Shown: piece after piece, positions 1 through 52,214 of the stretch
Layout: each line of letters starts with the position of its first letter
Position numbering within the stretch: position 1 is the stretch's first letter
Virus record (IMG/VR): IMGVR_UViG_3300036820_000646
Span: 1 to 52,214 of that record
Length of the DNA: 52,214 bases
DNA from: a virus
Lineage: Duplodnaviria; Caudoviricetes
Reading direction: 5' to 3' (one strand)
Notes under the pieces: model-generated
Seen by the model: the letters and a program-made list of their open reading frames with translations, nothing else
Told to the model about the DNA's origin: nothing
The model's database searches: none
Made by a program: the position numbers and the translations under genes

Positions 1-276
1 TTAGCTCGCTGCGCGCTCGGAGTCTCCTGGAGCGATAGGTACACCCGTTTCAATGAATTTCATCAAGTTTGCCTTCTTCACTCTCAGGCTCGAACCGATA
101 CGGAGGACCGGGACAGGGAAGTTGCCACGACTTTGGAGGTTCCACGCGGTGCTGCGGTGAATGCCCAGAAGGTCCGCTGCTTCGCCGAGGCTGATTGTCA
201 ATGGCTCAGCCTTTGGAGCGACATTGGACGACTCGAACTCGATTTCTGACTTGTTCTTGGTTGACTGCTTTGCCAC
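1..276 (-). CDS. AlpA/excisionase-like helix-turn-helix DNA-binding protein
   Basis: ISLGEAADLLGIHRSTAWNL...FPVPVLRIG..RV is a typical HTH_17/AlpA pattern; GTG start at 276 preceded by GGAG. Confidence 0.8.
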   Translation of the reverse strand: MAKQSTKNKSEIEFESSNVAPKAEPLTISLGEAADLLGIHRSTAWNLQSRGNFPVPVLRIGSSLRVKKANLMKFIETGVPIAPGDSERAAS

Positions 277-382
277 GGGTGCTCCGCCTTCTACTCCGGA
301 CGCTGGGTGCGACCTCAGGCGGCGACGTACCCCGATCCGAGAAAAGATGTCCCGCCGGTCTTCACCATGCGGCAAATCGGTC

Positions 383-1087
383 CTACGCCAGTCCGCGGGC
401 CCGCTGGGCGCCGACCGTGTTGGCCAGGGCCGCATCAGTGCCCATTTCGACGGCCAGCTCGATACCGACTAAGTATCTCTCTGTTTCAGCGACAGCTCCA
501 GCCAGGTCCTCGTGATCTCTCAGGGCGATCTCGTCGCGCTCGCGTTGTTCCTTGACGAACTTCGCTATCTCGTCCATCACCCGCTTGTTCGATCGACCTT
601 CGTCTGCTCCACTTGTCAGCATCATCTGACCCGAGTTGAGTCCCCACAGCGTCGATGAAGCCAAAGCCCACCCCTGGCGGCCGTCAACGTGAAACGTTCC
701 ACCGTCGTACTCGACAAGGACCGCGTTTGGCTCAAGCATGGCCACCGCGCTGCGGATGTCGACTTCCCCGCGGTCACGCCACGCGGCCGAGTCTTCGTCC
801 GAGAGAGCTGACAGGTTCGGGCGTCGCCCTTTGGCCCGCGCTCGACGTGTCAGTCGGTCATACTCGAAATTCCAGCCACCCTTGTAGAGCGGATCGGTGA
901 GCGCATACGACACCGTGTCATTTCCGTTGTCCACGATGTCGACGCGGTACACGATGCCATCGATCACTGCTCCGACCGTGCGACGTAGGTTGCCGGCGAT
1001 CTCGACTGTCGCCTCTGGATTCGACGACGGTGCGAATTGACCACCCGTGGATTGTCCCTTCGGTCGGCGGTTCGTGACGGCAGACAT
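383..1087 (-). CDS. Hypothetical protein with N-terminal GGQFA tag
   Basis: ORF with RBS (AGGAG); starts RRPKGQSTGGQFAPSSNPEATVEI; remainder unrecognised. Confidence 0.8.
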   Translation of the reverse strand: MSAVTNRRPKGQSTGGQFAPSSNPEATVEIAGNLRRTVGAVIDGIVYRVDIVDNGNDTVSYALTDPLYKGGWNFEYDRLTRRARAKGRRPNLSALSDEDSAAWRDRGEVDIRSAVAMLEPNAVLVEYDGGTFHVDGRQGWALASSTLWGLNSGQMMLTSGADEGRSNKRVMDEIAKFVKEQRERDEIALRDHEDLAGAVAETERYLVGIELAVEMGTDAALANTVGAQRARGLA

Positions 1088-1099
1088 TGGATCTCCTTC

Positions 1100-1570
1100 T
1101 TAAGCTGACTTGGCTTCGGGTGGCATGTGGACGATCTCGGCAACCATGCAGAACGAATCGAGGACTTCGGAATCAATGAGGCGGGGGAAACCGCGTCTGA
1201 CTTCTTCCTCTATCGCCTCAACCTTGGAGCGACCTTCCTCGCAGGCGTAATCGTTGCCACCGCCTTCACCACTGTTGGAGACGTCGATCCTGACGTCGCC
1301 CACGTTCAGGTATCCAGACCAAGCGATGCCTCGCAACGTCTCGATCTCTGATGTGATCTTCATAGACGAACGACGGAGAAGCTCAAGTCCCTCCTCGTTC
1401 GGGTCGTACCATCCGCGCTCGTCGAGGTAACTGTGGATGCGAGAGACCGCGACCTCCATTGTCAGTGGAGGCGCACGGAGTTCGCTTAGCTCGACGGTCG
1501 GTTCCGGGTTCGCGCTCGGCGCGAATTGCCCTCCTACATTCGTACCCTTGGGTTCGCGTTTGAAGGTCAT
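1100..1570 (-). CDS. Hypothetical protein with N-terminal GGQFA tag
   Basis: REPKGTNVGGQFAPSANPEPTVEL; start overlaps upstream stop (ATGA). Confidence 0.8.
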   Translation of the reverse strand: MTFKREPKGTNVGGQFAPSANPEPTVELSELRAPPLTMEVAVSRIHSYLDERGWYDPNEEGLELLRRSSMKITSEIETLRGIAWSGYLNVGDVRIDVSNSGEGGGNDYACEEGRSKVEAIEEEVRRGFPRLIDSEVLDSFCMVAEIVHMPPEAKSA

Positions 1571-1989
1571 AATTGCTCCCGTGCTGCGCCGAGCTGATCG
1601 GCGGCTTCTTTTAGATCACTTACCAGACCTAAGGCGATCGCTTCCCGCTCCGGGGTGTTGGCGCCAACGTGTCCGAGGTAATCGGCTTTCGTATTGAGCT
1701 CGTCTAGCCATTCGTAAAGATCGCCCGTGGCAGCCTCCTGCTCGGCGATCTCCCTTGAGTATCCGATGATCTCCCCCACTCGAGCAAAGTCGTTCCTGCT
1801 GCCTTGGCCCCCACGGATTCGCTCGACGATGGCGGCCGCGTTGCGCAGCGCCTCGCTGACGTTGTCGCGAGTGATGGCCCAAGGGGCAAAGTAGCCGACC
1901 TCGACGTCGACGGCTGCTTCTGGATTCGACGTTGTCGCGAACTGTCCACCGCCGATGGTGCCTTTGGGCTTACGGTTAGTGGTCATCAT
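1567..1989 (-). CDS. Hypothetical protein with N-terminal GGQFA tag
   Basis: RKPKGTIGGGQFATTSNPEAAVDV; translationally coupled to neighbours. Confidence 0.8.
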   Translation of the reverse strand: MMTTNRKPKGTIGGGQFATTSNPEAAVDVEVGYFAPWAITRDNVSEALRNAAAIVERIRGGQGSRNDFARVGEIIGYSREIAEQEAATGDLYEWLDELNTKADYLGHVGANTPEREAIALGLVSDLKEAADQLGAAREQL

Positions 1990-2909
1990 TCGCCATCAAC
2001 GATTCTGAATCGGATGTCGCCGATTTGGAACTCGCCGGCGTCTTTGTCGTACGTCAACTCCGACGCCCGTCCGAAGTCCATCCAAGAGTAAACGTCGCGA
2101 TCGGCTCCGGACTTGCGGGTACGCATCGCAAACGAACCCGTCTGCACTTTGGTGACTGGACGCTTCAGTCCGACCACTTCAGGCCAGCGAGGGTTCTGCA
2201 CAACCTCGATGACGGTGCCTACTTTGATCGTCCTCTTCAGGTCGGCCATCGTTCCCGTCTTGTGCAGCGCCGGCAGCGAAGGATCGATGACCGGCGCGTG
2301 GAACTCCTCCACCTTGGCTTGTCCGTAGTACCTCACGTCGAAGTAGTCGGTCATCACATCCGAACCGTCATGGTTGTACGTGTCGTGTATCGCCTGAATC
2401 GTTTCGCGGACTCGCGTGCCTTCTTCGCTCTCGTGCGCGGCGCCCGCACAGCGCCAGTCATGTTGACCGGGCTTGCAGCTCGAGGGGACCGTGCGTGCGC
2501 CAAAGTCCAACTCCCCCGTGCACCGACTGTCGTCGGCGGGAACTGTTGCTCCGGCCCAGTTGCTTACCTTTATGTCGATCGACGCGCCACCTGCGTACTT
2601 CTGAGTCGTCACACTGATGTCAGCGTCCTTGGGTAGGCCACCGTTCGCGACCGCCTGCTTGATGTCCTGGCGCATGAGTCCGGCGATCTCGGTGACGCCA
2701 AGATTCCTCGCGTCTTCGTATTTGGCCCCGTAGCGACGTTCGTATGGACGGCGCGGCCGCGTTTCTGGCTGACCAAGGACGAGCGGCGCGCTGTCGACGA
2801 TCACAATCGTTGGCTCGACGAAGTCCACTTGCGCTTCTGGGTTCTCAGACGGTGCGAACTGTCCTCCGACAGGCACGCCTCGGGGTTGGCGGTTTTGAGC
2901 GGTTGTCAT
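1986..2909 (-). CDS. GGQFA-tagged protein with LPD29-like (large polyvalent protein-associated) domain
   Basis: Tag RQPRGVPVGGQFAPSENPEAQVDF; then EIAGLMRQDIK...ISVTTQKYAGGASIDI...YNHDGSDVMTDYFDVRYY, resembling LPD29. Confidence 0.7.
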   Translation of the reverse strand: MTTAQNRQPRGVPVGGQFAPSENPEAQVDFVEPTIVIVDSAPLVLGQPETRPRRPYERRYGAKYEDARNLGVTEIAGLMRQDIKQAVANGGLPKDADISVTTQKYAGGASIDIKVSNWAGATVPADDSRCTGELDFGARTVPSSCKPGQHDWRCAGAAHESEEGTRVRETIQAIHDTYNHDGSDVMTDYFDVRYYGQAKVEEFHAPVIDPSLPALHKTGTMADLKRTIKVGTVIEVVQNPRWPEVVGLKRPVTKVQTGSFAMRTRKSGADRDVYSWMDFGRASELTYDKDAGEFQIGDIRFRIVDGE

Positions 2910-3568
2910 CGCGTCACCGTCGAGTCGTACTCATCGTTGAAAGGCTGCTTAGTGATGTAGTAACCGACCGCGTCTTCACGAATTCCGTTGACGAGTACTT
3001 CATCGCCAAGCTCATCGATCACCGAGGACCACACGTGGTCCGACGGCTGTGACTTGACGAACGCGAGGTCAGTGCCGGACGTCTCGAACGTGCCGCCGTA
3101 ACGCTCATCAAGTGAGTCGTCGGAACCACGGACGGGGTGAGGAATCGGCTCGTAGAGGTCCGCGAAGTCATCCCGGTTCATCTGGCGGTTGAACGACTCC
3201 TCCTCGTCGTACGGAGCGATCTCGTCAACCACCTCCATGAAGGATTCAGCCAGCGGTTCAAACATGCGGCTGTCGCGATCGGCTTCGGCGAGGAACCTGT
3301 CGGCGACCGCGCGCCACTGCTCGGGCGTGAGATCGCGATCACCGTCGTAGTAGCCACGGTTCCTGAACCAATAGAGAGCCGGCTCGTCGTCTGGCAGGTT
3401 CGCTAGCTGCGCTCGAAGCTCTCCGACCGTTGGCCCCTCATAACCCTCGTACGGATTTACCAACGCGCGGCCGAGATCGACGGTGGCTTCCGGGTTCGTC
3501 GACGCGGCGAACTGCCCACCTGCGTCGGCGCCTTTGGGCACGCGACTTTGTCCATTGAGATCTCCCAT
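2906..3568 (-). CDS. Hypothetical acidic protein with N-terminal GGQFA tag, first gene of five-gene tagged operon
   Basis: RVPKGADAGGQFAASTNPEATVDL; AAGGAG RBS. Confidence 0.8.
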   Translation of the reverse strand: MGDLNGQSRVPKGADAGGQFAASTNPEATVDLGRALVNPYEGYEGPTVGELRAQLANLPDDEPALYWFRNRGYYDGDRDLTPEQWRAVADRFLAEADRDSRMFEPLAESFMEVVDEIAPYDEEESFNRQMNRDDFADLYEPIPHPVRGSDDSLDERYGGTFETSGTDLAFVKSQPSDHVWSSVIDELGDEVLVNGIREDAVGYYITKQPFNDEYDSTVTR

Positions 3569-3577
3569 GTCTCCTTT

Positions 3578-3604
3578 GATGGGAGTTCTTCTCGCAATCG
3601 GCCA
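3578..3604 (-). promoter_or_regulatory. Bipartite motif TGGCCG-N11-AACTCCCATC, 9 nt upstream of ATG 3568 (copy 1)
   Basis: Identical boxes and spacing at 31566-31592 and 41360-41386. Confidence 0.8.
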
Positions 3605-3748
3605 CGTCTTTGAGTGTCCGTTGGAGGATCGTCTATCGGGACGAAAGGTGCGGGACGGTCCTTTGTGATGGCGCCTGGGTTTCGGGAGTCCCGTTTAGGC
3701 CGTCCGAATAAGTACTGTCTAAGGTGCCTTTAACGGTACGCTTTTCCC

Positions 3749-4360
3749 ATGAACGTACTGATTGGCTACGCGAGATGTTCGACCGACCAGCAAGACCTCA
3801 CTGTTCAGCGCCAAGCTCTTGAAGCATTGGGCGTCGAGAGCGGACGCATCTACTCCGACCACGGACTGACGGGTACCAACCGTGACCGGCCCGGACTTCG
3901 CGATGCACTGGCCGCGTGCCGAGAAGGCGACACGTTGGTCGTGACGAAACTGGACCGGCTCGCGCGTTCCGTCCCCGACGCACGCGACATTGTCGACGAG
4001 CTGACCAAGCGAGGGGTCAAACTGCAACTGGCCGGTTCGGTCCACGACCCTAATGATCCGATCGGCAAGCTCCTCTTCAACGTGCTCGCGATGGTGGCCG
4101 AGTTTGAGTCCGACCTCATTCGATCCCGAACTCGAGAAGGCATGAAACTTGCCAAGCAGCGCGGACGTCTCAAGGGTAAGCAACCGAAACTAAGTGACCT
4201 TCAAGTCGCGCACCTCGGGGAACTGCACGATGCGGGCGATCACACCGTCAGCGAGTTGATGGATCTCTTCGGGGTTGGGCGAGGAACGATCTACCGTTCC
4301 CTCGAGCGGCGCGTTACGGAGCCCCGTGCTGGTCGAGCCACTGCGCCAACGCCTCGGTGA
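3749..4360 (+). CDS. Serine recombinase (resolvase/invertase) with C-terminal HTH
   Basis: IGYARCST, DRPGL, LVVTKLDRLARS, AEFESDLIRSRTREG, C-terminal FGVGRGTIYR. Confidence 0.95.
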   Translation: MNVLIGYARCSTDQQDLTVQRQALEALGVESGRIYSDHGLTGTNRDRPGLRDALAACREGDTLVVTKLDRLARSVPDARDIVDELTKRGVKLQLAGSVHDPNDPIGKLLFNVLAMVAEFESDLIRSRTREGMKLAKQRGRLKGKQPKLSDLQVAHLGELHDAGDHTVSELMDLFGVGRGTIYRSLERRVTEPRAGRATAPTPR

Positions 4361-4586
4361 CGATCGTCGAGCGAGCAATGCCATTTGACTCTGAGAACGC
4401 GTGCATTCGATACAGCACATTCCGGTCGACGTAGCCCGTCCATCGCTGCATTCTCTGTTCAAATGACCCGCGGCGTTTCGCGATATTGGCGCCCTCAACG
4501 GGGGCCCGCAACGGTGCTTCGGCGCGCGTCGGTTCGGCTCGAGTTACTTCAGCCGCGGCCTTCAGTCGATCCTCAAGTCTGCTCAT
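4314..4586 (-). CDS. Small partition adaptor (ribbon-helix-helix-like, ParG/ParB type Ib)
   Basis: 90 aa directly downstream of parA; C-terminal RWTGYVDRNVLYRMHAFSESNGIARSTIVTEALAQWL fits an RHH pattern. Confidence 0.7.
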   Translation of the reverse strand: MSRLEDRLKAAAEVTRAEPTRAEAPLRAPVEGANIAKRRGSFEQRMQRWTGYVDRNVLYRMHAFSESNGIARSTIVTEALAQWLDQHGAP

Positions 4587-5157
4587 CGGTCTCCTTCCAA
4601 CGGGCGACGATCTCGTCAGCTAATGGACGAAACATCACGAGAACTGGCGTCATCGCGAAGGACTGAACGACGCGTTCCGACAGTGGCAAGACGGTCGCTG
4701 AAACGGGATGACCAGCATCGGCGCAGAGCTGTTGAATTGTCTTTCCCGCGGACGTTGAGCGGCGAACTCGTGAGGGGACGACGAGGTACAACTGGCTCGC
4801 CGGCAAGAGAGCAAGCGTGTCGGGGAGCTGGTCCGCTTCGAGCGGAGAGGGTGCCATTGGAATGAGAACAAGATCGGAAACGGCCGCTGCCGCGGTGATC
4901 GCCTCGGCGTCGTTTGGTGGTGTATCGAGCACCAACCAGTCGTAAGAATCGGCGAGCGATGGAACCGCTTGAACGATGGTCGACGCCGAGCCGGCGGCAA
5001 CATCGAAGAGGTCGAGGTCCTCCATCCAGTGGAGCGCCGAACCGTTGTCGTCGAGGTCGATGAGCCCGACTCGATCCGGCAAGCACGCCGCGAGACCGAC
5101 CGCCAGAGTAGTCTTTCCGACCCCACCTTTACGGTTACAAACCGCGATCGTCCTCAT
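4573..5157 (-). CDS. parA: ParA family partition ATPase (short, type Ib)
   Basis: Deviant Walker A NRKGGVGKTT, LIDLD, YDWLVLDTPP; GGAGGT RBS before ATG 5157. Confidence 0.92.
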   Translation of the reverse strand: MRTIAVCNRKGGVGKTTLAVGLAACLPDRVGLIDLDDNGSALHWMEDLDLFDVAAGSASTIVQAVPSLADSYDWLVLDTPPNDAEAITAAAAVSDLVLIPMAPSPLEADQLPDTLALLPASQLYLVVPSRVRRSTSAGKTIQQLCADAGHPVSATVLPLSERVVQSFAMTPVLVMFRPLADEIVARWKETDEQT

Positions 5158-5180
5158 TGGACCTCCAATCCTATACCGAA

Positions 5181-5306
5181 ACGTGTACGTATACGTCCAC
5201 GTGTACGTGAGGTGCGAAATCTGTGTCCAACTCTCCACTGTCGATTGAGACTGTTGGGTGTGGCGAGGTCATGTAGAGGTGTACGTACACGTAGACGACT
5301 ACGTGT
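5181..5306. repeat. 6-bp-periodic ACGT array upstream of parA, putative parS/operator
   Basis: ACGT at 5181, 5187, 5193, 5199, 5205 and at 5283, 5289, (ACGA 5295), 5301. Confidence 0.7.
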
Positions 5307-5477
5307 GTCAATGCTGGTCAAAGGGCATATTCGAGCAAAAAACTGGGTTGAACTTTAGCCCCATTTTTCAGAGGCCATGTGTCGTCTGGCGTCCATTGAC
5401 GGTATGTGTTTTATTGCGACGAGCCAGCGGGCCTGGGCTCAAAGACACATATTTATGGGGCTCGCAGGGTCGTCGCC

Positions 5478-5873
5478 CTACCTTCGACTCGGTTGTCTCC
5501 CGATGATCTCGACTGGCGTTCCGGGTGGGAAGTAACCGCGTCGGCGTCGCTCCAATCGACGAGTGGCAAAGACACTCGGGATCTTCGAGCCCTTCGTGAG
5601 GTTGTGCCGAGCGCAGAGTGCAACGAAGTTTGACATGCTCGTAGCGCCGCCCTTGGAGTGGGGAAAGTGATGATCTCCGTGGGTCGGTGCGTTGGTACAG
5701 CGACGTCCGAAGATGTTGAAGTGTTCGCATTGATTCCCCGCGCGGAGGAACCCGCTCGTCCTCTCAGAGAGCGAGAAGATTCTCTTGGGATCGAGATGAG
5801 CTCCCTGTCCCCGGCGTGTCGCGAGCAAGGCCACCACTACTGCGGCAACGATCAAACAGAAGTCGTGGCTCAT
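5478..5873 (-). CDS. HNH endonuclease with hydrophobic N-terminus
   Basis: CEH...C...GDHHFPHSKGGATSMSNFVALCARHNLTKG is an HNH signature. Confidence 0.8.
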   Translation of the reverse strand: MSHDFCLIVAAVVVALLATRRGQGAHLDPKRIFSLSERTSGFLRAGNQCEHFNIFGRRCTNAPTHGDHHFPHSKGGATSMSNFVALCARHNLTKGSKIPSVFATRRLERRRRGYFPPGTPVEIIGRQPSRR

Positions 5874-5874
5874 G

Positions 5875-6543
5875 CTACGAAGTGCAACTTGGCGAAGCCG
5901 AATAGTTCACAAATGCCCCGCCCTGACTGTCGTAGTCCGTGGCCACATAGGTGCCTTTAGCGGCGACGAATGAGACCGTCGCTGTCTGGCCTGACGACGA
6001 GTAGTCGGTTGGGCCGTCCACCGTCAAGGAGTTAGATGCGGTCGGTCCGGTGCCGCTGACCGTGACACTCTGTCCGCCCGAGCACGTGAACGTCACGGAA
6101 TATGACGTTTGGGGAGCTGTAGTTGTGGTTGTCGGCGGAGGTCGACGACGAATCGTCGTTGTCGTAGTGGGTGGCCTCGTCGTCGTAGTCGTGGTCTCGA
6201 CGGGATGAGTCGTTGTCGTAGTGGGTGGCAGCGGCCTTGTCGTTGTAGTCGTCGGAGGAACCGCGTGATGGTGGGGTTTCGTGGTCGTGGTAGTGGGTGG
6301 CGGCTTGGTCGTGGTGGTGGTGGCTACCACCGTGGTAGTCGTTGTCGGTACCGTGTCTCTAGCCGCCGGAGCTTTGTGGGCGCCTGGCCCTAACGCGTAC
6401 CCCGCTGCAAGGATGACGGCCACGAGCGCGATTCCTACGATCGGTCCTCGTGCCCGGAGATACCACCGGAATGTTTGGCCCGGCGTGCGTAGCAACGACA
6501 CGTTGCTCTTCGAGTTGCCCAAACCCTTGTCGTCATCGCTCAC
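5875..6543 (-). CDS. Membrane-anchored Thr/Pro-rich surface protein
   Basis: TM segment IVGIALVAVILAAGYAL, repeated PTTTTT runs, small beta-rich C-terminal domain with two Cys. Confidence 0.75.
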   Translation of the reverse strand: MSDDDKGLGNSKSNVSLLRTPGQTFRWYLRARGPIVGIALVAVILAAGYALGPGAHKAPAARDTVPTTTTTVVATTTTTKPPPTTTTTKPHHHAVPPTTTTTRPLPPTTTTTHPVETTTTTTRPPTTTTTIRRRPPPTTTTTAPQTSYSVTFTCSGGQSVTVSGTGPTASNSLTVDGPTDYSSSGQTATVSFVAAKGTYVATDYDSQGGAFVNYSASPSCTS

Positions 6544-6578
6544 GGTCTGCTCCCGATGTTTGCGTTACAAGAAAAGGG

Positions 6579-6632
6579 TCTGCCGCCCGTACATCTCGCC
6601 AAGGAGGGTAGGAGAGAAATACGGGCGGCAGA
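6579..6632 (-). terminator. Hairpin downstream of ssb, likely intrinsic terminator
   Basis: 13-bp inverted repeat TCTGCCGCCCGTA/TACGGGCGGCAGA followed on minus strand by CCCTTTTCTT. Confidence 0.65.
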
Positions 6633-6650
6633 GTTCATGCGTGACAGCGA

Positions 6651-7091
6651 CTAGAAGTCGTCGTCGTCGTCCGCTACCGGCTTGGCCTTGGCCTTAGAGG
6701 CGGCGGCAGGCGCGTCGTCATCGACGTCACTGGCCTTGGCCTTGGTGACCTTGGTCACACTGGCAGTCGCCCAACGCAAGTCGGGACCAACGGCTGAGGC
6801 GGTGACGCTGACCATCGTGAGCGACTTCTCTTCGCCTTCGATTGTGACGTCCTTCGAGTAGGTGTTGAAACGACCGATCACAAGGACGCGCTGTCCCTTG
6901 CTCAGCGACTTCGCGACGTTCTCGGCGAGGGTGCCAAATGCGGTGACGTTGATGAAGTGCGACTTCTCGTCGTCACCTTGACCTTCGTTGACCGCGACGG
7001 TGAACGTGGCACGGACGGTGCCCTTGTCGCTCTTGGGCTCAACGAGATTCGGGTCCTTGGTCAGGTTCCCCACGAATGAAATGTTGTTCAT
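6651..7091 (-). CDS. ssb: Single-stranded DNA-binding protein
   Basis: GNLTKDP, AFGTLAENVAKSLSKGQRVLVIGR, VGPDLRWATA, acidic tail DDDDDF. Confidence 0.95.
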   Translation of the reverse strand: MNNISFVGNLTKDPNLVEPKSDKGTVRATFTVAVNEGQGDDEKSHFINVTAFGTLAENVAKSLSKGQRVLVIGRFNTYSKDVTIEGEEKSLTMVSVTASAVGPDLRWATASVTKVTKAKASDVDDDAPAAASKAKAKPVADDDDDF

Positions 7092-7166
7092 GCTGGTACT
7101 TCCTTCTGCTCAATCGAGCTGCGTTGAGTAGGTGATTTACCTGCTCGATCTCCTATGGATTGAGAT

Positions 7167-10100
7167 CTAAACCAGTGGCGGATTTCTTGGAATCCTGCGG
7201 AAACCACTGAATTCATGCACCTCGATGGTCGTTCGGGCCAGCGAGCGCGTTGGACGCGCCAGAGAGGTGCGCTGGGGCGTTGATGCCACGGAGGGTGCCG
7301 GCGTCGTAAGAAGAGAACGAGCCTCAAACTGAGGTTTCTCAGCGGCCGGGTAGTCGAAGCCATCGTCGTCGTATTCAGATGGGTCGATGAACTCGAGTTC
7401 GATCGCATCTACCGCGTCGTCGAGCGACGCAACGCTCTTCGCAGCGACAGCGAGACGTTCGTGGCGTGGCTTGTCGAAAAGAGTTGGCGCGTCTGGGGCC
7501 GTGTCGTCAACGACGGCGGTCTCGTCGTTGATAGGGAACGACCAGATCGAGTTGACCACGAGCTCTTTGACCGACACCTCTTCGGTGTCTGCACCTTCGT
7601 CAGTGTCGCGCTGGTATGGCGTCTTGGTCTTGACGATTCCGTCGATGCCGATGATGTCGCCGACCTTGGGCACCGTGCCACTACGCACGATCTTGTCGAG
7701 TGTGGTGTTCCATACGACGCAGTCGATGGTCGACTTTGTGCCAGAGAGCCGCATCTTGGCGAAGCTCGTCTTGCGCTTCAAAACCTCCCATGACGTGACC
7801 AGCCCGATCGTGCTCACGTTGCCCTCGTCTGGCAACCGATGTAGCGCAACGGGGACGTTGCGAGTCTGAGGCGATCGCCAAGTCTTGATCTGATCCTTGA
7901 ACACGCTGAGCGGATCGGCGGAGACGAGGATTCCGAGTCGGTCGCGCTCGCGGACGGAATACTCGAGAACGCCCCACTCCGATTTCGAGACGGTGGCGCC
8001 TGGGTTCTTGCGAAGGGTTTCGAGTGCGTCAAACATCCCCTTGCGAGTACCAAAGGCGTCGAACGCCCCCGACTCGATGAGCGCTCGTAGGACAGTGATG
8101 GAGACGCGGCGAGTCCCATTTGTGACCCTGACGCGGCTTGCGAAGTCGGCCAGAGACTTGAATGGGCCGTGAGCGGTGCGTTCCGCCACGATCTCGGCGG
8201 CGACAGTTCCCACGTCGCGAATCTTCGACAAACCGAAGAGCACGACTCCGTCGTCACCGACCGTTGGGTAGGCATCGCTCCGGTTGACGTCCGGGTGACG
8301 CAGCTCGACTCCCTCTTCTCTCAGCGAGGCGAGAAAGGCGAGGCGCTTCTCCTGGTTATCTGAGATCGACAGCCAACCGGCGGCGTACTCAGTCGGGTAG
8401 TTCGCCTTCAGCCATGCAGTGATGAACGACAGGCGCGCGTAACCAACCGAGTGTGACTTGTTGAACGAGTACTCCCCGGCCGACTTCATTGCCTCCCAGA
8501 GGTTCTCCGCGGTGCGCGCGGCGAAGGCCAACTTGGGCTCGCCTGCCATGTCGACGTTGGCTTGAGCACCTTTGATGAACAGTTCCCCCGAGCGGTTCAT
8601 CTTCTCGCGGTCCTTCTTGCCGATGGCCCTCAGGAGATTGTCACGCTCGGGCGGATTGAAGCCTGCGACCAACTCCGCGATGCGAAGCAACTGTTCTTGG
8701 TAGACCATGACGGCCAACGTCTCGTCCATGACGCTCGCGAGGATCTCCACTTCGGCGGGGATCTTCGTGAAGATGTCGTAACTGATCTTTTCGAGACCCG
8801 CTCTGCGGTTCGCGTACATGTCGTGCATACCGATGCCGAGCGGCCCTGGTCGATACAGCGCGATGAGGACGGCCAATTCGTCGACCGACGCCGGACGCAG
8901 TCGCCTAGCGAGGTCTTGTGTCCCTTGTCCTTCAATTTGGAAGATGCCCTCGGTGCGCCCCGCGCCGACCATCGTCCACGCCTTCTTCGCTTCGTCCGTG
9001 CCCGTGTCTGGAATGGTGTCGACGTCCAGATCGATGCCGTGGCGTCGCTTGATCTCGCGCACGGCCGCCTCCACGACGTCGAGGTTGGCCAGACCGAGGA
9101 TGTCCATCTTCAAGAATCCGAGATCCTCCAGCGCCTCGCCGTCAAACTCGCTCACCCACCCGCCCGTGCCACCGGACTTCTCAGTACGCCGGTCACTCCG
9201 CAGCGGGATGAGGCCAACGAGCTCTTCATCGCCGATCACCACACCGCACGGGTGAATTGACTCGGTATTGACGACGCCCTCAAAGCGCTTGGCGATCTCG
9301 ATCACTGGCTCGCTGCCAGACTCGGCGGCCAGCTCACGAAAGCCTGCACCCGGAGCCCAGCCGGGGTCACTCAGAGCTTTGATGCTTGCGGTCTTGCCGT
9401 CTCCCAGCGTCGGTACCTGGTTAGCGAGGGCTACGCCCACCTGACTGGCGCCCAATACCTTGCCGGCGACTCGTAGAGAGTTCTTCGATAGTGAGTACCC
9501 CAGTGTGCCAATGAGACCGACCGAGTCCTTACCCCAGCGCTCAATGAGATAGTTGACGACCTCTTGGCGACGACCCTGCTCGAAGTCGGTGTCGATGTCG
9601 GGCATCTTGTTGCGCGTCGGGTTCAAGAAGCGCTCGAAAAGTAGACCGTGTGCCAACGGGTCGACGGCGATGATGCCCATGCAGAAGGAGACGCACGAGC
9701 CGGCCGCTGATCCACGCCCTGGTCCCACACGGATGCCTTGGGCTTTCGCCCAGTCGATCATGTCGGCGACGATGAGAAAGTAGTCAGAGAGTCCAGCGTT
9801 GGAGATGATGTCCAGTTCGTAGCGGAGGCGTTCCTTTACGACGCCGGGCAGTGGCGACGAGTATCGACGTATAGCCCCCGCTTTGACTTTCTCATGGAGC
9901 AATTCACTGGCCGAGCGCTCGTTGGTGGGATCGAACGTCGGGATGCGCAACCCGTGCTTTGGAAACATGGAGTACCCGCTGGCTCGCTCCGCGATGAGGA
10001 GAGTGTTGTCACAGGCGTCCTCGAATCCAGGCTGGTCGTCGAAGATGGCACGCATCTCTTGAGCGCTACGAAGATGGAAGCCGCTTCCGGTGAACCGCCA

Positions 10101-10871
10101 GCGCTTCGGGTCATCGAGTGTCTTGCCCGATGCCCCACACAGCCACGCGTCGTGGGCGTGTGAGTCCTCTGCACTGGTGAAGTGAGAGTCGTTCGTCGCG
10201 ACAACGCGCAGATCGTGACGCTTCGCAATATCCAAAAGGTCGGCGTTCAAACTGTCCTCGATCGCAATCCCGTGCGACATCACTTCAATAAAGAAGTTGT
10301 CCTTCCCGAATATCTCGAGGAGATCGCGCGCGGCCGCGTTGGCACCGTCCGTGTCCCCCAGCGCCAGTCGACTCTTGATCGCACCTCCGAGACACCCCGA
10401 CAGAGCAATCAGTCCCTCGGAGTTCTCGGCGAGTAGCGACAGATCCATGCGCGGCCTCGACCAAAAGGCGTCACCTTCGTGTGAGAGCGCGGACAGTCGC
10501 ATCAAGTTCTTGAGGCCGACCTCGTTCTCCGCCAACAACGTGAGGTGGGTGTACTTCGACTCCCCCGGTTCAGAGGTATCGGAAGCATTGCTGTCGTCGA
10601 TCGACTTGCGGCCAATCTCGCGACGGAGTCGTGCGTTGGACTCCCTGTCTTCAATGGCCATGTACGCCTCAATGCCGCCGATGAGAGACACCCCTCGTTT
10701 CGCTGCGGACTGGTGCGCCACGTAGAGACCGCTCAAATTGCCGTGGTCGGTAATGGCGAGCGCGCTCTGTCCGTCCGCGACCACCGCGTCAAAGAGGTCG
10801 TCAGGACGCGCGATCGAGTCGCGCACGCTGTGGGACGAGTGCGTGTGTAAGTGGACAAAGCCCTGAGCCAT
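7167..10871 (-). CDS. dnaE: DNA polymerase III alpha subunit
   Basis: PHP domain FVHLHTHS, AITDHG, ATNDSH; GPGRGSAAGS; MPDIDTDF; YSFNKSH; no intein. Confidence 0.97.
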   Translation of the reverse strand: MAQGFVHLHTHSSHSVRDSIARPDDLFDAVVADGQSALAITDHGNLSGLYVAHQSAAKRGVSLIGGIEAYMAIEDRESNARLRREIGRKSIDDSNASDTSEPGESKYTHLTLLAENEVGLKNLMRLSALSHEGDAFWSRPRMDLSLLAENSEGLIALSGCLGGAIKSRLALGDTDGANAAARDLLEIFGKDNFFIEVMSHGIAIEDSLNADLLDIAKRHDLRVVATNDSHFTSAEDSHAHDAWLCGASGKTLDDPKRWRFTGSGFHLRSAQEMRAIFDDQPGFEDACDNTLLIAERASGYSMFPKHGLRIPTFDPTNERSASELLHEKVKAGAIRRYSSPLPGVVKERLRYELDIISNAGLSDYFLIVADMIDWAKAQGIRVGPGRGSAAGSCVSFCMGIIAVDPLAHGLLFERFLNPTRNKMPDIDTDFEQGRRQEVVNYLIERWGKDSVGLIGTLGYSLSKNSLRVAGKVLGASQVGVALANQVPTLGDGKTASIKALSDPGWAPGAGFRELAAESGSEPVIEIAKRFEGVVNTESIHPCGVVIGDEELVGLIPLRSDRRTEKSGGTGGWVSEFDGEALEDLGFLKMDILGLANLDVVEAAVREIKRRHGIDLDVDTIPDTGTDEAKKAWTMVGAGRTEGIFQIEGQGTQDLARRLRPASVDELAVLIALYRPGPLGIGMHDMYANRRAGLEKISYDIFTKIPAEVEILASVMDETLAVMVYQEQLLRIAELVAGFNPPERDNLLRAIGKKDREKMNRSGELFIKGAQANVDMAGEPKLAFAARTAENLWEAMKSAGEYSFNKSHSVGYARLSFITAWLKANYPTEYAAGWLSISDNQEKRLAFLASLREEGVELRHPDVNRSDAYPTVGDDGVVLFGLSKIRDVGTVAAEIVAERTAHGPFKSLADFASRVRVTNGTRRVSITVLRALIESGAFDAFGTRKGMFDALETLRKNPGATVSKSEWGVLEYSVRERDRLGILVSADPLSVFKDQIKTWRSPQTRNVPVALHRLPDEGNVSTIGLVTSWEVLKRKTSFAKMRLSGTKSTIDCVVWNTTLDKIVRSGTVPKVGDIIGIDGIVKTKTPYQRDTDEGADTEEVSVKELVVNSIWSFPINDETAVVDDTAPDAPTLFDKPRHERLAVAAKSVASLDDAVDAIELEFIDPSEYDDDGFDYPAAEKPQFEARSLLTTPAPSVASTPQRTSLARPTRSLARTTIEVHEFSGFRRIPRNPPLV

Positions 10872-11023
10872 CAAACGCCTTATGTGCCGAGGCGACGATC
10901 AGTACTGGCCTAGCCCTCACTCCTTTGTTTATCGAGGTTTTTGAATCTGATGAGACGGCCTCTACCCGAATCAGCATCCGCACTATGGGCGGAGGATTGA
11001 GCGAGCGAAAGTAGATTCGTCCC

Positions 11024-12715
11024 ATGAGGAGGCTAAGGCTGGGAGTGTTGCTGGCTGGCCTCGTCGTCGCAGCAGTCGCGTTCATACCATCCGCCGCGGG
11101 GGCAGCGTCCGTCACTTTTGGAGTTCCCGGCCTCGAGCTTTGCGGCTCGCTCCCGCAATATCAGTGTGACCTCGGGCCAGTTCGCGAACATTTCCCGGAC
11201 TACGGCAACGTCTGCTCCGACGACGACTGTTACTTCGTCTCCGCTGCGGACTGGGAGAAGGTTGCCGCCGGCGTTACCCCAACTCTCACGACGCTGGACC
11301 TTGACTACAAGGCCGCAGGGCAAACCTTCGCGGGAGGTCTCTCCGCACCGGACCTCTGGGCTTACTGGAAGACGTCAGGCATCGACGGCTTCTACCTCTC
11401 CAGCGAGGCGACAGTAAGCAAGAACTCATCGGCCATCGAAAACGCAGTGAAGGCGCACCGCGCGCTCATCGTTCAGGACGTCGCCACCAATTCATCGTTT
11501 ATGGGGACAACCAAGGTAAGGGCCGGCACAGCGATAATGATCGTCGACGGCTACACGCCCAAGGGACCGCTTGTGGTCTACCAAGCCAAGACAATCCAAA
11601 TGACGTGGCCGCAGTGGAACGCTCAGGTTCGATCAGTGTGGGAGGTGGTCGTCTCGACGACTGCGCCGCAAGGCACTACAACAACGCCGCCAACGTCGAC
11701 GACAAACCCGACCGCCACGCTCGCGCTTAGCTCGAACAACCTCACTTCGGCGGGCGGCGCCGTGACCCTGACGTACTCATCACAAAGTGCAACGACATGC
11801 ACGCTTACCTCATCGCCGGCGATTTGGACGACGGCAACCGAGACAGTCGCTTGCAACGGGACCTACGAAGACACTGTCGCGCCAACAACCACCGCGCAGG
11901 AGTGGACCTTCACGTTTACGGCAAACAACGCAGCCGATCAGTCGGCGACGGTGACCCAAACGCTGGTTGAGTCCGCACCGGCTTCAACAACACCGCAGTT
12001 TGATAATCCTTCACCGAACTGGTCCGGTTACGTCGTTCCGTCCAGTAGCGCGTTGGTTACCGACGTCAGTGGTGATTGGACGGTGCCAATTTTGAACTGC
12101 TCGGATACGCCTACCGGAGACTCATCGGCATGGGTAGGGATAGGCGGCCAGCAATGGAACTCCACGTCATCGTCGGGGGTACTCCTTCAAACGGGCACCG
12201 AGTCCGATTGCGTCAACGGAGTGCAGGAGAACGACGGGTGGTGGGAAGAGTATCCGGCCAATCCGAATCACGAGGAGATATTCAACGAGTTTCCAGTGTC
12301 CCCCGGAAACGAGATCGAGGCGGCCGTCTACGAACGAAACGATGGCTCTTGGGAAACTGCCGTCAGTGACCTCACAACAGGGCTCTCGGGCTACATGATT
12401 ACCGGCGAAGCCTGGGGCGTATCCGAAACGGGAGCCCCCTCGTTCACAGATCAGGGAAGCACCACTGGGCTGAGTTATTCCGGCGGTTACACCGCAGAAT
12501 GGATCGTTGAGGACACCGGCGTTGCGTCCACGCCAGGTTCCTACTATCCATTCGCGAACTTCGGCTCCATTACTTTCAGCGATATGAGATCCAGCTTTTC
12601 TTCTTGGTACTTAACGCCCGATGAAGAATGGGGCATTGTGCAAAGTGGCGTGACGCTCGCGGCGCCAACGAGCACATCAACGGATGGATTCACCGACACA
12701 TATACGGGACCGTAA
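11024..12715 (+). CDS. Secreted protein with C-terminal G1 (eqolisin-type) glutamic peptidase domain
   Basis: Signal peptide; SPNWSGY, WTVP, SAWVGIGG, LLQTGT, WWEEYP, TAEWIVED (Q/E dyad). Confidence 0.85.
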   Translation: MRRLRLGVLLAGLVVAAVAFIPSAAGAASVTFGVPGLELCGSLPQYQCDLGPVREHFPDYGNVCSDDDCYFVSAADWEKVAAGVTPTLTTLDLDYKAAGQTFAGGLSAPDLWAYWKTSGIDGFYLSSEATVSKNSSAIENAVKAHRALIVQDVATNSSFMGTTKVRAGTAIMIVDGYTPKGPLVVYQAKTIQMTWPQWNAQVRSVWEVVVSTTAPQGTTTTPPTSTTNPTATLALSSNNLTSAGGAVTLTYSSQSATTCTLTSSPAIWTTATETVACNGTYEDTVAPTTTAQEWTFTFTANNAADQSATVTQTLVESAPASTTPQFDNPSPNWSGYVVPSSSALVTDVSGDWTVPILNCSDTPTGDSSAWVGIGGQQWNSTSSSGVLLQTGTESDCVNGVQENDGWWEEYPANPNHEEIFNEFPVSPGNEIEAAVYERNDGSWETAVSDLTTGLSGYMITGEAWGVSETGAPSFTDQGSTTGLSYSGGYTAEWIVEDTGVASTPGSYYPFANFGSITFSDMRSSFSSWYLTPDEEWGIVQSGVTLAAPTSTSTDGFTDTYTGP

Positions 12716-12726
12716 GGATCACTCGA

Positions 12727-15237
12727 CTACAGGGTCGAGGCTCGTTCGGCCTGGCGTCGGCGAATGTCTTCAGGGTTCGTCGAAGCCAAGCGCAAGAAGT
12801 GATCCGGCAGTCTGATCTCGACGGGCACCGCGCGCCCTGCCAAGTCGACATAGATGCCGACAGCACCGCGCAATACCTCTCCGCTCCTGGCGTCACGTAA
12901 CGCCCGCATCGAGTTCCAGTTCGGAGCTACGCCGTCCTCGGCGCCTGCCGTGCCGAGAGTGGCTTTGGCGGTGATCCGGCCCATCCGCTCCGACGTCGCC
13001 TCCAACTCAAATAACGCGCAGGCGGCGGCCGCCTCGTTTGGGTCCTGGATCGGCAAGATGAGACCGCGCGAGATGTATCCGGCGAGATCCGCATCGAGAG
13101 CGTCTGTAATGCGCTGGGTGAAGAGCATTGGGAGCACTTGCTGGCTTCGGGCGAGGCGACCGAGACGCTCAATCTCGCTGCGACCAGCCCCCAGCATTAC
13201 CCACGCCTCGTCGAGCATGAGGACTCCTGAGCGCATTGCGAGCGCCGAGGCGGACCCGAAGACCATCATGCGCACCAGTGCCAGCGCAATGCGCTGATTC
13301 AAGTTGACTTCCTCTTGCCCAGGAGCTGGTAGGTCGAGGTACGCGTCACCGACCTTTATATAGGTGATTCCCTGAGCCGCCCTCAGGCCCTGGCCACCGT
13401 TAGTACTTCCCACACACGCGCGGAACATCGGAGATGACGTCGCGAGGTCCATCACCGCCTCAACCATCGGCTTAGGAGCGATGCCGTCCTTAAGAGCGAT
13501 CTGTAGAGCCACGCCAATGCAGTCAGCGCCACGCTCGACGCCATACGCGATCGCCCGCTGCACCGGCATCTCGTAGTTCATCGCGCTGAGCCCCCACGGG
13601 TTAATGGTCATCAGCATTGACGCTGCCAACTCCGCTCCGGAGTTTTGAGACTTCGAGAAGCGCAATGGATCGAAGATCCCGTCAGCCGTAAGCAGATCGT
13701 CCAGACTCGATACGCGCCCTCCCGCCGCCTCAACGACTGCGGAGTGATCCGATCCCAGCTTCGGGTCGATGATGATGATCGGCGTCCGTTCGCCATAGAC
13801 CGACGTGATGCGCGACAACTGGTCGGCCAGGTACAACATGGTCGCCGTCTTTCCCGATCCGGACTGACCAGCGCACACGAAGAAGGGCAGGGAGTCTTCG
13901 TCGGCCGCAGCCGTCGGCGAGACATACGCGGGTTGTCGGTCATTCTCGGTGAAGCCCAGCATCGCTCCGTCACGGTCCCCCACCGCCGAGAGACCGGAGA
14001 GCCCAGAGGCTCCGATCGCGACCGTGGGCAGGTCGTTTAGATACGGATTGGCGCGTATCGGCGACGCGAGCCAAGTTTCGGCCAATGCCTGATTCTGACG
14101 AGAGACCATCGTCGAGAGCGACAATGCCGATCCCGGCGCGAACTCACTCAGGTCGTAGCCATTCAGTCCGACTTGACCCGAGACAGCGATCAGGGTTGAG
14201 CAATCCATCAGCGTTGCGGGCCCGCCAGTCGCGTAGAAGCGCTCCAGATCGTCGATTTCTGCCAGGAGTTCCTCCTGCTCGGCGCGAGCCATCTTGTTCT
14301 GCTGGTATCGCTCGTTGATGTCGTCGGTGAACTTCTTCTTGCCCCGACGTAGTTCGCTGCGCGTCACCGTCGACGGCTCGAGGCGCGCCCTCATCGAGAT
14401 GCACACTGCACCTGAGTTCACGAGGTTGGCCGCCCATTGAGCGGTCACCGACGTGGCGTCGGGGTACCCAAAGTCGAACGAGCGAACGGTTGCGAAAGTG
14501 ATCGTGTGATGGTTCGCCAGATTCCACGATGCGCACGCGTCGTCGCCGTCGCGCCCCACGAGGCGCGCAGCCGACTGCATTGACGACGTCGAGGAGAAGA
14601 TGTGAACGTGGTCGTCGTGCACCAACATCGGCGTGTCGGGCCCGCGCCCTTGGTTCCACCACGCGTTGGCCAAGGCGAAGTCCTGGTCGGTCATGGACAA
14701 GAGACCGGACCTCGCCATCACCGCACTCATCGCTGCGAAGTCCTGGTCGAAGTCCTCCAAAGGGACTGTGCCCGTCGTTAGGGTCTCCACGACCGAGTCG
14801 AAGGCGCTCCGTATCCCGCCCTCGCCAACTTGGTCCTTCAGTCGGACACCAACGAGCAATACGCGCCGCAGCACTTGGGTGTTCGAGAAACCGCTGGCCA
14901 AGTAGCTCGCGAGCTGAGAATCGGGCGGAGGCAAAAAACTCGCCGGCACGTTCACGAGGAGCAGATGGACCTCACGGTATGAGCCCTTTGACATCTTGCG
15001 ACGGTTGACGCGAACGTGAGTCGTCGCAGCGATCTCTTCCAGAACGAGACGCAGGGGCTCGCCGGCCGCCAGCGCCTGCTCGGGTGAACGAGCGTCCGTC
15101 ACCGGTGAGAGTGGCACTTTGGCAAAGAGCCACACCGAGTTGTCAGTACCGAGTACTCGCCCACCGGATTTCCGACCGAGCACGGCTGTTGGCCACCACG
15201 GATCGGTGTCGTCGCGTTTCTTGTCGAATAGTCCCAT
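12727..15237 (-). CDS. VirB4-like conjugation ATPase
   Basis: 836 aa; Walker A AGQSGSGKT, IIIIDPK, Walker B LMLDEAW, GRLARSQ; context of membrane tra-like genes. Confidence 0.8.
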   Translation of the reverse strand: MGLFDKKRDDTDPWWPTAVLGRKSGGRVLGTDNSVWLFAKVPLSPVTDARSPEQALAAGEPLRLVLEEIAATTHVRVNRRKMSKGSYREVHLLLVNVPASFLPPPDSQLASYLASGFSNTQVLRRVLLVGVRLKDQVGEGGIRSAFDSVVETLTTGTVPLEDFDQDFAAMSAVMARSGLLSMTDQDFALANAWWNQGRGPDTPMLVHDDHVHIFSSTSSMQSAARLVGRDGDDACASWNLANHHTITFATVRSFDFGYPDATSVTAQWAANLVNSGAVCISMRARLEPSTVTRSELRRGKKKFTDDINERYQQNKMARAEQEELLAEIDDLERFYATGGPATLMDCSTLIAVSGQVGLNGYDLSEFAPGSALSLSTMVSRQNQALAETWLASPIRANPYLNDLPTVAIGASGLSGLSAVGDRDGAMLGFTENDRQPAYVSPTAAADEDSLPFFVCAGQSGSGKTATMLYLADQLSRITSVYGERTPIIIIDPKLGSDHSAVVEAAGGRVSSLDDLLTADGIFDPLRFSKSQNSGAELAASMLMTINPWGLSAMNYEMPVQRAIAYGVERGADCIGVALQIALKDGIAPKPMVEAVMDLATSSPMFRACVGSTNGGQGLRAAQGITYIKVGDAYLDLPAPGQEEVNLNQRIALALVRMMVFGSASALAMRSGVLMLDEAWVMLGAGRSEIERLGRLARSQQVLPMLFTQRITDALDADLAGYISRGLILPIQDPNEAAAACALFELEATSERMGRITAKATLGTAGAEDGVAPNWNSMRALRDARSGEVLRGAVGIYVDLAGRAVPVEIRLPDHFLRLASTNPEDIRRRQAERASTL

Positions 15238-15273
15238 CGTTCCTCTATGTCTCTGAGCGGGCTTCAGTGGCGA

Positions 15274-16314
15274 TTAGTGGTGCGCGTTCTGGTAGGGAAC
15301 GAGGCTTGGCCCGGTGCCAGGAGGCCCCCAGGCGACCACTACAGGGGCAACAGTGTTGGCACGCTCGACCAGCAGGTCCATCGTCGTCGAGGGTCCATCG
15401 TTAAATCCCTGCGTCGCGGGATCGACCTTTTCGTGGTTCCACACGATGTCGAGATTCACTTCCACAATCTCCGCACTCGGGCTCACCGACTTCTTCTGGA
15501 CCGGCGCGTTAGGTGCGACACGCGTGGCCGCCGCCACAACGGTGTCCTTGGCCGAGGAGACGCCCGTCAGCGGAAGGTAGGAGCCATCACTGTGGACGTC
15601 CCCCACCGCCAAGCGCAGGCGCGACGAACTTCCCGACACATACGCCGACAGCCAACCATTGATCGCGCCCTGTACCGGTCCTGAGACGGTGTCACTAGAT
15701 GAGAGGCCCGACCACGGGCCCCCGCCATCCCATCCGCTCACTGTCCCCGTTGGTGGGACCACGATGAGGCTCGGTCCTCCAAGCGCAACGGCACCGCCAC
15801 CGGCCTTTAGTGCGACCTCAACCGTGGCGTCGTAGATCGTCTGAGAATTAGCGCTCGGAACGGTCAACGTGAATGAATCCAGTTCGGCGGTCCATGTTGG
15901 ATCTCCGTTCGCCGATCCAGTCGATGGAGCTACATCATTCGCACCGTCCCACGAGAGAACCGTCGCATGAGGCAATGGCGAAGGTGTTTCCGCCAGCCAC
16001 TGCTGTATCTCGAGTGTTGCAACCGTGCGACCGGGACTGCTCGAGGCCGATCCTGAGTCGTTGGTTATGGGAGGCGCGGAGTGAAAGCTCACCAAGATGA
16101 CGAAGAAAGCCAACACCAGCACGAACGGCAACGCGACCGCGGAGAATCGAACGTAACGGCGAATGCGATGCTGCCTCTTAGCGATGAGGTCGGCAGCAGG
16201 AGTACCGACGCGCGGTACTAACTCGTCGCGGTAGTCCCAGACCAACGAGGACGCGGAAGTGTTCGTTGCTGGACGACGATTCGTCGTTGGCTTGCGCTTC
16301 GTTTTACCATTCAT
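15274..16314 (-). CDS. Bitopic membrane protein, possible VirB8/TcpC-like conjugation protein
   Basis: Single TM (VALPFVLVLAFFVILV), large extracytoplasmic region, adjacent to VirB4-like gene. Confidence 0.55.
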   Translation of the reverse strand: MNGKTKRKPTTNRRPATNTSASSLVWDYRDELVPRVGTPAADLIAKRQHRIRRYVRFSAVALPFVLVLAFFVILVSFHSAPPITNDSGSASSSPGRTVATLEIQQWLAETPSPLPHATVLSWDGANDVAPSTGSANGDPTWTAELDSFTLTVPSANSQTIYDATVEVALKAGGGAVALGGPSLIVVPPTGTVSGWDGGGPWSGLSSSDTVSGPVQGAINGWLSAYVSGSSSRLRLAVGDVHSDGSYLPLTGVSSAKDTVVAAATRVAPNAPVQKKSVSPSAEIVEVNLDIVWNHEKVDPATQGFNDGPSTTMDLLVERANTVAPVVVAWGPPGTGPSLVPYQNAHH

Positions 16315-16720
16315 CGTCGTCTCCGTGATCGATCACGAGGGGCTCAAAAGAGTCGTCGTCACTGGCGACAACGGGAAGTGTGCGATGTGCCGGACGCGTT
16401 TGTGCGTGAGCGACCGCTGGATTCGAGGCGGGCACATCACGTCGCTCACGATGACGACGAGCTGCAAAGTGAACCGAACTCTCACCGTCTTCCATCAGAG
16501 TTTCGATTACCTCGTTATCAGCGGACTCTTCGTTCGCGAGCGCGAGGCGGACCCACGCTTCGGGGGCATTGATGAGTTCCTGCACACACGACGCGCAACG
16601 CACGTCGCCTTCGCGCGCGACTCGTTCGCGACACGGTTGCCAGCAACGATGGCACTCGCCAGGGCTGTGAAGTCGATCATGCGGGTGCTTGCCACGTCGC
16701 CACGATTGGCAGCGCTTCAT
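16304..16720 (-). CDS. Hypothetical protein with CxxC pairs and short helical repeat
   Basis: CHRC, CASC, WVRLALANE..; overlaps/abuts neighbours in operon. Confidence 0.6.
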   Translation of the reverse strand: MKRCQSWRRGKHPHDRLHSPGECHRCWQPCRERVAREGDVRCASCVQELINAPEAWVRLALANEESADNEVIETLMEDGESSVHFAARRHRERRDVPASNPAVAHAQTRPAHRTLPVVASDDDSFEPLVIDHGDDDEW

Positions 16721-17242
16721 TTACTTGCTCAATTCTCGAAGCAACGAGCGAAGGAGTCCAGTCTTGGTCGCATCGTCGATCGCTTGAGCGGCCTTCGCGT
16801 AGGCGAGACCGGCTTGCGCTGGGGACGCGGGTGGCGAGGACGGCAGTTCCCCGCCGAGTTCGATGAGAACGCGCCATGCGACACGGAACGTTGTCTTGTC
16901 GTTGGTAGCAAGGACCGTCGCGAGGATTCCCGCTTCCATCGGATCGGCGTCGGCGACTTCGAGCAGCGACGAGAGAACTCCGCGGACCTCAGACTCGCCC
17001 TTCAATGTGTCGACAACGAGATTGGCGATGTCCTCAGGTGATGACGACGCTGCGACCGCGAGCAGTTCGCGCTTCGCTACAGTCATTGACGCCACGCTCA
17101 ACGTCAGGCTCACCTGGTGTCGCAGTGCCACATCGCCGGGACGCTTAACGCGAGGCTGAGACTTCGGTTTCCCAGTTGGGGTAGCCGCCTCGGCATTCTC
17201 GGCGTTGGCGGGAGCAGGAGATTCGGGTGAGGTGATCGTCAT
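16721..17242 (-). CDS. Hypothetical protein
   Basis: Operon-position ORF; start 17242 chosen from upstream TGGCCGCATGGT motif. Confidence 0.65.
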   Translation of the reverse strand: MTITSPESPAPANAENAEAATPTGKPKSQPRVKRPGDVALRHQVSLTLSVASMTVAKRELLAVAASSSPEDIANLVVDTLKGESEVRGVLSSLLEVADADPMEAGILATVLATNDKTTFRVAWRVLIELGGELPSSPPASPAQAGLAYAKAAQAIDDATKTGLLRSLLRELSK

Positions 17243-17283
17243 GCCCTTCACCATGCGGCCACTTTTCCGCTGAGTCGGCTCGC

Positions 17284-18405
17284 TCAGGCCGCTGGTGCCT
17301 TCCACTTGCCCGTCTTGGTAAAGAGGTTGCGGTACGCGGCGATCGCGCTGACAGGAGCCTCAGCGCCCTCTGGCGGATTCTGCAACAACGCACGCGCACC
17401 GGGGTAGCCCAAGTCAGCGCGGTTGGCCTCAGCGCACGACACGATGACCTCAAACACCGACTCCCACGTTTTCTTGTCGGCCCTCATCTTGGCGATTGCG
17501 ACCACGGCTGACATGAGCGCAAAGATGCGGTCAGGACGCTCGGTCCAGTCAACGATGCTCGGGTCTTTGATGACATCTTCGGGGTCGTAGAGGTCAGACG
17601 ACGCGAGCCAGGCCGCGTACTCAAGGGCCGCACCTTCGCCAACGAGTCCCTTCATTACGAGAAGCATCGCCTCGTCATCGTCAGGCTGTAACTGCGAGAG
17701 AACGTTCGCGGCGTTGGTCCACGAGCGCGGGCTTGGCCAACCACGACCAGCCTGCGTCGGGTCAGTCGGCACGAGCAAGCGAAACTGCGGCGCTTGCTTC
17801 AAGAATCCGAGAACTGAGGACTTCGCGCGAATCGCAAACGACGCATCGCCGTTGTTCAACATTGACTCAATGGAGGGAACCTCCATGTACTCAAAGTCGG
17901 TCACGAAACCATCCACCCATGCGTCACCGTCGAATACCCAGTCCAAGTGCAACATGCGGTTGGCAACCGGCGCGGCCAAGTCCCATCCATCGACCGCGAT
18001 TTCGGGAGGGTTCGCGTCCGCGATGATGGCCACGGTGTCAGGCAAGAGCGTTTCGCCGACGACGCGCTCTTGAAGCACGCGCAACATGACGCGCTGAACG
18101 CTCGGCGCTGACGTGGTGAGTTCACCAAGAAACAGGAGCGCCTTGTCGGCTTCGCGCAGGCGACGTGCCCACGACAGTTCGGCGTAGGTTGTCTCACCGT
18201 TCACTTCGACGGGCAGGCCCATGAAGTCGCTCGGCTCACGGTTGGAACCAACGACGCTCTCGACGTGGTAACCCCACGCTTTGCCCCAGGCGTTAATCGT
18301 GGCGGTCTTGCCGACGCCAGGAGCGCCCCACATAAGGAGAGGCACATTGGCCCGAAGCGCCGCAGCGGTGGCTCGGTTGAACGGAGTGGATGTGAAGTTG
18401 CTCAT
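17284..18405 (-). CDS. MoxR/dynein-related AAA+ ATPase
   Basis: WGAPGVGKT, REPSDFMGLP, LFLGELTT, ANPPEIA, ANRMLHL, WPSPRSW. Confidence 0.88.
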   Translation of the reverse strand: MSNFTSTPFNRATAAALRANVPLLMWGAPGVGKTATINAWGKAWGYHVESVVGSNREPSDFMGLPVEVNGETTYAELSWARRLREADKALLFLGELTTSAPSVQRVMLRVLQERVVGETLLPDTVAIIADANPPEIAVDGWDLAAPVANRMLHLDWVFDGDAWVDGFVTDFEYMEVPSIESMLNNGDASFAIRAKSSVLGFLKQAPQFRLLVPTDPTQAGRGWPSPRSWTNAANVLSQLQPDDDEAMLLVMKGLVGEGAALEYAAWLASSDLYDPEDVIKDPSIVDWTERPDRIFALMSAVVAIAKMRADKKTWESVFEVIVSCAEANRADLGYPGARALLQNPPEGAEAPVSAIAAYRNLFTKTGKWKAPAA

Positions 18406-18465
18406 GGACAGGTCGTGCACCGAGCCAACGAATTCTGTCCCGCCTAACTAATGAAGGCGCATCTC

Positions 18466-19713
18466 TTAGAGGCTCTCTGGGGATGCGAAAATTGATTCCA
18501 CATCGGGGAGCCCGAGCTGCTGATGTGCCCACGAGAGCCAGGTCGATTCGTTTTTGTACCAGTTCGCCCAGTAGCCCGACTGTTGATCGAACGACACGTT
18601 CGGCCCACGCGCCATTAGCGACTCTCGATACTGATGCTGATATTGAAGATTCACGAAACTCCGGGCTTCTCCCTCGATCGTCTCGATTTCAATTGGTGCG
18701 GAGTTGGTTGAGAACAGGGGCGGCGCTGAAAGTACAGCCCCCGCAACGTGAGGGAAGCCCCTCAGTTCATCCACGATCCTTCGGGCGATGATCTCGTGAA
18801 CTTTCTCCGGCTCAACGCCAAACGTGGCGAGACCCCAAAACCGGCTCGACTCATTAAATCGCAGCCAGAGGGGTTCGACACCGCGACCCTGCTCGGCCTT
18901 CTCTTGAATCTGAGCGGAGATTCGGCTCAGTTCGTCCGCGTGTTGAATCTCGTATGAGTGCAGCAGGCCGTTTTCGGGTTTGGAAGTCATAATGAGTTCG
19001 CCGTGCGGGCCAAGGTCTACGAGAACATCAGAACGACTTGCAACCGCTACGGCGGCGGCGAGACGGAGTCGGGCGCTCAGGTCGGACAAATTCACTTTGG
19101 TTACATCACCGACGAGACGACCCTTCGTCCACGTCCCGAACTCATACGCAATCTGGAACAGCATGTCTTCGAGCTGACGTCCGGCGCTCAAAAAACGACT
19201 AGTTGTGGCGTCGAGGCGGAAACCCTTCACCTCCACAAACATCTTTTCATCGCCTCGTTTCAACGAGACGTCCGTTGACCTTTGACCATGAGTATCCGGC
19301 TCCAGACTGACTACCCAGCCATCTCTTAACGCGAGACCGGCAACTTCAAGTTGGACCATCGCGTGATCAAAATGACCCAGATCGTTCCTCAGATCGCGCT
19401 GAAATTTTGACCATCCCTTGACCTTTTGAAGCAAAGCGATCTGGGCACTGAAGGTAAGGATTCGACAGGCGACATCGGCCGTCTTATTGAAAACCCACTC
19501 CATCGAAAGAAGTTCGTGTGGAGGAGACTGCTGGCACCGCTGAAGGTAGTCCGGCCCGAGCAGGCTGGCGATGCGCGCAATGGACGCATCGACCTGAGAT
19601 TTGCCAAGTGGAGTTACGCAGGTAGCGGACTTCCAACCCTCAGTCCAATAGTCCCAGTTAATCACCCGGGATTCCAAAGTCATTGCCCGATTATCGCAGG
19701 CGAGAGGAGACAC
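18466..19713 (-). CDS. Hypothetical protein with possible PD-(D/E)XK nuclease motif
   Basis: VSLEPD...STDVSLKRGDEKMFVEVK. Confidence 0.55.
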   Translation of the reverse strand: MSPLACDNRAMTLESRVINWDYWTEGWKSATCVTPLGKSQVDASIARIASLLGPDYLQRCQQSPPHELLSMEWVFNKTADVACRILTFSAQIALLQKVKGWSKFQRDLRNDLGHFDHAMVQLEVAGLALRDGWVVSLEPDTHGQRSTDVSLKRGDEKMFVEVKGFRLDATTSRFLSAGRQLEDMLFQIAYEFGTWTKGRLVGDVTKVNLSDLSARLRLAAAVAVASRSDVLVDLGPHGELIMTSKPENGLLHSYEIQHADELSRISAQIQEKAEQGRGVEPLWLRFNESSRFWGLATFGVEPEKVHEIIARRIVDELRGFPHVAGAVLSAPPLFSTNSAPIEIETIEGEARSFVNLQYQHQYRESLMARGPNVSFDQQSGYWANWYKNESTWLSWAHQQLGLPDVESIFASPESL

Positions 19714-19906
19714 TCGGAGGCGTAATCGAGAGCCCTAGGGCGATCGCGGCGGCAGTACGAGCATCACAAGGCAGATTGGGCAACTCATCGGAGTCGGCGC
19801 GGACACAGCCCGAAAGACAGACACCGTAGCCTCCATCCGCGTGTTGGGAGTAGATGCGCCGCAACGTCGTCCTGTCGAGGCGTTCAATCATCTCGTCAGC
19901 ATCCAA
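19691..19906 (-). CDS. Small hypothetical Cys/His protein
   Basis: H..CLSGC...LPCDA; same strand as neighbours. Confidence 0.4.
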   Translation of the reverse strand: MDADEMIERLDRTTLRRIYSQHADGGYGVCLSGCVRADSDELPNLPCDARTAAAIALGLSITPPSVSSRLR

Positions 19907-19927
19907 ATGTGGATCAGTGGATGAGCG

Positions 19928-20323
19928 CTAGACATCGAGTTCCGATGGCTTGGGTGCGTTTAGAGCCGGGCGTTCGACCTCGCTGGTGTCGATGTCGATC
20001 ACGTCACCCCGTAGAAGATCGGGGTTGGCGTCGAACATCGCTTGGATCTCTCGGCCCGCCTGCTTCAGCGCTTTGTGCGCCAACGAATTGAAATACCTGT
20101 CGTAGCGCGGCGCGAGGGCCGGATCGGCCTTGCACTCCTTGACCAGTGCCGAGCGGTACTGGCTTATCAGTTCGCTAATTTTGTCGAGGTTGGCGAGCGT
20201 ATCCACGACGTCCAAACCTGCCCCGTCCAACTCTGCACAGGCGTCGAGATTCTTCGTCATCGTGCGCAGCTTGCGGTGCACCGCCAACTTCCTCGTCTTG
20301 CTGAGTTTGGTTGCCTTGGCCAT
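19928..20323 (-). CDS. Hypothetical protein
   Basis: TAATG coupling to upstream ORF. Confidence 0.7.
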   Translation of the reverse strand: MAKATKLSKTRKLAVHRKLRTMTKNLDACAELDGAGLDVVDTLANLDKISELISQYRSALVKECKADPALAPRYDRYFNSLAHKALKQAGREIQAMFDANPDLLRGDVIDIDTSEVERPALNAPKPSELDV

Positions 20324-20571
20324 TAGTCCAGATCCAGCCAGCAGACGACTTTGGCACCGTTAAGAAAGCGCGCGCCGTACTCACGAGCAACTGAGACGGC
20401 TTCTCGTTTCGTGTCGACGCCGAAAGCGACGAGCTCTCCATTGAGGCGTCTCTCGCCTCCCATGAAGACGGCGGTGAAGGTCTTCTGACCCTCATCGAAA
20501 CGACGACGGTGGAAGTCGCTATGAACCAAACGGATTAGTTCCGCATCGCTAATAAGTGCTTTAACGCTCAT
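20323..20571 (-). CDS. Hypothetical protein
   Basis: ORF coupled to 19928-20323; motif TCGGGGCACGT 7 nt upstream of ATG 20571. Confidence 0.6.
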   Translation of the reverse strand: MSVKALISDAELIRLVHSDFHRRRFDEGQKTFTAVFMGGERRLNGELVAFGVDTKREAVSVAREYGARFLNGAKVVCWLDLD

Positions 20572-20800
20572 GCGCACGACGTGCCCCGAACGTCGAATTC
20601 CGGTCTCAGCAAGGGTTTCCGCGCAAGGTCAATTCACACATTCGTGAAAACTTTTGAGCCCCGTAACGGTCCTGATGAGAGCACCAGGAAATTGGCTGGT
20701 TGCGTGATTTCTAGTGGCTGCTCCACACCGTATCTAAGGAAGGAAGTGCGATATCGGGAGAGTCTCGAAGCACTCGCCTCCTTTGTAAAGGAGTACAGCA

Positions 20801-20962
20801 ATGAATGACAGCGAACACCGCAACAGCCTCGGGGAGGACTGCAATGGTTATTGCCCGGAGTTCAATGACAAGGCGAACACTCGCCGTCACTTGGAGTCCC
20901 GCCACGCGGGCTGCGGGTCGTGCGGAGGCACTCTCAAGTGCCTTTGTGAGGACCAGGACTAA
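20801..20962 (+). CDS. 53-aa Cys-rich small protein (not in ORF track)
   Basis: AAGGAG 7 nt before ATG; MNDSEHRNSLGEDCNGYCPEFNDKANTRRHLESRHAGCGSCGGTLKCLCEDQD. Confidence 0.5.
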   Translation: MNDSEHRNSLGEDCNGYCPEFNDKANTRRHLESRHAGCGSCGGTLKCLCEDQD

Positions 20963-20980
20963 CCAGTCCATCACGCCGGT

Positions 20981-21005
20981 GCCGGGGTGCGTGCTGCACC
21001 CCGGC
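20981..21005. terminator. GC-rich hairpin between convergent genes
   Basis: GCCGGGGTGC-GTGCT-GCACCCCGGC perfect 10-bp stem, no U-tract. Confidence 0.55.
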
Positions 21006-21022
21006 CGCTCGGCTGAAAAGTC

Positions 21023-24000
21023 TTACGACTTAACGGTTGCCACCGTGATGATGTACTCAGACCAGTGCTTCGTCGCCGCGTTGTAAGTCCCACCAACCGT
21101 CACGATCACGATCCGATGGGCGCCGCATTTCGCGAAGAGTGAGGCTGGCAGTGCCTTGTCAGTCGACATCTTCGACACCTTCGTGACCATGAGCTTTACG
21201 GCAGCTCCACTCTTCGTCTTCGCGGTGAGGACTCCTCCTTCACGCGCGTTGCGCACTATGCCGAGAACGCTCGCTGCGGAGCCAGAGTTTTTCTCCAAGG
21301 TCATCTCGGTCCCGCACACTAAAACTCGAGCATCCTTCGTGTCGATACTCAACTCTTCGCTACGCGACGGCGTCCCTGAGACATTCACCTGCACCGGCCC
21401 GACGACCACTGGTGGAACTGGAGGACTGACGGGCGGCACCGGCGGAGTCGGAGAAGTCGGAGGCGTGGGAGGAGGTGTAGATCCACCACCACCGCCGCCA
21501 CCACCGCCACTACTCGGTGCGGCAGTGAAGGTCACCGTCGTTGCCGCGCTGGTCGCCTCGAGGTAGTTGCTGTCGGCGGCTATTGCTGCCGTCACCACAC
21601 AGGTCCCACTGCCGCTGGCGCTGAGAGCACCTGACGCGATGACGCAATCCGTCGCCGTGCCGTCGGTGACGGTGAAGGTCACTGCACCGGTACCTGTGTA
21701 CTCGCCTGCCGTGAGTGTGAGGGATTGACCGGCTGTGCCAGAAGTCGACGTGACGTTGATTGACTGGCTCGCGAGCCCAAAGGTCACTGTTACAGGGGAA
21801 CTCGTGGCCGAGGTGTACGTCGCGTCCGCAGCGATCGACGCCGTTACAACGCACGTGCCAGCGCTCGATGACGTCAACGTGCCGGCACTTGCCGTGCAGC
21901 CTGTCGCTGTGCCGTCGACAGCGTTGTACGTAATTACTCCGCTACCCGTGTAGCCATCGGACGCGAGCACTAACGGCGTATTGAATGTGCCGGATGTCGT
22001 GGTTACCGTGATGGTCTGGGCCGCGAGCCCAAGAGCGACAAGCGTTGCCGAGCTTTGCGCGGCACTGTAATTCGCGTCCCCCGCGATGTGGGCGGTCACA
22101 TCACACGTACCCGCGCCTCCAGCAGTGAGCACCCCCGTGGTGATCGAACACCCGGTCGCCGTACCGTTCGTGACGGTGAAGGTGATTGCTCCAGCCCCGG
22201 CATAACCACCGGCCGTGAGAGTGAGACCAGTCTCGAACGACGTCCCGGAGGTCGATGTCACCGTGATTGACTGTGACGCCAGCGAGAGCGTGACCGTCGT
22301 CGCTGCACTCTGCGCGGCGTTGTAATTCGCGTCCGCCGCGATTTGAGCAGTGACGAGACACGTACCAGCGCTGCTGGCCGTGAGAACGCCTGAGGTGATC
22401 GAACACCCGGTCGCGGTTCCATTGGCCACCGCGTAGGTGATGGCCCCAGTGCCCGAGTAACCCGATGAAGTGAGGTGCAAACCAACGACCCACGAGGCGC
22501 CCGAGGTGGACGTGACGGTGACGATCTGTGCCGCTCGAGAAAGCGTGACCGTCGTCGCTGAGCTGCTAGCCGCGCTGTAATCCGCGTCAGCCGCGATGTG
22601 AGCAGTGACGACACAGGTACCCGCGCCGCTTGTCGTGAGAACCCCGGACGAAATTGAACATCCTGTGGCGGTCCCATTGGTCACCGTGTACGTGATGGCC
22701 CCAGCGCCTGAGTACCCCGATGAAGTGAGGGTGAGCGGCGTGTTGAATGTGCCCGAAGTCGAAGCGACATAGATCGATTGGCTCGCGAGCCCGAATGCCA
22801 CAGCGGTTGGCGCACTCGTCGCCGATGCATAATCCGAATCCGCCCCTATGGAAGCGACCACGTCGCACGTACCAGTGCTCGTAGCGCTCAGGACTCCCGA
22901 TGTGACTGAACAGCCGGTCGCGGTCCCGTAATCATCTGCGATCGCAAAGGTGATAGCACCCGAGCCGCTGTAGCCGCCCGCTGTCAGCGTCAATGGATGG
23001 TTGACCGTGCCCGACGTTGATGTCACCGTGATCAACTGTGAAGCCAGCGCGAGCGTCACGGTCGTCGCCGCACTCTGCGCGGCGCTGTAGTTCGCCGAGG
23101 CCGCGATGTGAGCAGTGACGAGACACGTGCCCGCGTCCGTTGAAGAGAGAATGCCGGAGGCGATCGAACACCCGGTCGCAGTTCCGCTGGTCACCGTGTA
23201 AGTGATGGACCCGGAGCCCGAGTAACCCGATGAAGCGAGAGTTAGCGGCGTGTTGAATGTTCCCGAAGTAGAAGCGACAGTGATCGATTGGCTCGCCGGT
23301 CCGAGGGTCACAGTCGTTGGTGAACTCGAAGCGGCTGCGTATTCGGAGTCAGCCGCAATCTGAGCAGTGACGAGACACGTACCCGCGTCCGTTGAAGTGA
23401 GAGTGCCGGAGGCGATCGAACACCCGGTCGCGGTCCCGCTGGTCACCGTGTAGGTAATGGCTCCGCTTCCTGAGTAACCCGATGAAGTGAGAGTGAGCGG
23501 TGTGTTGAATGTGCCCGATGTGGACGAGACATTGATCGATTGGCTCGCGAGTCCTATGGTCACTGCGGTTGGCGAACTCGTGGCGGCTGCGTATTGGGTG
23601 TCCGCTGCTATGGACGCGGTCACGTCGCACGTCCCGGTGCTCGTAGCAGTCAAGACTCCCGATGTGACTGAACAGCCGGTCGCGGTCCCGTAATCATCTG
23701 CGATCGCAAAGGTGATAGCACCCGATCCGCTGTAGCCGCCCGCTGTCAATGACAGTGGCTGGTTTACCGTGCCCGTAGTGGACGTGACGTTGATCGATTG
23801 TGTGGCGAGAGCCTCCGTAAAGATCTCGGCCTGCGTTCCGCCGTACGGGACGACGACAACCGTGCTGCCGTTCGTGGCCACTCCATTGCCCAGGTTGAAG
23901 CTGCCCGTGCCGTACGATCCTTCGGTCCAGTTGGTGCCATTCGTAGACGTGTAGTAATCGCCCTCGTCGTCGAACGAGATGAATCCACCGTCAGCAGCGA

Positions 24001-24811
24001 CCACTCCACCGCCGTCGTAAGAACCGGGAAACGTACTCGCGACCCACGTCGTGCCATTTGACGAATAGTCGTAGGTTGAGTCATTCCAGTTCACCGTAAC
24101 GAATTCGCCGTTTGCGTAGGCGACTTGGTTCCAGGCGTCGTTACTCTCCAAGGTCGTTGGGGTCCAGGTGATGCCGTTGGTTGAGACGACGCCAGAGGCA
24201 GTGTTCTGCGCTACTCCTACGAACTCACCGTCGGCGTATGTAACTGAGGCCACACCGGCAACTGGAATAGTTGTTTGAGTCCAATTGATGCCATTTGTCG
24301 AGTACCAGGCAACACCTGTCCCACCGTCGTTCCCCAGCGCGACGAAAACGCCATCGCCATACGCGATGGTAGTGAAGGAGCTCGCACCCACTCCAAGGTT
24401 GGTTGACGACCAGGTGATGCCGTTGGTTGAGTAGTCGAAGATACTGCCGGACTGCGAGAGCGCAACAAATTCACCGTCCCCATAAGTGACCGAGTTCCAA
24501 ACGGTGTCCGTGGTCATGGTGCTTGAAGACCACGTCGCGCCACCGTTCGTAGAATAAGCGGCGACAGTGGACCCATCTGGGCTAGACGACACTCCCAAGT
24601 TGACCGCGACGTACGTGCCGCTTCCGTAGGCGACGTCAGTCCAGATATCGTTACCCGGCAGCGCTGATGAAGTGCTCCACGTGCCATTCGGCGTGACTGC
24701 CGATGCGGGCGCAGCGGCAAGAGCCGTGAAGGCTCCGAGGAGCAACGCAACTCCAAGGACCGATTTCGTGATTGAACTCAAAATGCGTCGTGAATCCGTG
24801 CGGTTTGTCAT
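21023..24811 (-). CDS. Large secreted adhesin-like protein: beta-propeller (SxNGxTW repeats) plus nine Ig-like repeats and Gly/Pro linker
   Basis: Signal peptide; repeated VAYG.G.FVA and STNGITW; nine ~85-aa Thr/Ser-rich repeats, each with two Cys. Confidence 0.85.
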   Translation of the reverse strand: MTNRTDSRRILSSITKSVLGVALLLGAFTALAAAPASAVTPNGTWSTSSALPGNDIWTDVAYGSGTYVAVNLGVSSSPDGSTVAAYSTNGGATWSSSTMTTDTVWNSVTYGDGEFVALSQSGSIFDYSTNGITWSSTNLGVGASSFTTIAYGDGVFVALGNDGGTGVAWYSTNGINWTQTTIPVAGVASVTYADGEFVGVAQNTASGVVSTNGITWTPTTLESNDAWNQVAYANGEFVTVNWNDSTYDYSSNGTTWVASTFPGSYDGGGVVAADGGFISFDDEGDYYTSTNGTNWTEGSYGTGSFNLGNGVATNGSTVVVVPYGGTQAEIFTEALATQSINVTSTTGTVNQPLSLTAGGYSGSGAITFAIADDYGTATGCSVTSGVLTATSTGTCDVTASIAADTQYAAATSSPTAVTIGLASQSINVSSTSGTFNTPLTLTSSGYSGSGAITYTVTSGTATGCSIASGTLTSTDAGTCLVTAQIAADSEYAAASSSPTTVTLGPASQSITVASTSGTFNTPLTLASSGYSGSGSITYTVTSGTATGCSIASGILSSTDAGTCLVTAHIAASANYSAAQSAATTVTLALASQLITVTSTSGTVNHPLTLTAGGYSGSGAITFAIADDYGTATGCSVTSGVLSATSTGTCDVVASIGADSDYASATSAPTAVAFGLASQSIYVASTSGTFNTPLTLTSSGYSGAGAITYTVTNGTATGCSISSGVLTTSGAGTCVVTAHIAADADYSAASSSATTVTLSRAAQIVTVTSTSGASWVVGLHLTSSGYSGTGAITYAVANGTATGCSITSGVLTASSAGTCLVTAQIAADANYNAAQSAATTVTLSLASQSITVTSTSGTSFETGLTLTAGGYAGAGAITFTVTNGTATGCSITTGVLTAGGAGTCDVTAHIAGDANYSAAQSSATLVALGLAAQTITVTTTSGTFNTPLVLASDGYTGSGVITYNAVDGTATGCTASAGTLTSSSAGTCVVTASIAADATYTSATSSPVTVTFGLASQSINVTSTSGTAGQSLTLTAGEYTGTGAVTFTVTDGTATDCVIASGALSASGSGTCVVTAAIAADSNYLEATSAATTVTFTAAPSSGGGGGGGGGSTPPPTPPTSPTPPVPPVSPPVPPVVVGPVQVNVSGTPSRSEELSIDTKDARVLVCGTEMTLEKNSGSAASVLGIVRNAREGGVLTAKTKSGAAVKLMVTKVSKMSTDKALPASLFAKCGAHRIVIVTVGGTYNAATKHWSEYIITVATVKS
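21520..23810 (-). repeat. Nine tandem ~255-bp intragenic repeats (approximate boundaries)
   Basis: Units begin A[ST/A]Q.I.V.ST.G and contain GY.G.G.I..., TATGC, GTC. Confidence 0.9.
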
Positions 24812-24867
24812 ACCAGTCCTTCGATTAGTGAATACGGCGCGGCCGATATAGAGCAGCGCTGCAATGA

Positions 24868-24879
24868 ACCATGCGGCGA
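24868..24879 (-). promoter_or_regulatory. TCGCCGCATGGT motif upstream of adhesin gene
   Basis: Identical 12-mer at 38901, 39486 and 47882; one mismatch at 17250. Confidence 0.6.
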
Positions 24880-24910
24880 ATCGGCGAATCTGCGGAAAAC
24901 CTTCTATCTC

Positions 24911-25468
24911 TTAGAGAAGTCGGCCAGCACCTGCATCAATTTCGTCGCCGACGAAAACCACCTGAAAGCCATCAGAGCCTTCTTGGCGTTGGAAGCACAC
25001 AGTGTGTGTCTCGCTCGGGACTTGCCCGGTGAAGCCGAACTGTAGAGGGCCAATCTCTCCGAATCGCATCCAGTCGGTCCCATCTTCGGTCGACTCGATG
25101 GCGATGAGATGGAACGGCAGAGGCAAGCCGATGTCGTTCCACGGTTCGTAGTCAGATGCGACTCGGTACATTGGATCGAAGTCTTCGATCAACGTGTCGT
25201 CGCCGTCGATGTACGGCGAGATGTTGCTCCGTGAGTCAGAGATCGCCTTAGCGATGTAGAAATCGAAGACGGCATCCGCACAATCGCCTAGCGCCCTTCC
25301 TAGCCTTCTCACCTTGTGCGGAATCGACGTATTGCGTGCGACGCGCTCATCATCCCAGGCCGTGAGGTACAGATACTTGGCGGCCGTGAATGCGTCGTCG
25401 AGAAGCGCAATGTCGCGCTCGCTGGGGAACGCGACGAATGGATCACTGGCGTCACTGAAACTGGTCAT
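24911..25468 (-). CDS. Hypothetical acidic protein
   Basis: ORF in backbone orientation with AGGA before ATG. Confidence 0.65.
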   Translation of the reverse strand: MTSFSDASDPFVAFPSERDIALLDDAFTAAKYLYLTAWDDERVARNTSIPHKVRRLGRALGDCADAVFDFYIAKAISDSRSNISPYIDGDDTLIEDFDPMYRVASDYEPWNDIGLPLPFHLIAIESTEDGTDWMRFGEIGPLQFGFTGQVPSETHTVCFQRQEGSDGFQVVFVGDEIDAGAGRLL

Positions 25469-25531
25469 GGTTCCTACGGAGTACCCCGAGTGGAGAAAAC
25501 CTGTCTCACGAAGTTGCGTCCCTTTCGGAAC

Positions 25532-26104
25532 TCAGTCGCTGCGTTTTCCATTCGATCGTTTGGAGATGGTGTTCTCCCAGCGGTCGCGAACTGCGACGTC
25601 GAGGTCAATCCCAAGACAGGACGAAAGGGCGTAGAGCGCAATCAAAGCGTCATCGAGCTTGTCCGAGACTGCGTCCCATTCGCTGGGATGCGAGAAACTC
25701 ATGGTCAGCGCGTACCCAATCTCCCCGAGCGCACGACTGGCTTGTAGGACCTGTGTCGCCACATCGATGCGACCGGTGACTGAGTGACGAACGTCGCGTA
25801 TAGGTCTCATCTGGACGTAGTTATGCGTATCGATACGGAATCCAACGCGCGACGCGAAGATGTGGAGGGTGATATAGAGATCCCCCAGTTCCTTCGGGAT
25901 CTCGGCATTCCAATCAGTGTCAGGTCGAACGCCCGACTGAGCCTTCGCGATCGCACGCGCGACCTCTCCGAGCTCCTCGACGCAATACGTCGACTGCTCG
26001 AAGACTTGGAGTCGCCACTCGGGCGTTCCGCACTCGGCGGTCGGTCCAATGCAGTCAACTGTCCAGGCGGCAATCTGATCCTGGAGCGTCTGAGTCGTTT
26101 CCAT
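25532..26104 (-). CDS. MazG-like nucleotide pyrophosphohydrolase (duplicated, second half degenerate)
   Basis: VEELGEVARAI...KELGDL; second unit RALGEI...KLDDAL...GIDLDVAV. Confidence 0.8.
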   Translation of the reverse strand: METTQTLQDQIAAWTVDCIGPTAECGTPEWRLQVFEQSTYCVEELGEVARAIAKAQSGVRPDTDWNAEIPKELGDLYITLHIFASRVGFRIDTHNYVQMRPIRDVRHSVTGRIDVATQVLQASRALGEIGYALTMSFSHPSEWDAVSDKLDDALIALYALSSCLGIDLDVAVRDRWENTISKRSNGKRSD

Positions 26105-26167
26105 ACCCCTCTATGTGACGAGGTCGGAAATAGCGAACGCTGCCCTGATTCAAACGTCTAACGGGCA

Positions 26168-26626
26168 TTAAACCCGTCGATTGAGCACCATCGCGTAGTA
26201 GCCGCGTCCCCCATTAACGAATCGCCCGGCAGCTACGAAGCCGCTCGAGTGGTGCAGCGCGAACGCAGCACTGTTCTCCATCTCACACGCGAGGACTGGC
26301 ACTCCTCCTTCTGCACGAATCGCGCTGATCGCTGCGCCAACCAGTGCTCCGCCGACGCCACGGCGTCGATAGTCGCTTGCGACGAAGATTCTCCCAAGAG
26401 AGACCGCGTCACTCAGATCGCTAAGCGCGTCCTTGATCGGTGACCACAACTTCCCCCAGCCGACGTGCCCAACGGCCAGGTGTTGATTGTCGATCGCCAA
26501 GAGACGCTGCTCGTAGGCTCGCTCCTCTTTCAATATCGACTCGATCTCCGGGTGCAATGTCATTCGACCGATACAGTCACTGGCGTCGACGATGTCGTGC
26601 GTCCAATACTTCACGGCCGTGGTCAT
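26168..26626 (-). CDS. GNAT family acetyltransferase
   Basis: RIFVASDYRRRGVGGALV, ENSAAFALHHSSGF. Confidence 0.85.
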   Translation of the reverse strand: MTTAVKYWTHDIVDASDCIGRMTLHPEIESILKEERAYEQRLLAIDNQHLAVGHVGWGKLWSPIKDALSDLSDAVSLGRIFVASDYRRRGVGGALVGAAISAIRAEGGVPVLACEMENSAAFALHHSSGFVAAGRFVNGGRGYYAMVLNRRV

Positions 26627-29406
26627 CTCCCGGCCTCTCGGGCCAGCGTGTCCTCGGCCAAGATCTCGCCCCGACCACTGATGAGTTCGAGCGTGCGCAA
26701 CTTAGACAGTGCGTTGCCAAATGAGCTGCTCGTTTCGGAGTACCCACTCAACTTCGCGACTTCCTCGCGTGACAGCGACGCGGGCCACGCTTCGATCGCT
26801 ACGCCAAGAATGATGCGCTCGGCCTTGCCCAGCTTGGAATTCCAATGATCGAGCAATGCTCGCCCCGTCGGGAGTGGCTCGTATTGACCAGCGATAGCGT
26901 CAATCCCTTCGTTCGTCGCGCGAATCGGCTCGCCGCTCTTGTTGATGTATCCGAGCGTGCGAAGCCTCGAGAGCGCATTACCGAATGATGAGGACTTCGC
27001 TGAGTAGCCACTGAGGGTCGCCACCTGAGAACGGGTTCGGCCATCGGCGAACTGAGCGAGTACCGAGAGAATCGATCGCTCGGCTTTGCCCATCTGCGTG
27101 GGGAGATCGTTGTTCGACTTCCCCGCCCGCTCAGTCGTCGCAATCGACGGCGTCGGGGCCGAGATCACGGCGCGCTTAGGAGCCTTCGAGGACTTCGATT
27201 CGCCGTCAAGACGAGCATCCAGCACGTGTGAACCTACGACGCGCTTCACGTGACCGCTCAACAGCACGCTTGCCCCTTCGAGACCCTTCTGCACTTCGGC
27301 GAGTAGATCGTCGAGAAGACCCTCGGGAATGAAAGGAACCGGTACTTCGATTCGTTCAGTCACGATCTGTGGCTCTGACAGCACCGCAGGCTTGGCGGCC
27401 AGTTGCTTCTCGAGCTCAACGATGCGCCTCTGCAACGCCTTGGGGTCATTCGCCTCGGCTCGTTGGATGGCTTCTGCCATCTGGTCCTTGACGGCGCTGA
27501 GGTCCACTGCCGCGAACTTGCTTGGTTCGACCCTCTTCTGTCCAGGCTTCGGCGTTGCCGATGAGTTGAACGTGTGTCGCTCGCGGATCTGCACTCGATC
27601 AAAGAGTGGCGGCTCTCCACCGGGCTCCCAAATCCACGCTTCCCCGAGCCCAAGACTAGAGAGCGAGCCCATCATCGCCCTGCGCTGCTCGTCATCCGCG
27701 TCGGACTTCAAGTAATCCTCTATCGCACGCCGGTCATTAGGGCCGACCACTCGAAGCGCGATGAGGACGTCTATCTGTTCGAGCACGTTCTTGTTGACGA
27801 CGGCGGCACGCTGTGAGATGAGGGTCGTTCCGAGTCCACGGATGCCGCCGCGACGAACGATGGCCTCGAATGCTCCGAGCAGGCGTTGATCCGTCTCACG
27901 GGCCTCGCCCCGACCTCCGCCCACTCGTTGCGGACAGTTACCCGTGACGAAGACGCGACCGTTACGTCTTGCCACGAACGCGCCAGAGGGAAGCGTAATG
28001 TCCCAAACGAGACCTTTGTAGGTAGCCCGATATGGACGACGTACCCAATGCGCCGACGAAGTGCGACGACACACGTTCACCGTCCACTGTCCGTTCGACT
28101 TCTCAAAGCGCTTCGTGGTACTGATGCCGAGTCTGGTAGCGAGTTCCTGAAACTCATCTGCAAGTTGTTCGTTCTTACCTGGGTAAAAGCGAACCCACAC
28201 GCCCCTGTCAGAAGTTCCGTCGCCTTCCATGAGTCCCTGGTAAAGCGAGGAGAGTTGCTCCGGCGATCCCTCTTCGAGAATTCGTCTCGGTATTCGATGA
28301 AGATCCTCGCCGAGCCAGTCACCGATCGCGTCTGATAATTCGTGGCCGAAGTACCACGAATATGACTCCGCTCCCGTGATGGTCCCTTCGCCGCCGCCGG
28401 GCTTCGGACCGACCCGAGATGGTCGGAGATAGCGTCGAGAATCAGTAAATTGATCGAGTGCAGTCGACATCTCTTCGGTCATCGAAACTCCGCGCTTGAC
28501 CGTCGCAGTGGACTGCTGGAGCGCCAACACTTTCGACTTACGTCGGTCGTGCCAATGGCCGTCTGTGATGACCCAACCCATGATGCGCAAAACCTCATTA
28601 GAGAGGTCGGGAACCCCAATTCCGGGAGGTGCGCCACCCGCCGGGACCTCGATGGACGTCGGAACTTCTCCCGCGGGACAGAAAGACCAGTCGTATTTCT
28701 TGTAACGGCCGGCCGCCCTCTGCTGGCGGCGCAACACCACTCGGTGATCTGGTGTAACTAGGCAGTCGAGACTCTTCGTTTTGAGACCAATCATCTCGCC
28801 ATCGTGGTAACGGTGTAGGACGGCCCGGACGGGCTCATATCTATATTCCTCTGTCGCCATATCGAACCCAACAGCCACCGTTCCCTCGTGGACTTGGTCC
28901 CATGTCGCCCACCCATGATCGGTGAGGATTTCTGTGTCGGCGGTCATGCAGAACCGGTCGGCCTCGTCGACGAAGAGGTGCATCGGGAAATCCATGTTGG
29001 GTTGGGCCTTACGGCGAAACAATCGCTCGGCGAAGTCGGTAGCGAATTGGCGCTCGCCTGCTCCCGACTCGAAGAGCGAGAAGTCAATGACGTACCAACC
29101 CGGATAATCGAGAACAAGGTCAGCAATGAACTTGCCAGCTCCACGCTCTAACGGTAGGTCACCGTGTTGTCCGCCCAGAATGACGACGGGCAGTCCAGGT
29201 TTTTTGCCGTCGGCACTCGACCGCAGGCCCCACCAAGAACCTGTCGGGTCGAGAGCAACGAACGGGATCTTTGCCGCGACCATCTCCTCAGCGATGACCG
29301 AAGCTGAATATGTCTTCCCCTTTCTGCGTTGGGCGAGGATCGCCGCGGTCTTCGTGACGTAGTCATCCGTTAACGAAAGAGACTTGGAGATTTTTAGGTT
29401 CGTCAT
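26623..29406 (-). CDS. HerA/FtsK-like ATPase with intein and tandem C-terminal winged-HTH repeats
   Basis: LAQRRKGKTY, ALDPTG, LFVDEADRF, RRGGIRG, ISQR; two SSSFGNALS.LRTL repeats. Confidence 0.8.
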   Translation of the reverse strand: MTNLKISKSLSLTDDYVTKTAAILAQRRKGKTYSASVIAEEMVAAKIPFVALDPTGSWWGLRSSADGKKPGLPVVILGGQHGDLPLERGAGKFIADLVLDYPGWYVIDFSLFESGAGERQFATDFAERLFRRKAQPNMDFPMHLFVDEADRFCMTADTEILTDHGWATWDQVHEGTVAVGFDMATEEYRYEPVRAVLHRYHDGEMIGLKTKSLDCLVTPDHRVVLRRQQRAAGRYKKYDWSFCPAGEVPTSIEVPAGGAPPGIGVPDLSNEVLRIMGWVITDGHWHDRRKSKVLALQQSTATVKRGVSMTEEMSTALDQFTDSRRYLRPSRVGPKPGGGEGTITGAESYSWYFGHELSDAIGDWLGEDLHRIPRRILEEGSPEQLSSLYQGLMEGDGTSDRGVWVRFYPGKNEQLADEFQELATRLGISTTKRFEKSNGQWTVNVCRRTSSAHWVRRPYRATYKGLVWDITLPSGAFVARRNGRVFVTGNCPQRVGGGRGEARETDQRLLGAFEAIVRRGGIRGLGTTLISQRAAVVNKNVLEQIDVLIALRVVGPNDRRAIEDYLKSDADDEQRRAMMGSLSSLGLGEAWIWEPGGEPPLFDRVQIRERHTFNSSATPKPGQKRVEPSKFAAVDLSAVKDQMAEAIQRAEANDPKALQRRIVELEKQLAAKPAVLSEPQIVTERIEVPVPFIPEGLLDDLLAEVQKGLEGASVLLSGHVKRVVGSHVLDARLDGESKSSKAPKRAVISAPTPSIATTERAGKSNNDLPTQMGKAERSILSVLAQFADGRTRSQVATLSGYSAKSSSFGNALSRLRTLGYINKSGEPIRATNEGIDAIAGQYEPLPTGRALLDHWNSKLGKAERIILGVAIEAWPASLSREEVAKLSGYSETSSSFGNALSKLRTLELISGRGEILAEDTLAREAGR
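27937..28950 (-). mobile_element. Intein (338 aa) with LAGLIDADG homing endonuclease in HerA-like ATPase
   Basis: Starts CMTADTEILT, TPDH block B, GWVITDG and GLMEGDG motifs, ends VFVTGN followed by C(+1). Confidence 0.92.
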
Positions 29407-29440
29407 CCGTTGCCGGCGCCTTCGTGGAGTTCGCTCATCA

Positions 29441-29971
29441 CTACGCCGCTACCTCCGAGTCCCCTATGAGACGCACGCGGAGTCTGGCGGTGCCATCTTC
29501 TTGGGGATTCGCGCTGGCGACGAGGTCCGGGAATCGCTTCAGCAACGTGCTCTTGGTCGAGTCCACTGAGGTCGTCTTAATGACGGTGACGTATTGGTCG
29601 ATGTCTCCACTCAACAGCGCATCGTGGATGGCGTTCCAATTTGTGTAGGACCGCTTACCTGAGTGGGCAGGTGCCTCGGTCGTATCCTTCCCCTTCGGGG
29701 TCTTCGCCCCACGAGGCCCTTTGACCGGGCTGTCCACCTTGTTGGTTCGCTTCTGGCGGATAGGTGTGGCGCGTGGCGCCGCGGTGACTTCTGCCACCGT
29801 CGACAACGCGAGCGGACTCGCCGTCACCTCGATGAAAGGCAAGACGCTTTCTCGCATCTCTTGTACCTTTTCGAGTTCGCGTTGCAATCTCTCTTCGCGT
29901 TTGGCGAGTGAGTCGGCCAGCAACGTTGCCAGCTCGCTGGTGCTCAATTCGTCAAGATTGATATCCGTCAT
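29441..29971 (-). CDS. Hypothetical protein (coiled-coil N-terminus, basic linker)
   Basis: ORF with AAGGG before MTDINL. Confidence 0.65.
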   Translation of the reverse strand: MTDINLDELSTSELATLLADSLAKREERLQRELEKVQEMRESVLPFIEVTASPLALSTVAEVTAAPRATPIRQKRTNKVDSPVKGPRGAKTPKGKDTTEAPAHSGKRSYTNWNAIHDALLSGDIDQYVTVIKTTSVDSTKSTLLKRFPDLVASANPQEDGTARLRVRLIGDSEVAA

Positions 29972-29985
29972 TTCGTCACCCTTCC

Positions 29986-30408
29986 TTAGTGAACTGAGAT
30001 CAGGACGTCTGCCGTCTGAGGAGACCACACGAAGTCATCGTCTTTCAAGTTGCAGCACTCCCACTTGTACGCCCAGCACCGCTTACGGCCCTTCAGAAGC
30101 CACGCGGGATAGTCAATCTCATCGACCGCGTACCATCCGGGGTCCCCACAGAAGTCCGCATTGAGATACTCGGACGCGAAGGCCGCGAGTGACTCTGTGA
30201 CGAGCAGCACTTCCTGCGGTTCGACCTCGGGTGCGGTTTCGACGTTGACGATGCGGGTCAGGTCGATACCCACTTCGAGGTTTTCGACCAAGGCTTCTTC
30301 CATCTCAACCTGGGCGAGTTGCTGTGCGCGGTCGCTCGGCAATTCGCCACGTTCGAGCAGCACGCCCCACGGTCGACCGCATTCCATACAGCAGATGAGA
30401 GTTGCCAT
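29986..30408 (-). CDS. Hypothetical protein
   Basis: AGGAG RBS; CMEC at N-terminus. Confidence 0.65.
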   Translation of the reverse strand: MATLICCMECGRPWGVLLERGELPSDRAQQLAQVEMEEALVENLEVGIDLTRIVNVETAPEVEPQEVLLVTESLAAFASEYLNADFCGDPGWYAVDEIDYPAWLLKGRKRCWAYKWECCNLKDDDFVWSPQTADVLISVH

Positions 30409-30488
30409 CGCTTCTCCTATGAGTCGAAGTGAGAATCAGTTCAGATTCGTAGTACCCCGACCACTCGAAACGCGTCCCCTAAAGGGCT

Positions 30489-31556
30489 TCAGAGAAGGCC
30501 GAGACGAGTGCTGCGTCCGCGTAAGTAGTCACGGGCCCGCGCGACACTGGGCATGAATTCACGACGCGCGCTCACCTTGGCGGGGCATCGGTGCGATTCG
30601 GTCGCGTAAGCGCGCAGACACTTGCCGCACTCCTTTACCTCCACGCGTTCAGACTGCCCTCGAATCATCTGATTGAAGATTCGGCCCGGAGCCTCCGACT
30701 GCGCAACGCGCATGAATGCGGCGATGGGGACCTTAAACCCGTAGAGCCGCGATCCACCTTTGTTGGACTCCGTAGCCATGACCATCGTCCCCGTGACCTT
30801 TTCGTATGCCACCCCGGAGATCCACGAAGAGCTCACTGACTTGACCGGTACGCCGAGCTGGGCGGCGCGCTGACGCCGGCGCTCGAGGATGTCTCCGACC
30901 TCGGCTAACGCGCGACTGGGCCGACGCGACTCGAGGACGCACTGAACCGACTCGGCAACGTAGGCCGACTGATCGGGCGTGAAGCCGAGGCCCTGCGTGG
31001 CCCATGATCCATCTTCACCGCGCGCGACACGGACCCAGCCATCGAACTGCCCACCGGGAAACTGCGCCGAGACCGGCACGTCGAATGTGTCACCACTGTC
31101 TTTGCCGGGAACGTTCGCCAGGGAGAAGTCCTTGATCGCCGCCGCCGAGGGCATCCGAATGGCCACCTGGTCATTCGCGTAGGCCATGCGGTGTGTGCGC
31201 CGATGTCCAGCGATGGAGTTGCCACCCGTGTGCTGGGGTGTCCAGTCATCGGGCATCTGGGCGTAGCCCCCCTCGGGGTGGTTGTACTCACCGGCAGCCA
31301 TGTGTCGGTCCCACCACTCACGCCGATGCGCGGTTGAGTTGGGATCGACGAGGAGCGGTGCGGTCGCGGCGGGCACGTAACCCATCAGGCTCAGAGCCTC
31401 GACGCGCTCGCGGAGGAACTCTCGAGGGTCGACGGGGATAAGCGTCGGTGTGGGCTGGTCGTTGAAGAGGTCGACTTGCGCTTCTGGATTCACAGAGGCC
31501 GCGAACTGTCCCCCAGTCGTTTGACCCTTGGGTTGACGTGATCGATCCTTGTCCAT
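30489..31556 (-). CDS. GGQFA-tagged protein with C-terminal KTSC-like domain
   Basis: Tag RQPKGQTTGGQFAASVNPEAQVDL (31467-31538); VSSSWISGVAYE...LYGFKVP...SEAPGRIFNQMIRG matches KTSC; then CxxC...HxC. Confidence 0.8.
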   Translation of the reverse strand: MDKDRSRQPKGQTTGGQFAASVNPEAQVDLFNDQPTPTLIPVDPREFLRERVEALSLMGYVPAATAPLLVDPNSTAHRREWWDRHMAAGEYNHPEGGYAQMPDDWTPQHTGGNSIAGHRRTHRMAYANDQVAIRMPSAAAIKDFSLANVPGKDSGDTFDVPVSAQFPGGQFDGWVRVARGEDGSWATQGLGFTPDQSAYVAESVQCVLESRRPSRALAEVGDILERRRQRAAQLGVPVKSVSSSWISGVAYEKVTGTMVMATESNKGGSRLYGFKVPIAAFMRVAQSEAPGRIFNQMIRGQSERVEVKECGKCLRAYATESHRCPAKVSARREFMPSVARARDYLRGRSTRLGLL

Positions 31557-31565
31557 ACCCCCATA

Positions 31566-31592
31566 GATGGGAGTTAAATCACGCAACGGCCA
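31566..31592 (-). promoter_or_regulatory. Bipartite motif TGGCCG-N11-AACTCCCATC, 9 nt upstream of ATG 31556 (copy 2)
   Basis: Same boxes and spacing as copies at 3578 and 41360. Confidence 0.8.
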
Positions 31593-31758
31593 AATGCGGC
31601 TCAAGAATTATCAGCGTCGACAATCAGTTGCGTTTCGGGGTCAGAAGATCGCGTGCTGGATTTGGCTTTCGAGGAGGCATTCCCTCCGATGTGCCGGGGA
31701 TGCGATCAGTAAGAGGAATTCGCTCGGGCGAATGAAACCCACCAGATAGTTTTGGAAA

Positions 31759-32463
31759 ATGCTGCTGGCGTATTTGGACGAGTCATATGACGAGAAGCGT
31801 TATTGGATTGTCGCCGTGGTTTGTCCAGACTCCGAGGTGCGCCCACTCACGGAGGAGCTTGACGAAGTTGTGCGGAGGTCGGCTCGAACTTTTCCTGGTC
31901 TCAATGCGTTCGGTGAACTCCACGGCCATGCATTGTTCCACGGCAAGGACGATTGGGCTGCTGTGGCGACCATGCCTCGCGCGCGAATCGGGATATACGG
32001 CCAGGCGCTCTCGGCGATCGCTCAACACGATGTGCGCATCATTATTCGCGGCGTAGATTGCATTGGCTTATCGGATCGGTACTCCTCACCTGAGCCTCCT
32101 CACGCACTCGTGTTGATGCACCTGCTCGAACGGATCAATGACCACGCCATCGATCCCGAAAACAACGTCATCGTCATCGCGGATGAGGTGCCGGAGGCAA
32201 ACGCACACCGGAGGAGTCTGTGGAACTTCCAACGCAATGCGACGTGGGGGTATCGCAGTCAACAACTGACGAGGATCATCGACACCATTCACTTCGCGCC
32301 GTCGACGTCGAGCAGACTCCTTCAGGCGGCGGACATCGTTGCTTTTTTGTGGTATCGAATGGACGCAGGCACTGACAAAGACGCCAGGGCCATAAAAGCG
32401 AACAACGATCTCTGGAATCTGGTGTCTGGAAAGGTCATCCACAACTGGATTTGGACCCCGTAA
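31759..32463 (+). CDS. DUF3800 family protein
   Basis: N-terminal AYLDES, ELHG, IADE, C-terminal SRLLQAADIVA. Confidence 0.85.
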   Translation: MLLAYLDESYDEKRYWIVAVVCPDSEVRPLTEELDEVVRRSARTFPGLNAFGELHGHALFHGKDDWAAVATMPRARIGIYGQALSAIAQHDVRIIIRGVDCIGLSDRYSSPEPPHALVLMHLLERINDHAIDPENNVIVIADEVPEANAHRRSLWNFQRNATWGYRSQQLTRIIDTIHFAPSTSSRLLQAADIVAFLWYRMDAGTDKDARAIKANNDLWNLVSGKVIHNWIWTP

Positions 32464-32470
32464 CGCACGA

Positions 32471-32530
32471 GAACCCCGCCATTGGCGGGGTTCAAGGCTT
32501 ACCGTATTCCGGTCTTTCGACTGGCCTACT
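32471..32530 (+). ncRNA. Structured RNA candidate downstream of DUF3800 gene
   Basis: GAACCCCGCC-ATT-GGCGGGGTTC stem, then AGGC..CCGGTC-TTTC-GACTGG-CCT nested stem; no U-tract. Confidence 0.5.
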
Positions 32531-32790
32531 GACATCTACTTTAGCCATTCTGCACGGCATCTGTCACGTCATCTGCCACATGACCTGCGATCTAAGGCCT
32601 CTCGAAAGGCCAACGATCAGGCCTGTCAGTCGAAATCAGTCCTGGTCAGAGTGGTGTGCCCAAATCGGCCCCACGAGACCAGGTGTGCCGGAGAGAACTG
32701 AAACAAAGCGGGTGGGTCTCCTGACGGAACAGAGGTCGACGATCGGTTTAGGGCATGATGTAGACCTTCACTATCCGGGGAGGTTTGCCG

Positions 32791-33663
32791 ATGGCTTTTT
32801 GTTCCGATTGCGGAAATAGCGTTGTCGAGGGGGCCAAGTTCTGCAGTGGCTGCGGCTCCAGCCTCAATGGAGAGCAGGGCGCCGCTGCCACAAGTTCAAC
32901 TCCCGTCGCCGCGGTCAGCCCATCGCCAGCCATTGCGCAAGATCCTTTGATTCTGCCGCTAGTAAGTGAATTGATATTCCAAATAACCAACTATGACGGT
33001 GGGCTTGTTTCTCACGCCAAGCACGAAAACGGAAACTTTCTGGCCTTGAAGCCGGACGGCAGATGGGAACTGAGATTTCCCGTTACCCGTGACCCCAAAA
33101 CCGCCGACAAACTAACTGCGGGCGTTGCACACTTTCCATTGGAGGTGACTGAAACGGGAGCCTCCTCTTGCCACGTGACCGTCACTGCTGTACAAGATCA
33201 ATCGGTTCGCGCCGGATTCGACGTACCTAAGAATGCCGCGAGTGAACTTATGGCTGCAATTGAATCACTCAAGCGGTCTGCCCTCACAGGTAACGCTGCG
33301 CAGACAAGAGCTCCTTTGGGGCCACCAGCGTGGCGATACTCGGGCTCGGGTATTGGGGCCGACTGGCGCTGCATCGCACATTCAAAGAGGGTCTGTTCGA
33401 GATGTGGACCGTACCCAAAAATTAAGGGCACGATGCAGGGCCAGGTCTGGCCCAACCCAAAGCGTGTCAACTGTCCGCACTGCCAAGGTGTGGGCACAGT
33501 CACAGCCAAAGGAGTCAAGAAAAAGAAGGGCTTCAGTACCGGAAAGGCGACGGCCGCCCTTCTCACGGGAGGCATTTCTCTTGTCGGCACGGGTCTGGCC
33601 CAAAAGGGAGAGGTCACACAACTGACGTGCTCCGCATGCGGCATCTCTTGGGAAGTCGCGTAG
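32791..33663 (+). CDS. Zinc-ribbon domain protein
   Basis: FCSDCG...AKFCSGCG; C-terminal CPHC...KKGFSTGKA..GG..CSACG.SW. Confidence 0.8.
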   Translation: MAFCSDCGNSVVEGAKFCSGCGSSLNGEQGAAATSSTPVAAVSPSPAIAQDPLILPLVSELIFQITNYDGGLVSHAKHENGNFLALKPDGRWELRFPVTRDPKTADKLTAGVAHFPLEVTETGASSCHVTVTAVQDQSVRAGFDVPKNAASELMAAIESLKRSALTGNAAQTRAPLGPPAWRYSGSGIGADWRCIAHSKRVCSRCGPYPKIKGTMQGQVWPNPKRVNCPHCQGVGTVTAKGVKKKKGFSTGKATAALLTGGISLVGTGLAQKGEVTQLTCSACGISWEVA

Positions 33664-33753
33664 CAGCACGAAGCACGACTACCGCCCACCGGTTACCCCT
33701 CACCTAGCCGCACAAAACCGCGCGCTTCATTCTGTATTACACGGCCAAGCGCG

Positions 33754-34236
33754 CTAGTCAAAGGCTTCGGCGTCGTAGTCGGCCGACCCATAGAGCAGCA
33801 TCTCGAGCGCCTGCTCGCCAGTGATCTCCGGTCCGCCATAGTTGGCGCTGGCCACTTGCCGGGGTCTGGTGCTGTACTCCTCGGGGTAGCGGTGAACAAG
33901 AAACCATTGAGCGGTCTTACAGGCAAGGCTCAGCTCAGCAGTCGTGGCAGTCTCGAGGTCAATGTCGATGGCGCGGACAATGACTTGCTGCGCCTGTATC
34001 CCTACCTCGGCGCTGGCCCTATCTAGAGACGTGCAAAACCGGGCGAAACGTCGCTCTTCGGGCGTTCTTTGTCTGGCGGATATCGCCTCGGCGGCCTCGC
34101 CCTTGCGACGCCACCGGCGCGGTGTCGCGGCATCAACGCCGGCAAGGCTGGCAGCGTCGACCATTGTGGCCCCTTGGCGTATGGCTTCGAGAATCGCCCT
34201 CTCGGTTTGCGGCCTTAGGACAGTCGGTCGAGCCAT
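33754..34236 (-). CDS. HTH protein resembling phage terminase-small-subunit-like family
   Basis: ARPTVL..AILEAIRQG..DAASLAGV..T..RW..KG...AQWFLVHRYPEEY. Confidence 0.55.
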   Translation of the reverse strand: MARPTVLRPQTERAILEAIRQGATMVDAASLAGVDAATPRRWRRKGEAAEAISARQRTPEERRFARFCTSLDRASAEVGIQAQQVIVRAIDIDLETATTAELSLACKTAQWFLVHRYPEEYSTRPRQVASANYGGPEITGEQALEMLLYGSADYDAEAFD

Positions 34237-34574
34237 GAGTCGAGCGTACCGAGGAGCAGTCAGTTTGAGAGAGATTCTTGTGTGACATTCGAGCAACACG
34301 ACGTCATACATCGAAATCTCTCTCTTAGATTCCTATCAAGCGAGGGAGTCATCAACAATGGCCCATTCTCGGTTTTTAGAGCGAAATTAGCCTCCATTTA
34401 GTGCCGGTTCTAGCCAGCGACGAAGTAGGTCCATCTACTCGAGCCACCGAGTAAGGCGGTTCCAACTATCAATACCTGGGGGTGCTCACACGACCGTATG
34501 AACGCGGTTGAAGAAACGATTGGGATCTCCCAGATTCGATGCTTTCGAAAGGCGTCTGGCGCCGGGTAAACGAG

Positions 34575-35432
34575 TTACTCCTCGCTGCGGAATTTCTCTC
34601 GATTGAACCACGCAGAGCTGATCTCACTCAGCCGGTATTTCTTTTCGACATCCAGTATCGTCGTGACCTCGCCTGACGTCATCACGAATTCGCGCAAGGC
34701 AACCTCGGTTTGGACTTGGCTCGACATCTTGAATGTCTGGAGCCAGATCGCGTGTAGTCGCGTGACGTCGCGCAGATTCTCCAACTCAATCAAACCAATG
34801 CCGTAACGAATGCGATCGATGTATTGCTTGCGCGTCTTCCACTCTGCTTTCACCGCTGCGGATTCTTCGGGGTGCTTACGAATGAATCTCGACGTCAGCG
34901 TGGGCTGACTCCTTTCCCACTTCTCAAACTCGTCTTCGTAAATGGTCAGGTCGCGCCCGTACCTATCGGCGTTCTGGACGTTCGCCAACGCGGAGTCGTG
35001 CAGAACACAGCGGGCCCAGTGGTCCACGATCTGCTCCACATCGGAGTAAGAGGGTGGATACTGCCAGCTACCGCCAGCCATCTCGAGTCGACCTCCGAGT
35101 TGAATGGCCGGCTTCTGCTCGGGCGCAAAACGAGACGCGTCGGACTCAAAGAAATGGTCGTCGCTCAAGCTGGCACGAAACGACGCTTCCATACCTTCAA
35201 GAATCGCTGCCTCGTCGCTGGGCTTGTCTCTCTTAGCGGCCGCTGCAATGGCTTCCTCGCGTTTGCGGGCCAACTCCTCAGCGGCTTTGCTCCCATCTAA
35301 CTCAGCCAATTCTGCTCCCAGATCCACATTCGGTTCCGAGATTACTTCTTTCCTTTGAGCGAAACGACCTCCCGCCCTGGTGCCTCGCGGCTGACGCGGC
35401 ACGTTCGGTTTTTCAATAAATCTCTCTACCAT
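34575..35432 (-). CDS. Hypothetical protein with divergent GG[QR]FA tag
   Basis: RQPRGTRAGGRFAQRKEVISEPNVDL at 35319-35396; last gene of the tra-like operon. Confidence 0.75.
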   Translation of the reverse strand: MVERFIEKPNVPRQPRGTRAGGRFAQRKEVISEPNVDLGAELAELDGSKAAEELARKREEAIAAAAKRDKPSDEAAILEGMEASFRASLSDDHFFESDASRFAPEQKPAIQLGGRLEMAGGSWQYPPSYSDVEQIVDHWARCVLHDSALANVQNADRYGRDLTIYEDEFEKWERSQPTLTSRFIRKHPEESAAVKAEWKTRKQYIDRIRYGIGLIELENLRDVTRLHAIWLQTFKMSSQVQTEVALREFVMTSGEVTTILDVEKKYRLSEISSAWFNREKFRSEE

Positions 35433-35971
35433 TCGCTCGTCCCCTGTGTCGGTGCTGGCGCTTCGTCCTCTTCACTGTCTTCACTCATCAGGTCTGTAAC
35501 GAGCGCCCAATTCCAGAGACTGACGAACCGACCTTCGTCCACATCGGTAATGACTCCAGCCTCGGCCAAGAATCGGAAAAAGATCGCCGTCCCAATGAGA
35601 TCGTCTCCGACGAGATCGCGCGTCTCAAACTCAACCACCCCCCGAGGGTCATATTGACCCCAGACGGCATCCACGAGTTCGTCGCGGCTCCTGCCGAGGT
35701 ATTCACTCCAGAGATCTCTCGACGACTGTGCGGTCTGGTCTCGGACCCACCCTCGAAACGCCTCCAACACGCGTCGAGCAGATTGATTTCCCGGATCATC
35801 CATGTAGTTGGCGATTCGTTGGTCGTCCGATCCGATGGCGATCAGCAGTGCGATCGTCGGAAGAGCAAGGACGTTGTCCACGAGGACAAGATCGATAGGA
35901 AAGCCCGCCGGCGAAATGAGACCGGTGAGGTCCTCAAATTCATCGTTGAGATCTTTGGTTTCTGTGCTCAC
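35426..35971 (-). CDS. Hypothetical acidic protein
   Basis: Start overlaps stop of VirB6-like gene. Confidence 0.7.
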   Translation of the reverse strand: MSTETKDLNDEFEDLTGLISPAGFPIDLVLVDNVLALPTIALLIAIGSDDQRIANYMDDPGNQSARRVLEAFRGWVRDQTAQSSRDLWSEYLGRSRDELVDAVWGQYDPRGVVEFETRDLVGDDLIGTAIFFRFLAEAGVITDVDEGRFVSLWNWALVTDLMSEDSEEDEAPAPTQGTSEW

Positions 35972-38892
35972 TATTTGTCTCCAATCGGCAATGGCTCACC
36001 GCGCTTGAACGCTTCAATGCGACGCTGTTGAATGTCGAGGCGGCGGGCAGCTTCATCGTGTGCGTCTCGCTCGGCTTGGCTCAACTCGAAACGATGCCGT
36101 GCAGCGCGCTCAGCGTCTTCTTGTTTTGCCGCGGCCTCATTTGCTCGCATCGACTCCGCGTCGGCTGTGGCCTTCTTATTTCGCGCCTCTTCGTCTGCTT
36201 TGAAGGCACGGTAGTCCTGAAGATTCTTTTGGGCTCGCAGCGGCGCGTCTTTCAGGTAGTTACGCAGTTTGTGGGCTCCGTAGACCAGTCCAGCTCCCGC
36301 CGCGACCGGAGCACCAAATCCCAAGAGCCCGGCGGCCCCGAGGCCGGCCGTACCGTACTTGAGCACTTTCGGAGCCTTCTTGACGGTCGCTTTGGCTCCC
36401 GCACCCGCTGCGGCTGCCGTAAGGACACTCCCCTTCAAGCGGTGAGTTTGACCTTCTCCATCTCTCTGGTTGAACCGCTTCCTCGAGCGCGCCAAGCTCT
36501 CCTTGATGCGAGCCCTACGAGTCACTTCAGGCTCGCCCCGTTCGGCCTTCGCCGTGCGAGGGTGCAGCACGCTGTTACTCATCTGCTCGATCCGCTTCGT
36601 GCGCTCAGCGATCCGTTCGGCTCGAGCATGCTGATTGGCCTGGTGCTGTTCGTCATCGCGGAGTTTCGGTCGACGCGCCTTGGCGAACATAGAGCCGGCC
36701 CCGGTTGCTGCTCCCTCAACAACGGGACGAGCCCCATCGGTACTGCCGGGCGACTTCGGGTCAACCGGTGTTGCCGTCGCTGCGCCCGTCTGCGCGGGTG
36801 CAGCGCCAGTCTTCGTCTGACTCGCACCCATCGAACCATTGGTTTGTGACGGACCAGACTTCGTCTTCTGTCCGCTGATCCGTCCGCGAGCGGCGCCGAC
36901 AGCCTGACCGCCGCGACGCTTCATGTGATCGAGCACATCGACCCCTACGGCAGCGGAGCCGAAGCCTCCCATCGCACCAGCGAACGCTGCCGCCCCCTTC
37001 ATCGAGAACGGGCTGGGGGCCTTAAGAACCTTGGTGATGAATAGACGAACAAGATAGAGCGCGGCGACAGGAGAGATCGTGATGAAGATCTGCGAGAAGA
37101 GTGATCCTGCCCCGGTCGCTTGTGTCCCCATCGCGGCGAGGACTGCCGTGATGATGGCTACAAAACTCAGAATCAGTCCCGCACACGTCGAAAACAAGAT
37201 GAGCCCGAAAAGGTGCTTCACGTACGCACTGAAGCGACCTTCCATCGTCGGCATCAATGCGAATATGAGCATCAACGGGAGCAAGATCATCAAGATGATG
37301 AGTGACAGTTTCGCGATGATAAGGGCGAGGGCAAGAACACCAAAGACAACCAGGATCACCGTTGAGCTCAAGAGGAAGAAGAACGCACTGGCCTCCGCTC
37401 CAGAGTTCTGAGTGCCGTGCAGGTTGCCGATGAAGTTCGCTATGCCGGTTCCGGCAGCGGATGAGTTCGTCGAAGTGGCGATCGCTGACGCAGAGTCGCC
37501 CCAGTTGAAGACTCCCAAGTCTGGGTTGAGGATCTGTCCGGGCCACGGTGCAGCGCTGGGGCTCGCGAAAGGACCGCTCGCATCGCCGTACTGGCCGCCG
37601 CTCGCAGGAGCGTTGGCTGACCAAAACGTCTGACAGTCGGCCCCATTGACCGTCGATGTCCCGGACGTCGTTGGTGAGGGCACTGTCGTGAATGCAGCGG
37701 TGGTCAATTTTCCCGTGGAGATGTCCCATTCCGAAGGTGTAAATCCGCTGCCACCAGATCCATTCGCTGGGCTTTGGCACGCGGCCCAGGCGACCATAGA
37801 TTCGTCTTCTTGGTCGTTGGTGAGTGCACCGTTCCAAGCGAGCGCGGACGCTTGAGTGACGCCGAAGGAGCTCAAATTTGAATCACCTGACAGCGAGCCC
37901 GACGCCTTGGCGACGGCCAACTGAGAAGCGGGCTGGATGCCGGCATTGTCCTCGAGTAGGTGGCAGTACATCAAGGGCGCGTAGTTGTTCGATGCGCCGA
38001 ACTGCTCGTCTTCATAGGTAGGAATCGCCGCTTGCTCCCAGAGGGAGTTCAAGGAAGTCGGCACTACGTATCCGTAACTACCGGTGGCTGTGTACGCCTT
38101 CTGGTACTCGTCAACCAACTCTTGGCTGTACCAGTAGCAACTGAGCGGATCGCTCTTCGCAATGGTCTCCTGGGTTGAGCCACCGATCGTGGCATTGGCG
38201 ACATTGGAAATCGCATTCGCCGGGCCGCTCGCAACATCGGAGATCGCGTTGTATCCGGTTTGAATGATCCACGCAGGGCTTAACGGAACGTCGTCGGTCG
38301 CGGTGGATGCCATTGCCGCGCCAACGATCGTGAACAGGATCGCCACCACCACCATGAACTTGATGATCTGACGGAAGAAGTTCCCACGGCCGCGGAGGGC
38401 ACGCCACGCCAGCGTGACAAGGGCCAAGACTGCCAAGACACCAAGCAGTGGGGACGTCGTAATTCCGGTCCCGAGCTTTCCCGCGAACGTGTTTGCCATC
38501 TCGCCCACGGTGTTGGCGAAACAGAACTGACTGGCTCCTTCGGTCGCGGAGGCGGCGAGCTGCCATTCCGATGCACCAATCGAGGTCATGCCGCCCACGA
38601 AGACTGACCTGTCGATGGAACTTGGCGCATTCGAGATCCCGCTCAGAAATCCGCCGGGCAAGCGTTCGTGCTCATCGCCGAGCGAACCCGACCAGCGGTT
38701 GATGGGCAGGTCGTTGTCCGCCGCCGTGGCGCTCGACGCTGTCGTGCCACAGATGAGTCCGGTCTGAGTCCCTGTGGTGTTGGTTGGCGTTGTGCTCGCA
38801 GCCCCTGCCGGTCCAGATGACAGAAGTAGCGCGAAGAGTGGAACAACTATGACGCCGAGTGCGGCAATGCGACGGTGTCGAACGTTTCTCAT
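35971..38892 (-). CDS. VirB6/TrbL-like polytopic conjugation membrane protein
   Basis: 973 aa; signal peptide, TM pairs, large extracellular loop, cluster of TMs, Gly/Ala-rich basic cytoplasmic tail. Confidence 0.7.
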   Translation of the reverse strand: MRNVRHRRIAALGVIVVPLFALLLSSGPAGAASTTPTNTTGTQTGLICGTTASSATAADNDLPINRWSGSLGDEHERLPGGFLSGISNAPSSIDRSVFVGGMTSIGASEWQLAASATEGASQFCFANTVGEMANTFAGKLGTGITTSPLLGVLAVLALVTLAWRALRGRGNFFRQIIKFMVVVAILFTIVGAAMASTATDDVPLSPAWIIQTGYNAISDVASGPANAISNVANATIGGSTQETIAKSDPLSCYWYSQELVDEYQKAYTATGSYGYVVPTSLNSLWEQAAIPTYEDEQFGASNNYAPLMYCHLLEDNAGIQPASQLAVAKASGSLSGDSNLSSFGVTQASALAWNGALTNDQEDESMVAWAACQSPANGSGGSGFTPSEWDISTGKLTTAAFTTVPSPTTSGTSTVNGADCQTFWSANAPASGGQYGDASGPFASPSAAPWPGQILNPDLGVFNWGDSASAIATSTNSSAAGTGIANFIGNLHGTQNSGAEASAFFFLLSSTVILVVFGVLALALIIAKLSLIILMILLPLMLIFALMPTMEGRFSAYVKHLFGLILFSTCAGLILSFVAIITAVLAAMGTQATGAGSLFSQIFITISPVAALYLVRLFITKVLKAPSPFSMKGAAAFAGAMGGFGSAAVGVDVLDHMKRRGGQAVGAARGRISGQKTKSGPSQTNGSMGASQTKTGAAPAQTGAATATPVDPKSPGSTDGARPVVEGAATGAGSMFAKARRPKLRDDEQHQANQHARAERIAERTKRIEQMSNSVLHPRTAKAERGEPEVTRRARIKESLARSRKRFNQRDGEGQTHRLKGSVLTAAAAGAGAKATVKKAPKVLKYGTAGLGAAGLLGFGAPVAAGAGLVYGAHKLRNYLKDAPLRAQKNLQDYRAFKADEEARNKKATADAESMRANEAAAKQEDAERAARHRFELSQAERDAHDEAARRLDIQQRRIEAFKRGEPLPIGDK

Positions 38893-38900
38893 TGCCCTAA

Positions 38901-38912
38901 ACCATGCGGCGA
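38901..38912 (-). promoter_or_regulatory. TCGCCGCATGGT motif 8 nt upstream of ATG 38892
   Basis: Recurrent 12-mer at similar distance from several starts. Confidence 0.65.
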
Positions 38913-38925
38913 TTCCGGCGTTTGC

Positions 38926-39102
38926 CTAAATCATCACGTGAAAGATCGAAAGCACCCCGCCAACGACGAGAGCCGCTACGACAACGATGAGTACCAAGGC
39001 TCCGCGATCGGCGACCCATTCTTCGATTTCGGCTCGCTCTGATTGGTATCCGTCGCGCCGGCGACCGACGAATCGGTCAAGCCGGGAGTTCTCGTCGGTC
39101 AT
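38926..39102 (-). CDS. 58-aa membrane protein (not in ORF track)
   Basis: TAATG coupling to upstream gene; MTDENSRLDRF...GALVLIVVVAALVVGGVLSIFHVMI. Confidence 0.7.
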   Translation of the reverse strand: MTDENSRLDRFVGRRRDGYQSERAEIEEWVADRGALVLIVVVAALVVGGVLSIFHVMI

Positions 39103-39455
39103 TAGTGAACGTAGACAAGAACGTGCAATGCGCCGATCGCCGTCGAGCTACCGCTCGTGCTGTGCAGCAGGCTCCAGAACGCGTTCGCCGCGAAGTCGAA
39201 CAAGGTGAGGATCGACGGCAAAACGATGTCGGGACCCGCGAGGATGCACCCAACGAGGGCCGTCCAGATCAGCTTCGTGTGACTACCGCCACCGCGACGA
39301 CGCTCCCAGAAGTACATGACGAGCGCGCCGATGACGAGCATCGTACCGATCACGCCCAAGAACGTCACGAAACTGCCGAGCGGGCCAGAAAGGCTCGACC
39401 AGGCCGTGCTCCACGATCCTGCAAGGTTGATGCTGGTTGCGTCTGCGAACATCAT
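39102..39455 (-). CDS. VirB2/pilin-like small two-TM protein
   Basis: 117 aa, two hydrophobic helices split by WERRRGGG; tra-like context. Confidence 0.6.
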   Translation of the reverse strand: MMFADATSINLAGSWSTAWSSLSGPLGSFVTFLGVIGTMLVIGALVMYFWERRRGGGSHTKLIWTALVGCILAGPDIVLPSILTLFDFAANAFWSLLHSTSGSSTAIGALHVLVYVH

Positions 39456-39913
39456 CGACTTCCTTTCTTTGCTGCGTTGCTTTTCACCATGCGGCGAGTT
39501 CTTGTGTCAGTCGACAAGATGGCCAAATCCCGGACACGACCGGCCCCACTAGGCACGGAACTAGCGACGACGTAACCAAACTGGTGTCGGAGGGGCTCAA
39601 TGGGACGTGAGCAGAGGAGAAAGGTCCCTGAGACCGAGCGCCGCACGTCAACGAAGCGTTGGTAGCGACGAAGTTGCAGCCCTGAACGACTGCGTGACTC
39701 GATGAACCAAAAGGCCAGCGCCTGAATGACGAGAATGCTCATCAATGCGTACGTGCCAAGGAACGTCCACAGAACTACGGTTGCGACGATGCCGGGGATC
39801 AGCGCGAAGCCGGCAATGGTGAGGCCCCGGACCGGTAGGTCGAAGCCTTGAATGACGACGCGGCGATGTTGATTGACCGACCTCGTGAGCGGAGTCAGCG
39901 TGTAAACGTTCAT
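39452..39913 (-). CDS. VirB3/TcpE/PrgI-like membrane protein
   Basis: Two TM segments, basic C-terminus, ATGA coupling. Confidence 0.55.
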   Translation of the reverse strand: MNVYTLTPLTRSVNQHRRVVIQGFDLPVRGLTIAGFALIPGIVATVVLWTFLGTYALMSILVIQALAFWFIESRSRSGLQLRRYQRFVDVRRSVSGTFLLCSRPIEPLRHQFGYVVASSVPSGAGRVRDLAILSTDTRTRRMVKSNAAKKGSR

Positions 39914-40311
39914 TCACTCTCCGCCATTGAAAAGCCACCAACCATGACCAGCGAGTGCCGACGGAGTCGGTACATGGTGTCGGGCTTTACGCCCGTCTCC
40001 TCGTTCACGTCGGCGCTCACTACGTAGCGGATTCCGTTCTCATCCTCGCCCGCGATCACCAACGTGCCGCCAACGCCGGTGCGCGCGACGCCTTCAACGC
40101 CGACGATGGAGATCCCGCCGTCACCAGTGATAGCGATTCCTCGATCGCCCGCGACGGCATGACCTCGGTTTCCCGCGCGGGCGTAGCCGAGTTCGTCGGA
40201 GATGGAGGTGCCTTCATCGCCAGAGATGGACCGTCCGCGCACGCCCGTCACCGAGTGGCGGCCGTCGCTCGACACGGCGAGATGTGTTTGGGGGTGAATA
40301 TTTGAAATCAA
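39910..40311 (-). CDS. Gly-rich 8-residue-repeat protein (start uncertain)
   Basis: ..AGNRGHAVAGDRGIAITGDGGISIVGVEG.. periodicity; C-terminal GVKPDTMY. Confidence 0.6.
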   Translation of the reverse strand: MISNIHPQTHLAVSSDGRHSVTGVRGRSISGDEGTSISDELGYARAGNRGHAVAGDRGIAITGDGGISIVGVEGVARTGVGGTLVIAGEDENGIRYVVSADVNEETGVKPDTMYRLRRHSLVMVGGFSMAESE

Positions 40312-40330
40312 GTCGTTGTTCTCTTCCGGA

Positions 40331-41350
40331 TTAGACGGCACGGCCCTCCACGCGACTAATTGCGACCTTCCACAGATCGGCGGCGTAATCGGGAAAACGA
40401 ATAAGGGTCTCGCAGGTAACGCGACGTTGCGCGTCGTCAAGATCACCGAACGGCGCGAAGAGAGATGAGGTTGTCTCGCCGGTCTTCATGTATTGCTCGG
40501 CGCAGGCCAACGCTCCCCCAGCGTCCATGACGTCAGCTCGAGCTCGAATGGCGGCCCGCTTGCCGATAGGCACATCGAGAGTAAGAGGAGCACCAGAGTG
40601 CTCGGCAATTGCATCCCACGCCAGTGCGCGGGCCTTGACCTGCTGACCGTCAGACTTCAGTTGAGAAGCGCGGTCGCCGAATGATCCTTCCTCAAAGTCG
40701 CTTATGTCAATTTCCGCTGAGCTAGTAGCGGCTTGGAAGGATGCAACCTCAACGTGGTCGATAGGGCGACTACCACCCTCCTTCGCCCTCGTGACGCTCC
40801 AGTCCAACCCGTGCGTCGTAGGTGCTGGGATGTGGAAGTTCTCACTGGGGCGTGAATGGGCAGGGATGGACAAGCGGATCTCGCTGGAGAGGTCCTCGAG
40901 TTCTTTCGCAGACAACGCGCGGGCCAGGCGGGCTTCACGTGAAGCCTTCTCCTGGTCGAACAATCGCATGGCGGCGAAGCGTTTGTGGTCTTTGCCTTCG
41001 AGCGCACGGATGATAGAGCGCTTAGCAATGAGCGAGGTAGGAATGGGGCCGGCCTCGGGCGGACGCGTCGCGTCGGCAACAGCGGCGTTCGCGGCGACAA
41101 GATATGCCAGCACCGCGTCTTGAACTAAGTCGTCTCCGTCCATGTAGCCGTTCAATTGCTTGTTCCCAAGTCCAAAGCGACGGACATAACTGCCGGCGAT
41201 ACGTCGTGTCTCCTCGGCGCCTTCGACGAGGTCGACGGTCGCTTCGGGGTTCTGAGACGGAGCAAACTGCCCACCAACTGGCACTCCGCGCGGCTGACGT
41301 GCTCGCGATCCGGGAGTTGTGGACGTGTGCTGGCGGCTGGAGGACTCCAT
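40331..41350 (-). CDS. GGQFA-tagged sigma-factor-like protein
   Basis: Tag at 41228-41299; RRIAGSYVRRF...DGDDLVQDAVLAYL resembles sigma-70 region 2; EARLARALSAKELED resembles region 3. Confidence 0.55.
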   Translation of the reverse strand: MESSSRQHTSTTPGSRARQPRGVPVGGQFAPSQNPEATVDLVEGAEETRRIAGSYVRRFGLGNKQLNGYMDGDDLVQDAVLAYLVAANAAVADATRPPEAGPIPTSLIAKRSIIRALEGKDHKRFAAMRLFDQEKASREARLARALSAKELEDLSSEIRLSIPAHSRPSENFHIPAPTTHGLDWSVTRAKEGGSRPIDHVEVASFQAATSSAEIDISDFEEGSFGDRASQLKSDGQQVKARALAWDAIAEHSGAPLTLDVPIGKRAAIRARADVMDAGGALACAEQYMKTGETTSSLFAPFGDLDDAQRRVTCETLIRFPDYAADLWKVAISRVEGRAV

Positions 41351-41359
41351 GCACGCTTA

Positions 41360-41386
41360 GATGGGAGTTCACAGAGTGAACGGCCA
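41360..41386 (-). promoter_or_regulatory. Bipartite motif TGGCCG-N11-AACTCCCATC, 9 nt upstream of ATG 41350 (copy 3)
   Basis: Same boxes and spacing as copies at 3578 and 31566. Confidence 0.8.
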
Positions 41387-41397
41387 ATCTTTCGGAA

Positions 41398-43254
41398 TTA
41401 TCTCGAAACGGCAGTCCTTGAAAGGATCTTGATCCGCTCAACCACTAGTTCAGCGAGGATTTTTGACGACAGAACCCGCTCGTTGTATCGCTTGTTGACC
41501 TGTTGGACGATCTCCCAGTCCCCGCCCATGAGAATCTCAAGGACCGAGGACTTCCCAAAAAGGACGTCGGTCATCCGCTCGTCGATCGTGCCCTTCGCGA
41601 TCATCAATTTGCAAAAGACCCATTCCGCCATTTGGCCGATGCGGTCCTGTCGGTCCCCCGCTTGGATCATGTTGGCCGGAGTCCAGTCGATCTCAACGAA
41701 GAGCGACTTGTACGAACGGGTGAGCGTGATGCCGACGCCGGCGGCAATGATCGATCCAATAAGCAACGGCACACGACCGGCTTGGAACTCGTCCTCGATT
41801 AGGGTGCGCTTCTTCGTCGAGACTGTGCCGTCGATGATCTTCGGCTCGAAGCCTTGTGTCTTCGCGGCTTCATTCATGGCTTCAATGACCGAGTGGTGGT
41901 GGGCCCAGACAATCAGTGGCTCGGGCCATGTGCCATCTTCGTTCTGAGGGTGCTGCGCAAAGTGTCGGGCGATGATGCGCGCCGCGGCAGGAACCTTGGC
42001 CAGTCCCGCCGCCTGACGAAGTCGAGACGTGATGTCCCCGCGGCCAAACGACCAATCGCCCACCTCATCGCCATCCGGCGACTCCTTATCGTTCGATGGG
42101 AATCGACCATTCTCCTCTTGAAACTCGATGAGCCATTCGTCTATTGAGGTGTACACCTCGCTGAGACTCTCTTCGTACGCTTCGGTGTTGATGTCGACTG
42201 TCTGAGGCTTCCACTTCTTCTTACTGACCTTGGTTCGACGGACCCATACTTGCTCGTCGAGGATCTCGCGTAACTCATGGAGACGGCTCTTGTTCGGCTT
42301 CCAGCCGTACATCGTCTTGCGCATGAAGCGAGCTCGGTAGTCGGTGAATGATCCAAAGAGGGGTTCGAGTTTGCCCGAGATATCGAGTTGTGCTGCGAGC
42401 TCAAGCGGTGTCGCCATAGCGGCCGTACCGCTCGCCGGTACGGCCTTCGTGCAGTAGCGGCTGAGCCGGCGCAGCACGCGGGCCTGCTTGGACGAGAAGG
42501 TCCTTGAGTTGTGCGACTCGTCGTAGATGAGCAAGGTTGGCTGCCATGACTCAAGCAACAGTTCGAGGTCGTATCGATTCGCCACGAGTGACGAGCTCGT
42601 GATGACGACTCCTGTCTCGGGAAGATCGGGAACCTTGCCCGTGGGCTTAATGATTGCAACCGAACCTCCGACCGCGGCCGGGAGCCCGGATTTCACCGCC
42701 GAGCGGGCCCAGTGCTCCATTACCCCAGGAGGGCACGTCACGAGCGTGCGCCGGGACTGGAGGAGTGCCGCGGTGCACAGCGACGTAGTTGTCTTGCCGA
42801 GACCAGGATCGTCGGCGAGGAAGTTCTTGCCGAGCGCAAGATCCCGCGCGCCTTCGCTCTGCATCTTGTAGGGCTCGGTCGTCACGTTGTAGCCAAACCA
42901 GTCAGGAACTTCGTCGAGCGGGTCGGGCAGCGGCTCGAGCACTGGTGCGGGTTTGGCGAAGTCACTTGGCCGAGCGGGAGTGCCGTCAATGTTCGCCACC
43001 TTGAATCCCGCCTGTCGTAACCATCCGCGCGGAATGTCTGCGACGTCGGGGACGATCCACCTCTTTATCTCTCCGTCCCAGTGACAGCCGGGGAGTTCTT
43101 TCACCCAATCGATCATCGGAACGCCAGTCCTCGGGTGTTTTGATCCGATGGCGAACTTGAGAGCCACACTCACGAAGTCGTCGTCGCCAACGAGCAGAGT
43201 CCCGGTACCGACTTGCGGCACCTCGTCGACAAAGAGGGTGGATTGCTTATCCAT
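41398..43254 (-). CDS. SNF2-family (HARP-like) helicase
   Basis: LADDPGLGKT, IYDESH, SGT, AAGVGITLT, WTPANMIQAGDRQDRIGQ. Confidence 0.92.
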   Translation of the reverse strand: MDKQSTLFVDEVPQVGTGTLLVGDDDFVSVALKFAIGSKHPRTGVPMIDWVKELPGCHWDGEIKRWIVPDVADIPRGWLRQAGFKVANIDGTPARPSDFAKPAPVLEPLPDPLDEVPDWFGYNVTTEPYKMQSEGARDLALGKNFLADDPGLGKTTTSLCTAALLQSRRTLVTCPPGVMEHWARSAVKSGLPAAVGGSVAIIKPTGKVPDLPETGVVITSSSLVANRYDLELLLESWQPTLLIYDESHNSRTFSSKQARVLRRLSRYCTKAVPASGTAAMATPLELAAQLDISGKLEPLFGSFTDYRARFMRKTMYGWKPNKSRLHELREILDEQVWVRRTKVSKKKWKPQTVDINTEAYEESLSEVYTSIDEWLIEFQEENGRFPSNDKESPDGDEVGDWSFGRGDITSRLRQAAGLAKVPAAARIIARHFAQHPQNEDGTWPEPLIVWAHHHSVIEAMNEAAKTQGFEPKIIDGTVSTKKRTLIEDEFQAGRVPLLIGSIIAAGVGITLTRSYKSLFVEIDWTPANMIQAGDRQDRIGQMAEWVFCKLMIAKGTIDERMTDVLFGKSSVLEILMGGDWEIVQQVNKRYNERVLSSKILAELVVERIKILSRTAVSR

Positions 43255-43296
43255 CGCTAGGTTCGTACCCCGATCCCGAAATTCCGGTCCCGGTTG

Positions 43297-46200
43297 CTAC
43301 GACTCGGCGGGAACATTGACGAGAAACTTGGTGAAATCAATGCCCTTCGCGCGCTCCTCGTGTGGTTCTGATTCCGCGGCACGCTCGTGCGCCCAACGGT
43401 TGTCGAGCCACGTCGTGGCCTCTGTGGGATCAGAGATCTTCCGAGCAAAGCGGCGCAGCGATTCCATCAATGTCTCTCGCGTCGGTGCGGGATAGGCGAT
43501 CTTCGAGGACTTGATGAGCCGTGGATCGAGCACTGCACACATACCCGAGTCATTCACCGAACGAATGAGGCGACCCGCGGCCTGTTCGAGCAAGAGGCTT
43601 GCGTCCGCGACATAAACCAACCGGTCCGCAGCCCAACGGTCGAGCTCGAGGCGCTCCTGGACCCAAGTCACCCGCGCATCATCAACGGGATTCCCTGCCG
43701 ACCTCGGGATTCGGTCAATGACCACAAGTGAGCAGGTGGCTCCCGGAGCATCCACACCCGTCATCAGACTTCGCGTGCCGACGAGTACTGAACCCACGTC
43801 GGCGCGCCACATGGTGACTATCTGCTTGGTCGTGCCCGCGTCCCACTGCGAATGGACGGTGATCTCCGGATGTGCGAGACGTAATGCATCCGCGTAGCGC
43901 TTACCAGCCGCTGTTGTTGCCGAGAGCACCAGTGCGGACCCGCCATTGGCGGACACTAGGTCTACGATCATCGTCGTCGCCCAGTCCACATGACGAGACG
44001 TATCAAAGCGACGCCGTCCTTTATCGGTGACGCACACTTTGTCGAGATCATCCCCCACCAACTTCGGGATGAATAGCGCGGAGTTCGCGAATGCCACCTC
44101 GAACGGGCTGGCGTACTTCTTCAGCCGGGCACTAACACCGAGTTCGATCACCATTGGCTGAGGGAGAGTCGCGGAAACGACAACAACTGAGAGCGGCATC
44201 ACCTCACCGGCCTCATCCTTCATGGCGCCATACAGGTTGGCTCGCAACAGCGGGGCCACATCGACGGGAGAAAGCCGTAACGCTGCGCCCGTGATTCCTT
44301 CGAGTCCGGTGATCGGGCGAAACGAACGACCCTCGAGTTCGATCCAGCGGGCGACATTGTGAGCGTCTCTGGCCATCGAGGAGATCGCTTCGCGAAGGAC
44401 CACAGCCTTTGACTGAGCCCGACGACGAGAACGAATCTCTCCGATGACGACCGACGCTTCCGGTTTAGGAATGAGACTCCGCGCTCCTTCGAGCCACACC
44501 AAGAGGTCTTCAGAGAGCTGACTTTCCAGAGCCTCGTCTTCTGGCTTAAGCGTCAACTCCTCTTTGCCGTTCAATCTCCTTGAGAGGTATGTATCGAGGC
44601 GTCGCATAACGTCGAGGCCGCTGGTGCGTAAGAACCGGGTCTTGCCAGGATTTCCTGAGTGAAGGTGTTCGATCGAACGCAGGAGATCAAAGAGGCGACT
44701 CGCATTGACCGATGTGCTGCCTTGTGAGCGCACCGTGTTCGCCAGGCCGTGTGATTCGTCGATTACTAGGTTGGCGAAAGTACCGAGTCTCTTGTTGCCG
44801 ATGACCACGGCGGCGCCCATCGCCGTCTGAATTGCGAGCAATGCATGGTTGGTTACAACGATGTCAGAGGTCGCCGCGGTCTCGCGTGCGATCGAGGGAA
44901 GACACACTGCGCCAAAGGGACAGTGGTCTGCTCCCGGACATTCATCGGTAGTGATCGAGATCTTGTTCCATTGCTCGTCAGTTGTGCCGATTGGGAAGTC
45001 AGATCGGTCTCCCGACTCGCCAAAGAGGTGAGTGTTGATGGCGGCAACCACTACGTCTCCCCCGGTCAAGTACGCGTCCTTCTGGATCAGTGTCTTGACT
45101 TCGTCGAGCGCTTCAAGTGGGTCGCCGCTTGGCACCTGCTGTGGCCGAATGAGTAGCTCGTTCGCTTGGTGATACGTCTCGGCGGCGCAGACGTAGTTGG
45201 ACCAGCCTTTGAGCAGTGAGAACGTTGGCCGAACTCCCTTGACGCGTTCGATGGCTTCGACCACGACCGGAAGGTCCTTCTCTACGAGTTGACTTTGCAG
45301 GTTGAGTGACTCAGTCGCGATGACCGTCCGAGCCTTGCGGTCGGCCGCCATGAGGGCCGCGGGTATCGCATAGGCGAGCGAGTTGTGTGTCGGGATCATC
45401 GCTTTCCCCGCGAGATAGAGATGATTCGGCGACGAGACTTGGATGCAACGAACGGGACGGGTCTCTACTGGTCGGATATCGGTGACGTACCGGAAACTGG
45501 TGTTTGCTCCTGACGAAGGCTTTCCCTTCATTTGCATTGCCAGTTTCCGTTCGAAGCGGAACATTGGTTCGTTGGTGGAAAACGACATCCTCCAGCGAGT
45601 TCCGACCACGCGCATATTGCGGACGCCTTCCACCATTTCTGTTATTGTCGCTGGGCCTGTCCGGATGGTTGCTCGGATACCGAGCGATGAAATCAGCTCA
45701 TAAACGTCTTTCGCCAGCTTCTCGTTGCAAAGGTCGATGGCACACTTGCGACCGTTGGCGGTGCCGTCAGTGTCCATGATTCCTTGCAACAGCGCACGTC
45801 GCTGCTCGATGGAGGCTCGCAGGTAAAGGTTCGGAATGTACTTGTCGCCGAGAACACCCAATCGCCGCAGATGGAGAGCGAGCGGCTCGTTCCATCGGTT
45901 CACTCTGGAGCGGTCTTCCTTGGAGGGCCTCGTCTTCACGCACGTAACGCACGTTCGGTTTGCGCGCTCTCCCATGTTGGGAACGAAGTCATCGTGGCCG
46001 TAGGGGCAGAGATCTGGCCGCGGTTGGCGAAATGAAAGCATCCGCGAATCGTTCTTACGGACCGCAACGTCGATGTGATAACCAGTTCCACTTACGTTGT
46101 TCATCAACTCAGCGAAGTCCTCGGCACCCGACGTGACACTGCCGGCGCCAGATGAGCCATCACCGAGCCAGACGCCGAAGAGATACGGATCGATAGGGAG

Positions 46201-47010
46201 ATCCGCGATCTTGGTGTCGAGAGGTCCAGCGACGCGAATCGCGTGATTAAGAGCGTCTTTAACCGTGAGCGACGAACGCATTTGCGCAGTCGTCATCACC
46301 TCAAAGCCGGCTGGAGGCTTTTGCAGTAGAGAGCATCGACTTTCCGTCGCCGTGATGACCTCGTCTAAAGCGAGACGGACATCGAACAGCTCCCCATTTC
46401 CGAGTACACGGGGGTCGAGAGCCCTTCGCGCACGCAGTAGTGCATCTTGGACCTCGGGGTAGCGGTCTATGACCTCTTGGCGAGAAAACAGATAGCCGGA
46501 GTCCTCAATGCTCTTGCGAATCCTTTTCAGTTCGTTGACCTGATCTAGCCGACCGATTGAGTTGTATCGGTCACCTGCCTCAACCCTTCGGCGTTCAGCT
46601 TGCTTGAAACGAAGCGCACGCGTTGCAGTCGCCCACTGGTGGTCAGCATCCGCGACGATCGTGTTGCCGTCCGAGAAGGCGACTTCATAGCAAACTCGGT
46701 CGGTCATCACGTTGCTGATCCACGTCACCGTTGTCTCTGCGCCCGTCTCGTCGAAAACGACATCTCCAACCTTGATTTCGCCCATCGTCGTCCACCCTGA
46801 CGGCGTGGCGATCGGAGTGCTGAGGTCTAATGCCTTACCAACTCCTGTTGGAGCTTCGCCGGCTGCTTGGCCGCCAGACATGAACGCCTCGAGAACGTCG
46901 TGAGCCAGTTTCACCTGACCTGGACGTGGTTCGGCTTCGTCGACACCGGTCGTCAGGACCACGGCGCGCGCCAGAGCATTCTCAAGAGATTCGTGAAGCA
47001 GTTCTTCCAC
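43297..47010 (-). CDS. DinG/YoaA-like helicase with intein
   Basis: EAPTGVGK/SLAY, LQSQLVEKDLP, KGWSNYVC, VVTNHALL, VIDESH, SATL, QAAGRLIRS, VLDPRL. Confidence 0.93.
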   Translation of the reverse strand: MEELLHESLENALARAVVLTTGVDEAEPRPGQVKLAHDVLEAFMSGGQAAGEAPTGVGKALDLSTPIATPSGWTTMGEIKVGDVVFDETGAETTVTWISNVMTDRVCYEVAFSDGNTIVADADHQWATATRALRFKQAERRRVEAGDRYNSIGRLDQVNELKRIRKSIEDSGYLFSRQEVIDRYPEVQDALLRARRALDPRVLGNGELFDVRLALDEVITATESRCSLLQKPPAGFEVMTTAQMRSSLTVKDALNHAIRVAGPLDTKIADLPIDPYLFGVWLGDGSSGAGSVTSGAEDFAELMNNVSGTGYHIDVAVRKNDSRMLSFRQPRPDLCPYGHDDFVPNMGERANRTCVTCVKTRPSKEDRSRVNRWNEPLALHLRRLGVLGDKYIPNLYLRASIEQRRALLQGIMDTDGTANGRKCAIDLCNEKLAKDVYELISSLGIRATIRTGPATITEMVEGVRNMRVVGTRWRMSFSTNEPMFRFERKLAMQMKGKPSSGANTSFRYVTDIRPVETRPVRCIQVSSPNHLYLAGKAMIPTHNSLAYAIPAALMAADRKARTVIATESLNLQSQLVEKDLPVVVEAIERVKGVRPTFSLLKGWSNYVCAAETYHQANELLIRPQQVPSGDPLEALDEVKTLIQKDAYLTGGDVVVAAINTHLFGESGDRSDFPIGTTDEQWNKISITTDECPGADHCPFGAVCLPSIARETAATSDIVVTNHALLAIQTAMGAAVVIGNKRLGTFANLVIDESHGLANTVRSQGSTSVNASRLFDLLRSIEHLHSGNPGKTRFLRTSGLDVMRRLDTYLSRRLNGKEELTLKPEDEALESQLSEDLLVWLEGARSLIPKPEASVVIGEIRSRRRAQSKAVVLREAISSMARDAHNVARWIELEGRSFRPITGLEGITGAALRLSPVDVAPLLRANLYGAMKDEAGEVMPLSVVVVSATLPQPMVIELGVSARLKKYASPFEVAFANSALFIPKLVGDDLDKVCVTDKGRRRFDTSRHVDWATTMIVDLVSANGGSALVLSATTAAGKRYADALRLAHPEITVHSQWDAGTTKQIVTMWRADVGSVLVGTRSLMTGVDAPGATCSLVVIDRIPRSAGNPVDDARVTWVQERLELDRWAADRLVYVADASLLLEQAAGRLIRSVNDSGMCAVLDPRLIKSSKIAYPAPTRETLMESLRRFARKISDPTEATTWLDNRWAHERAAESEPHEERAKGIDFTKFLVNVPAES
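45382..46833 (-). mobile_element. Class 3-type intein (484 aa) with LAGLIDADG endonuclease inside Walker A of DinG helicase
   Basis: Starts with Ala (ALDLSTPIATPSGW); DHQW, RCIQV, PTHN|S give the W-C-T triad; GVWLGDG and GIMDTDG motifs. Confidence 0.92.
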
Positions 47011-47046
47011 GCTTTTCCTATGGTTCGGACTGGCAATCAGTCCCGA

Positions 47047-47874
47047 CTATCGGAGGCTCGTGACCTTTTGGGTTGGCAGTCGAAGGTGGGTCGGATTGTG
47101 GATATGGAGCCAGGAGAAGAGGTTGATGTGCTTCAGATTTGCCGACATGACGGGAGCTATGTGGTGACTTCCCGGCACCACGATCAACTTGAGGGCCATC
47201 CAGATCAACAAGATTCCCATCACTCCCCCGATAAGTGACTCTCGCGCCGAGCCTGTGTGGCCAACGATCGGAACTGCAATGCGGACTCGCTGCAACGGTT
47301 GAATTCCCGGCAGCCACAACCAAGGGACTCCCTCGACCGTCAGTGAGTCGCCGATCATGTGCCAGATGCACCCCCCGGCAGTCGCGAGCATCAGCCACCC
47401 GAGTGACGGTGTGCCCGCACCAATGACGTGAGTGTCGAGATGGCGAGCCCATTCGCCAGAACCGAACGCGAGCGCCAGCGTCGCGAGACCAACAAGTGGA
47501 GCGAATCTCAGCATCATCGGCAGAAGCATCCGAAAGACCAGAAGAAAACTTGCGGCGACCAGAATTGCCACGGCCAGTGGATTGAGAAATACGAGTCGAG
47601 TGAGGAGCAACATAACAGCTACAAAGAACAGACTGTGCGTCGCCTGACGGTGACCGCCCGCGAGCGATCTCGTCATCTCGGAGAAACTACGACTGATGGG
47701 CCCGAGCTTGCGAGAGACCGTGCTGCCAGGTTCGTCGATGTCGGGAAGTAATGCGAAAGCCGCGCTCGTGACGGTTCCGACGCCGAGCACCTGCCACGTT
47801 GGATCGTGCAGCACAATTGGCGCGACGATCAGAAACCCGAGTCCTCCCATGAGTGCGTGATCGCGGCCGAGCAT
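47047..47874 (-). CDS. Membrane-bound metal-dependent hydrolase (YdjM-like)
   Basis: MLGRDH, LLPDIDEP, GHRQATHS, HMIGDSLTVEGVP. Confidence 0.88.
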   Translation of the reverse strand: MLGRDHALMGGLGFLIVAPIVLHDPTWQVLGVGTVTSAAFALLPDIDEPGSTVSRKLGPISRSFSEMTRSLAGGHRQATHSLFFVAVMLLLTRLVFLNPLAVAILVAASFLLVFRMLLPMMLRFAPLVGLATLALAFGSGEWARHLDTHVIGAGTPSLGWLMLATAGGCIWHMIGDSLTVEGVPWLWLPGIQPLQRVRIAVPIVGHTGSARESLIGGVMGILLIWMALKLIVVPGSHHIAPVMSANLKHINLFSWLHIHNPTHLRLPTQKVTSLR

Positions 47875-47881
47875 GACAGAG

Positions 47882-47893
47882 ACCATGCGGCGA
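47882..47893 (-). promoter_or_regulatory. TCGCCGCATGGT motif 7 nt upstream of ATG 47874
   Basis: Recurrent 12-mer. Confidence 0.6.
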
Positions 47894-48366
47894 ATGGGTG
47901 CGGTCGACTCAGTGTGGGTTCATGTCGGCGACCCGTCGGCTCACGTTGAAGACCCGACCTCCAGAATTCTCGACTAGCGCGTTCGACCCTGTCTTTGTGC
48001 GGGAGTTCAAACAGTAGGATGGGCCTGGATGCGAGAACCTGAAACGGCGCTCTTTGCAATTGCCTTCCTGAGCGAGTTAACGGCGGCAACGCTCGTTATG
48101 TTCGAGATTCGTGAAAACCGTAAACTCCGGTTCAAAATGCTCAGCCAGCCAGCTCCCCTGTCCGCTGTGCTGGACCAGATTGCGGGGGTCCAATCACACA
48201 GAACGACACACTAAAAGCAACCGCGAAGGTCTATAAGGACGGAGTACGCGCGCGAAGTGGTGAAATCTTCGTTTCGACAACGGGCCCCACCAAGAGGTTC
48301 CTCTGTGAGATCGACACATTTCCATACTCGCGCGACACCTGCCAGACACAGCTCCCGAAAGCTGGG

Positions 48367-48807
48367 TTGTGGCACATTGTCGCCCGTCTCACTTCAACGA
48401 TCTTCCCTCCGTGGCATTATGTGGCGACCGGTTCAATTTCGTTGAATGTCTTCTCTGATGTCTCGACCACAACACCGCCGACCAGTGATGCCCAGCCCAC
48501 CGCCCTGTCTCTCGTGTATGCCGACCTCGACATCGGTGAGGAGTACTACCCGACTGCTAGCGCCACCATTTCGGTGCCCGGTACCGACGCGCTCTCACCC
48601 GACGCCGGTTACGTAAACTTCTATGACGGCACCGGGGAACTTATCTGCACTGTCCCTGTCGGCTCCGACCCAACGGTCGATTGTTACGGTCCAGGCTTCG
48701 CATCGCCGCCGCCTTTGCCCTTCAGCGCGGAATATACCGGGACGACAAACGGTTTTGACGATGGCTTCGGTTCGAGCTACGCACCTTCTTCGGCGACATA
48801 CAACTAA
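48367..48807 (+). CDS. Ig-like-domain fragment or small secreted protein (start uncertain)
   Basis: ATISVP...GYVNFYDG..LICT...FSAEYTG resembles a Big_3-type fold. Confidence 0.4.
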   Translation: MWHIVARLTSTIFPPWHYVATGSISLNVFSDVSTTTPPTSDAQPTALSLVYADLDIGEEYYPTASATISVPGTDALSPDAGYVNFYDGTGELICTVPVGSDPTVDCYGPGFASPPPLPFSAEYTGTTNGFDDGFGSSYAPSSATYN

Positions 48808-48913
48808 TCGAAGACCTAGGAATACGCTCTTCAGGCATTCGCTGTTGCTGGCACGAGCGATGACCTCTCTCGGTTTCAAAGGCGTTATGGGGACCCGTGA
48901 CAAACTGTCTCGA

Positions 48914-49605
48914 TTGTGCGGTCGCGTCGCCCTCTACAGTCCCCCGGCTCGGCTAGCAGCGTTCCTCAACGCGACGGCAGGACGGAGCCTCGACGATGAA
49001 GATCGGTCCTTTTGGACAGAAGGCCGTCCGAGTTGGAACGTGGGGCCACAACGTCAGCTCTACGGAGTTCACGAGTTTGACGGGACTCGCTTCCTCGAGC
49101 TCTATCGATGGGGTCTCGTCCCGAGCTGGGCAAAAGATCCCAAGATCGGCGGACGACTCTTCAATGCTCGAGGTGAGACCGTAGCCGAAATGCCTTCGCT
49201 CGGAACCCGTGCGTCATTCCCGTCGACGGTTTCTTTGAGTGGGGCCATCGGGTCGGGACCGTAAAGCAGCTGAACCACTTCACGCACGTCGACGGCAATC
49301 CTCTCCTCCTCGCCGGACTCTACGAGCGCTGGCACAACCCGGAGAACCGTGATGGCGTGGCGCTCACAACATGCACCATCATCACGACCACATTGAACGC
49401 AGATATGGACGAGATCCACGACCGGATGCCAGTCGTTCTCGAATTAGACGACGTCGAGACGAGGATCGAAACCAAAGAGCAACTCCTGCTGCGCCCGGCG
49501 CCAGATGGCACATTGGCCCGCCACACCGTGAATGCCGCGGTTGGTTCAGTACGAAACGATGTGCCAGAACTCATCGAACCCGCCGAGCCGCGATCGTTTA
49601 ACTAA
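48914..49605 (+). pseudogene. Frameshifted SOS response-associated peptidase (SRAP/HMCES family)
   Basis: CGR, SWNVGP, RWGLVPSW, FNARGET in one frame; CVIPVDGFFEW, LAGLY, TIITT, IHDRMPVVL, VGSVRN in another; shift near 49200. Confidence 0.88.
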
Positions 49606-49614
49606 CGATCGAAT

Positions 49615-49642
49615 TGGCTGAGGTGAACGGAATCGAACCGCC
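49615..49642 (-). other. tRNA-like 3' end (T-arm, acceptor strand, CCA), possible att-site remnant
   Basis: Minus strand GGCGG-TTCGATT-CCGTT-CACCTCA-G-CCA; no canonical D or anticodon arm. Confidence 0.55.
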
Positions 49643-49701
49643 GCTTCCGGAATCCACCCCGTAACCCGACACGAGGGTAGAGGGCTTGTTAACCTCAACG
49701 C

Positions 49702-50391
49702 GTGGACCTGACAACCTCATACCTTGAGTGCTTTCCGACCAGGACCAAGGAGCGCTACGAGTTCTACGAGACGCGCAATGCTGCTGGCATTCTTGTTGCC
49801 ACTAATCGCGCTCGATTCGATGAGTTGATTGACGTCCTCGATGCCTTTTCATTGTTGACTGCCGACCTCGTTGAAAGCGGCGGTAACGAGTCGAAGCTGG
49901 CGGCTCGTTTGAATACTGCTTTTCGCGAGAAGGGCTGGCGCGAGGCGCGTGTTGATCAAATCATCAAACTCAGCCTTCTAAAGCAACCGTACCGGCCCGC
50001 GGGCGAGGTTAAGTCAGTAGTGATTGAAACCGAAACCACGAGCGAGGGCTACAAGGTCGACAATTTTGTTGACCGCGTAGCCCTCGACGTCGAATGGAAT
50101 GCGAAGGACGGGAATCTTGATCGCGACCTTGGCGCTTACCGGTCCCTTTATGACGCCGGTCTAATCGACGGCGGGATCATGATTACGCGCACGGTCGACG
50201 ACCTACGCCGGCTCGGCGCACGACTCGGAGAGCTCGCCGGAATGCCCCCGAAGGAAGCTTCGCGAATACTGGCGACGAGCACAACGACCAACACCGTCAA
50301 GCTCGTTCCGAGACTTACTCGCGGCGACAGTGGCGGTTGCCCCATTCTCGTGGTGGCCATTTGCGAACGAACCTGGGACCCAAACTCATGA
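49702..50391 (+). CDS. BglII/BstYI-family type II restriction endonuclease
   Basis: GGNES, KGWRE, YKVD...RVALDVEWNAKD..LDRDL, GCPILVVAI. Confidence 0.85.
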   Translation: MDLTTSYLECFPTRTKERYEFYETRNAAGILVATNRARFDELIDVLDAFSLLTADLVESGGNESKLAARLNTAFREKGWREARVDQIIKLSLLKQPYRPAGEVKSVVIETETTSEGYKVDNFVDRVALDVEWNAKDGNLDRDLGAYRSLYDAGLIDGGIMITRTVDDLRRLGARLGELAGMPPKEASRILATSTTTNTVKLVPRLTRGDSGGCPILVVAICERTWDPNS

Positions 50392-50472
50392 CCGCCATCA
50401 CCGAGGTGTCACACCGCCCTTATTAAGATCTTGAATTATCGAGAAGATCTTTATTAGCGAGGACGTGCACTA

Positions 50473-51372
50473 ATGGTGATGGTTCAAAAAGAAACGCAGC
50501 ACACCGCTCCCCCATTGCGGCTGGTTGGCGAATCCCCGCCATTGCCGACGGTCGACGGCGGGTTCAGTACGATCCTGGCAGATCCGCCGTGGCGATTCAC
50601 CAATAGGACCGGCAAGGTCGCGCCAGAGCACCGACGTCTCGACCGCTATTCAACACTCGACTTGGACGCCATTTGCAATATCGACGCTGGCAGTGTCGCC
50701 TCGAAAAACGCGCACCTGTATCTCTGGGTTCCGAACGCCATGTTGCCTGATGGACTTCGCGTAATGGAGGCTTGGGGATTTCGCTACATCTCGAACATCA
50801 TCTGGGCCAAGCGCCGAATCGATGGTGGCCCCGATGGCAGGGGTGTTGGTTTCTATTTTAGAAACGTAACTGAGATAATCCTGTTTGGAGTGCGAGGCAG
50901 CATGAGAACACTGCCGCCCGCTCGAAGCCAGGTGAACATGATCGAGTCCCGAAAGCGTGAGCACAGTCGCAAGCCCGATGAGCAATACGAACTCATTGAA
51001 GCCTGCTCTCCAGGCCCGTTCCTCGAACTCTTCGCTCGCCATCCTCGTCCTGGATGGACCGTTTGGGGTGACGAAGCAGGCGCAGACGTCGAGCCGCGGG
51101 GTCGCGCTCATAAGGGTTACGAAGGCGGTCCAATCGCGGTCCCACACATCGACTCAAATGTACGCCTCCCGACAAGCGTGTCCGAGCACATCGGGACGAA
51201 ACTCAAACGCCGGTACGAGGGCGGCGCAAGCATCAGGGAGCTCTCTCAAGAGACGGGTTATTCGATCACGAGAGTGCGGCATCTGCTTGAGGTCGCCGAA
51301 ACGCACATTCGCCCTCGTGGTCGCGCCGGCGACAGGCCAGAAGTTGAGCCGAGTCGCGCGAAGATGCGGTAA
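50473..51372 (+). CDS. MT-A70 family methyltransferase with C-terminal HTH
   Basis: ILADPPW, HLYLWVPN, AWGF, REHSRKPD, LELFAR; C-terminal YEGGASIRELSQETGYS. Confidence 0.92.
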   Translation: MVMVQKETQHTAPPLRLVGESPPLPTVDGGFSTILADPPWRFTNRTGKVAPEHRRLDRYSTLDLDAICNIDAGSVASKNAHLYLWVPNAMLPDGLRVMEAWGFRYISNIIWAKRRIDGGPDGRGVGFYFRNVTEIILFGVRGSMRTLPPARSQVNMIESRKREHSRKPDEQYELIEACSPGPFLELFARHPRPGWTVWGDEAGADVEPRGRAHKGYEGGPIAVPHIDSNVRLPTSVSEHIGTKLKRRYEGGASIRELSQETGYSITRVRHLLEVAETHIRPRGRAGDRPEVEPSRAKMR

Positions 51373-51476
51373 GCCGCATTTGGTGCGTGCGCCTCGTTCG
51401 GTCACACACAACTCCAATCAATGAACGTGTCAACTTTCCGCCTTCGCGCAGTCGGCGCCATTACGATCTGGTTTCC

Positions 51477-52214
51477 ATGACGAACACAGCAACGGATCGT
51501 GCCCGTGTAAGTGCGTGGCAGTCGTGGGAGACGTGGTGTCGTCTCAACGGATTCGAGCCCTTCGGTGTCCGCACCGGACTCGCCGAATACTTGCTCTGGC
51601 TTGTCGATCCTTACGGAGGTGCGCTCAGTGCCGCGAGCGCCTACCAGGCGTATTGGGCCATCCGTTCGTCGTTCCTGAAGTCTGGCTGGCGAGACCCAGC
51701 CCGAGATCCGGCGGTGCTCGCCGCTCTTGCTGAGATTCGCCGCAACGAGGATCTAAAGAAGCCGCGGCAACTGCAACGGCACTTCACTCGAGAAGAGATC
51801 CAGCACCTCACCGCGTCGATTGACGACTCGTCCGTGCGGGGCGCAAGAGACAAGGCACTTATCTGGCTCGGCCACGACGGTGCTCTGCGCCCGAGTCGAC
51901 TGACCATCCTTCGCTGGAGACACGTCGAGTTTGGTGAGTTCGATGCCACCATCAAGATCCTCTCCCGTCCTCCTAAAGCGAGCAGATCCATCACCCTGTA
52001 CGAAGAGGAAGAGCCGCTCGCCGCGATTCGCGCCTGGCGCGATCTCCGTCGGCGCCGGCCTGAAGAACCTGTGTTCACGTCCATCCCTTGGTCAGACAAG
52101 CGAGTATCAAGCACCGCCCTGTCGACAGGAGACATCGGACGCATCGTCGCTAAACGATCGCTCGAGGCTGGGCTCGGACAAGCGAATGCGATGACGTTAG
52201 TCAGAGCTAGGTGA
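51477..52214 (+). pseudogene. Tyrosine recombinase (Cre/XerD-like), C-terminally truncated
   Basis: SAM-like N domain, GARDKALIWL..GALRPS.L..L.W..V; stop at 52212-52214 before any HxxR or catalytic Tyr. Confidence 0.7.

Follow-up and report, generated by a model that had tools for sequence, protein, structure and literature searches.

A short N-terminal peptide that looks like an address or docking label on unrelated proteins of one group of actinobacterial mobile elements

Within a single group of mobile elements from actinobacteria, the same 24-residue peptide stands close to the N-terminus of dozens of unrelated soluble proteins. This tag has the look of an address or docking label not described before. 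We analysed it in a stretch of 52,214 nucleotides (the window), a fragment of an integrated island that IMG/VR lists as a provirus with a CheckV completeness of 50. Seven open reading frames (ORFs) of the window show the pattern RxP[KR]Gx3GGQFAx3NPExxV[DE]x 4-17 residues past Met1 (tag start at residue 5-18). The core, [RK]xP[KR]Gx3GG[QK]F, has seven matches in the six-frame translation of the window, all of them minus-strand (position of the R: nt 1069, 1558, 1974, 2891, 3544, 31538 and 41299), and none in 300 versions of the window with shuffled mononucleotides. A looser pattern adds a divergent eighth copy, with GGRF and a two-residue insertion, in the ORF starting at 35432; all eight ORFs listed in a first-pass annotation of this DNA are present, on the minus strand and with the starts given there.

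That annotation had called the protein bodies unrelated, and an all-against-all BLASTP of the eight tag-less bodies indeed gave no match better than E 0.03 (in a tiny database). It had also drawn attention to the copies in ORFs 2909 and 41350, which encode the identical RQPRGVPVGGQFAPS with 11 of 15 codons differing, all at third positions; this count is correct, and over the 28 pairs formed by the window's eight tags, 57% of the codons for a shared residue have different DNA, with synonymous sites near saturation. Both figures indicate that purifying selection acts on the tag peptide rather than on the DNA, as had been proposed. The consensus of the tag is rich in glycine and polar, and a Sec or Tat signal peptide, already rejected in the first pass, is ruled out: such signals have a hydrophobic h-region preceded by a basic n-region, with a twin arginine for Tat, whereas a hydrophobic 19-mer (Kyte-Doolittle, 19-residue window, threshold 1.6) was found in none of the eight tagged proteins of the window and in none of 41 from plasmid pACHL01, and TM-like segments occur in 0/8, 0/41 and, among 146 tagged representatives, two. 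Class III type IV prepilin leaders have a cleavage site between G and F, followed by about 20 hydrophobic residues, and Glu at +5; such a leader is ruled out as well, because GG and F are separated by Q and the residues beyond them form no hydrophobic stretch. In the predicted model of the protein starting at 41350, the only tagged protein modelled, residues 1-37, including the tag, are disordered (pLDDT <50).

Only one clade of mobile elements carries the tag; this clade comprises islands integrated in uncultured Acidimicrobiia and Actinomycetes, as well as five Micrococcaceae megaplasmids of 375-440 kb. Among 72,556 plasmids, matches fell on only these five and, by chance, on one other; pACHL01 bears 49 copies, and tagged proteins make up about 9% of its annotated features. 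The first-pass annotation had named a wide occurrence on chromosomal genes as evidence against its reading. The tag proved rare there: it was absent from 400 other sampled Actinomycetota genomes, and in G001, a complete chromosome of 2.97 Mb, 17 of 18 matches lie inside a single 83 kb island (2,201,963-2,284,428). A search of 50,697 phage records and a pattern search of IMG/VR yielded one match each, both false. Only four of the window's eight tagged proteins have orthologues in the G001 element, which is 70-80% identical, and the tag is retained on orthologues from Acidimicrobiia to Micrococcaceae.

A profile search with the tag recovered 531 protein clusters at E<=1e-3, and in 145 of the best 150 of these the tag lies no further in than residue 45. 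Of 85 tags in metagenome loci, 82 begin 1-9 residues past a start codon. The consensus, RQPKG-x3-GGQFA-x3-[NH]xE-x2-[VIL]-x-L, starts 4-9 residues after Met1, and R, G, GG and F are invariant across the 146 representatives; Pfam, NCBIfam and PDB hold no entry that covers it. The proteins behind it are unrelated, soluble and mostly acidic, and are assembled from 1-3 shuffled modules. The commonest family accounts for 4/146 representatives in Pfam and 3/146 in NCBIfam, and clustering of 132 representative bodies gave 59 groups. Families matched include ArdC-N with MPTase-PolyVal, SSB, DUF2958, Sigma70_r2 (one of the 146 in Pfam), HTH_3 and Svx/AvrXca; among the tagged proteins of pACHL01, RefSeq annotates Fic and HD proteins, but labels most carriers 'hypothetical protein'.

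The tagged proteins of the window are 140-355 aa long, and all are encoded on the minus strand. Five form an array led by ORF 3568 (2906..3568, 220 aa, tag nt 3473-3544), which has no Pfam or PHROG match. ORF 2909 (1986..2909, 307 aa, tag nt 2820-2891) matches phrog_10415 (E 6e-12), and its body residues 61-202 have homologues on Vibrio plasmids and, tagged in Arthrobacter and untagged in Streptomyces, on plasmids of these two genera, which bears out the portability of the tag. The array also holds ORF 1989 (1567..1989, 140 aa, tag nt 1903-1974), ORF 1570 (1100..1570, 156 aa, tag nt 1487-1558), the body domain of which reappears C-terminally in longer tagged proteins elsewhere, and ORF 1087 (383..1087, 234 aa, tag nt 998-1069), with a tagged orthologue in the G001 island. 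ORF 31556 (30489..31556, 355 aa, tag nt 31467-31538) has a basic body and tagged orthologues conserved in G001, in two further elements (G003, G004) and in pACHL01. ORF 35432 (34575..35432, 285 aa), with the divergent tag RQPRGTRAGGRFA... at about nt 35319-35396, lies directly downstream of a VirB6-like operon, and its orthologues bear GGRF or GGQF tags; ORF 41350 (40331..41350, 339 aa, tag nt 41228-41299) is the first in the VirB6-like gene cluster. Earlier labels for some bodies fared unevenly: LPD29, KTSC and sigma families are absent from all eight (Pfam, E<=0.1), and 'sigma-like' for ORF 41350 keeps weak fold support. The sigma-70 family is marked by the folds of regions 2 and 4. The best Foldseek matches of the helical body of ORF 41350 are mostly sigma chains (E 0.065 or worse), a VIA Z of 5.0-6.3 over residues 40-183 lies under the tool's caution line for helical proteins, and a profile search against PDB sequences gave no sigma match; the model bears a weak resemblance to sigma-factor region 2-3.

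Upstream of ORF 3568, 10-19 nt ahead of its ATG, the element AACTCCCATC occupies 3578..3587 on the minus strand; identical copies precede ORF 31556 (31566-31575) and ORF 41350 (41360-41369), all three exact copies in the window sharing the same offset from a tagged ATG. A copy with one mismatch lies ahead of an untagged gene at about 30387, and in G001 the variant TCTCCCATCTA precedes seven tagged genes.

The elements also share a divergent set of genes resembling a type IV secretion system (T4SS). The ORF at 12727..15237 (minus strand, 836 aa) matches Pfam AAA_10 (E 8e-8) and is predicted to adopt the full-length, two-domain VirB4 fold: the AF2 model has a pLDDT of 87.7, and its top 12 Foldseek matches, with about 900 aligned columns, are to chains of R388 TrwK/VirB4 (E 1.2e-22 to 5e-16), followed by HerA and others at E from 7e-11 down. 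In sequence profiles, where TIGR00929 and Pfam CagE_TrbE_VirB represent the family, only AAA_10 matched, the NCBIfam VirB4 and TrbE matches being far under their cut-offs, and PDB sequences gave no match at E<=0.01. This ATPase is 72-75% identical to its counterparts in G001-G003 and 52-53% identical to those of two Micrococcaceae plasmids. On the same strand, the genes transcribed before it (15274..18420) are candidate partners, in the order AAA_5 (MoxR-like) ATPase (17284-18420) and proteins of 194, 138 and 346 aa, the last with one TM segment. A polytopic VirB6/TrbL-like membrane protein (35971..38892, minus strand, 973 aa, seven hydrophobic segments), recognised by a TM scan and its homologues, falls marginally below the cut-off for Pfam TrbL (E 2.3e-5) and below that for the NCBIfam CD3337/EF1877 mobilome membrane protein (E 1.9e-10); small proteins with 1-2 TM segments flank it (35426-35971, 39102-39455, 39452-39913), and the synteny of a VirB6-like cluster flanked by tagged genes is conserved.

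The first-pass annotation had suggested that the tag be tested for co-occurrence with the VirB4/VirB6-like genes, and both are present in 6/6 elements with enough sequence (the window, G001, G002, G003, pACHL01 and the zg-Y1110 plasmid); in a sample of 401 genomes, the tag and the window-type VirB4 occur in one and the same genome only. A soluble HerA/FtsK-like ATPase (26623..29406, minus strand) with a LAGLIDADG intein at about residues 154-506 is the sole candidate coupling ATPase; it has no TM segment, and the window query finds no match to it on Micrococcaceae plasmids. Pfam and NCBIfam scans of the window gave no VirD4-type coupling protein. Neither of the two relaxase families searched (PF08751, PF03432; the TrwC and MobA types) was found in the window, itself a fragment, in pACHL01 or in the zg-Y1110 plasmid, and the TrwC matches of G001 lie outside the island. 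The combination of relaxase and type IV coupling protein that defines a self-transmissible element was thus not found in the window fragment or the two plasmids, and PLSDB/MOB-suite types all five related plasmids as non-mobilizable.

Unrelated proteins of one element share a tag dialect: NPEA in the window, NxES in G001, FAPDV[HN]AES in G003 and GIPxGGQFAATxHxEP in pACHL01. With leave-one-out profiles, 68 of 73 tags were assigned to the element they came from, while shuffling the labels 200 times gave 26 such assignments on average and 38 at most; the test covers four elements and is of a kind inflated by relatedness. The likeness within an element can also arise through recent duplication. 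Tags of three loci from one metagenome assembly (L075, L102, L141) are 92-95% identical in DNA and belong to recent paralogues, and in L075 an identity of 82-97% extends for at least 240 nt beyond the tag start and reaches the bodies; within the window, pACHL01 and G002, synonymous sites differ by 45-57%. Element-specific dialects point to a shared binding partner of the tag, and because of them a docking motif for a common partner, which the first-pass annotation had named as an alternative, is at least as well supported as the label for transfer to a recipient that it preferred.

From the sequences, our best guess is T4SS export of the tagged proteins. The tag is a disordered, portable short linear motif grafted onto unrelated element proteins. 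Most probably it serves as a docking peptide for one shared partner that the element encodes, and docking would bring the tagged proteins to the divergent VirB4/VirB6 machine. We infer all three steps of this proposal, namely the binding of the tag to a partner, the place of that partner within the T4SS and the passage from binding to translocation, and we hold it tentatively, at somewhat less than an even chance. T4SS substrates are known to be marked by C-terminal charged or hydrophobic tails, the BID domain of Bartonella, XVIPCD of Xanthomonas and the relaxase signals TSA/TSB. The tag resembles these signals in being a portable recognition element on diverse substrates, Fic and ArdC-like carriers among them, in elements with VirB4 and VirB6; it is unlike them in being N-terminal and unrelated in sequence, and in that no VirD4-type receptor or relaxase was identified. 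To our knowledge, known T4SS signals are C-terminal or internal, not N-terminal, and are recognised by VirD4, and the tag, at residue 5-18 and with no VirD4 recognised, does not fall under a known type.

A rather doubtful alternative, though one with several points in its favour, is that the tag docks on some other shared hub and tethers many element proteins together without any export. The hub might be the MoxR-like AAA+ ATPase, the replisome (DnaE, SSB), the DNA as it enters, or a factor of the host, for instance a protease adaptor; as a further possibility, the tag could serve all its carriers as a degron or timer. The dialects indicate a common reader without naming it; across the elements, the conservation of VirB4 is matched by that of AAA_5, DnaE, SSB, HNH and two helicases, and an AAA_5 gene adjoins the tagged orthologue of ORF 31556 in G004 and pACHL01. 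Moreover, the first half of the motif, PRxPxGx3GGxF/W, occurs in 4-8 copies inside four long polyvalent proteins with MuF, ADP-ribosyltransferase (ART), Zeta and GNAT domains, and since MuF is a phage-head domain, the partner there cannot be a T4SS, which fits docking elsewhere. However, no evidence favours a particular hub, it is hard to explain how the 49 unrelated proteins of pACHL01 could gather on one cytoplasmic hub, and tagged genes turn over fast between close elements, as effector sets more typically do.

In the four polyvalent proteins the motif heads every module, often after a conserved AAAWDExKHPR stretch, and the tag might accordingly be read as a leader or a site of processing, where the header of a module undergoes cleavage or modification, with the tagged genes as unbundled polyvalent modules. 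The 1-3 shuffled modules of tagged proteins and the one representative that joins ArdC-N to a polyvalent-type zincin peptidase agree with this, as does the invariant GG. Double-glycine leaders end in GG and have a C39-peptidase ABC exporter nearby; Pfam scans of the window gave no C39 or ABC family. We regard this reading as improbable, since a protein that stands alone has no use for a release site although purifying selection on its motif is strong, and no protease is common to all elements: Peptidase_A4, which in the window carries a signal peptide, is absent from the 273 kb of pACHL01 examined. The polyvalent proteins that Iyer et al. 2017 (PMC5512222) describe in phages and conjugative elements have 2-15 effector domains per polypeptide, drawn from a repertoire of ArdC-N, zincin peptidase, ART, GNAT and Zeta, and form a protein kit delivered with DNA; the tagged proteins share a similar repertoire and the same idea of a kit, and searching the main text of that article by term gave no mention of a motif of this kind. 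Tagged modules differ in standing as individual genes (40-400 aa) that each have an N-terminal copy of their own, and in the second half of the tag (x3-NPE-x2-V-D-L). The tagged proteins of the window were rejected as polyvalent proteins on their length and on their 0-1 recognisable domain each.

The provirus listing and the motif in head-associated MuF-domain proteins might suggest a signal for loading into a capsid or another protein compartment. Short N-terminal targeting peptides of this kind are known from internal proteins of phage T4, and encapsulins use cargo peptides; such peptides suffice to address unrelated proteins to one destination, and the tag is like them as a short terminal peptide. 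Their sequences are not alike, however, and genes for a shell or capsid were not detected in this analysis. We consider this reading quite improbable, given that no capsid, portal or tail family was found (PHROGs on 18 of about 45 ORFs; Pfam), that the only PHROG terminase-family match falls in the intein-bearing ATPase, that phage records lack the tag and that the elements include large plasmids. That the tags have no common function, being remnants of a duplicated 5' segment or gene conversion or marks of cryptic paralogues, finds some support in the three metagenome loci with recent paralogues, but is very improbable in general and is largely refuted for the window by the unrelated bodies, the near-saturated synonymous sites, the invariant residues and the conservation of the tag on distant orthologues.

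The unidirectional tagged arrays beside ParA resemble plasmid leading regions. The leading-region anti-defence arrays of conjugative plasmids (Samuel et al. 2024, PMC11541004) are likewise unidirectional rows of small, mostly unknown genes beside partition and transfer functions, with ArdC and SSB types; they are defined by position and early expression and are not known to share a peptide tag. Leading-region genes are expressed in the recipient and their products therefore need no transport, which counts against the export reading.

Polymorphic effectors are marked by the N-terminal MIX and FIX motifs in T6SS effectors and by the LXG domain in T7SS toxins. The tag is comparable as a conserved N-terminal element on unrelated, fast-turning-over proteins near one secretion machine, which can be used for listing cargo. 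It differs in that its elements have VirB4/VirB6 T4SS-like genes and no T6SS or T7SS genes, and in being a disordered 24-residue peptide near the N-terminus, with a dialect in each element, rather than a folded domain; secretion of the tagged proteins is putative. If export by the VirB4/VirB6 machine is the right reading, a changeable establishment and anti-defence kit, with ArdC-like, SSB, Fic and HD proteins and possibly a sigma-like factor, would leave the donor together with the DNA.

All eight ORFs that the first-pass annotation had described as sharing one N-terminal tag of 24 residues are present in the window on the minus strand, with starts at 1087, 1570, 1989, 2909, 3568, 31556, 35432 and 41350. 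Seven of them match [RK]xP[KR]Gx3GG[QK]F followed by Ax3NPE, beginning at residue 5-18, and the ORF at 35432 indeed carries a divergent copy, with RQPRGTRAGGRFA and a two-residue insertion. The core pattern occurs seven times in the six-frame translation of the window and not at all in 300 shuffles. The bodies, i.e., the proteins without their tags, are as dissimilar as had been stated (best BLASTP match between any two, E 0.03). The codon count reported for the copies at 2909 and 41350 is exact: both encode RQPRGVPVGGQFAPS, with 11 of 15 codons unlike and every change at a third position. Over the 28 pairs among the window's eight tags, 57% of the codons for the same residue differ, and these two observations together argue, as had been proposed, for selection on the peptide rather than on the DNA. 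The tag is not hydrophobic, also in agreement with the annotation: TM-like segments were found in none of the eight window proteins, in none of 41 from pACHL01 and in two of 146 tagged proteins. The labels given to the bodies (LPD29-, KTSC- and sigma-like) were not borne out by Pfam, in which the window's tagged proteins had no LPD29, KTSC or sigma match at E<=0.1.

A profile of 33 positions, built from the window's eight tags, was searched against 1.84 billion cluster representatives and returned 531 proteins at E<=1e-3. Among the best 150 of these 531, the tag lies within the first 45 residues in 145, the exact GGQFAxxxNPE is found in 99, and the carriers are 38-382 aa long. Over 146 sequences R, G and GG are invariant and P, Q, F, A and E are conserved in at least 90%; single-linkage clustering of 132 bodies gave 59 clusters, and the domains of the bodies are shuffled among the carriers too. 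The tag is not covered by any curated family (the most frequent Pfam family was found on 4 and the most frequent NCBIfam family on 3 of the 146), and no PDB chain contains it, the profile giving only chance matches (E>=1.5). A published description of the motif was not found among the best-ranked matches of the literature searched; term searches of the main texts of PMC5512222 and PMC5576092 gave no description, and the supplements of these papers may bear on it. An Atlas look-up of the tag provided leads only (best score 0.87; LPD28 cluster 0.75).

The back-translated pattern was found at 49 loci (63 matches) in 185,579 species genomes, with about 17 expected by chance (an estimate). The full tag is present in 27 of the species-genome matches. 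The contigs come from MAGs of uncultured Actinomycetes or Acidimicrobiia in all but two cases, a pair of tags that share a 1.7 kb contig of an Acidobacteriaceae bin (L024); another short contig, from an Acidobacteria bin (L030), has a near-variant. Metagenome contigs yielded 85 full tags in 41 of 80 loci, 82 of them beginning 1-9 residues past the start codon, and in 18 of 19 multi-tag loci all tags are on the same strand. In the related Acidimicrobiaceae genome G001, 17 of 18 copies detected by the profile lie within one 83 kb island. The eighteenth, a degenerate copy (REVKGQTNGGQLAATKNPES; G001:C1:2109712-2109780 (-), locus L071), is found 92 kb away from the island, where it occupies the N-terminus of a 431-aa reading frame that contains the Fic motif HPFxDGNGRTGR. 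The tag is not a common feature of chromosomal genes: it was found in 0 of 400 other Actinomycetota genomes sampled, and likewise the VirB4 of these elements in 0 of 400. Only five Micrococcaceae megaplasmids (375-440 kb) matched among 72,556 plasmids, and by profile the plasmid pACHL01 of Pseudarthrobacter chlorophenolicus A6 (NC_011879.1; 427 kb, 541 annotated features) has 49 copies and that of Arthrobacter sp. zg-Y1110 has 34. The single match among phage records (Rhodococcus phage Mbo2; INPHARED, tblastn) was false, and the single match of the pattern search in IMG/VR is not a tag.

The window itself is classed by IMG/VR as a provirus with a CheckV completeness of 50, and both of its ends lie exactly at stop codons, as expected of a trimmed prediction. 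Among the proteins scanned with PHROG (18 of about 45 ORFs) or Pfam, none matched a capsid, portal or tail family, and the lone PHROG terminase-family match lies within an intein-bearing ATPase. Encoded instead are a full-length VirB4 (AF2 pLDDT 87.7; Foldseek E 1.2e-22 to R388 TrwK), a VirB6/TrbL-like protein with seven hydrophobic segments and small membrane proteins on either side, a MoxR-like ATPase, a HerA-like ATPase and a DinG-like helicase with one intein each, as well as DnaE, SSB, ParA, a resolvase, an integrase and a BglII/MT-A70 pair. In inverted orientation, the window is collinear with positions 2,212,955-2,287,258 of the complete 2.97 Mb MAG chromosome G001, core proteins being 50-80% identical. 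It is thus part of an integrated element bearing a T4SS, and what IMG/VR files as a virus is probably an integrative T4SS element.

The intein of the HerA-like ATPase (26623-29406 (-)) is of the LAGLIDADG/HINT type and occupies approximately residues 154-506, and the homologue in the related genome G003 is intein-less; the DinG-like helicase (43297-47010 (-)) has Hom_end/LAGLIDADG over residues 393-456. VirB4 homologues of the same clade are in many cases 1100-1460 aa long, several of these with intein domains, and the DnaE ORF measures 1633 aa in G001 versus 1235 aa in the window. Between DnaE and VirB4, on the opposite strand, a 563-aa protein (11024-12715 (+)) combines an N-terminal hydrophobic segment with Peptidase_A4 (eqolisin); it is 65% identical in G001 and was not found in the 273 kb of pACHL01 examined, in which the T4SS genes instead have a CHAP-domain hydrolase nearby. 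A protein of 222 aa (5875-6543 (-)), in which long stretches are rich in Thr and Pro (TTTTTKPPPTTTTT...) and a single segment is hydrophobic, is conserved in G001 over its C-terminal 71 residues only. The BglII-family restriction endonuclease and the MT-A70 methyltransferase with an HTH domain (49702-51372 (+)) adjoin the integrase and are 84-88% identical in G003, at another position in the element. The tagged array at 300-4300 has matches of 91-99% identity, strain-level variants among them, in soil and peat metagenome runs (13 studies, one of which may be the origin of the window); one run of a peat metatranscriptome yielded four short contigs on 330-486, 1141-1292, 1214-1363 and 3959-4175, a presence that does not show transcription.

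The co-occurrence of the tag with VirB4 and the VirB6-like gene was found in all six elements with enough sequence (the window, G001, G002, G003, pACHL01 and the zg-Y1110 plasmid). G004 and G005, with two tags each and no VirB4 match, were left out: the G004 contig is a fragment in which other core genes are present, and the tag of G005 is divergent and in an unrelated context. The 338-372 kb region of pACHL01 is syntenic with the window, in the order VirB4, helicases, tagged genes, VirB6-like gene, tagged gene, CHAP hydrolase, HNH, SSB and DnaE. Three tagged proteins (those starting at 31556 and 41350 and the body of that at 2909) have tagged orthologues spanning Acidimicrobiia to Micrococcaceae; G001 has orthologues for only 4 of the 8 window tagged genes. 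Searches with PF08751 and PF03432 linked no relaxase to the elements, and the HerA-like ATPase was rejected as a universal coupling protein, the window query finding no match on the two plasmids. Co-folding of residues 1-45 of the protein at 2909 with VirB4 gave no answer (score 0.00) and is evidence neither way. An accessory Sec route was dropped, because no homologue of the SecY, SecE, SecG and signal peptidase I of pACHL01 was found in the window or within the 120 kb that surround the island of G001. The genes for these four proteins, together with two gene sets that resemble those of a type IV pilus or T2SS and include A24 prepilin peptidases, are found on pACHL01 in L060-L063 (11238-12836, 50166-50444, 66473-67123 and 153484-175439); at 27.3-32.7 kb no protein gene is listed and the locus tags skip, and RNA genes may be located there.

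At the 'variable' positions of the tag, unrelated proteins of one element share residues characteristic of that element, which we call its dialect: NPE-A in the window (6 of 7), N-x-E-S in G001 (14 of 16), FAPDV[HN]AES in G003 and G-I-P-x-GGQFA-A-T-x-H-x-E-P in pACHL01 (I in 31, P in 36 and H in 36 of 41). Orthologues adopt the dialect of their host element, and leave-one-out profiles placed 68 of 73 tags in their own element (shuffled labels: mean 26, maximum 38). Recent gene conversion does not account for the dialect in the window, G002 and pACHL01, since 45-57% of the same-residue codons differ there. In one metagenome assembly (L075, L102 and L141) the tags differ at just 5-8% of such codons, and the tagged genes of L075 are recent paralogues; because of this recent duplication the argument stands on four elements and is suggestive of a shared reader rather than conclusive. 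The arrays of this assembly contain as many as six tagged paralogues that arose by recent duplication and have near-identical tags (RQPKGQPTGGQFAAKSNPEADIEL), and each paralogue is preceded by CTGCCGCACTCTTA-N6-ATG.

AACTCCCATC occurs without mismatch three times in the window, each time 10-19 nt before the ATG of a tagged transcription unit; a variant, TCTCCCATCTA, precedes seven tagged genes of G001 with the same spacing, and a related motif, CCGCACTCTTA, is located before start codons in L075. On pACHL01 the corresponding CCGCACACA motif, CCG[CT]ACAC(A) (L059-L064), is spread over the plasmid: 138 sites were counted in 273 kb, most of them 17 nt ahead of the start codon, and 23 of the 138 sites are ahead of tagged ORFs. 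These counts, and a copy with one mismatch before an untagged gene in the window, rule out that the motif marks tagged genes exclusively. Untagged genes of pACHL01 mostly read ...ACACAT, and 18 of the 23 tagged genes that have the motif show a different base in place of the final T, usually then GGCATG; the two forms may represent two promoter classes. The motif looks like an element-specific promoter-like signal, for which the sigma-like tagged protein is a candidate reader. In the model of this protein (start 41350) the tag is disordered (pLDDT <50, residues 1-37) and the body helical; in structure the body comes closest to sigma factors, though with weak scores (Foldseek E 0.065 or worse, VIA Z 5-6.3), and a PDB sequence profile gave no match to sigma factors.

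The bodies of tagged proteins are mostly acidic, and the families recognised on the carriers comprise ArdC-N with a polyvalent-type zincin peptidase, DUF2958, DUF6745, DUF7007, SSB, HTH_3, Sigma70_r2, hexapeptide transferases and Svx/AvrXca; pACHL01 carriers include a Fic protein (26062-27330) and an HD-domain protein. The profile also matches long polyvalent proteins (972-2078 aa) in which the first half of the motif is repeated 4-8 times, each copy preceding a module, in the forms WDExKHPRxPxGx3GGEFA or DPSQPRxPKGx3GGQW. Their Pfam domains include Phage_Mu_F, ADP-ribosyltransferase, Zeta toxin, GNAT, ParB-like and ChaB. MuF proteins are carried in phage heads, not via a T4SS. Since the motif heads every module in these long proteins, the tagged genes of the window look like unbundled modules that have retained the module header. 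According to the main text of Iyer 2017 (PMC5512222), polyvalent proteins are thought to accompany invading DNA. The link argues in two directions: it connects the tag with DNA-accompanying proteins, yet MuF represents a route other than a T4SS.

With fair confidence, we regard the tag as a portable docking peptide for a common partner. Our best single guess, a tentative one that we hold at somewhat less than even odds, is that docking brings the carriers to the T4SS-like machine, through which they would be exported along with the DNA. This reading is favoured because the tag is restricted to these elements, because it co-occurs and is syntenic with VirB4 and the VirB6-like gene, and because the carriers are soluble, effector-like and fast-turning-over. 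It is weakened because a relaxase and a coupling protein were not found and the plasmids are typed as 'non-mobilizable'; the N-terminal position of the tag and the MuF link also count against T4SS export. Its rivals are that the tag docks onto another hub, that it is a leader or processing site, and that it is a signal for loading into a compartment. If export to the recipient is nevertheless combined with the other observations, a disordered 24-residue N-terminal signal would send a large, fast-changing set of cytoplasmic proteins (about 50, or about 9% of the annotated features of pACHL01) into the recipient with the DNA, the set including a sigma-like factor that reads the element's promoter-like motif, and phage polyvalent proteins would have that peptide at the head of their modules; we consider this combination rather unlikely as a whole.

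Were it true, these elements would inject a conjugative 'starter kit', using the first N-terminal T4SS signal and a machine without a recognisable relaxase or coupling protein. The role of the tag is directly testable, because 49 copies are present on pACHL01 of P. chlorophenolicus A6, a cultured soil bacterium. Should the tag be an address label, a single short profile would suffice to list everything carried by a secretion or transfer system of Gram-positive bacteria that is as yet unstudied: hundreds of mostly unannotated protein families, likely with functions in establishment, anti-defence or host takeover. Such a label would also explain the repeated motif in polyvalent proteins of phages and plasmids, and offer a portable means of delivering proteins in Actinobacteria. 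Should the export reading fail, a docking peptide that is shared throughout an element, and has its own dialect in each, would still be an unusual case of one-to-many co-evolution.

Follow-up and report, generated by a model that had tools for sequence, protein, structure and literature searches.

Several systems place one constant N-terminal address on many unrelated cargos, often in variable arrays: the capsid-targeting sequence of the internal proteins of phage T4, the cargo-loading peptides of encapsulins, and the MIX and LXG marker or trafficking domains of polymorphic effectors. The locus described here follows the same logic. Conjugative elements and phages also encode polyvalent proteins (Iyer, Burroughs, Anand, de Souza and Aravind, 2017; PMC5512222); according to that work, escort proteins accompany conjugative DNA, and the ArdC-N domain has been proposed as a delivery 'header'. 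The terms 'linker' and 'N-terminal motif' do not occur in the passages of the paper that were searched. Anti-defence islands, found in plasmid leading regions, bring together genes for anti-restriction, methylases, SSB and toxin-antitoxin systems (Samuel et al., 2024; PMC11541004); they are defined by position and gene content, and the passages of that paper drawn on here mention no shared peptide tag.

We analysed a contig of 52,214 nucleotides (IMG/VR record IMGVR_UViG_3300036820_000646, classed there as a provirus), the whole of which we call the window. Near one end it carries an array of small genes that share an N-terminal peptide and little else. Below we describe this array, the spread of the peptide in public data and the turnover of array members among relatives, and we weigh what the peptide might be for.

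The array and its five proteins

At positions 383-3568, five back-to-back minus-strand open reading frames (P1-P5; Table 1) each join a common N-terminal peptide, hereafter the tag, to an unrelated body. Neighbouring genes overlap by 4 nt (ATGA) at the P1/P2, P2/P3 and P3/P4 junctions, and the 12-nt spacer between P4 and P5 contains GAAGGAG at 1093-1099; a further AAGGAG lies ahead of P1 at 3571-3576. The genes form a single operon-like, translationally coupled array, and both the coordinates and the alignments bear out an earlier note on this DNA that had described five consecutive genes of tag plus different body with three ATGA junctions. A scan of positions 1-4400 for the sigma-70 consensus returned 0 sites, against 1.0 expected.

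Table 1. Positions of the array genes, the other tagged genes and the flanking genes within the window.
Feature	Position	Strand	Length (aa)	Tag residues (DNA)	Remarks
P1	2906-3568	-	220	9-31 (3476-3544)	first of array
P2	1986-2909	-	307	7-29 (2823-2891)	
P3	1567-1989	-	140	6-28 (1906-1974)	
P4	1100-1570	-	156	5-27 (1490-1558)	
P5	383-1087	-	234	7-29 (1001-1069)	last of array
P6	30489-31556	-	355		strongly tagged backbone protein
P7	40331-41350	-	339	18-40	strongly tagged backbone protein
Weakly tagged protein (23.9 bits)	34575-35432	-			same operon as VirB6-like membrane protein
Excisionase-like HTH_17 gene	1-435	-			downstream of array
Serine resolvase (Resolvase/HTH_7)	3749-4360	+			divergent from array; conserved upstream border of variable slot
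Upstream backbone (RHH, ParA, HNH, Pro/Thr-rich protein, SSB)	4314-7091	-			conserved in relative
DnaE-type polymerase	7167-10874				beyond SSB block

Past the tag, the bodies of P1-P5 cannot be aligned with one another. Each protein has one body of 110-280 residues, and all five bodies are acidic and soluble. That of P1 is very acidic (net charge -28) and belongs to a family with 10 members among the tagged cluster representatives. The body of P2 combines a central domain, a distant relative of LPD29 and phrog_10415, with a beta-rich C-terminal part, and it shows a weak match (E 0.013) to phrog_1926, whose annotation reads 'released from the phage upon host infection'. P3 has a small body that matched no family. 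Predicted structures give P4 a compact alpha/beta body and P5 a beta sheet with a helical bundle; the fold search that the earlier note had recommended was run for these two, which were modelled, and returned no match for either. Pfam likewise gave zero matches to P1-P5, even at E≤10, and the five proteins have no known family and no relative by sequence in the PDB. The LPD domains that the earlier note had brought up find no direct Pfam support in P1-P5, and LPD29 itself had no match in the window at E≤1; what stands is the P2 body, which reaches LPD29 through its homologue P0167 only.

The tag peptide and its spread

The tag, R-x-P-[KR]-G-x3-GGQFA-x-[ST]-x-NPE-x-x-V-[DE], spans about 25 residues and lies at residues ~5-31 of P1-P5. 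Among the seven strongly tagged proteins of the contig, 12 columns within the first 36 residues are invariant (R, P, G, G, G, Q, F, A, N, P, E, V). It ends in the conserved acidic/hydrophobic stretch NPE-x-x-V-[DE]-L, after which a variable linker follows. Pairwise identity of the tag DNA is 0.74, 0.80 and 0.42 at codon positions 1, 2 and 3, and the invariant residues are encoded by synonymous codons, which shows that it is the peptide and not the DNA that is conserved by selection. The longest exact DNA match between tags of the window is 14 bases. In the model of P5, residues 1-30 have pLDDT <50, and in that of P4 the first 30 residues are similarly low (block means of 45-51), while both bodies exceed 80; the tag is thus predicted to be disordered in both confident models. 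The tag version differs by element, with NPE in the window against H-x-E in Arthrobacter, as fits a co-evolving reader. To all appearances the peptide has not been described before.

The contig holds eight tagged genes, the five of the array and three outside it. P6 has homologues in an Acidimicrobiaceae element (62% identity) and on an Arthrobacter plasmid (40%), and the Arthrobacter homologue of P7 shows a weak match to Sigma70_r2. The tagged backbone proteins lie in transfer or DNA-processing operons, a setting that fits recruitment to a machine as well as export.

Searched against 1.84 billion proteins, the tag profile recovered the window proteins or near-identical cluster representatives at E 1e-14 to 1e-11, which in a library of that size is far beyond chance, and it matched 512 protein clusters at E≤1e-3. 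Among the best 150 of these, the GGQF core falls inside the first 30 residues in 146, and 142 bodies from the same set fell into 62 BLAST clusters, 45 of them singletons. Recognised tagged bodies comprise ArdcN+MPTase-PolyVal, ArdcN+M78, DUF2958 (4 cases), Hexapep, DUF7007, HTH_3 and SSB. The 400-kb Arthrobacter plasmid NZ_CP104273.1 carries 34 tagged ORFs, against 476 annotated features; 12 of these genes stand in tandem adjoining parA, and the tagged bodies include Fic and PolyA_pol+HD (CCA-adding enzyme) as well as the weak Sigma70_r2 match. Five Micrococcaceae plasmids of 375-440 kb have from 14 to at least 40 tag places each, with at least 40 matches on the 427-kb plasmid of Pseudarthrobacter chlorophenolicus A6; MOB-suite types the tag-rich Micrococcaceae plasmids as non-mobilizable, with one mobilizable. 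The same profile found no match in IMG/VR or among phage records. The domain of the P2 body also occurs without a tag (P0162-P0172), and the tag is portable across unrelated bodies. In a further setting, the core (...HPR-x-P-K-G-x3-GGQFAPKG) heads each internal module of the proteins P0118 and P0154-P0157; P0156 begins with a domain for which 886 phage records gave matches, to capsid maturation proteases of actinophages.

The element, its relatives and array turnover

An integrated element in an Acidimicrobiaceae MAG is collinear with the window, at backbone identities of 50-79%. The element of the window is actinobacterial, and its host probably belongs to the Acidimicrobiia. As the earlier note had described, an AlpA-like HTH gene (HTH_17) flanks the array on one side and resolvase, ParA and SSB genes lie on the other, with SSB 3 kb upstream of the array. 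The resolvase shares 79% identity with its counterpart in the Acidimicrobiaceae element, and in that integrated element the HTH_17 counterpart is followed by a tyrosine integrase and then by chromosomal genes. The element of the window appears to be integrative, with the array at its xis/int end, and its placement in a plasmid leading region, which the note had suggested, is not supported: no oriT was found in the window, and searches of the window and of the Arthrobacter plasmid turned up neither a canonical relaxase (PF03432, PF08751) nor a VirD4-type coupling protein (PF02534). The contig does encode a VirB4/TrbE-like AAA_10 ATPase, a TrbL/VirB6-like CD3337/EF1877 membrane protein and a HerA/FtsK-like ATPase, a set conserved in related elements. 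Because no canonical relaxase or VirD4 was found, we infer transfer itself from the genes for VirB4-like and VirB6-like proteins. Scans of 32+18 ORFs with Pfam and PHROGs detected no family of phage structural proteins.

The slot between resolvase and xis holds 5 tagged genes in the window and 11 in the Acidimicrobiaceae MAG; the only array body common to both is P5 (43% identity), which is the last of the MAG's 11. In a 90%-identical relative (L015) all five genes are kept and an IS lies inside P3. These comparisons agree with the earlier proposal of a variable, expandable array whose content is not invariant among relatives, and the tagged array is hypervariable slot content between the resolvase and the excisionase/integrase end. 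Arrays at other loci have 2-12 tagged genes and vary in composition by locus. Across the window and 38 loci, some of them redundant, 46 of 70 adjacent tagged pairs lie close together, with overlaps of 4 nt in 29 pairs, overlaps of 1 nt in 9 and spacers of 0-20 nt in 8.

Two relatives, L023 and L040, share the layout of the window and the MAG, with an orphan methylase adjoining the array. In L011, L023, L024 and L040, the arrays themselves include ArdC-like genes, with N6_N4 methylases alongside and HipA in the vicinity; in L011 the array-adjoining methylase is on the opposite strand. The anti-defence role that had been suggested for the array would follow by association only, from ArdC-like genes and orphan methylases that homologous arrays contain or adjoin; none of the five bodies in the window is a known anti-defence gene, and the searches assigned a known function to none of them.

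Recombination at the tag-coding DNA, also part of the earlier proposal, can be followed in relatives but leaves little trace in the window, where exact matches do not exceed the length given above. In L023, an exact run of 81 nt covers the RBS, the ATG and 22 codons of a DUF7007 gene and of an unrelated ArdC-like gene, an identity indicating that recombination at the tag does occur in other elements. Similarly, P1 and P0007 are identical at 29 of their first 34 residues and show no similarity afterwards. RBS-plus-tag DNA appears to double as a recombination handle for the exchange of members between arrays.

Discussion

In the explanation that we propose, each array protein is small, soluble and acidic and is built of three parts: the tag, as a disordered short linear motif at the N-terminus, then a variable linker, then an autonomous body. 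The array proteins may be counterparts, with one module each, of the polyvalent proteins that conjugative elements and phages encode. Members are gained and lost by tandem duplication and by recombination, partly through RBS-plus-tag DNA as the common sequence. The tag would be a common handle for a machine that is encoded by the element or specific to the host lineage, most likely the transfer apparatus; tagged proteins would be recruited to it and possibly exported with the DNA, and could then act early in the new host. The recruited set would include ArdC-like anti-restriction proteins, SSB, Fic, the CCA-adding enzyme and unknowns such as P1-P5. Taken as a whole, this explanation, in which the tag is a recruitment or export handle for proteins accompanying transferred DNA, is put forward tentatively, as one that stops a little short of being probable. 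No receptor of the tag was identified; a tblastn search of the tag-rich Arthrobacter plasmid at 1e-5 gave no match to the window's HerA/FtsK-like ATPase, which is therefore unlikely to be a universal tag reader. To our knowledge, the known protein signals of T4SSs are C-terminal or internal, which counts against an export handle. Since the P1-P5 bodies match no known family or fold, an establishment or anti-defence role would fall to them by association only.

The tag might instead be a processing or turnover signal, either a leader cut by a peptidase or a degron, that places all its bearers on a common schedule of activation or removal. Such a signal would suit the conserved NPE-x-x-V-[DE]-L with which the tag ends before the variable linker, the position of the core motif right on the borders between modules in multi-module proteins that begin with a domain like a capsid maturation protease, and the metallopeptidase domains that the tagged ArdC-like proteins themselves bear; polyvalent proteins are also predicted to be cut into modules (PMC5512222). 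We nonetheless consider it unlikely. The border-type motif is without the NPE..V[DE]L half, no peptidase family is common to all tag-rich elements (the window and the MAG element have Peptidase A4, which is absent from the Arthrobacter plasmid), and where there is no compartment for a soluble protein to enter, the removal of a leader from its extreme N-terminus would serve no evident purpose. One short disordered motif on many clients is the principle of clamp and SSB hubs, and the tag could by the same token be a docking motif for the DNA-machinery hub of the element (SSB-coated DNA, the DnaE replisome or the ParA ATPase), concentrating accessory proteins on element DNA within one cell and with no protein transfer. 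The arrays do adjoin dnaE-ssb-parA in the window, the MAG element, L023 and the Arthrobacter plasmid, and SSB (52%), HNH (52%) and DnaE (37%) are among the best-conserved proteins between the window and that plasmid. However, the SSB-domain protein P0049 is itself tagged, Fic, the CCA-adding enzyme, the hexapeptide transferases and the sigma-like protein have no evident business at a replisome, and the tag is unlike the clamp-binding consensus as we know it, so that docking of this kind seems to us distinctly improbable.

Tandem duplication is clear in L030, L032 and L034, where true paralogue arrays have near-identical tags, and one could suppose that P1-P5 too are diverged paralogues of one ancestral gene, the tag being a slow-evolving N-terminus with no function of its own. 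Several observations speak against it for P1-P5: the bodies are unalignable, P4 and P5 are confidently predicted to have different architectures, the P2 body exists tag-less, and the tag sits on known unrelated folds (ArdC-N, SSB, Fic, hexapeptide transferases); moreover, a disordered peptide is kept under purifying selection at a locus where synonymous changes are near saturation. We hold common descent of the five genes to be very improbable. The same low standing goes to the idea that P1-P5 are subunits of a single fixed multiprotein complex with the tag as its assembly element. Tight coupling, with three ATGA overlaps, is typical of genes for complex subunits, but only one of the five bodies is present among the 11 genes at the syntenic slot of the relative, composition differs across loci, and the gene for P3 is interrupted by an IS in the close relative. 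The comparison of loci largely refutes a fixed complex.

A bolder form of the recruitment or export handle, which we regard as doubtful, is that the tag is the N-terminal export code of an atypical actinobacterial conjugation machine (VirB4-like, VirB6-like, MoxR-like and HerA/FtsK-like, with no recognisable relaxase or VirD4). If it were, the proteins injected with the DNA would correspond to eight genes here and to ~7% of the genes on 400-kb Micrococcaceae plasmids, the full set of transferred proteins of a mobile element could be read from its sequence, and the core in modules fused to capsid proteases would represent one 'travel with the DNA' address used by actinobacterial phages and conjugative elements. 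Should the tag be an address label, it would provide a simple sequence rule for finding dozens of unknown co-deployed proteins of mobile elements in Actinobacteria, which include many soil and peat bacteria and have giant plasmids whose transfer is poorly understood. Because the tagged set already holds establishment and counter-defence proteins (ArdC-like, SSB, Fic, CCA-adding enzyme), the ~60 unknown body families, including P1-P5, are promising places to look for new functions in anti-defence or host takeover. An address label would also show how the modules of polyvalent proteins can be kept as separate genes and yet be handled as a set.

Comparison with known systems

With polyvalent proteins the array shares the context of a mobile element that has T4SS-like genes on the same contig, and homologous arrays hold hallmark polyvalent-protein domains in single-module proteins: ArdC-N, joined to either a zincin MPTase or an M78 peptidase, and, separately, an LPD29-like domain. 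Polyvalent proteins have 2-15 domains per polypeptide, whereas the window proteins are a tag and one body, although other tag-bearers (P0118, P0155-P0157) are multi-module. The modules here are separate genes, each with a conserved 25-residue leader, and most tagged bodies, including P1 and P3-P5, match neither LPD nor any other Pfam family. The likeness to anti-defence islands lies in a co-directional cluster near ssb whose relatives have ArdC-like genes, orphan DNA methylases and a HipA toxin-antitoxin nearby; unlike islands of leading regions, the array sits at the xis/int end of an apparently integrative element, in a window where no relaxase of the two families above was found.

In contrast to the T4, encapsulin, MIX and LXG systems, the window showed no genes for a capsid, an encapsulin shell, a T6SS or a T7SS; the tag does not resemble their tags in sequence, and delivery is here only proposed. 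Nor are immunity-type genes interleaved in the window array, whose genes overlap. Capsid-targeted internal proteins of a phage were considered and rejected: no phage structural family was detected among the ORFs scanned, and the sole connection comes from metagenomic proteins that carry the core motif and have a capsid-maturation-protease-like first domain. As in integron cassettes, small, unrelated, co-directional genes form a variable and expandable series adjoining a recombinase. We rejected an integron cassette array, however, because the genes overlap by 4 nt or lie 12 nt apart, the overlaps leaving no room for attC sites, and because the recombinase is a serine resolvase and not an IntI-type tyrosine integrase. 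Unlike in integrons, the shared sequence here is coding, consisting of the RBS plus the tag, and is selected as a peptide.

Organization of the tagged array

All five proteins of the minus-strand array, P1 to P5, begin with R-x-P-[KR]-G-x3-GGQFA-x-[ST]-x-NPE-x-x-V-[DE], hereafter the tag, and do not align downstream of this motif. The genes are joined by ATGA stop/start overlaps at P1/P2, P2/P3 and P3/P4, while P4 and P5 are separated by a 12-nt spacer that includes GAAGGAG; AAGGAG also lies upstream of P1. A six-frame scan found the motif at the head of two further genes of the contig, P6 and P7, giving seven tags with 12 invariant columns, and a later-built profile added an eighth, weak copy. 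The flanks are as the earlier note described them, with an HTH_17/excisionase-type gene on one side and, upstream, a resolvase, an RHH gene, ParA, HNH and SSB. Hydrophobic segments are absent from every tagged protein of the window, and the five array proteins are acidic (P1 net charge, -28). A scan for consensus promoters and terminators gave nothing exceeding shuffled controls.

DNA contigs from three other soil/peat studies span all, or 29 of 30, of the bins of positions 1-5300, with SNP-level differences. In one metatranscriptome run short contigs fell in 15 of these 30 bins, two of them exact, inside P4 and at the P5/xis border; since an RNA library can contain DNA, they are not evidence of transcription. 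Contigs from two other studies (X3 record 18 and X5) align with the window up to a point just 3' of P5 and differ from it beyond, so the distal array border differs between samples. A methylase occupies the position just downstream of the P5 homologue in the related element of an Acidimicrobiaceae MAG.

Coordinates of the array, the other tagged genes and further features of the window
Feature	Position	Strand	Description
HTH_17/excisionase-type gene	1-435		array flank
End of match in other studies' contigs	~301-363		just 3' of P5
P5	383-1087	-	ORF, 234 aa
P4	1100-1570	-	ORF, 156 aa
P3	1567-1989	-	ORF, 140 aa
P2	1986-2909	-	ORF, 307 aa
P1	2906-3568	-	ORF, 220 aa
Thr/Pro-rich protein	5875-6543	-	222 aa; probable membrane segment, then mostly Thr/Pro runs (TTTTT-x-PP repeats); between HNH and SSB
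Peptidase_A4 protein	11024-12715	+	563 aa, eqolisin-type domain
MoxR operon	12727-18420	-	MoxR-like AAA_5 ATPase, 194-aa protein, 346-aa protein, VirB4-like ATPase
1262-aa protein	21023-24811	-	multiple overlapping blastn matches within 21645-25510 (internal DNA repeats)
HerA/FtsK-like ATPase	26623-29406	-	LAGLIDADG-type intein at ~27934-28950
P6	30489-31556		tagged backbone gene
Variable cargo block	31627-34571		DUF3800 protein, zinc-ribbon protein, HTH_Tnp_1 protein
Eighth tag copy	34575-35432		weak
P7	40331-41350		tagged backbone gene
DinG/YoaA-like helicase	43297-47010	-	LAGLIDADG-type intein
Restriction-modification pair	49702-51372	+	BglII-like restriction endonuclease, MT-A70/HTH_58 methyltransferase

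A selected peptide at the head of unrelated proteins

Many unrelated soluble proteins of one actinobacterial mobile-element family start with a single portable, disordered and strongly selected peptide. Pairwise identity among the seven tags of the window is 0.74 at codon position 1, 0.80 at position 2 and 0.42 at position 3, the invariant Gly, Ala and Pro are encoded by differing codons, and the longest exact run common to any two tags is 14 nt. The codon-position identities and the short maximum run therefore rule out the tag in the window as a DNA site or an RNA element. In AlphaFold models based on small family alignments (mean pLDDT 82.6 for P5 and 81.4 for P4), the two bodies, i.e. what remains after the tag, are well folded and differ in architecture, and the tag residues have low confidence in both, which indicates a flexible leader.

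With a profile built from the seven tags we screened 1.84 billion representative proteins and obtained 512 matches at E<=1e-3, 15 of them at E<=1e-10. Among the best 150 of the 512, median length was 190 aa and the GGQF core lay inside the first 30 residues in 146, the exceptions being P0095, P0123, P0139 and P0130, the last a TPR protein without the core and probably a false match. Trimming off the tag gave 142 bodies (including the window's seven), which formed 62 BLAST clusters, 45 of them singletons, and all five array bodies fell in recurrent families. A Pfam scan of 114 tagged representatives left ~100 without any family; the families found on tagged proteins include ArdcN+MPTase-PolyVal (P0056), ArdcN+Peptidase_M78 (P0140), DUF2958 (four proteins), hexapeptide transferases, DUF7007 and HTH_3, and P0049 is an SSB-domain protein.

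With one 36-residue tag as query, tblastn found five Micrococcaceae plasmids (375-440 kb), each with 14 to 40 or more places, and no match in phage records; a narrow pattern scan of a genome collection gave 4 loci. On the plasmid of Arthrobacter sp. zg-Y1110 (NZ_CP104273.1) the tag HMM matched 34 ORFs, against 476 annotated features. Twelve tagged genes stand there in tandem beside parA, with annotated starts that coincide with the tag. Among all tagged proteins of this plasmid are Fic, DUF7007, an HD-domain nucleotidyltransferase of the PolyA_pol/CCA type and the homologue of P7, for which a weak match to Sigma70_r2 was obtained.

Pfam, NCBIfam and PHROGs returned nothing usable for the five array bodies except matches of P2 to phrog_10415 and phrog_1926. 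The central domain of P2 matches phrog_10415 at 6e-12 and, weakly, a PHROG of 1410 positions whose description reads 'released from the phage upon host infection', and one homologue of P2 has a precomputed LPD29 match. Full-length relatives of P2 are tagged, shorter relatives of the central domain begin at the domain and are tag-less, and the tag is an add-on to this type of domain. ESM Atlas scores for P5 and P1 were 0.75-0.81, some against clusters labelled 'LPD-containing', which we treat as leads only. PDB profile searches with the P1, P4 and P5 families yielded nothing below E 0.1. The Foldseek comparison of bodies suggested by the earlier note, carried out with the P4 and P5 models against PDB, came up empty at E<=0.001, and in a VIA-wide fold search the best Z values, 7.6 for P5 (helical part only) and 4.7 for P4, were both within the range of chance arrangements. 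Megablast of the window's first 12 kb against plasmids gave no match.

Array content turns over among relatives

The array in which tagged genes cluster is variable and tightly coupled, adjoins dnaE-ssb-parA and the resolvase gene, and turns over. Across the window and 38 fetched loci we counted 122 tagged genes, and one-strand arrays of 2-11 such genes are the rule. Adjacent tagged pairs overlap by 4 nt in 29 of 70 cases and by 1 nt in 9, and lie 0-20 nt apart in 8, counts that are inflated by partly redundant loci (L011/L012, L036/L037 and L026/L030/L032). The closest relative (L015, ~90% DNA identity) carries the five genes in unchanged order, its P3 homologue interrupted by a 1.68-kb insertion (7697-9378) with an opposite-strand 454-aa transposase (IS). 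In the MAG element (L011) the slot from resolvase to xis holds 11 tagged genes versus 5 in the window; its sole homologue of an array protein is that of P5 (43%), the last gene in both arrays, and P1-P4 match MAG array genes over the tag only. The first few genes distinguish L011 from L012, another MAG contig that closely resembles it. Composition varies by locus, and some neighbourhoods recur (e.g. hexapeptide transferase, DUF7007, one other gene and ArdC-like, in that order). At locus L023 the order is ssb, whiB, parA, nine tagged genes and methylase, and at L040 eight tagged genes adjoin a methylase. We also considered an integron-type array and rejected it.

Bodies and leaders change in more than one manner. 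Three loci (L030, L032 and L034) each have six tagged genes in an array, with bodies that are short-repeat proteins paralogous to one another; these runs represent tandem duplication, and their tag DNA is 90-95% identical within an array, exceeding body identity. Considered apart from these arrays, the tagged proteins P0067 and P0088 gave MORN_2 matches. Shuffling by recombination at the tag-coding sequence, as the earlier note proposed, holds up in part: at L023 the DUF7007 and ArdC-like genes, with unrelated bodies, share an exact 81-nt run that takes in the ribosome site together with the ATG and the initial 22 codons; the tags of the window itself, with their short common runs, do not support it there. 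L040 has shorter common 5' segments. Within the first 34 residues, P1 and the metagenomic protein P0007 have 29 identical positions, and beyond them the two are unrelated, a re-assortment of leader and body.

A probable conjugative element

Rather than a virus, the window is probably a misfiled conjugative element. Its genes include those for SSB, a polymerase of the DnaE type, an AAA_10 ATPase resembling VirB4/TrbE, a CD3337/EF1877-type membrane protein resembling TrbL/VirB6, MoxR-like and HerA/FtsK-like ATPases, the latter with an intein inside, SNF2 and DinG-like helicases and a BglII-type restriction-modification pair, with an integrase fragment at the contig's right end. Phage structural families (capsid, portal, terminase) were not detected in the window, which IMG/VR classes as a provirus of ~50% completeness. 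Homologues on the Arthrobacter plasmid are 52% identical for VirB4-like, SSB and HNH, 45% for MoxR, 40% for P6, 38% for DinG-like, 37% for DnaE, 34% for SNF2, 29% for P7 and 28% for VirB6-like. The window is collinear over its full length with a region of the Acidimicrobiaceae MAG chromosome (HerA-like and resolvase, 79% identity; SSB, 77%; VirB4-like, 74%; DnaE, 72%). Past the array, the MAG carries, in this order, an opposite-strand N6/N4 methylase, an excisionase-like gene, a gene for a tyrosine integrase and the aldehyde dehydrogenase gene of the chromosome, a layout by which the element appears to be integrative, with the array at its xis/int end. No relaxase (PF03432/PF08751) or coupling protein (PF02534) was detected in the window or the Arthrobacter plasmid; the VirB4-like and VirB6-like genes suggest that a T4SS-like machine may transfer the element. 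The MoxR-like ATPase could be a third ATPase of this machine.

Several backbone features differ among relatives. The intein of the HerA/FtsK-like gene is absent in L036/L037; the intein-less gene there (L037:12151-13920) specifies a P-loop ATPase of 589 aa that has two winged-helix repeats at its C-terminus. DnaE of the MAG element is also intein-bearing. The variable cargo block is replaced by ~480 nt in L036/L037 and has no counterpart in the MAG element, which also has neither gene of the restriction-modification pair. The 1262-aa protein, with no match in Pfam, PHROG or NCBIfam, keeps only its first 280 residues in the MAG element, and the Thr/Pro-rich protein only its C-terminal 70. The Peptidase_A4 protein (65% in the MAG element, not in the Arthrobacter plasmid) has a domain that, to our knowledge, is unexpected on a bacterial mobile element. 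Gene order in the MoxR operon is kept in the MAG element, and on the Arthrobacter plasmid the MoxR-like gene adjoins the tagged P6 homologue.

Possible roles of the tag

Since the motif is so conserved inside a disordered segment, a conserved partner would have to read it, and the occurrence of element-specific tag versions points to a partner that is element-encoded or host-lineage-specific. Of the candidates weighed as receptor (VirB4-like, MoxR-like, HerA/FtsK-like, SSB and ParA), no single one had enough support. The known clients (ArdC-like, SSB, Fic, CCA-adding enzyme and sigma-like protein) are protein types with a role on or next to DNA entering the cell, or on the new host itself. Given these client kinds and the T4SS-like machine on the element, the likeliest explanation is that tagged proteins would be recruited to that machine and possibly co-transferred. 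We favor this explanation tentatively, rating it as a whole slightly below an even chance, and regard true export of the tagged proteins as rather unlikely.

The tag might instead be a processing or degradation signal, which we judge improbable, or might serve to dock its carriers on the replication or partition hub of the element, for which we see a small chance. Plain paralogy of the array genes, whose bodies do not align past the motif, is very doubtful. Equally so is a fixed complex: the earlier note had named invariant content among relatives as the outcome that would overturn its cassette-like reading, and array content varies, so the proteins are not one fixed complex and we reject the fixed-complex reading.

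Comparison with known systems

Each of the three modules of the metagenomic protein P0118 (627 aa) opens with ...HPR-x-P-x-G-x3-GGQFAPKG, and in its relatives P0154-P0157 FDE[SA]KHPR-x-x-KG-x3-GGQFAPKG is repeated at module borders. Across 886 actinophage records, P0156 matches 'capsid maturation protease' genes over its residues 23-255; the motif is absent from the best cultured-phage match of P0156, gp84 of Microbacterium phage Pumpernickel, and P0118 has no match in phage records. Neither a pattern scan nor the tag profile found the tag in IMG/VR. The tag thus shares its first half with multi-module, phage-head-type proteins, which are known from metagenomes only, and its second half (NPE..V[DE]L; H-x-E in Arthrobacter) is specific to the plasmid/ICE form.

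In the parts of Iyer et al. (2017; PMC5512222) available to us, escort proteins move with conjugative DNA, solo polyvalent-protein domains occur beside T4SS genes and ArdC-N is proposed as a delivery 'header'; the terms 'linker' and 'N-terminal motif' are absent from these parts, and its supplement may still describe a motif. Among the papers listed on GGQF, GGQFA and a conserved N-terminus in megaplasmids or Arthrobacter, none was relevant. With the same reservation about that supplement, this tag, its scale and its use as a recombination handle were not found in the literature searched.

Compared with polyvalent proteins, the window array behaves like a set of solo modules; it does not constitute a phage internal-protein set. 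Other secretion and packaging systems are known to combine one constant N-terminal address with variable cargo. As far as the portion of Samuel et al. (2024; PMC11541004) consulted allows, the likeness to a leading-region anti-defence island lies in the array's relatives.
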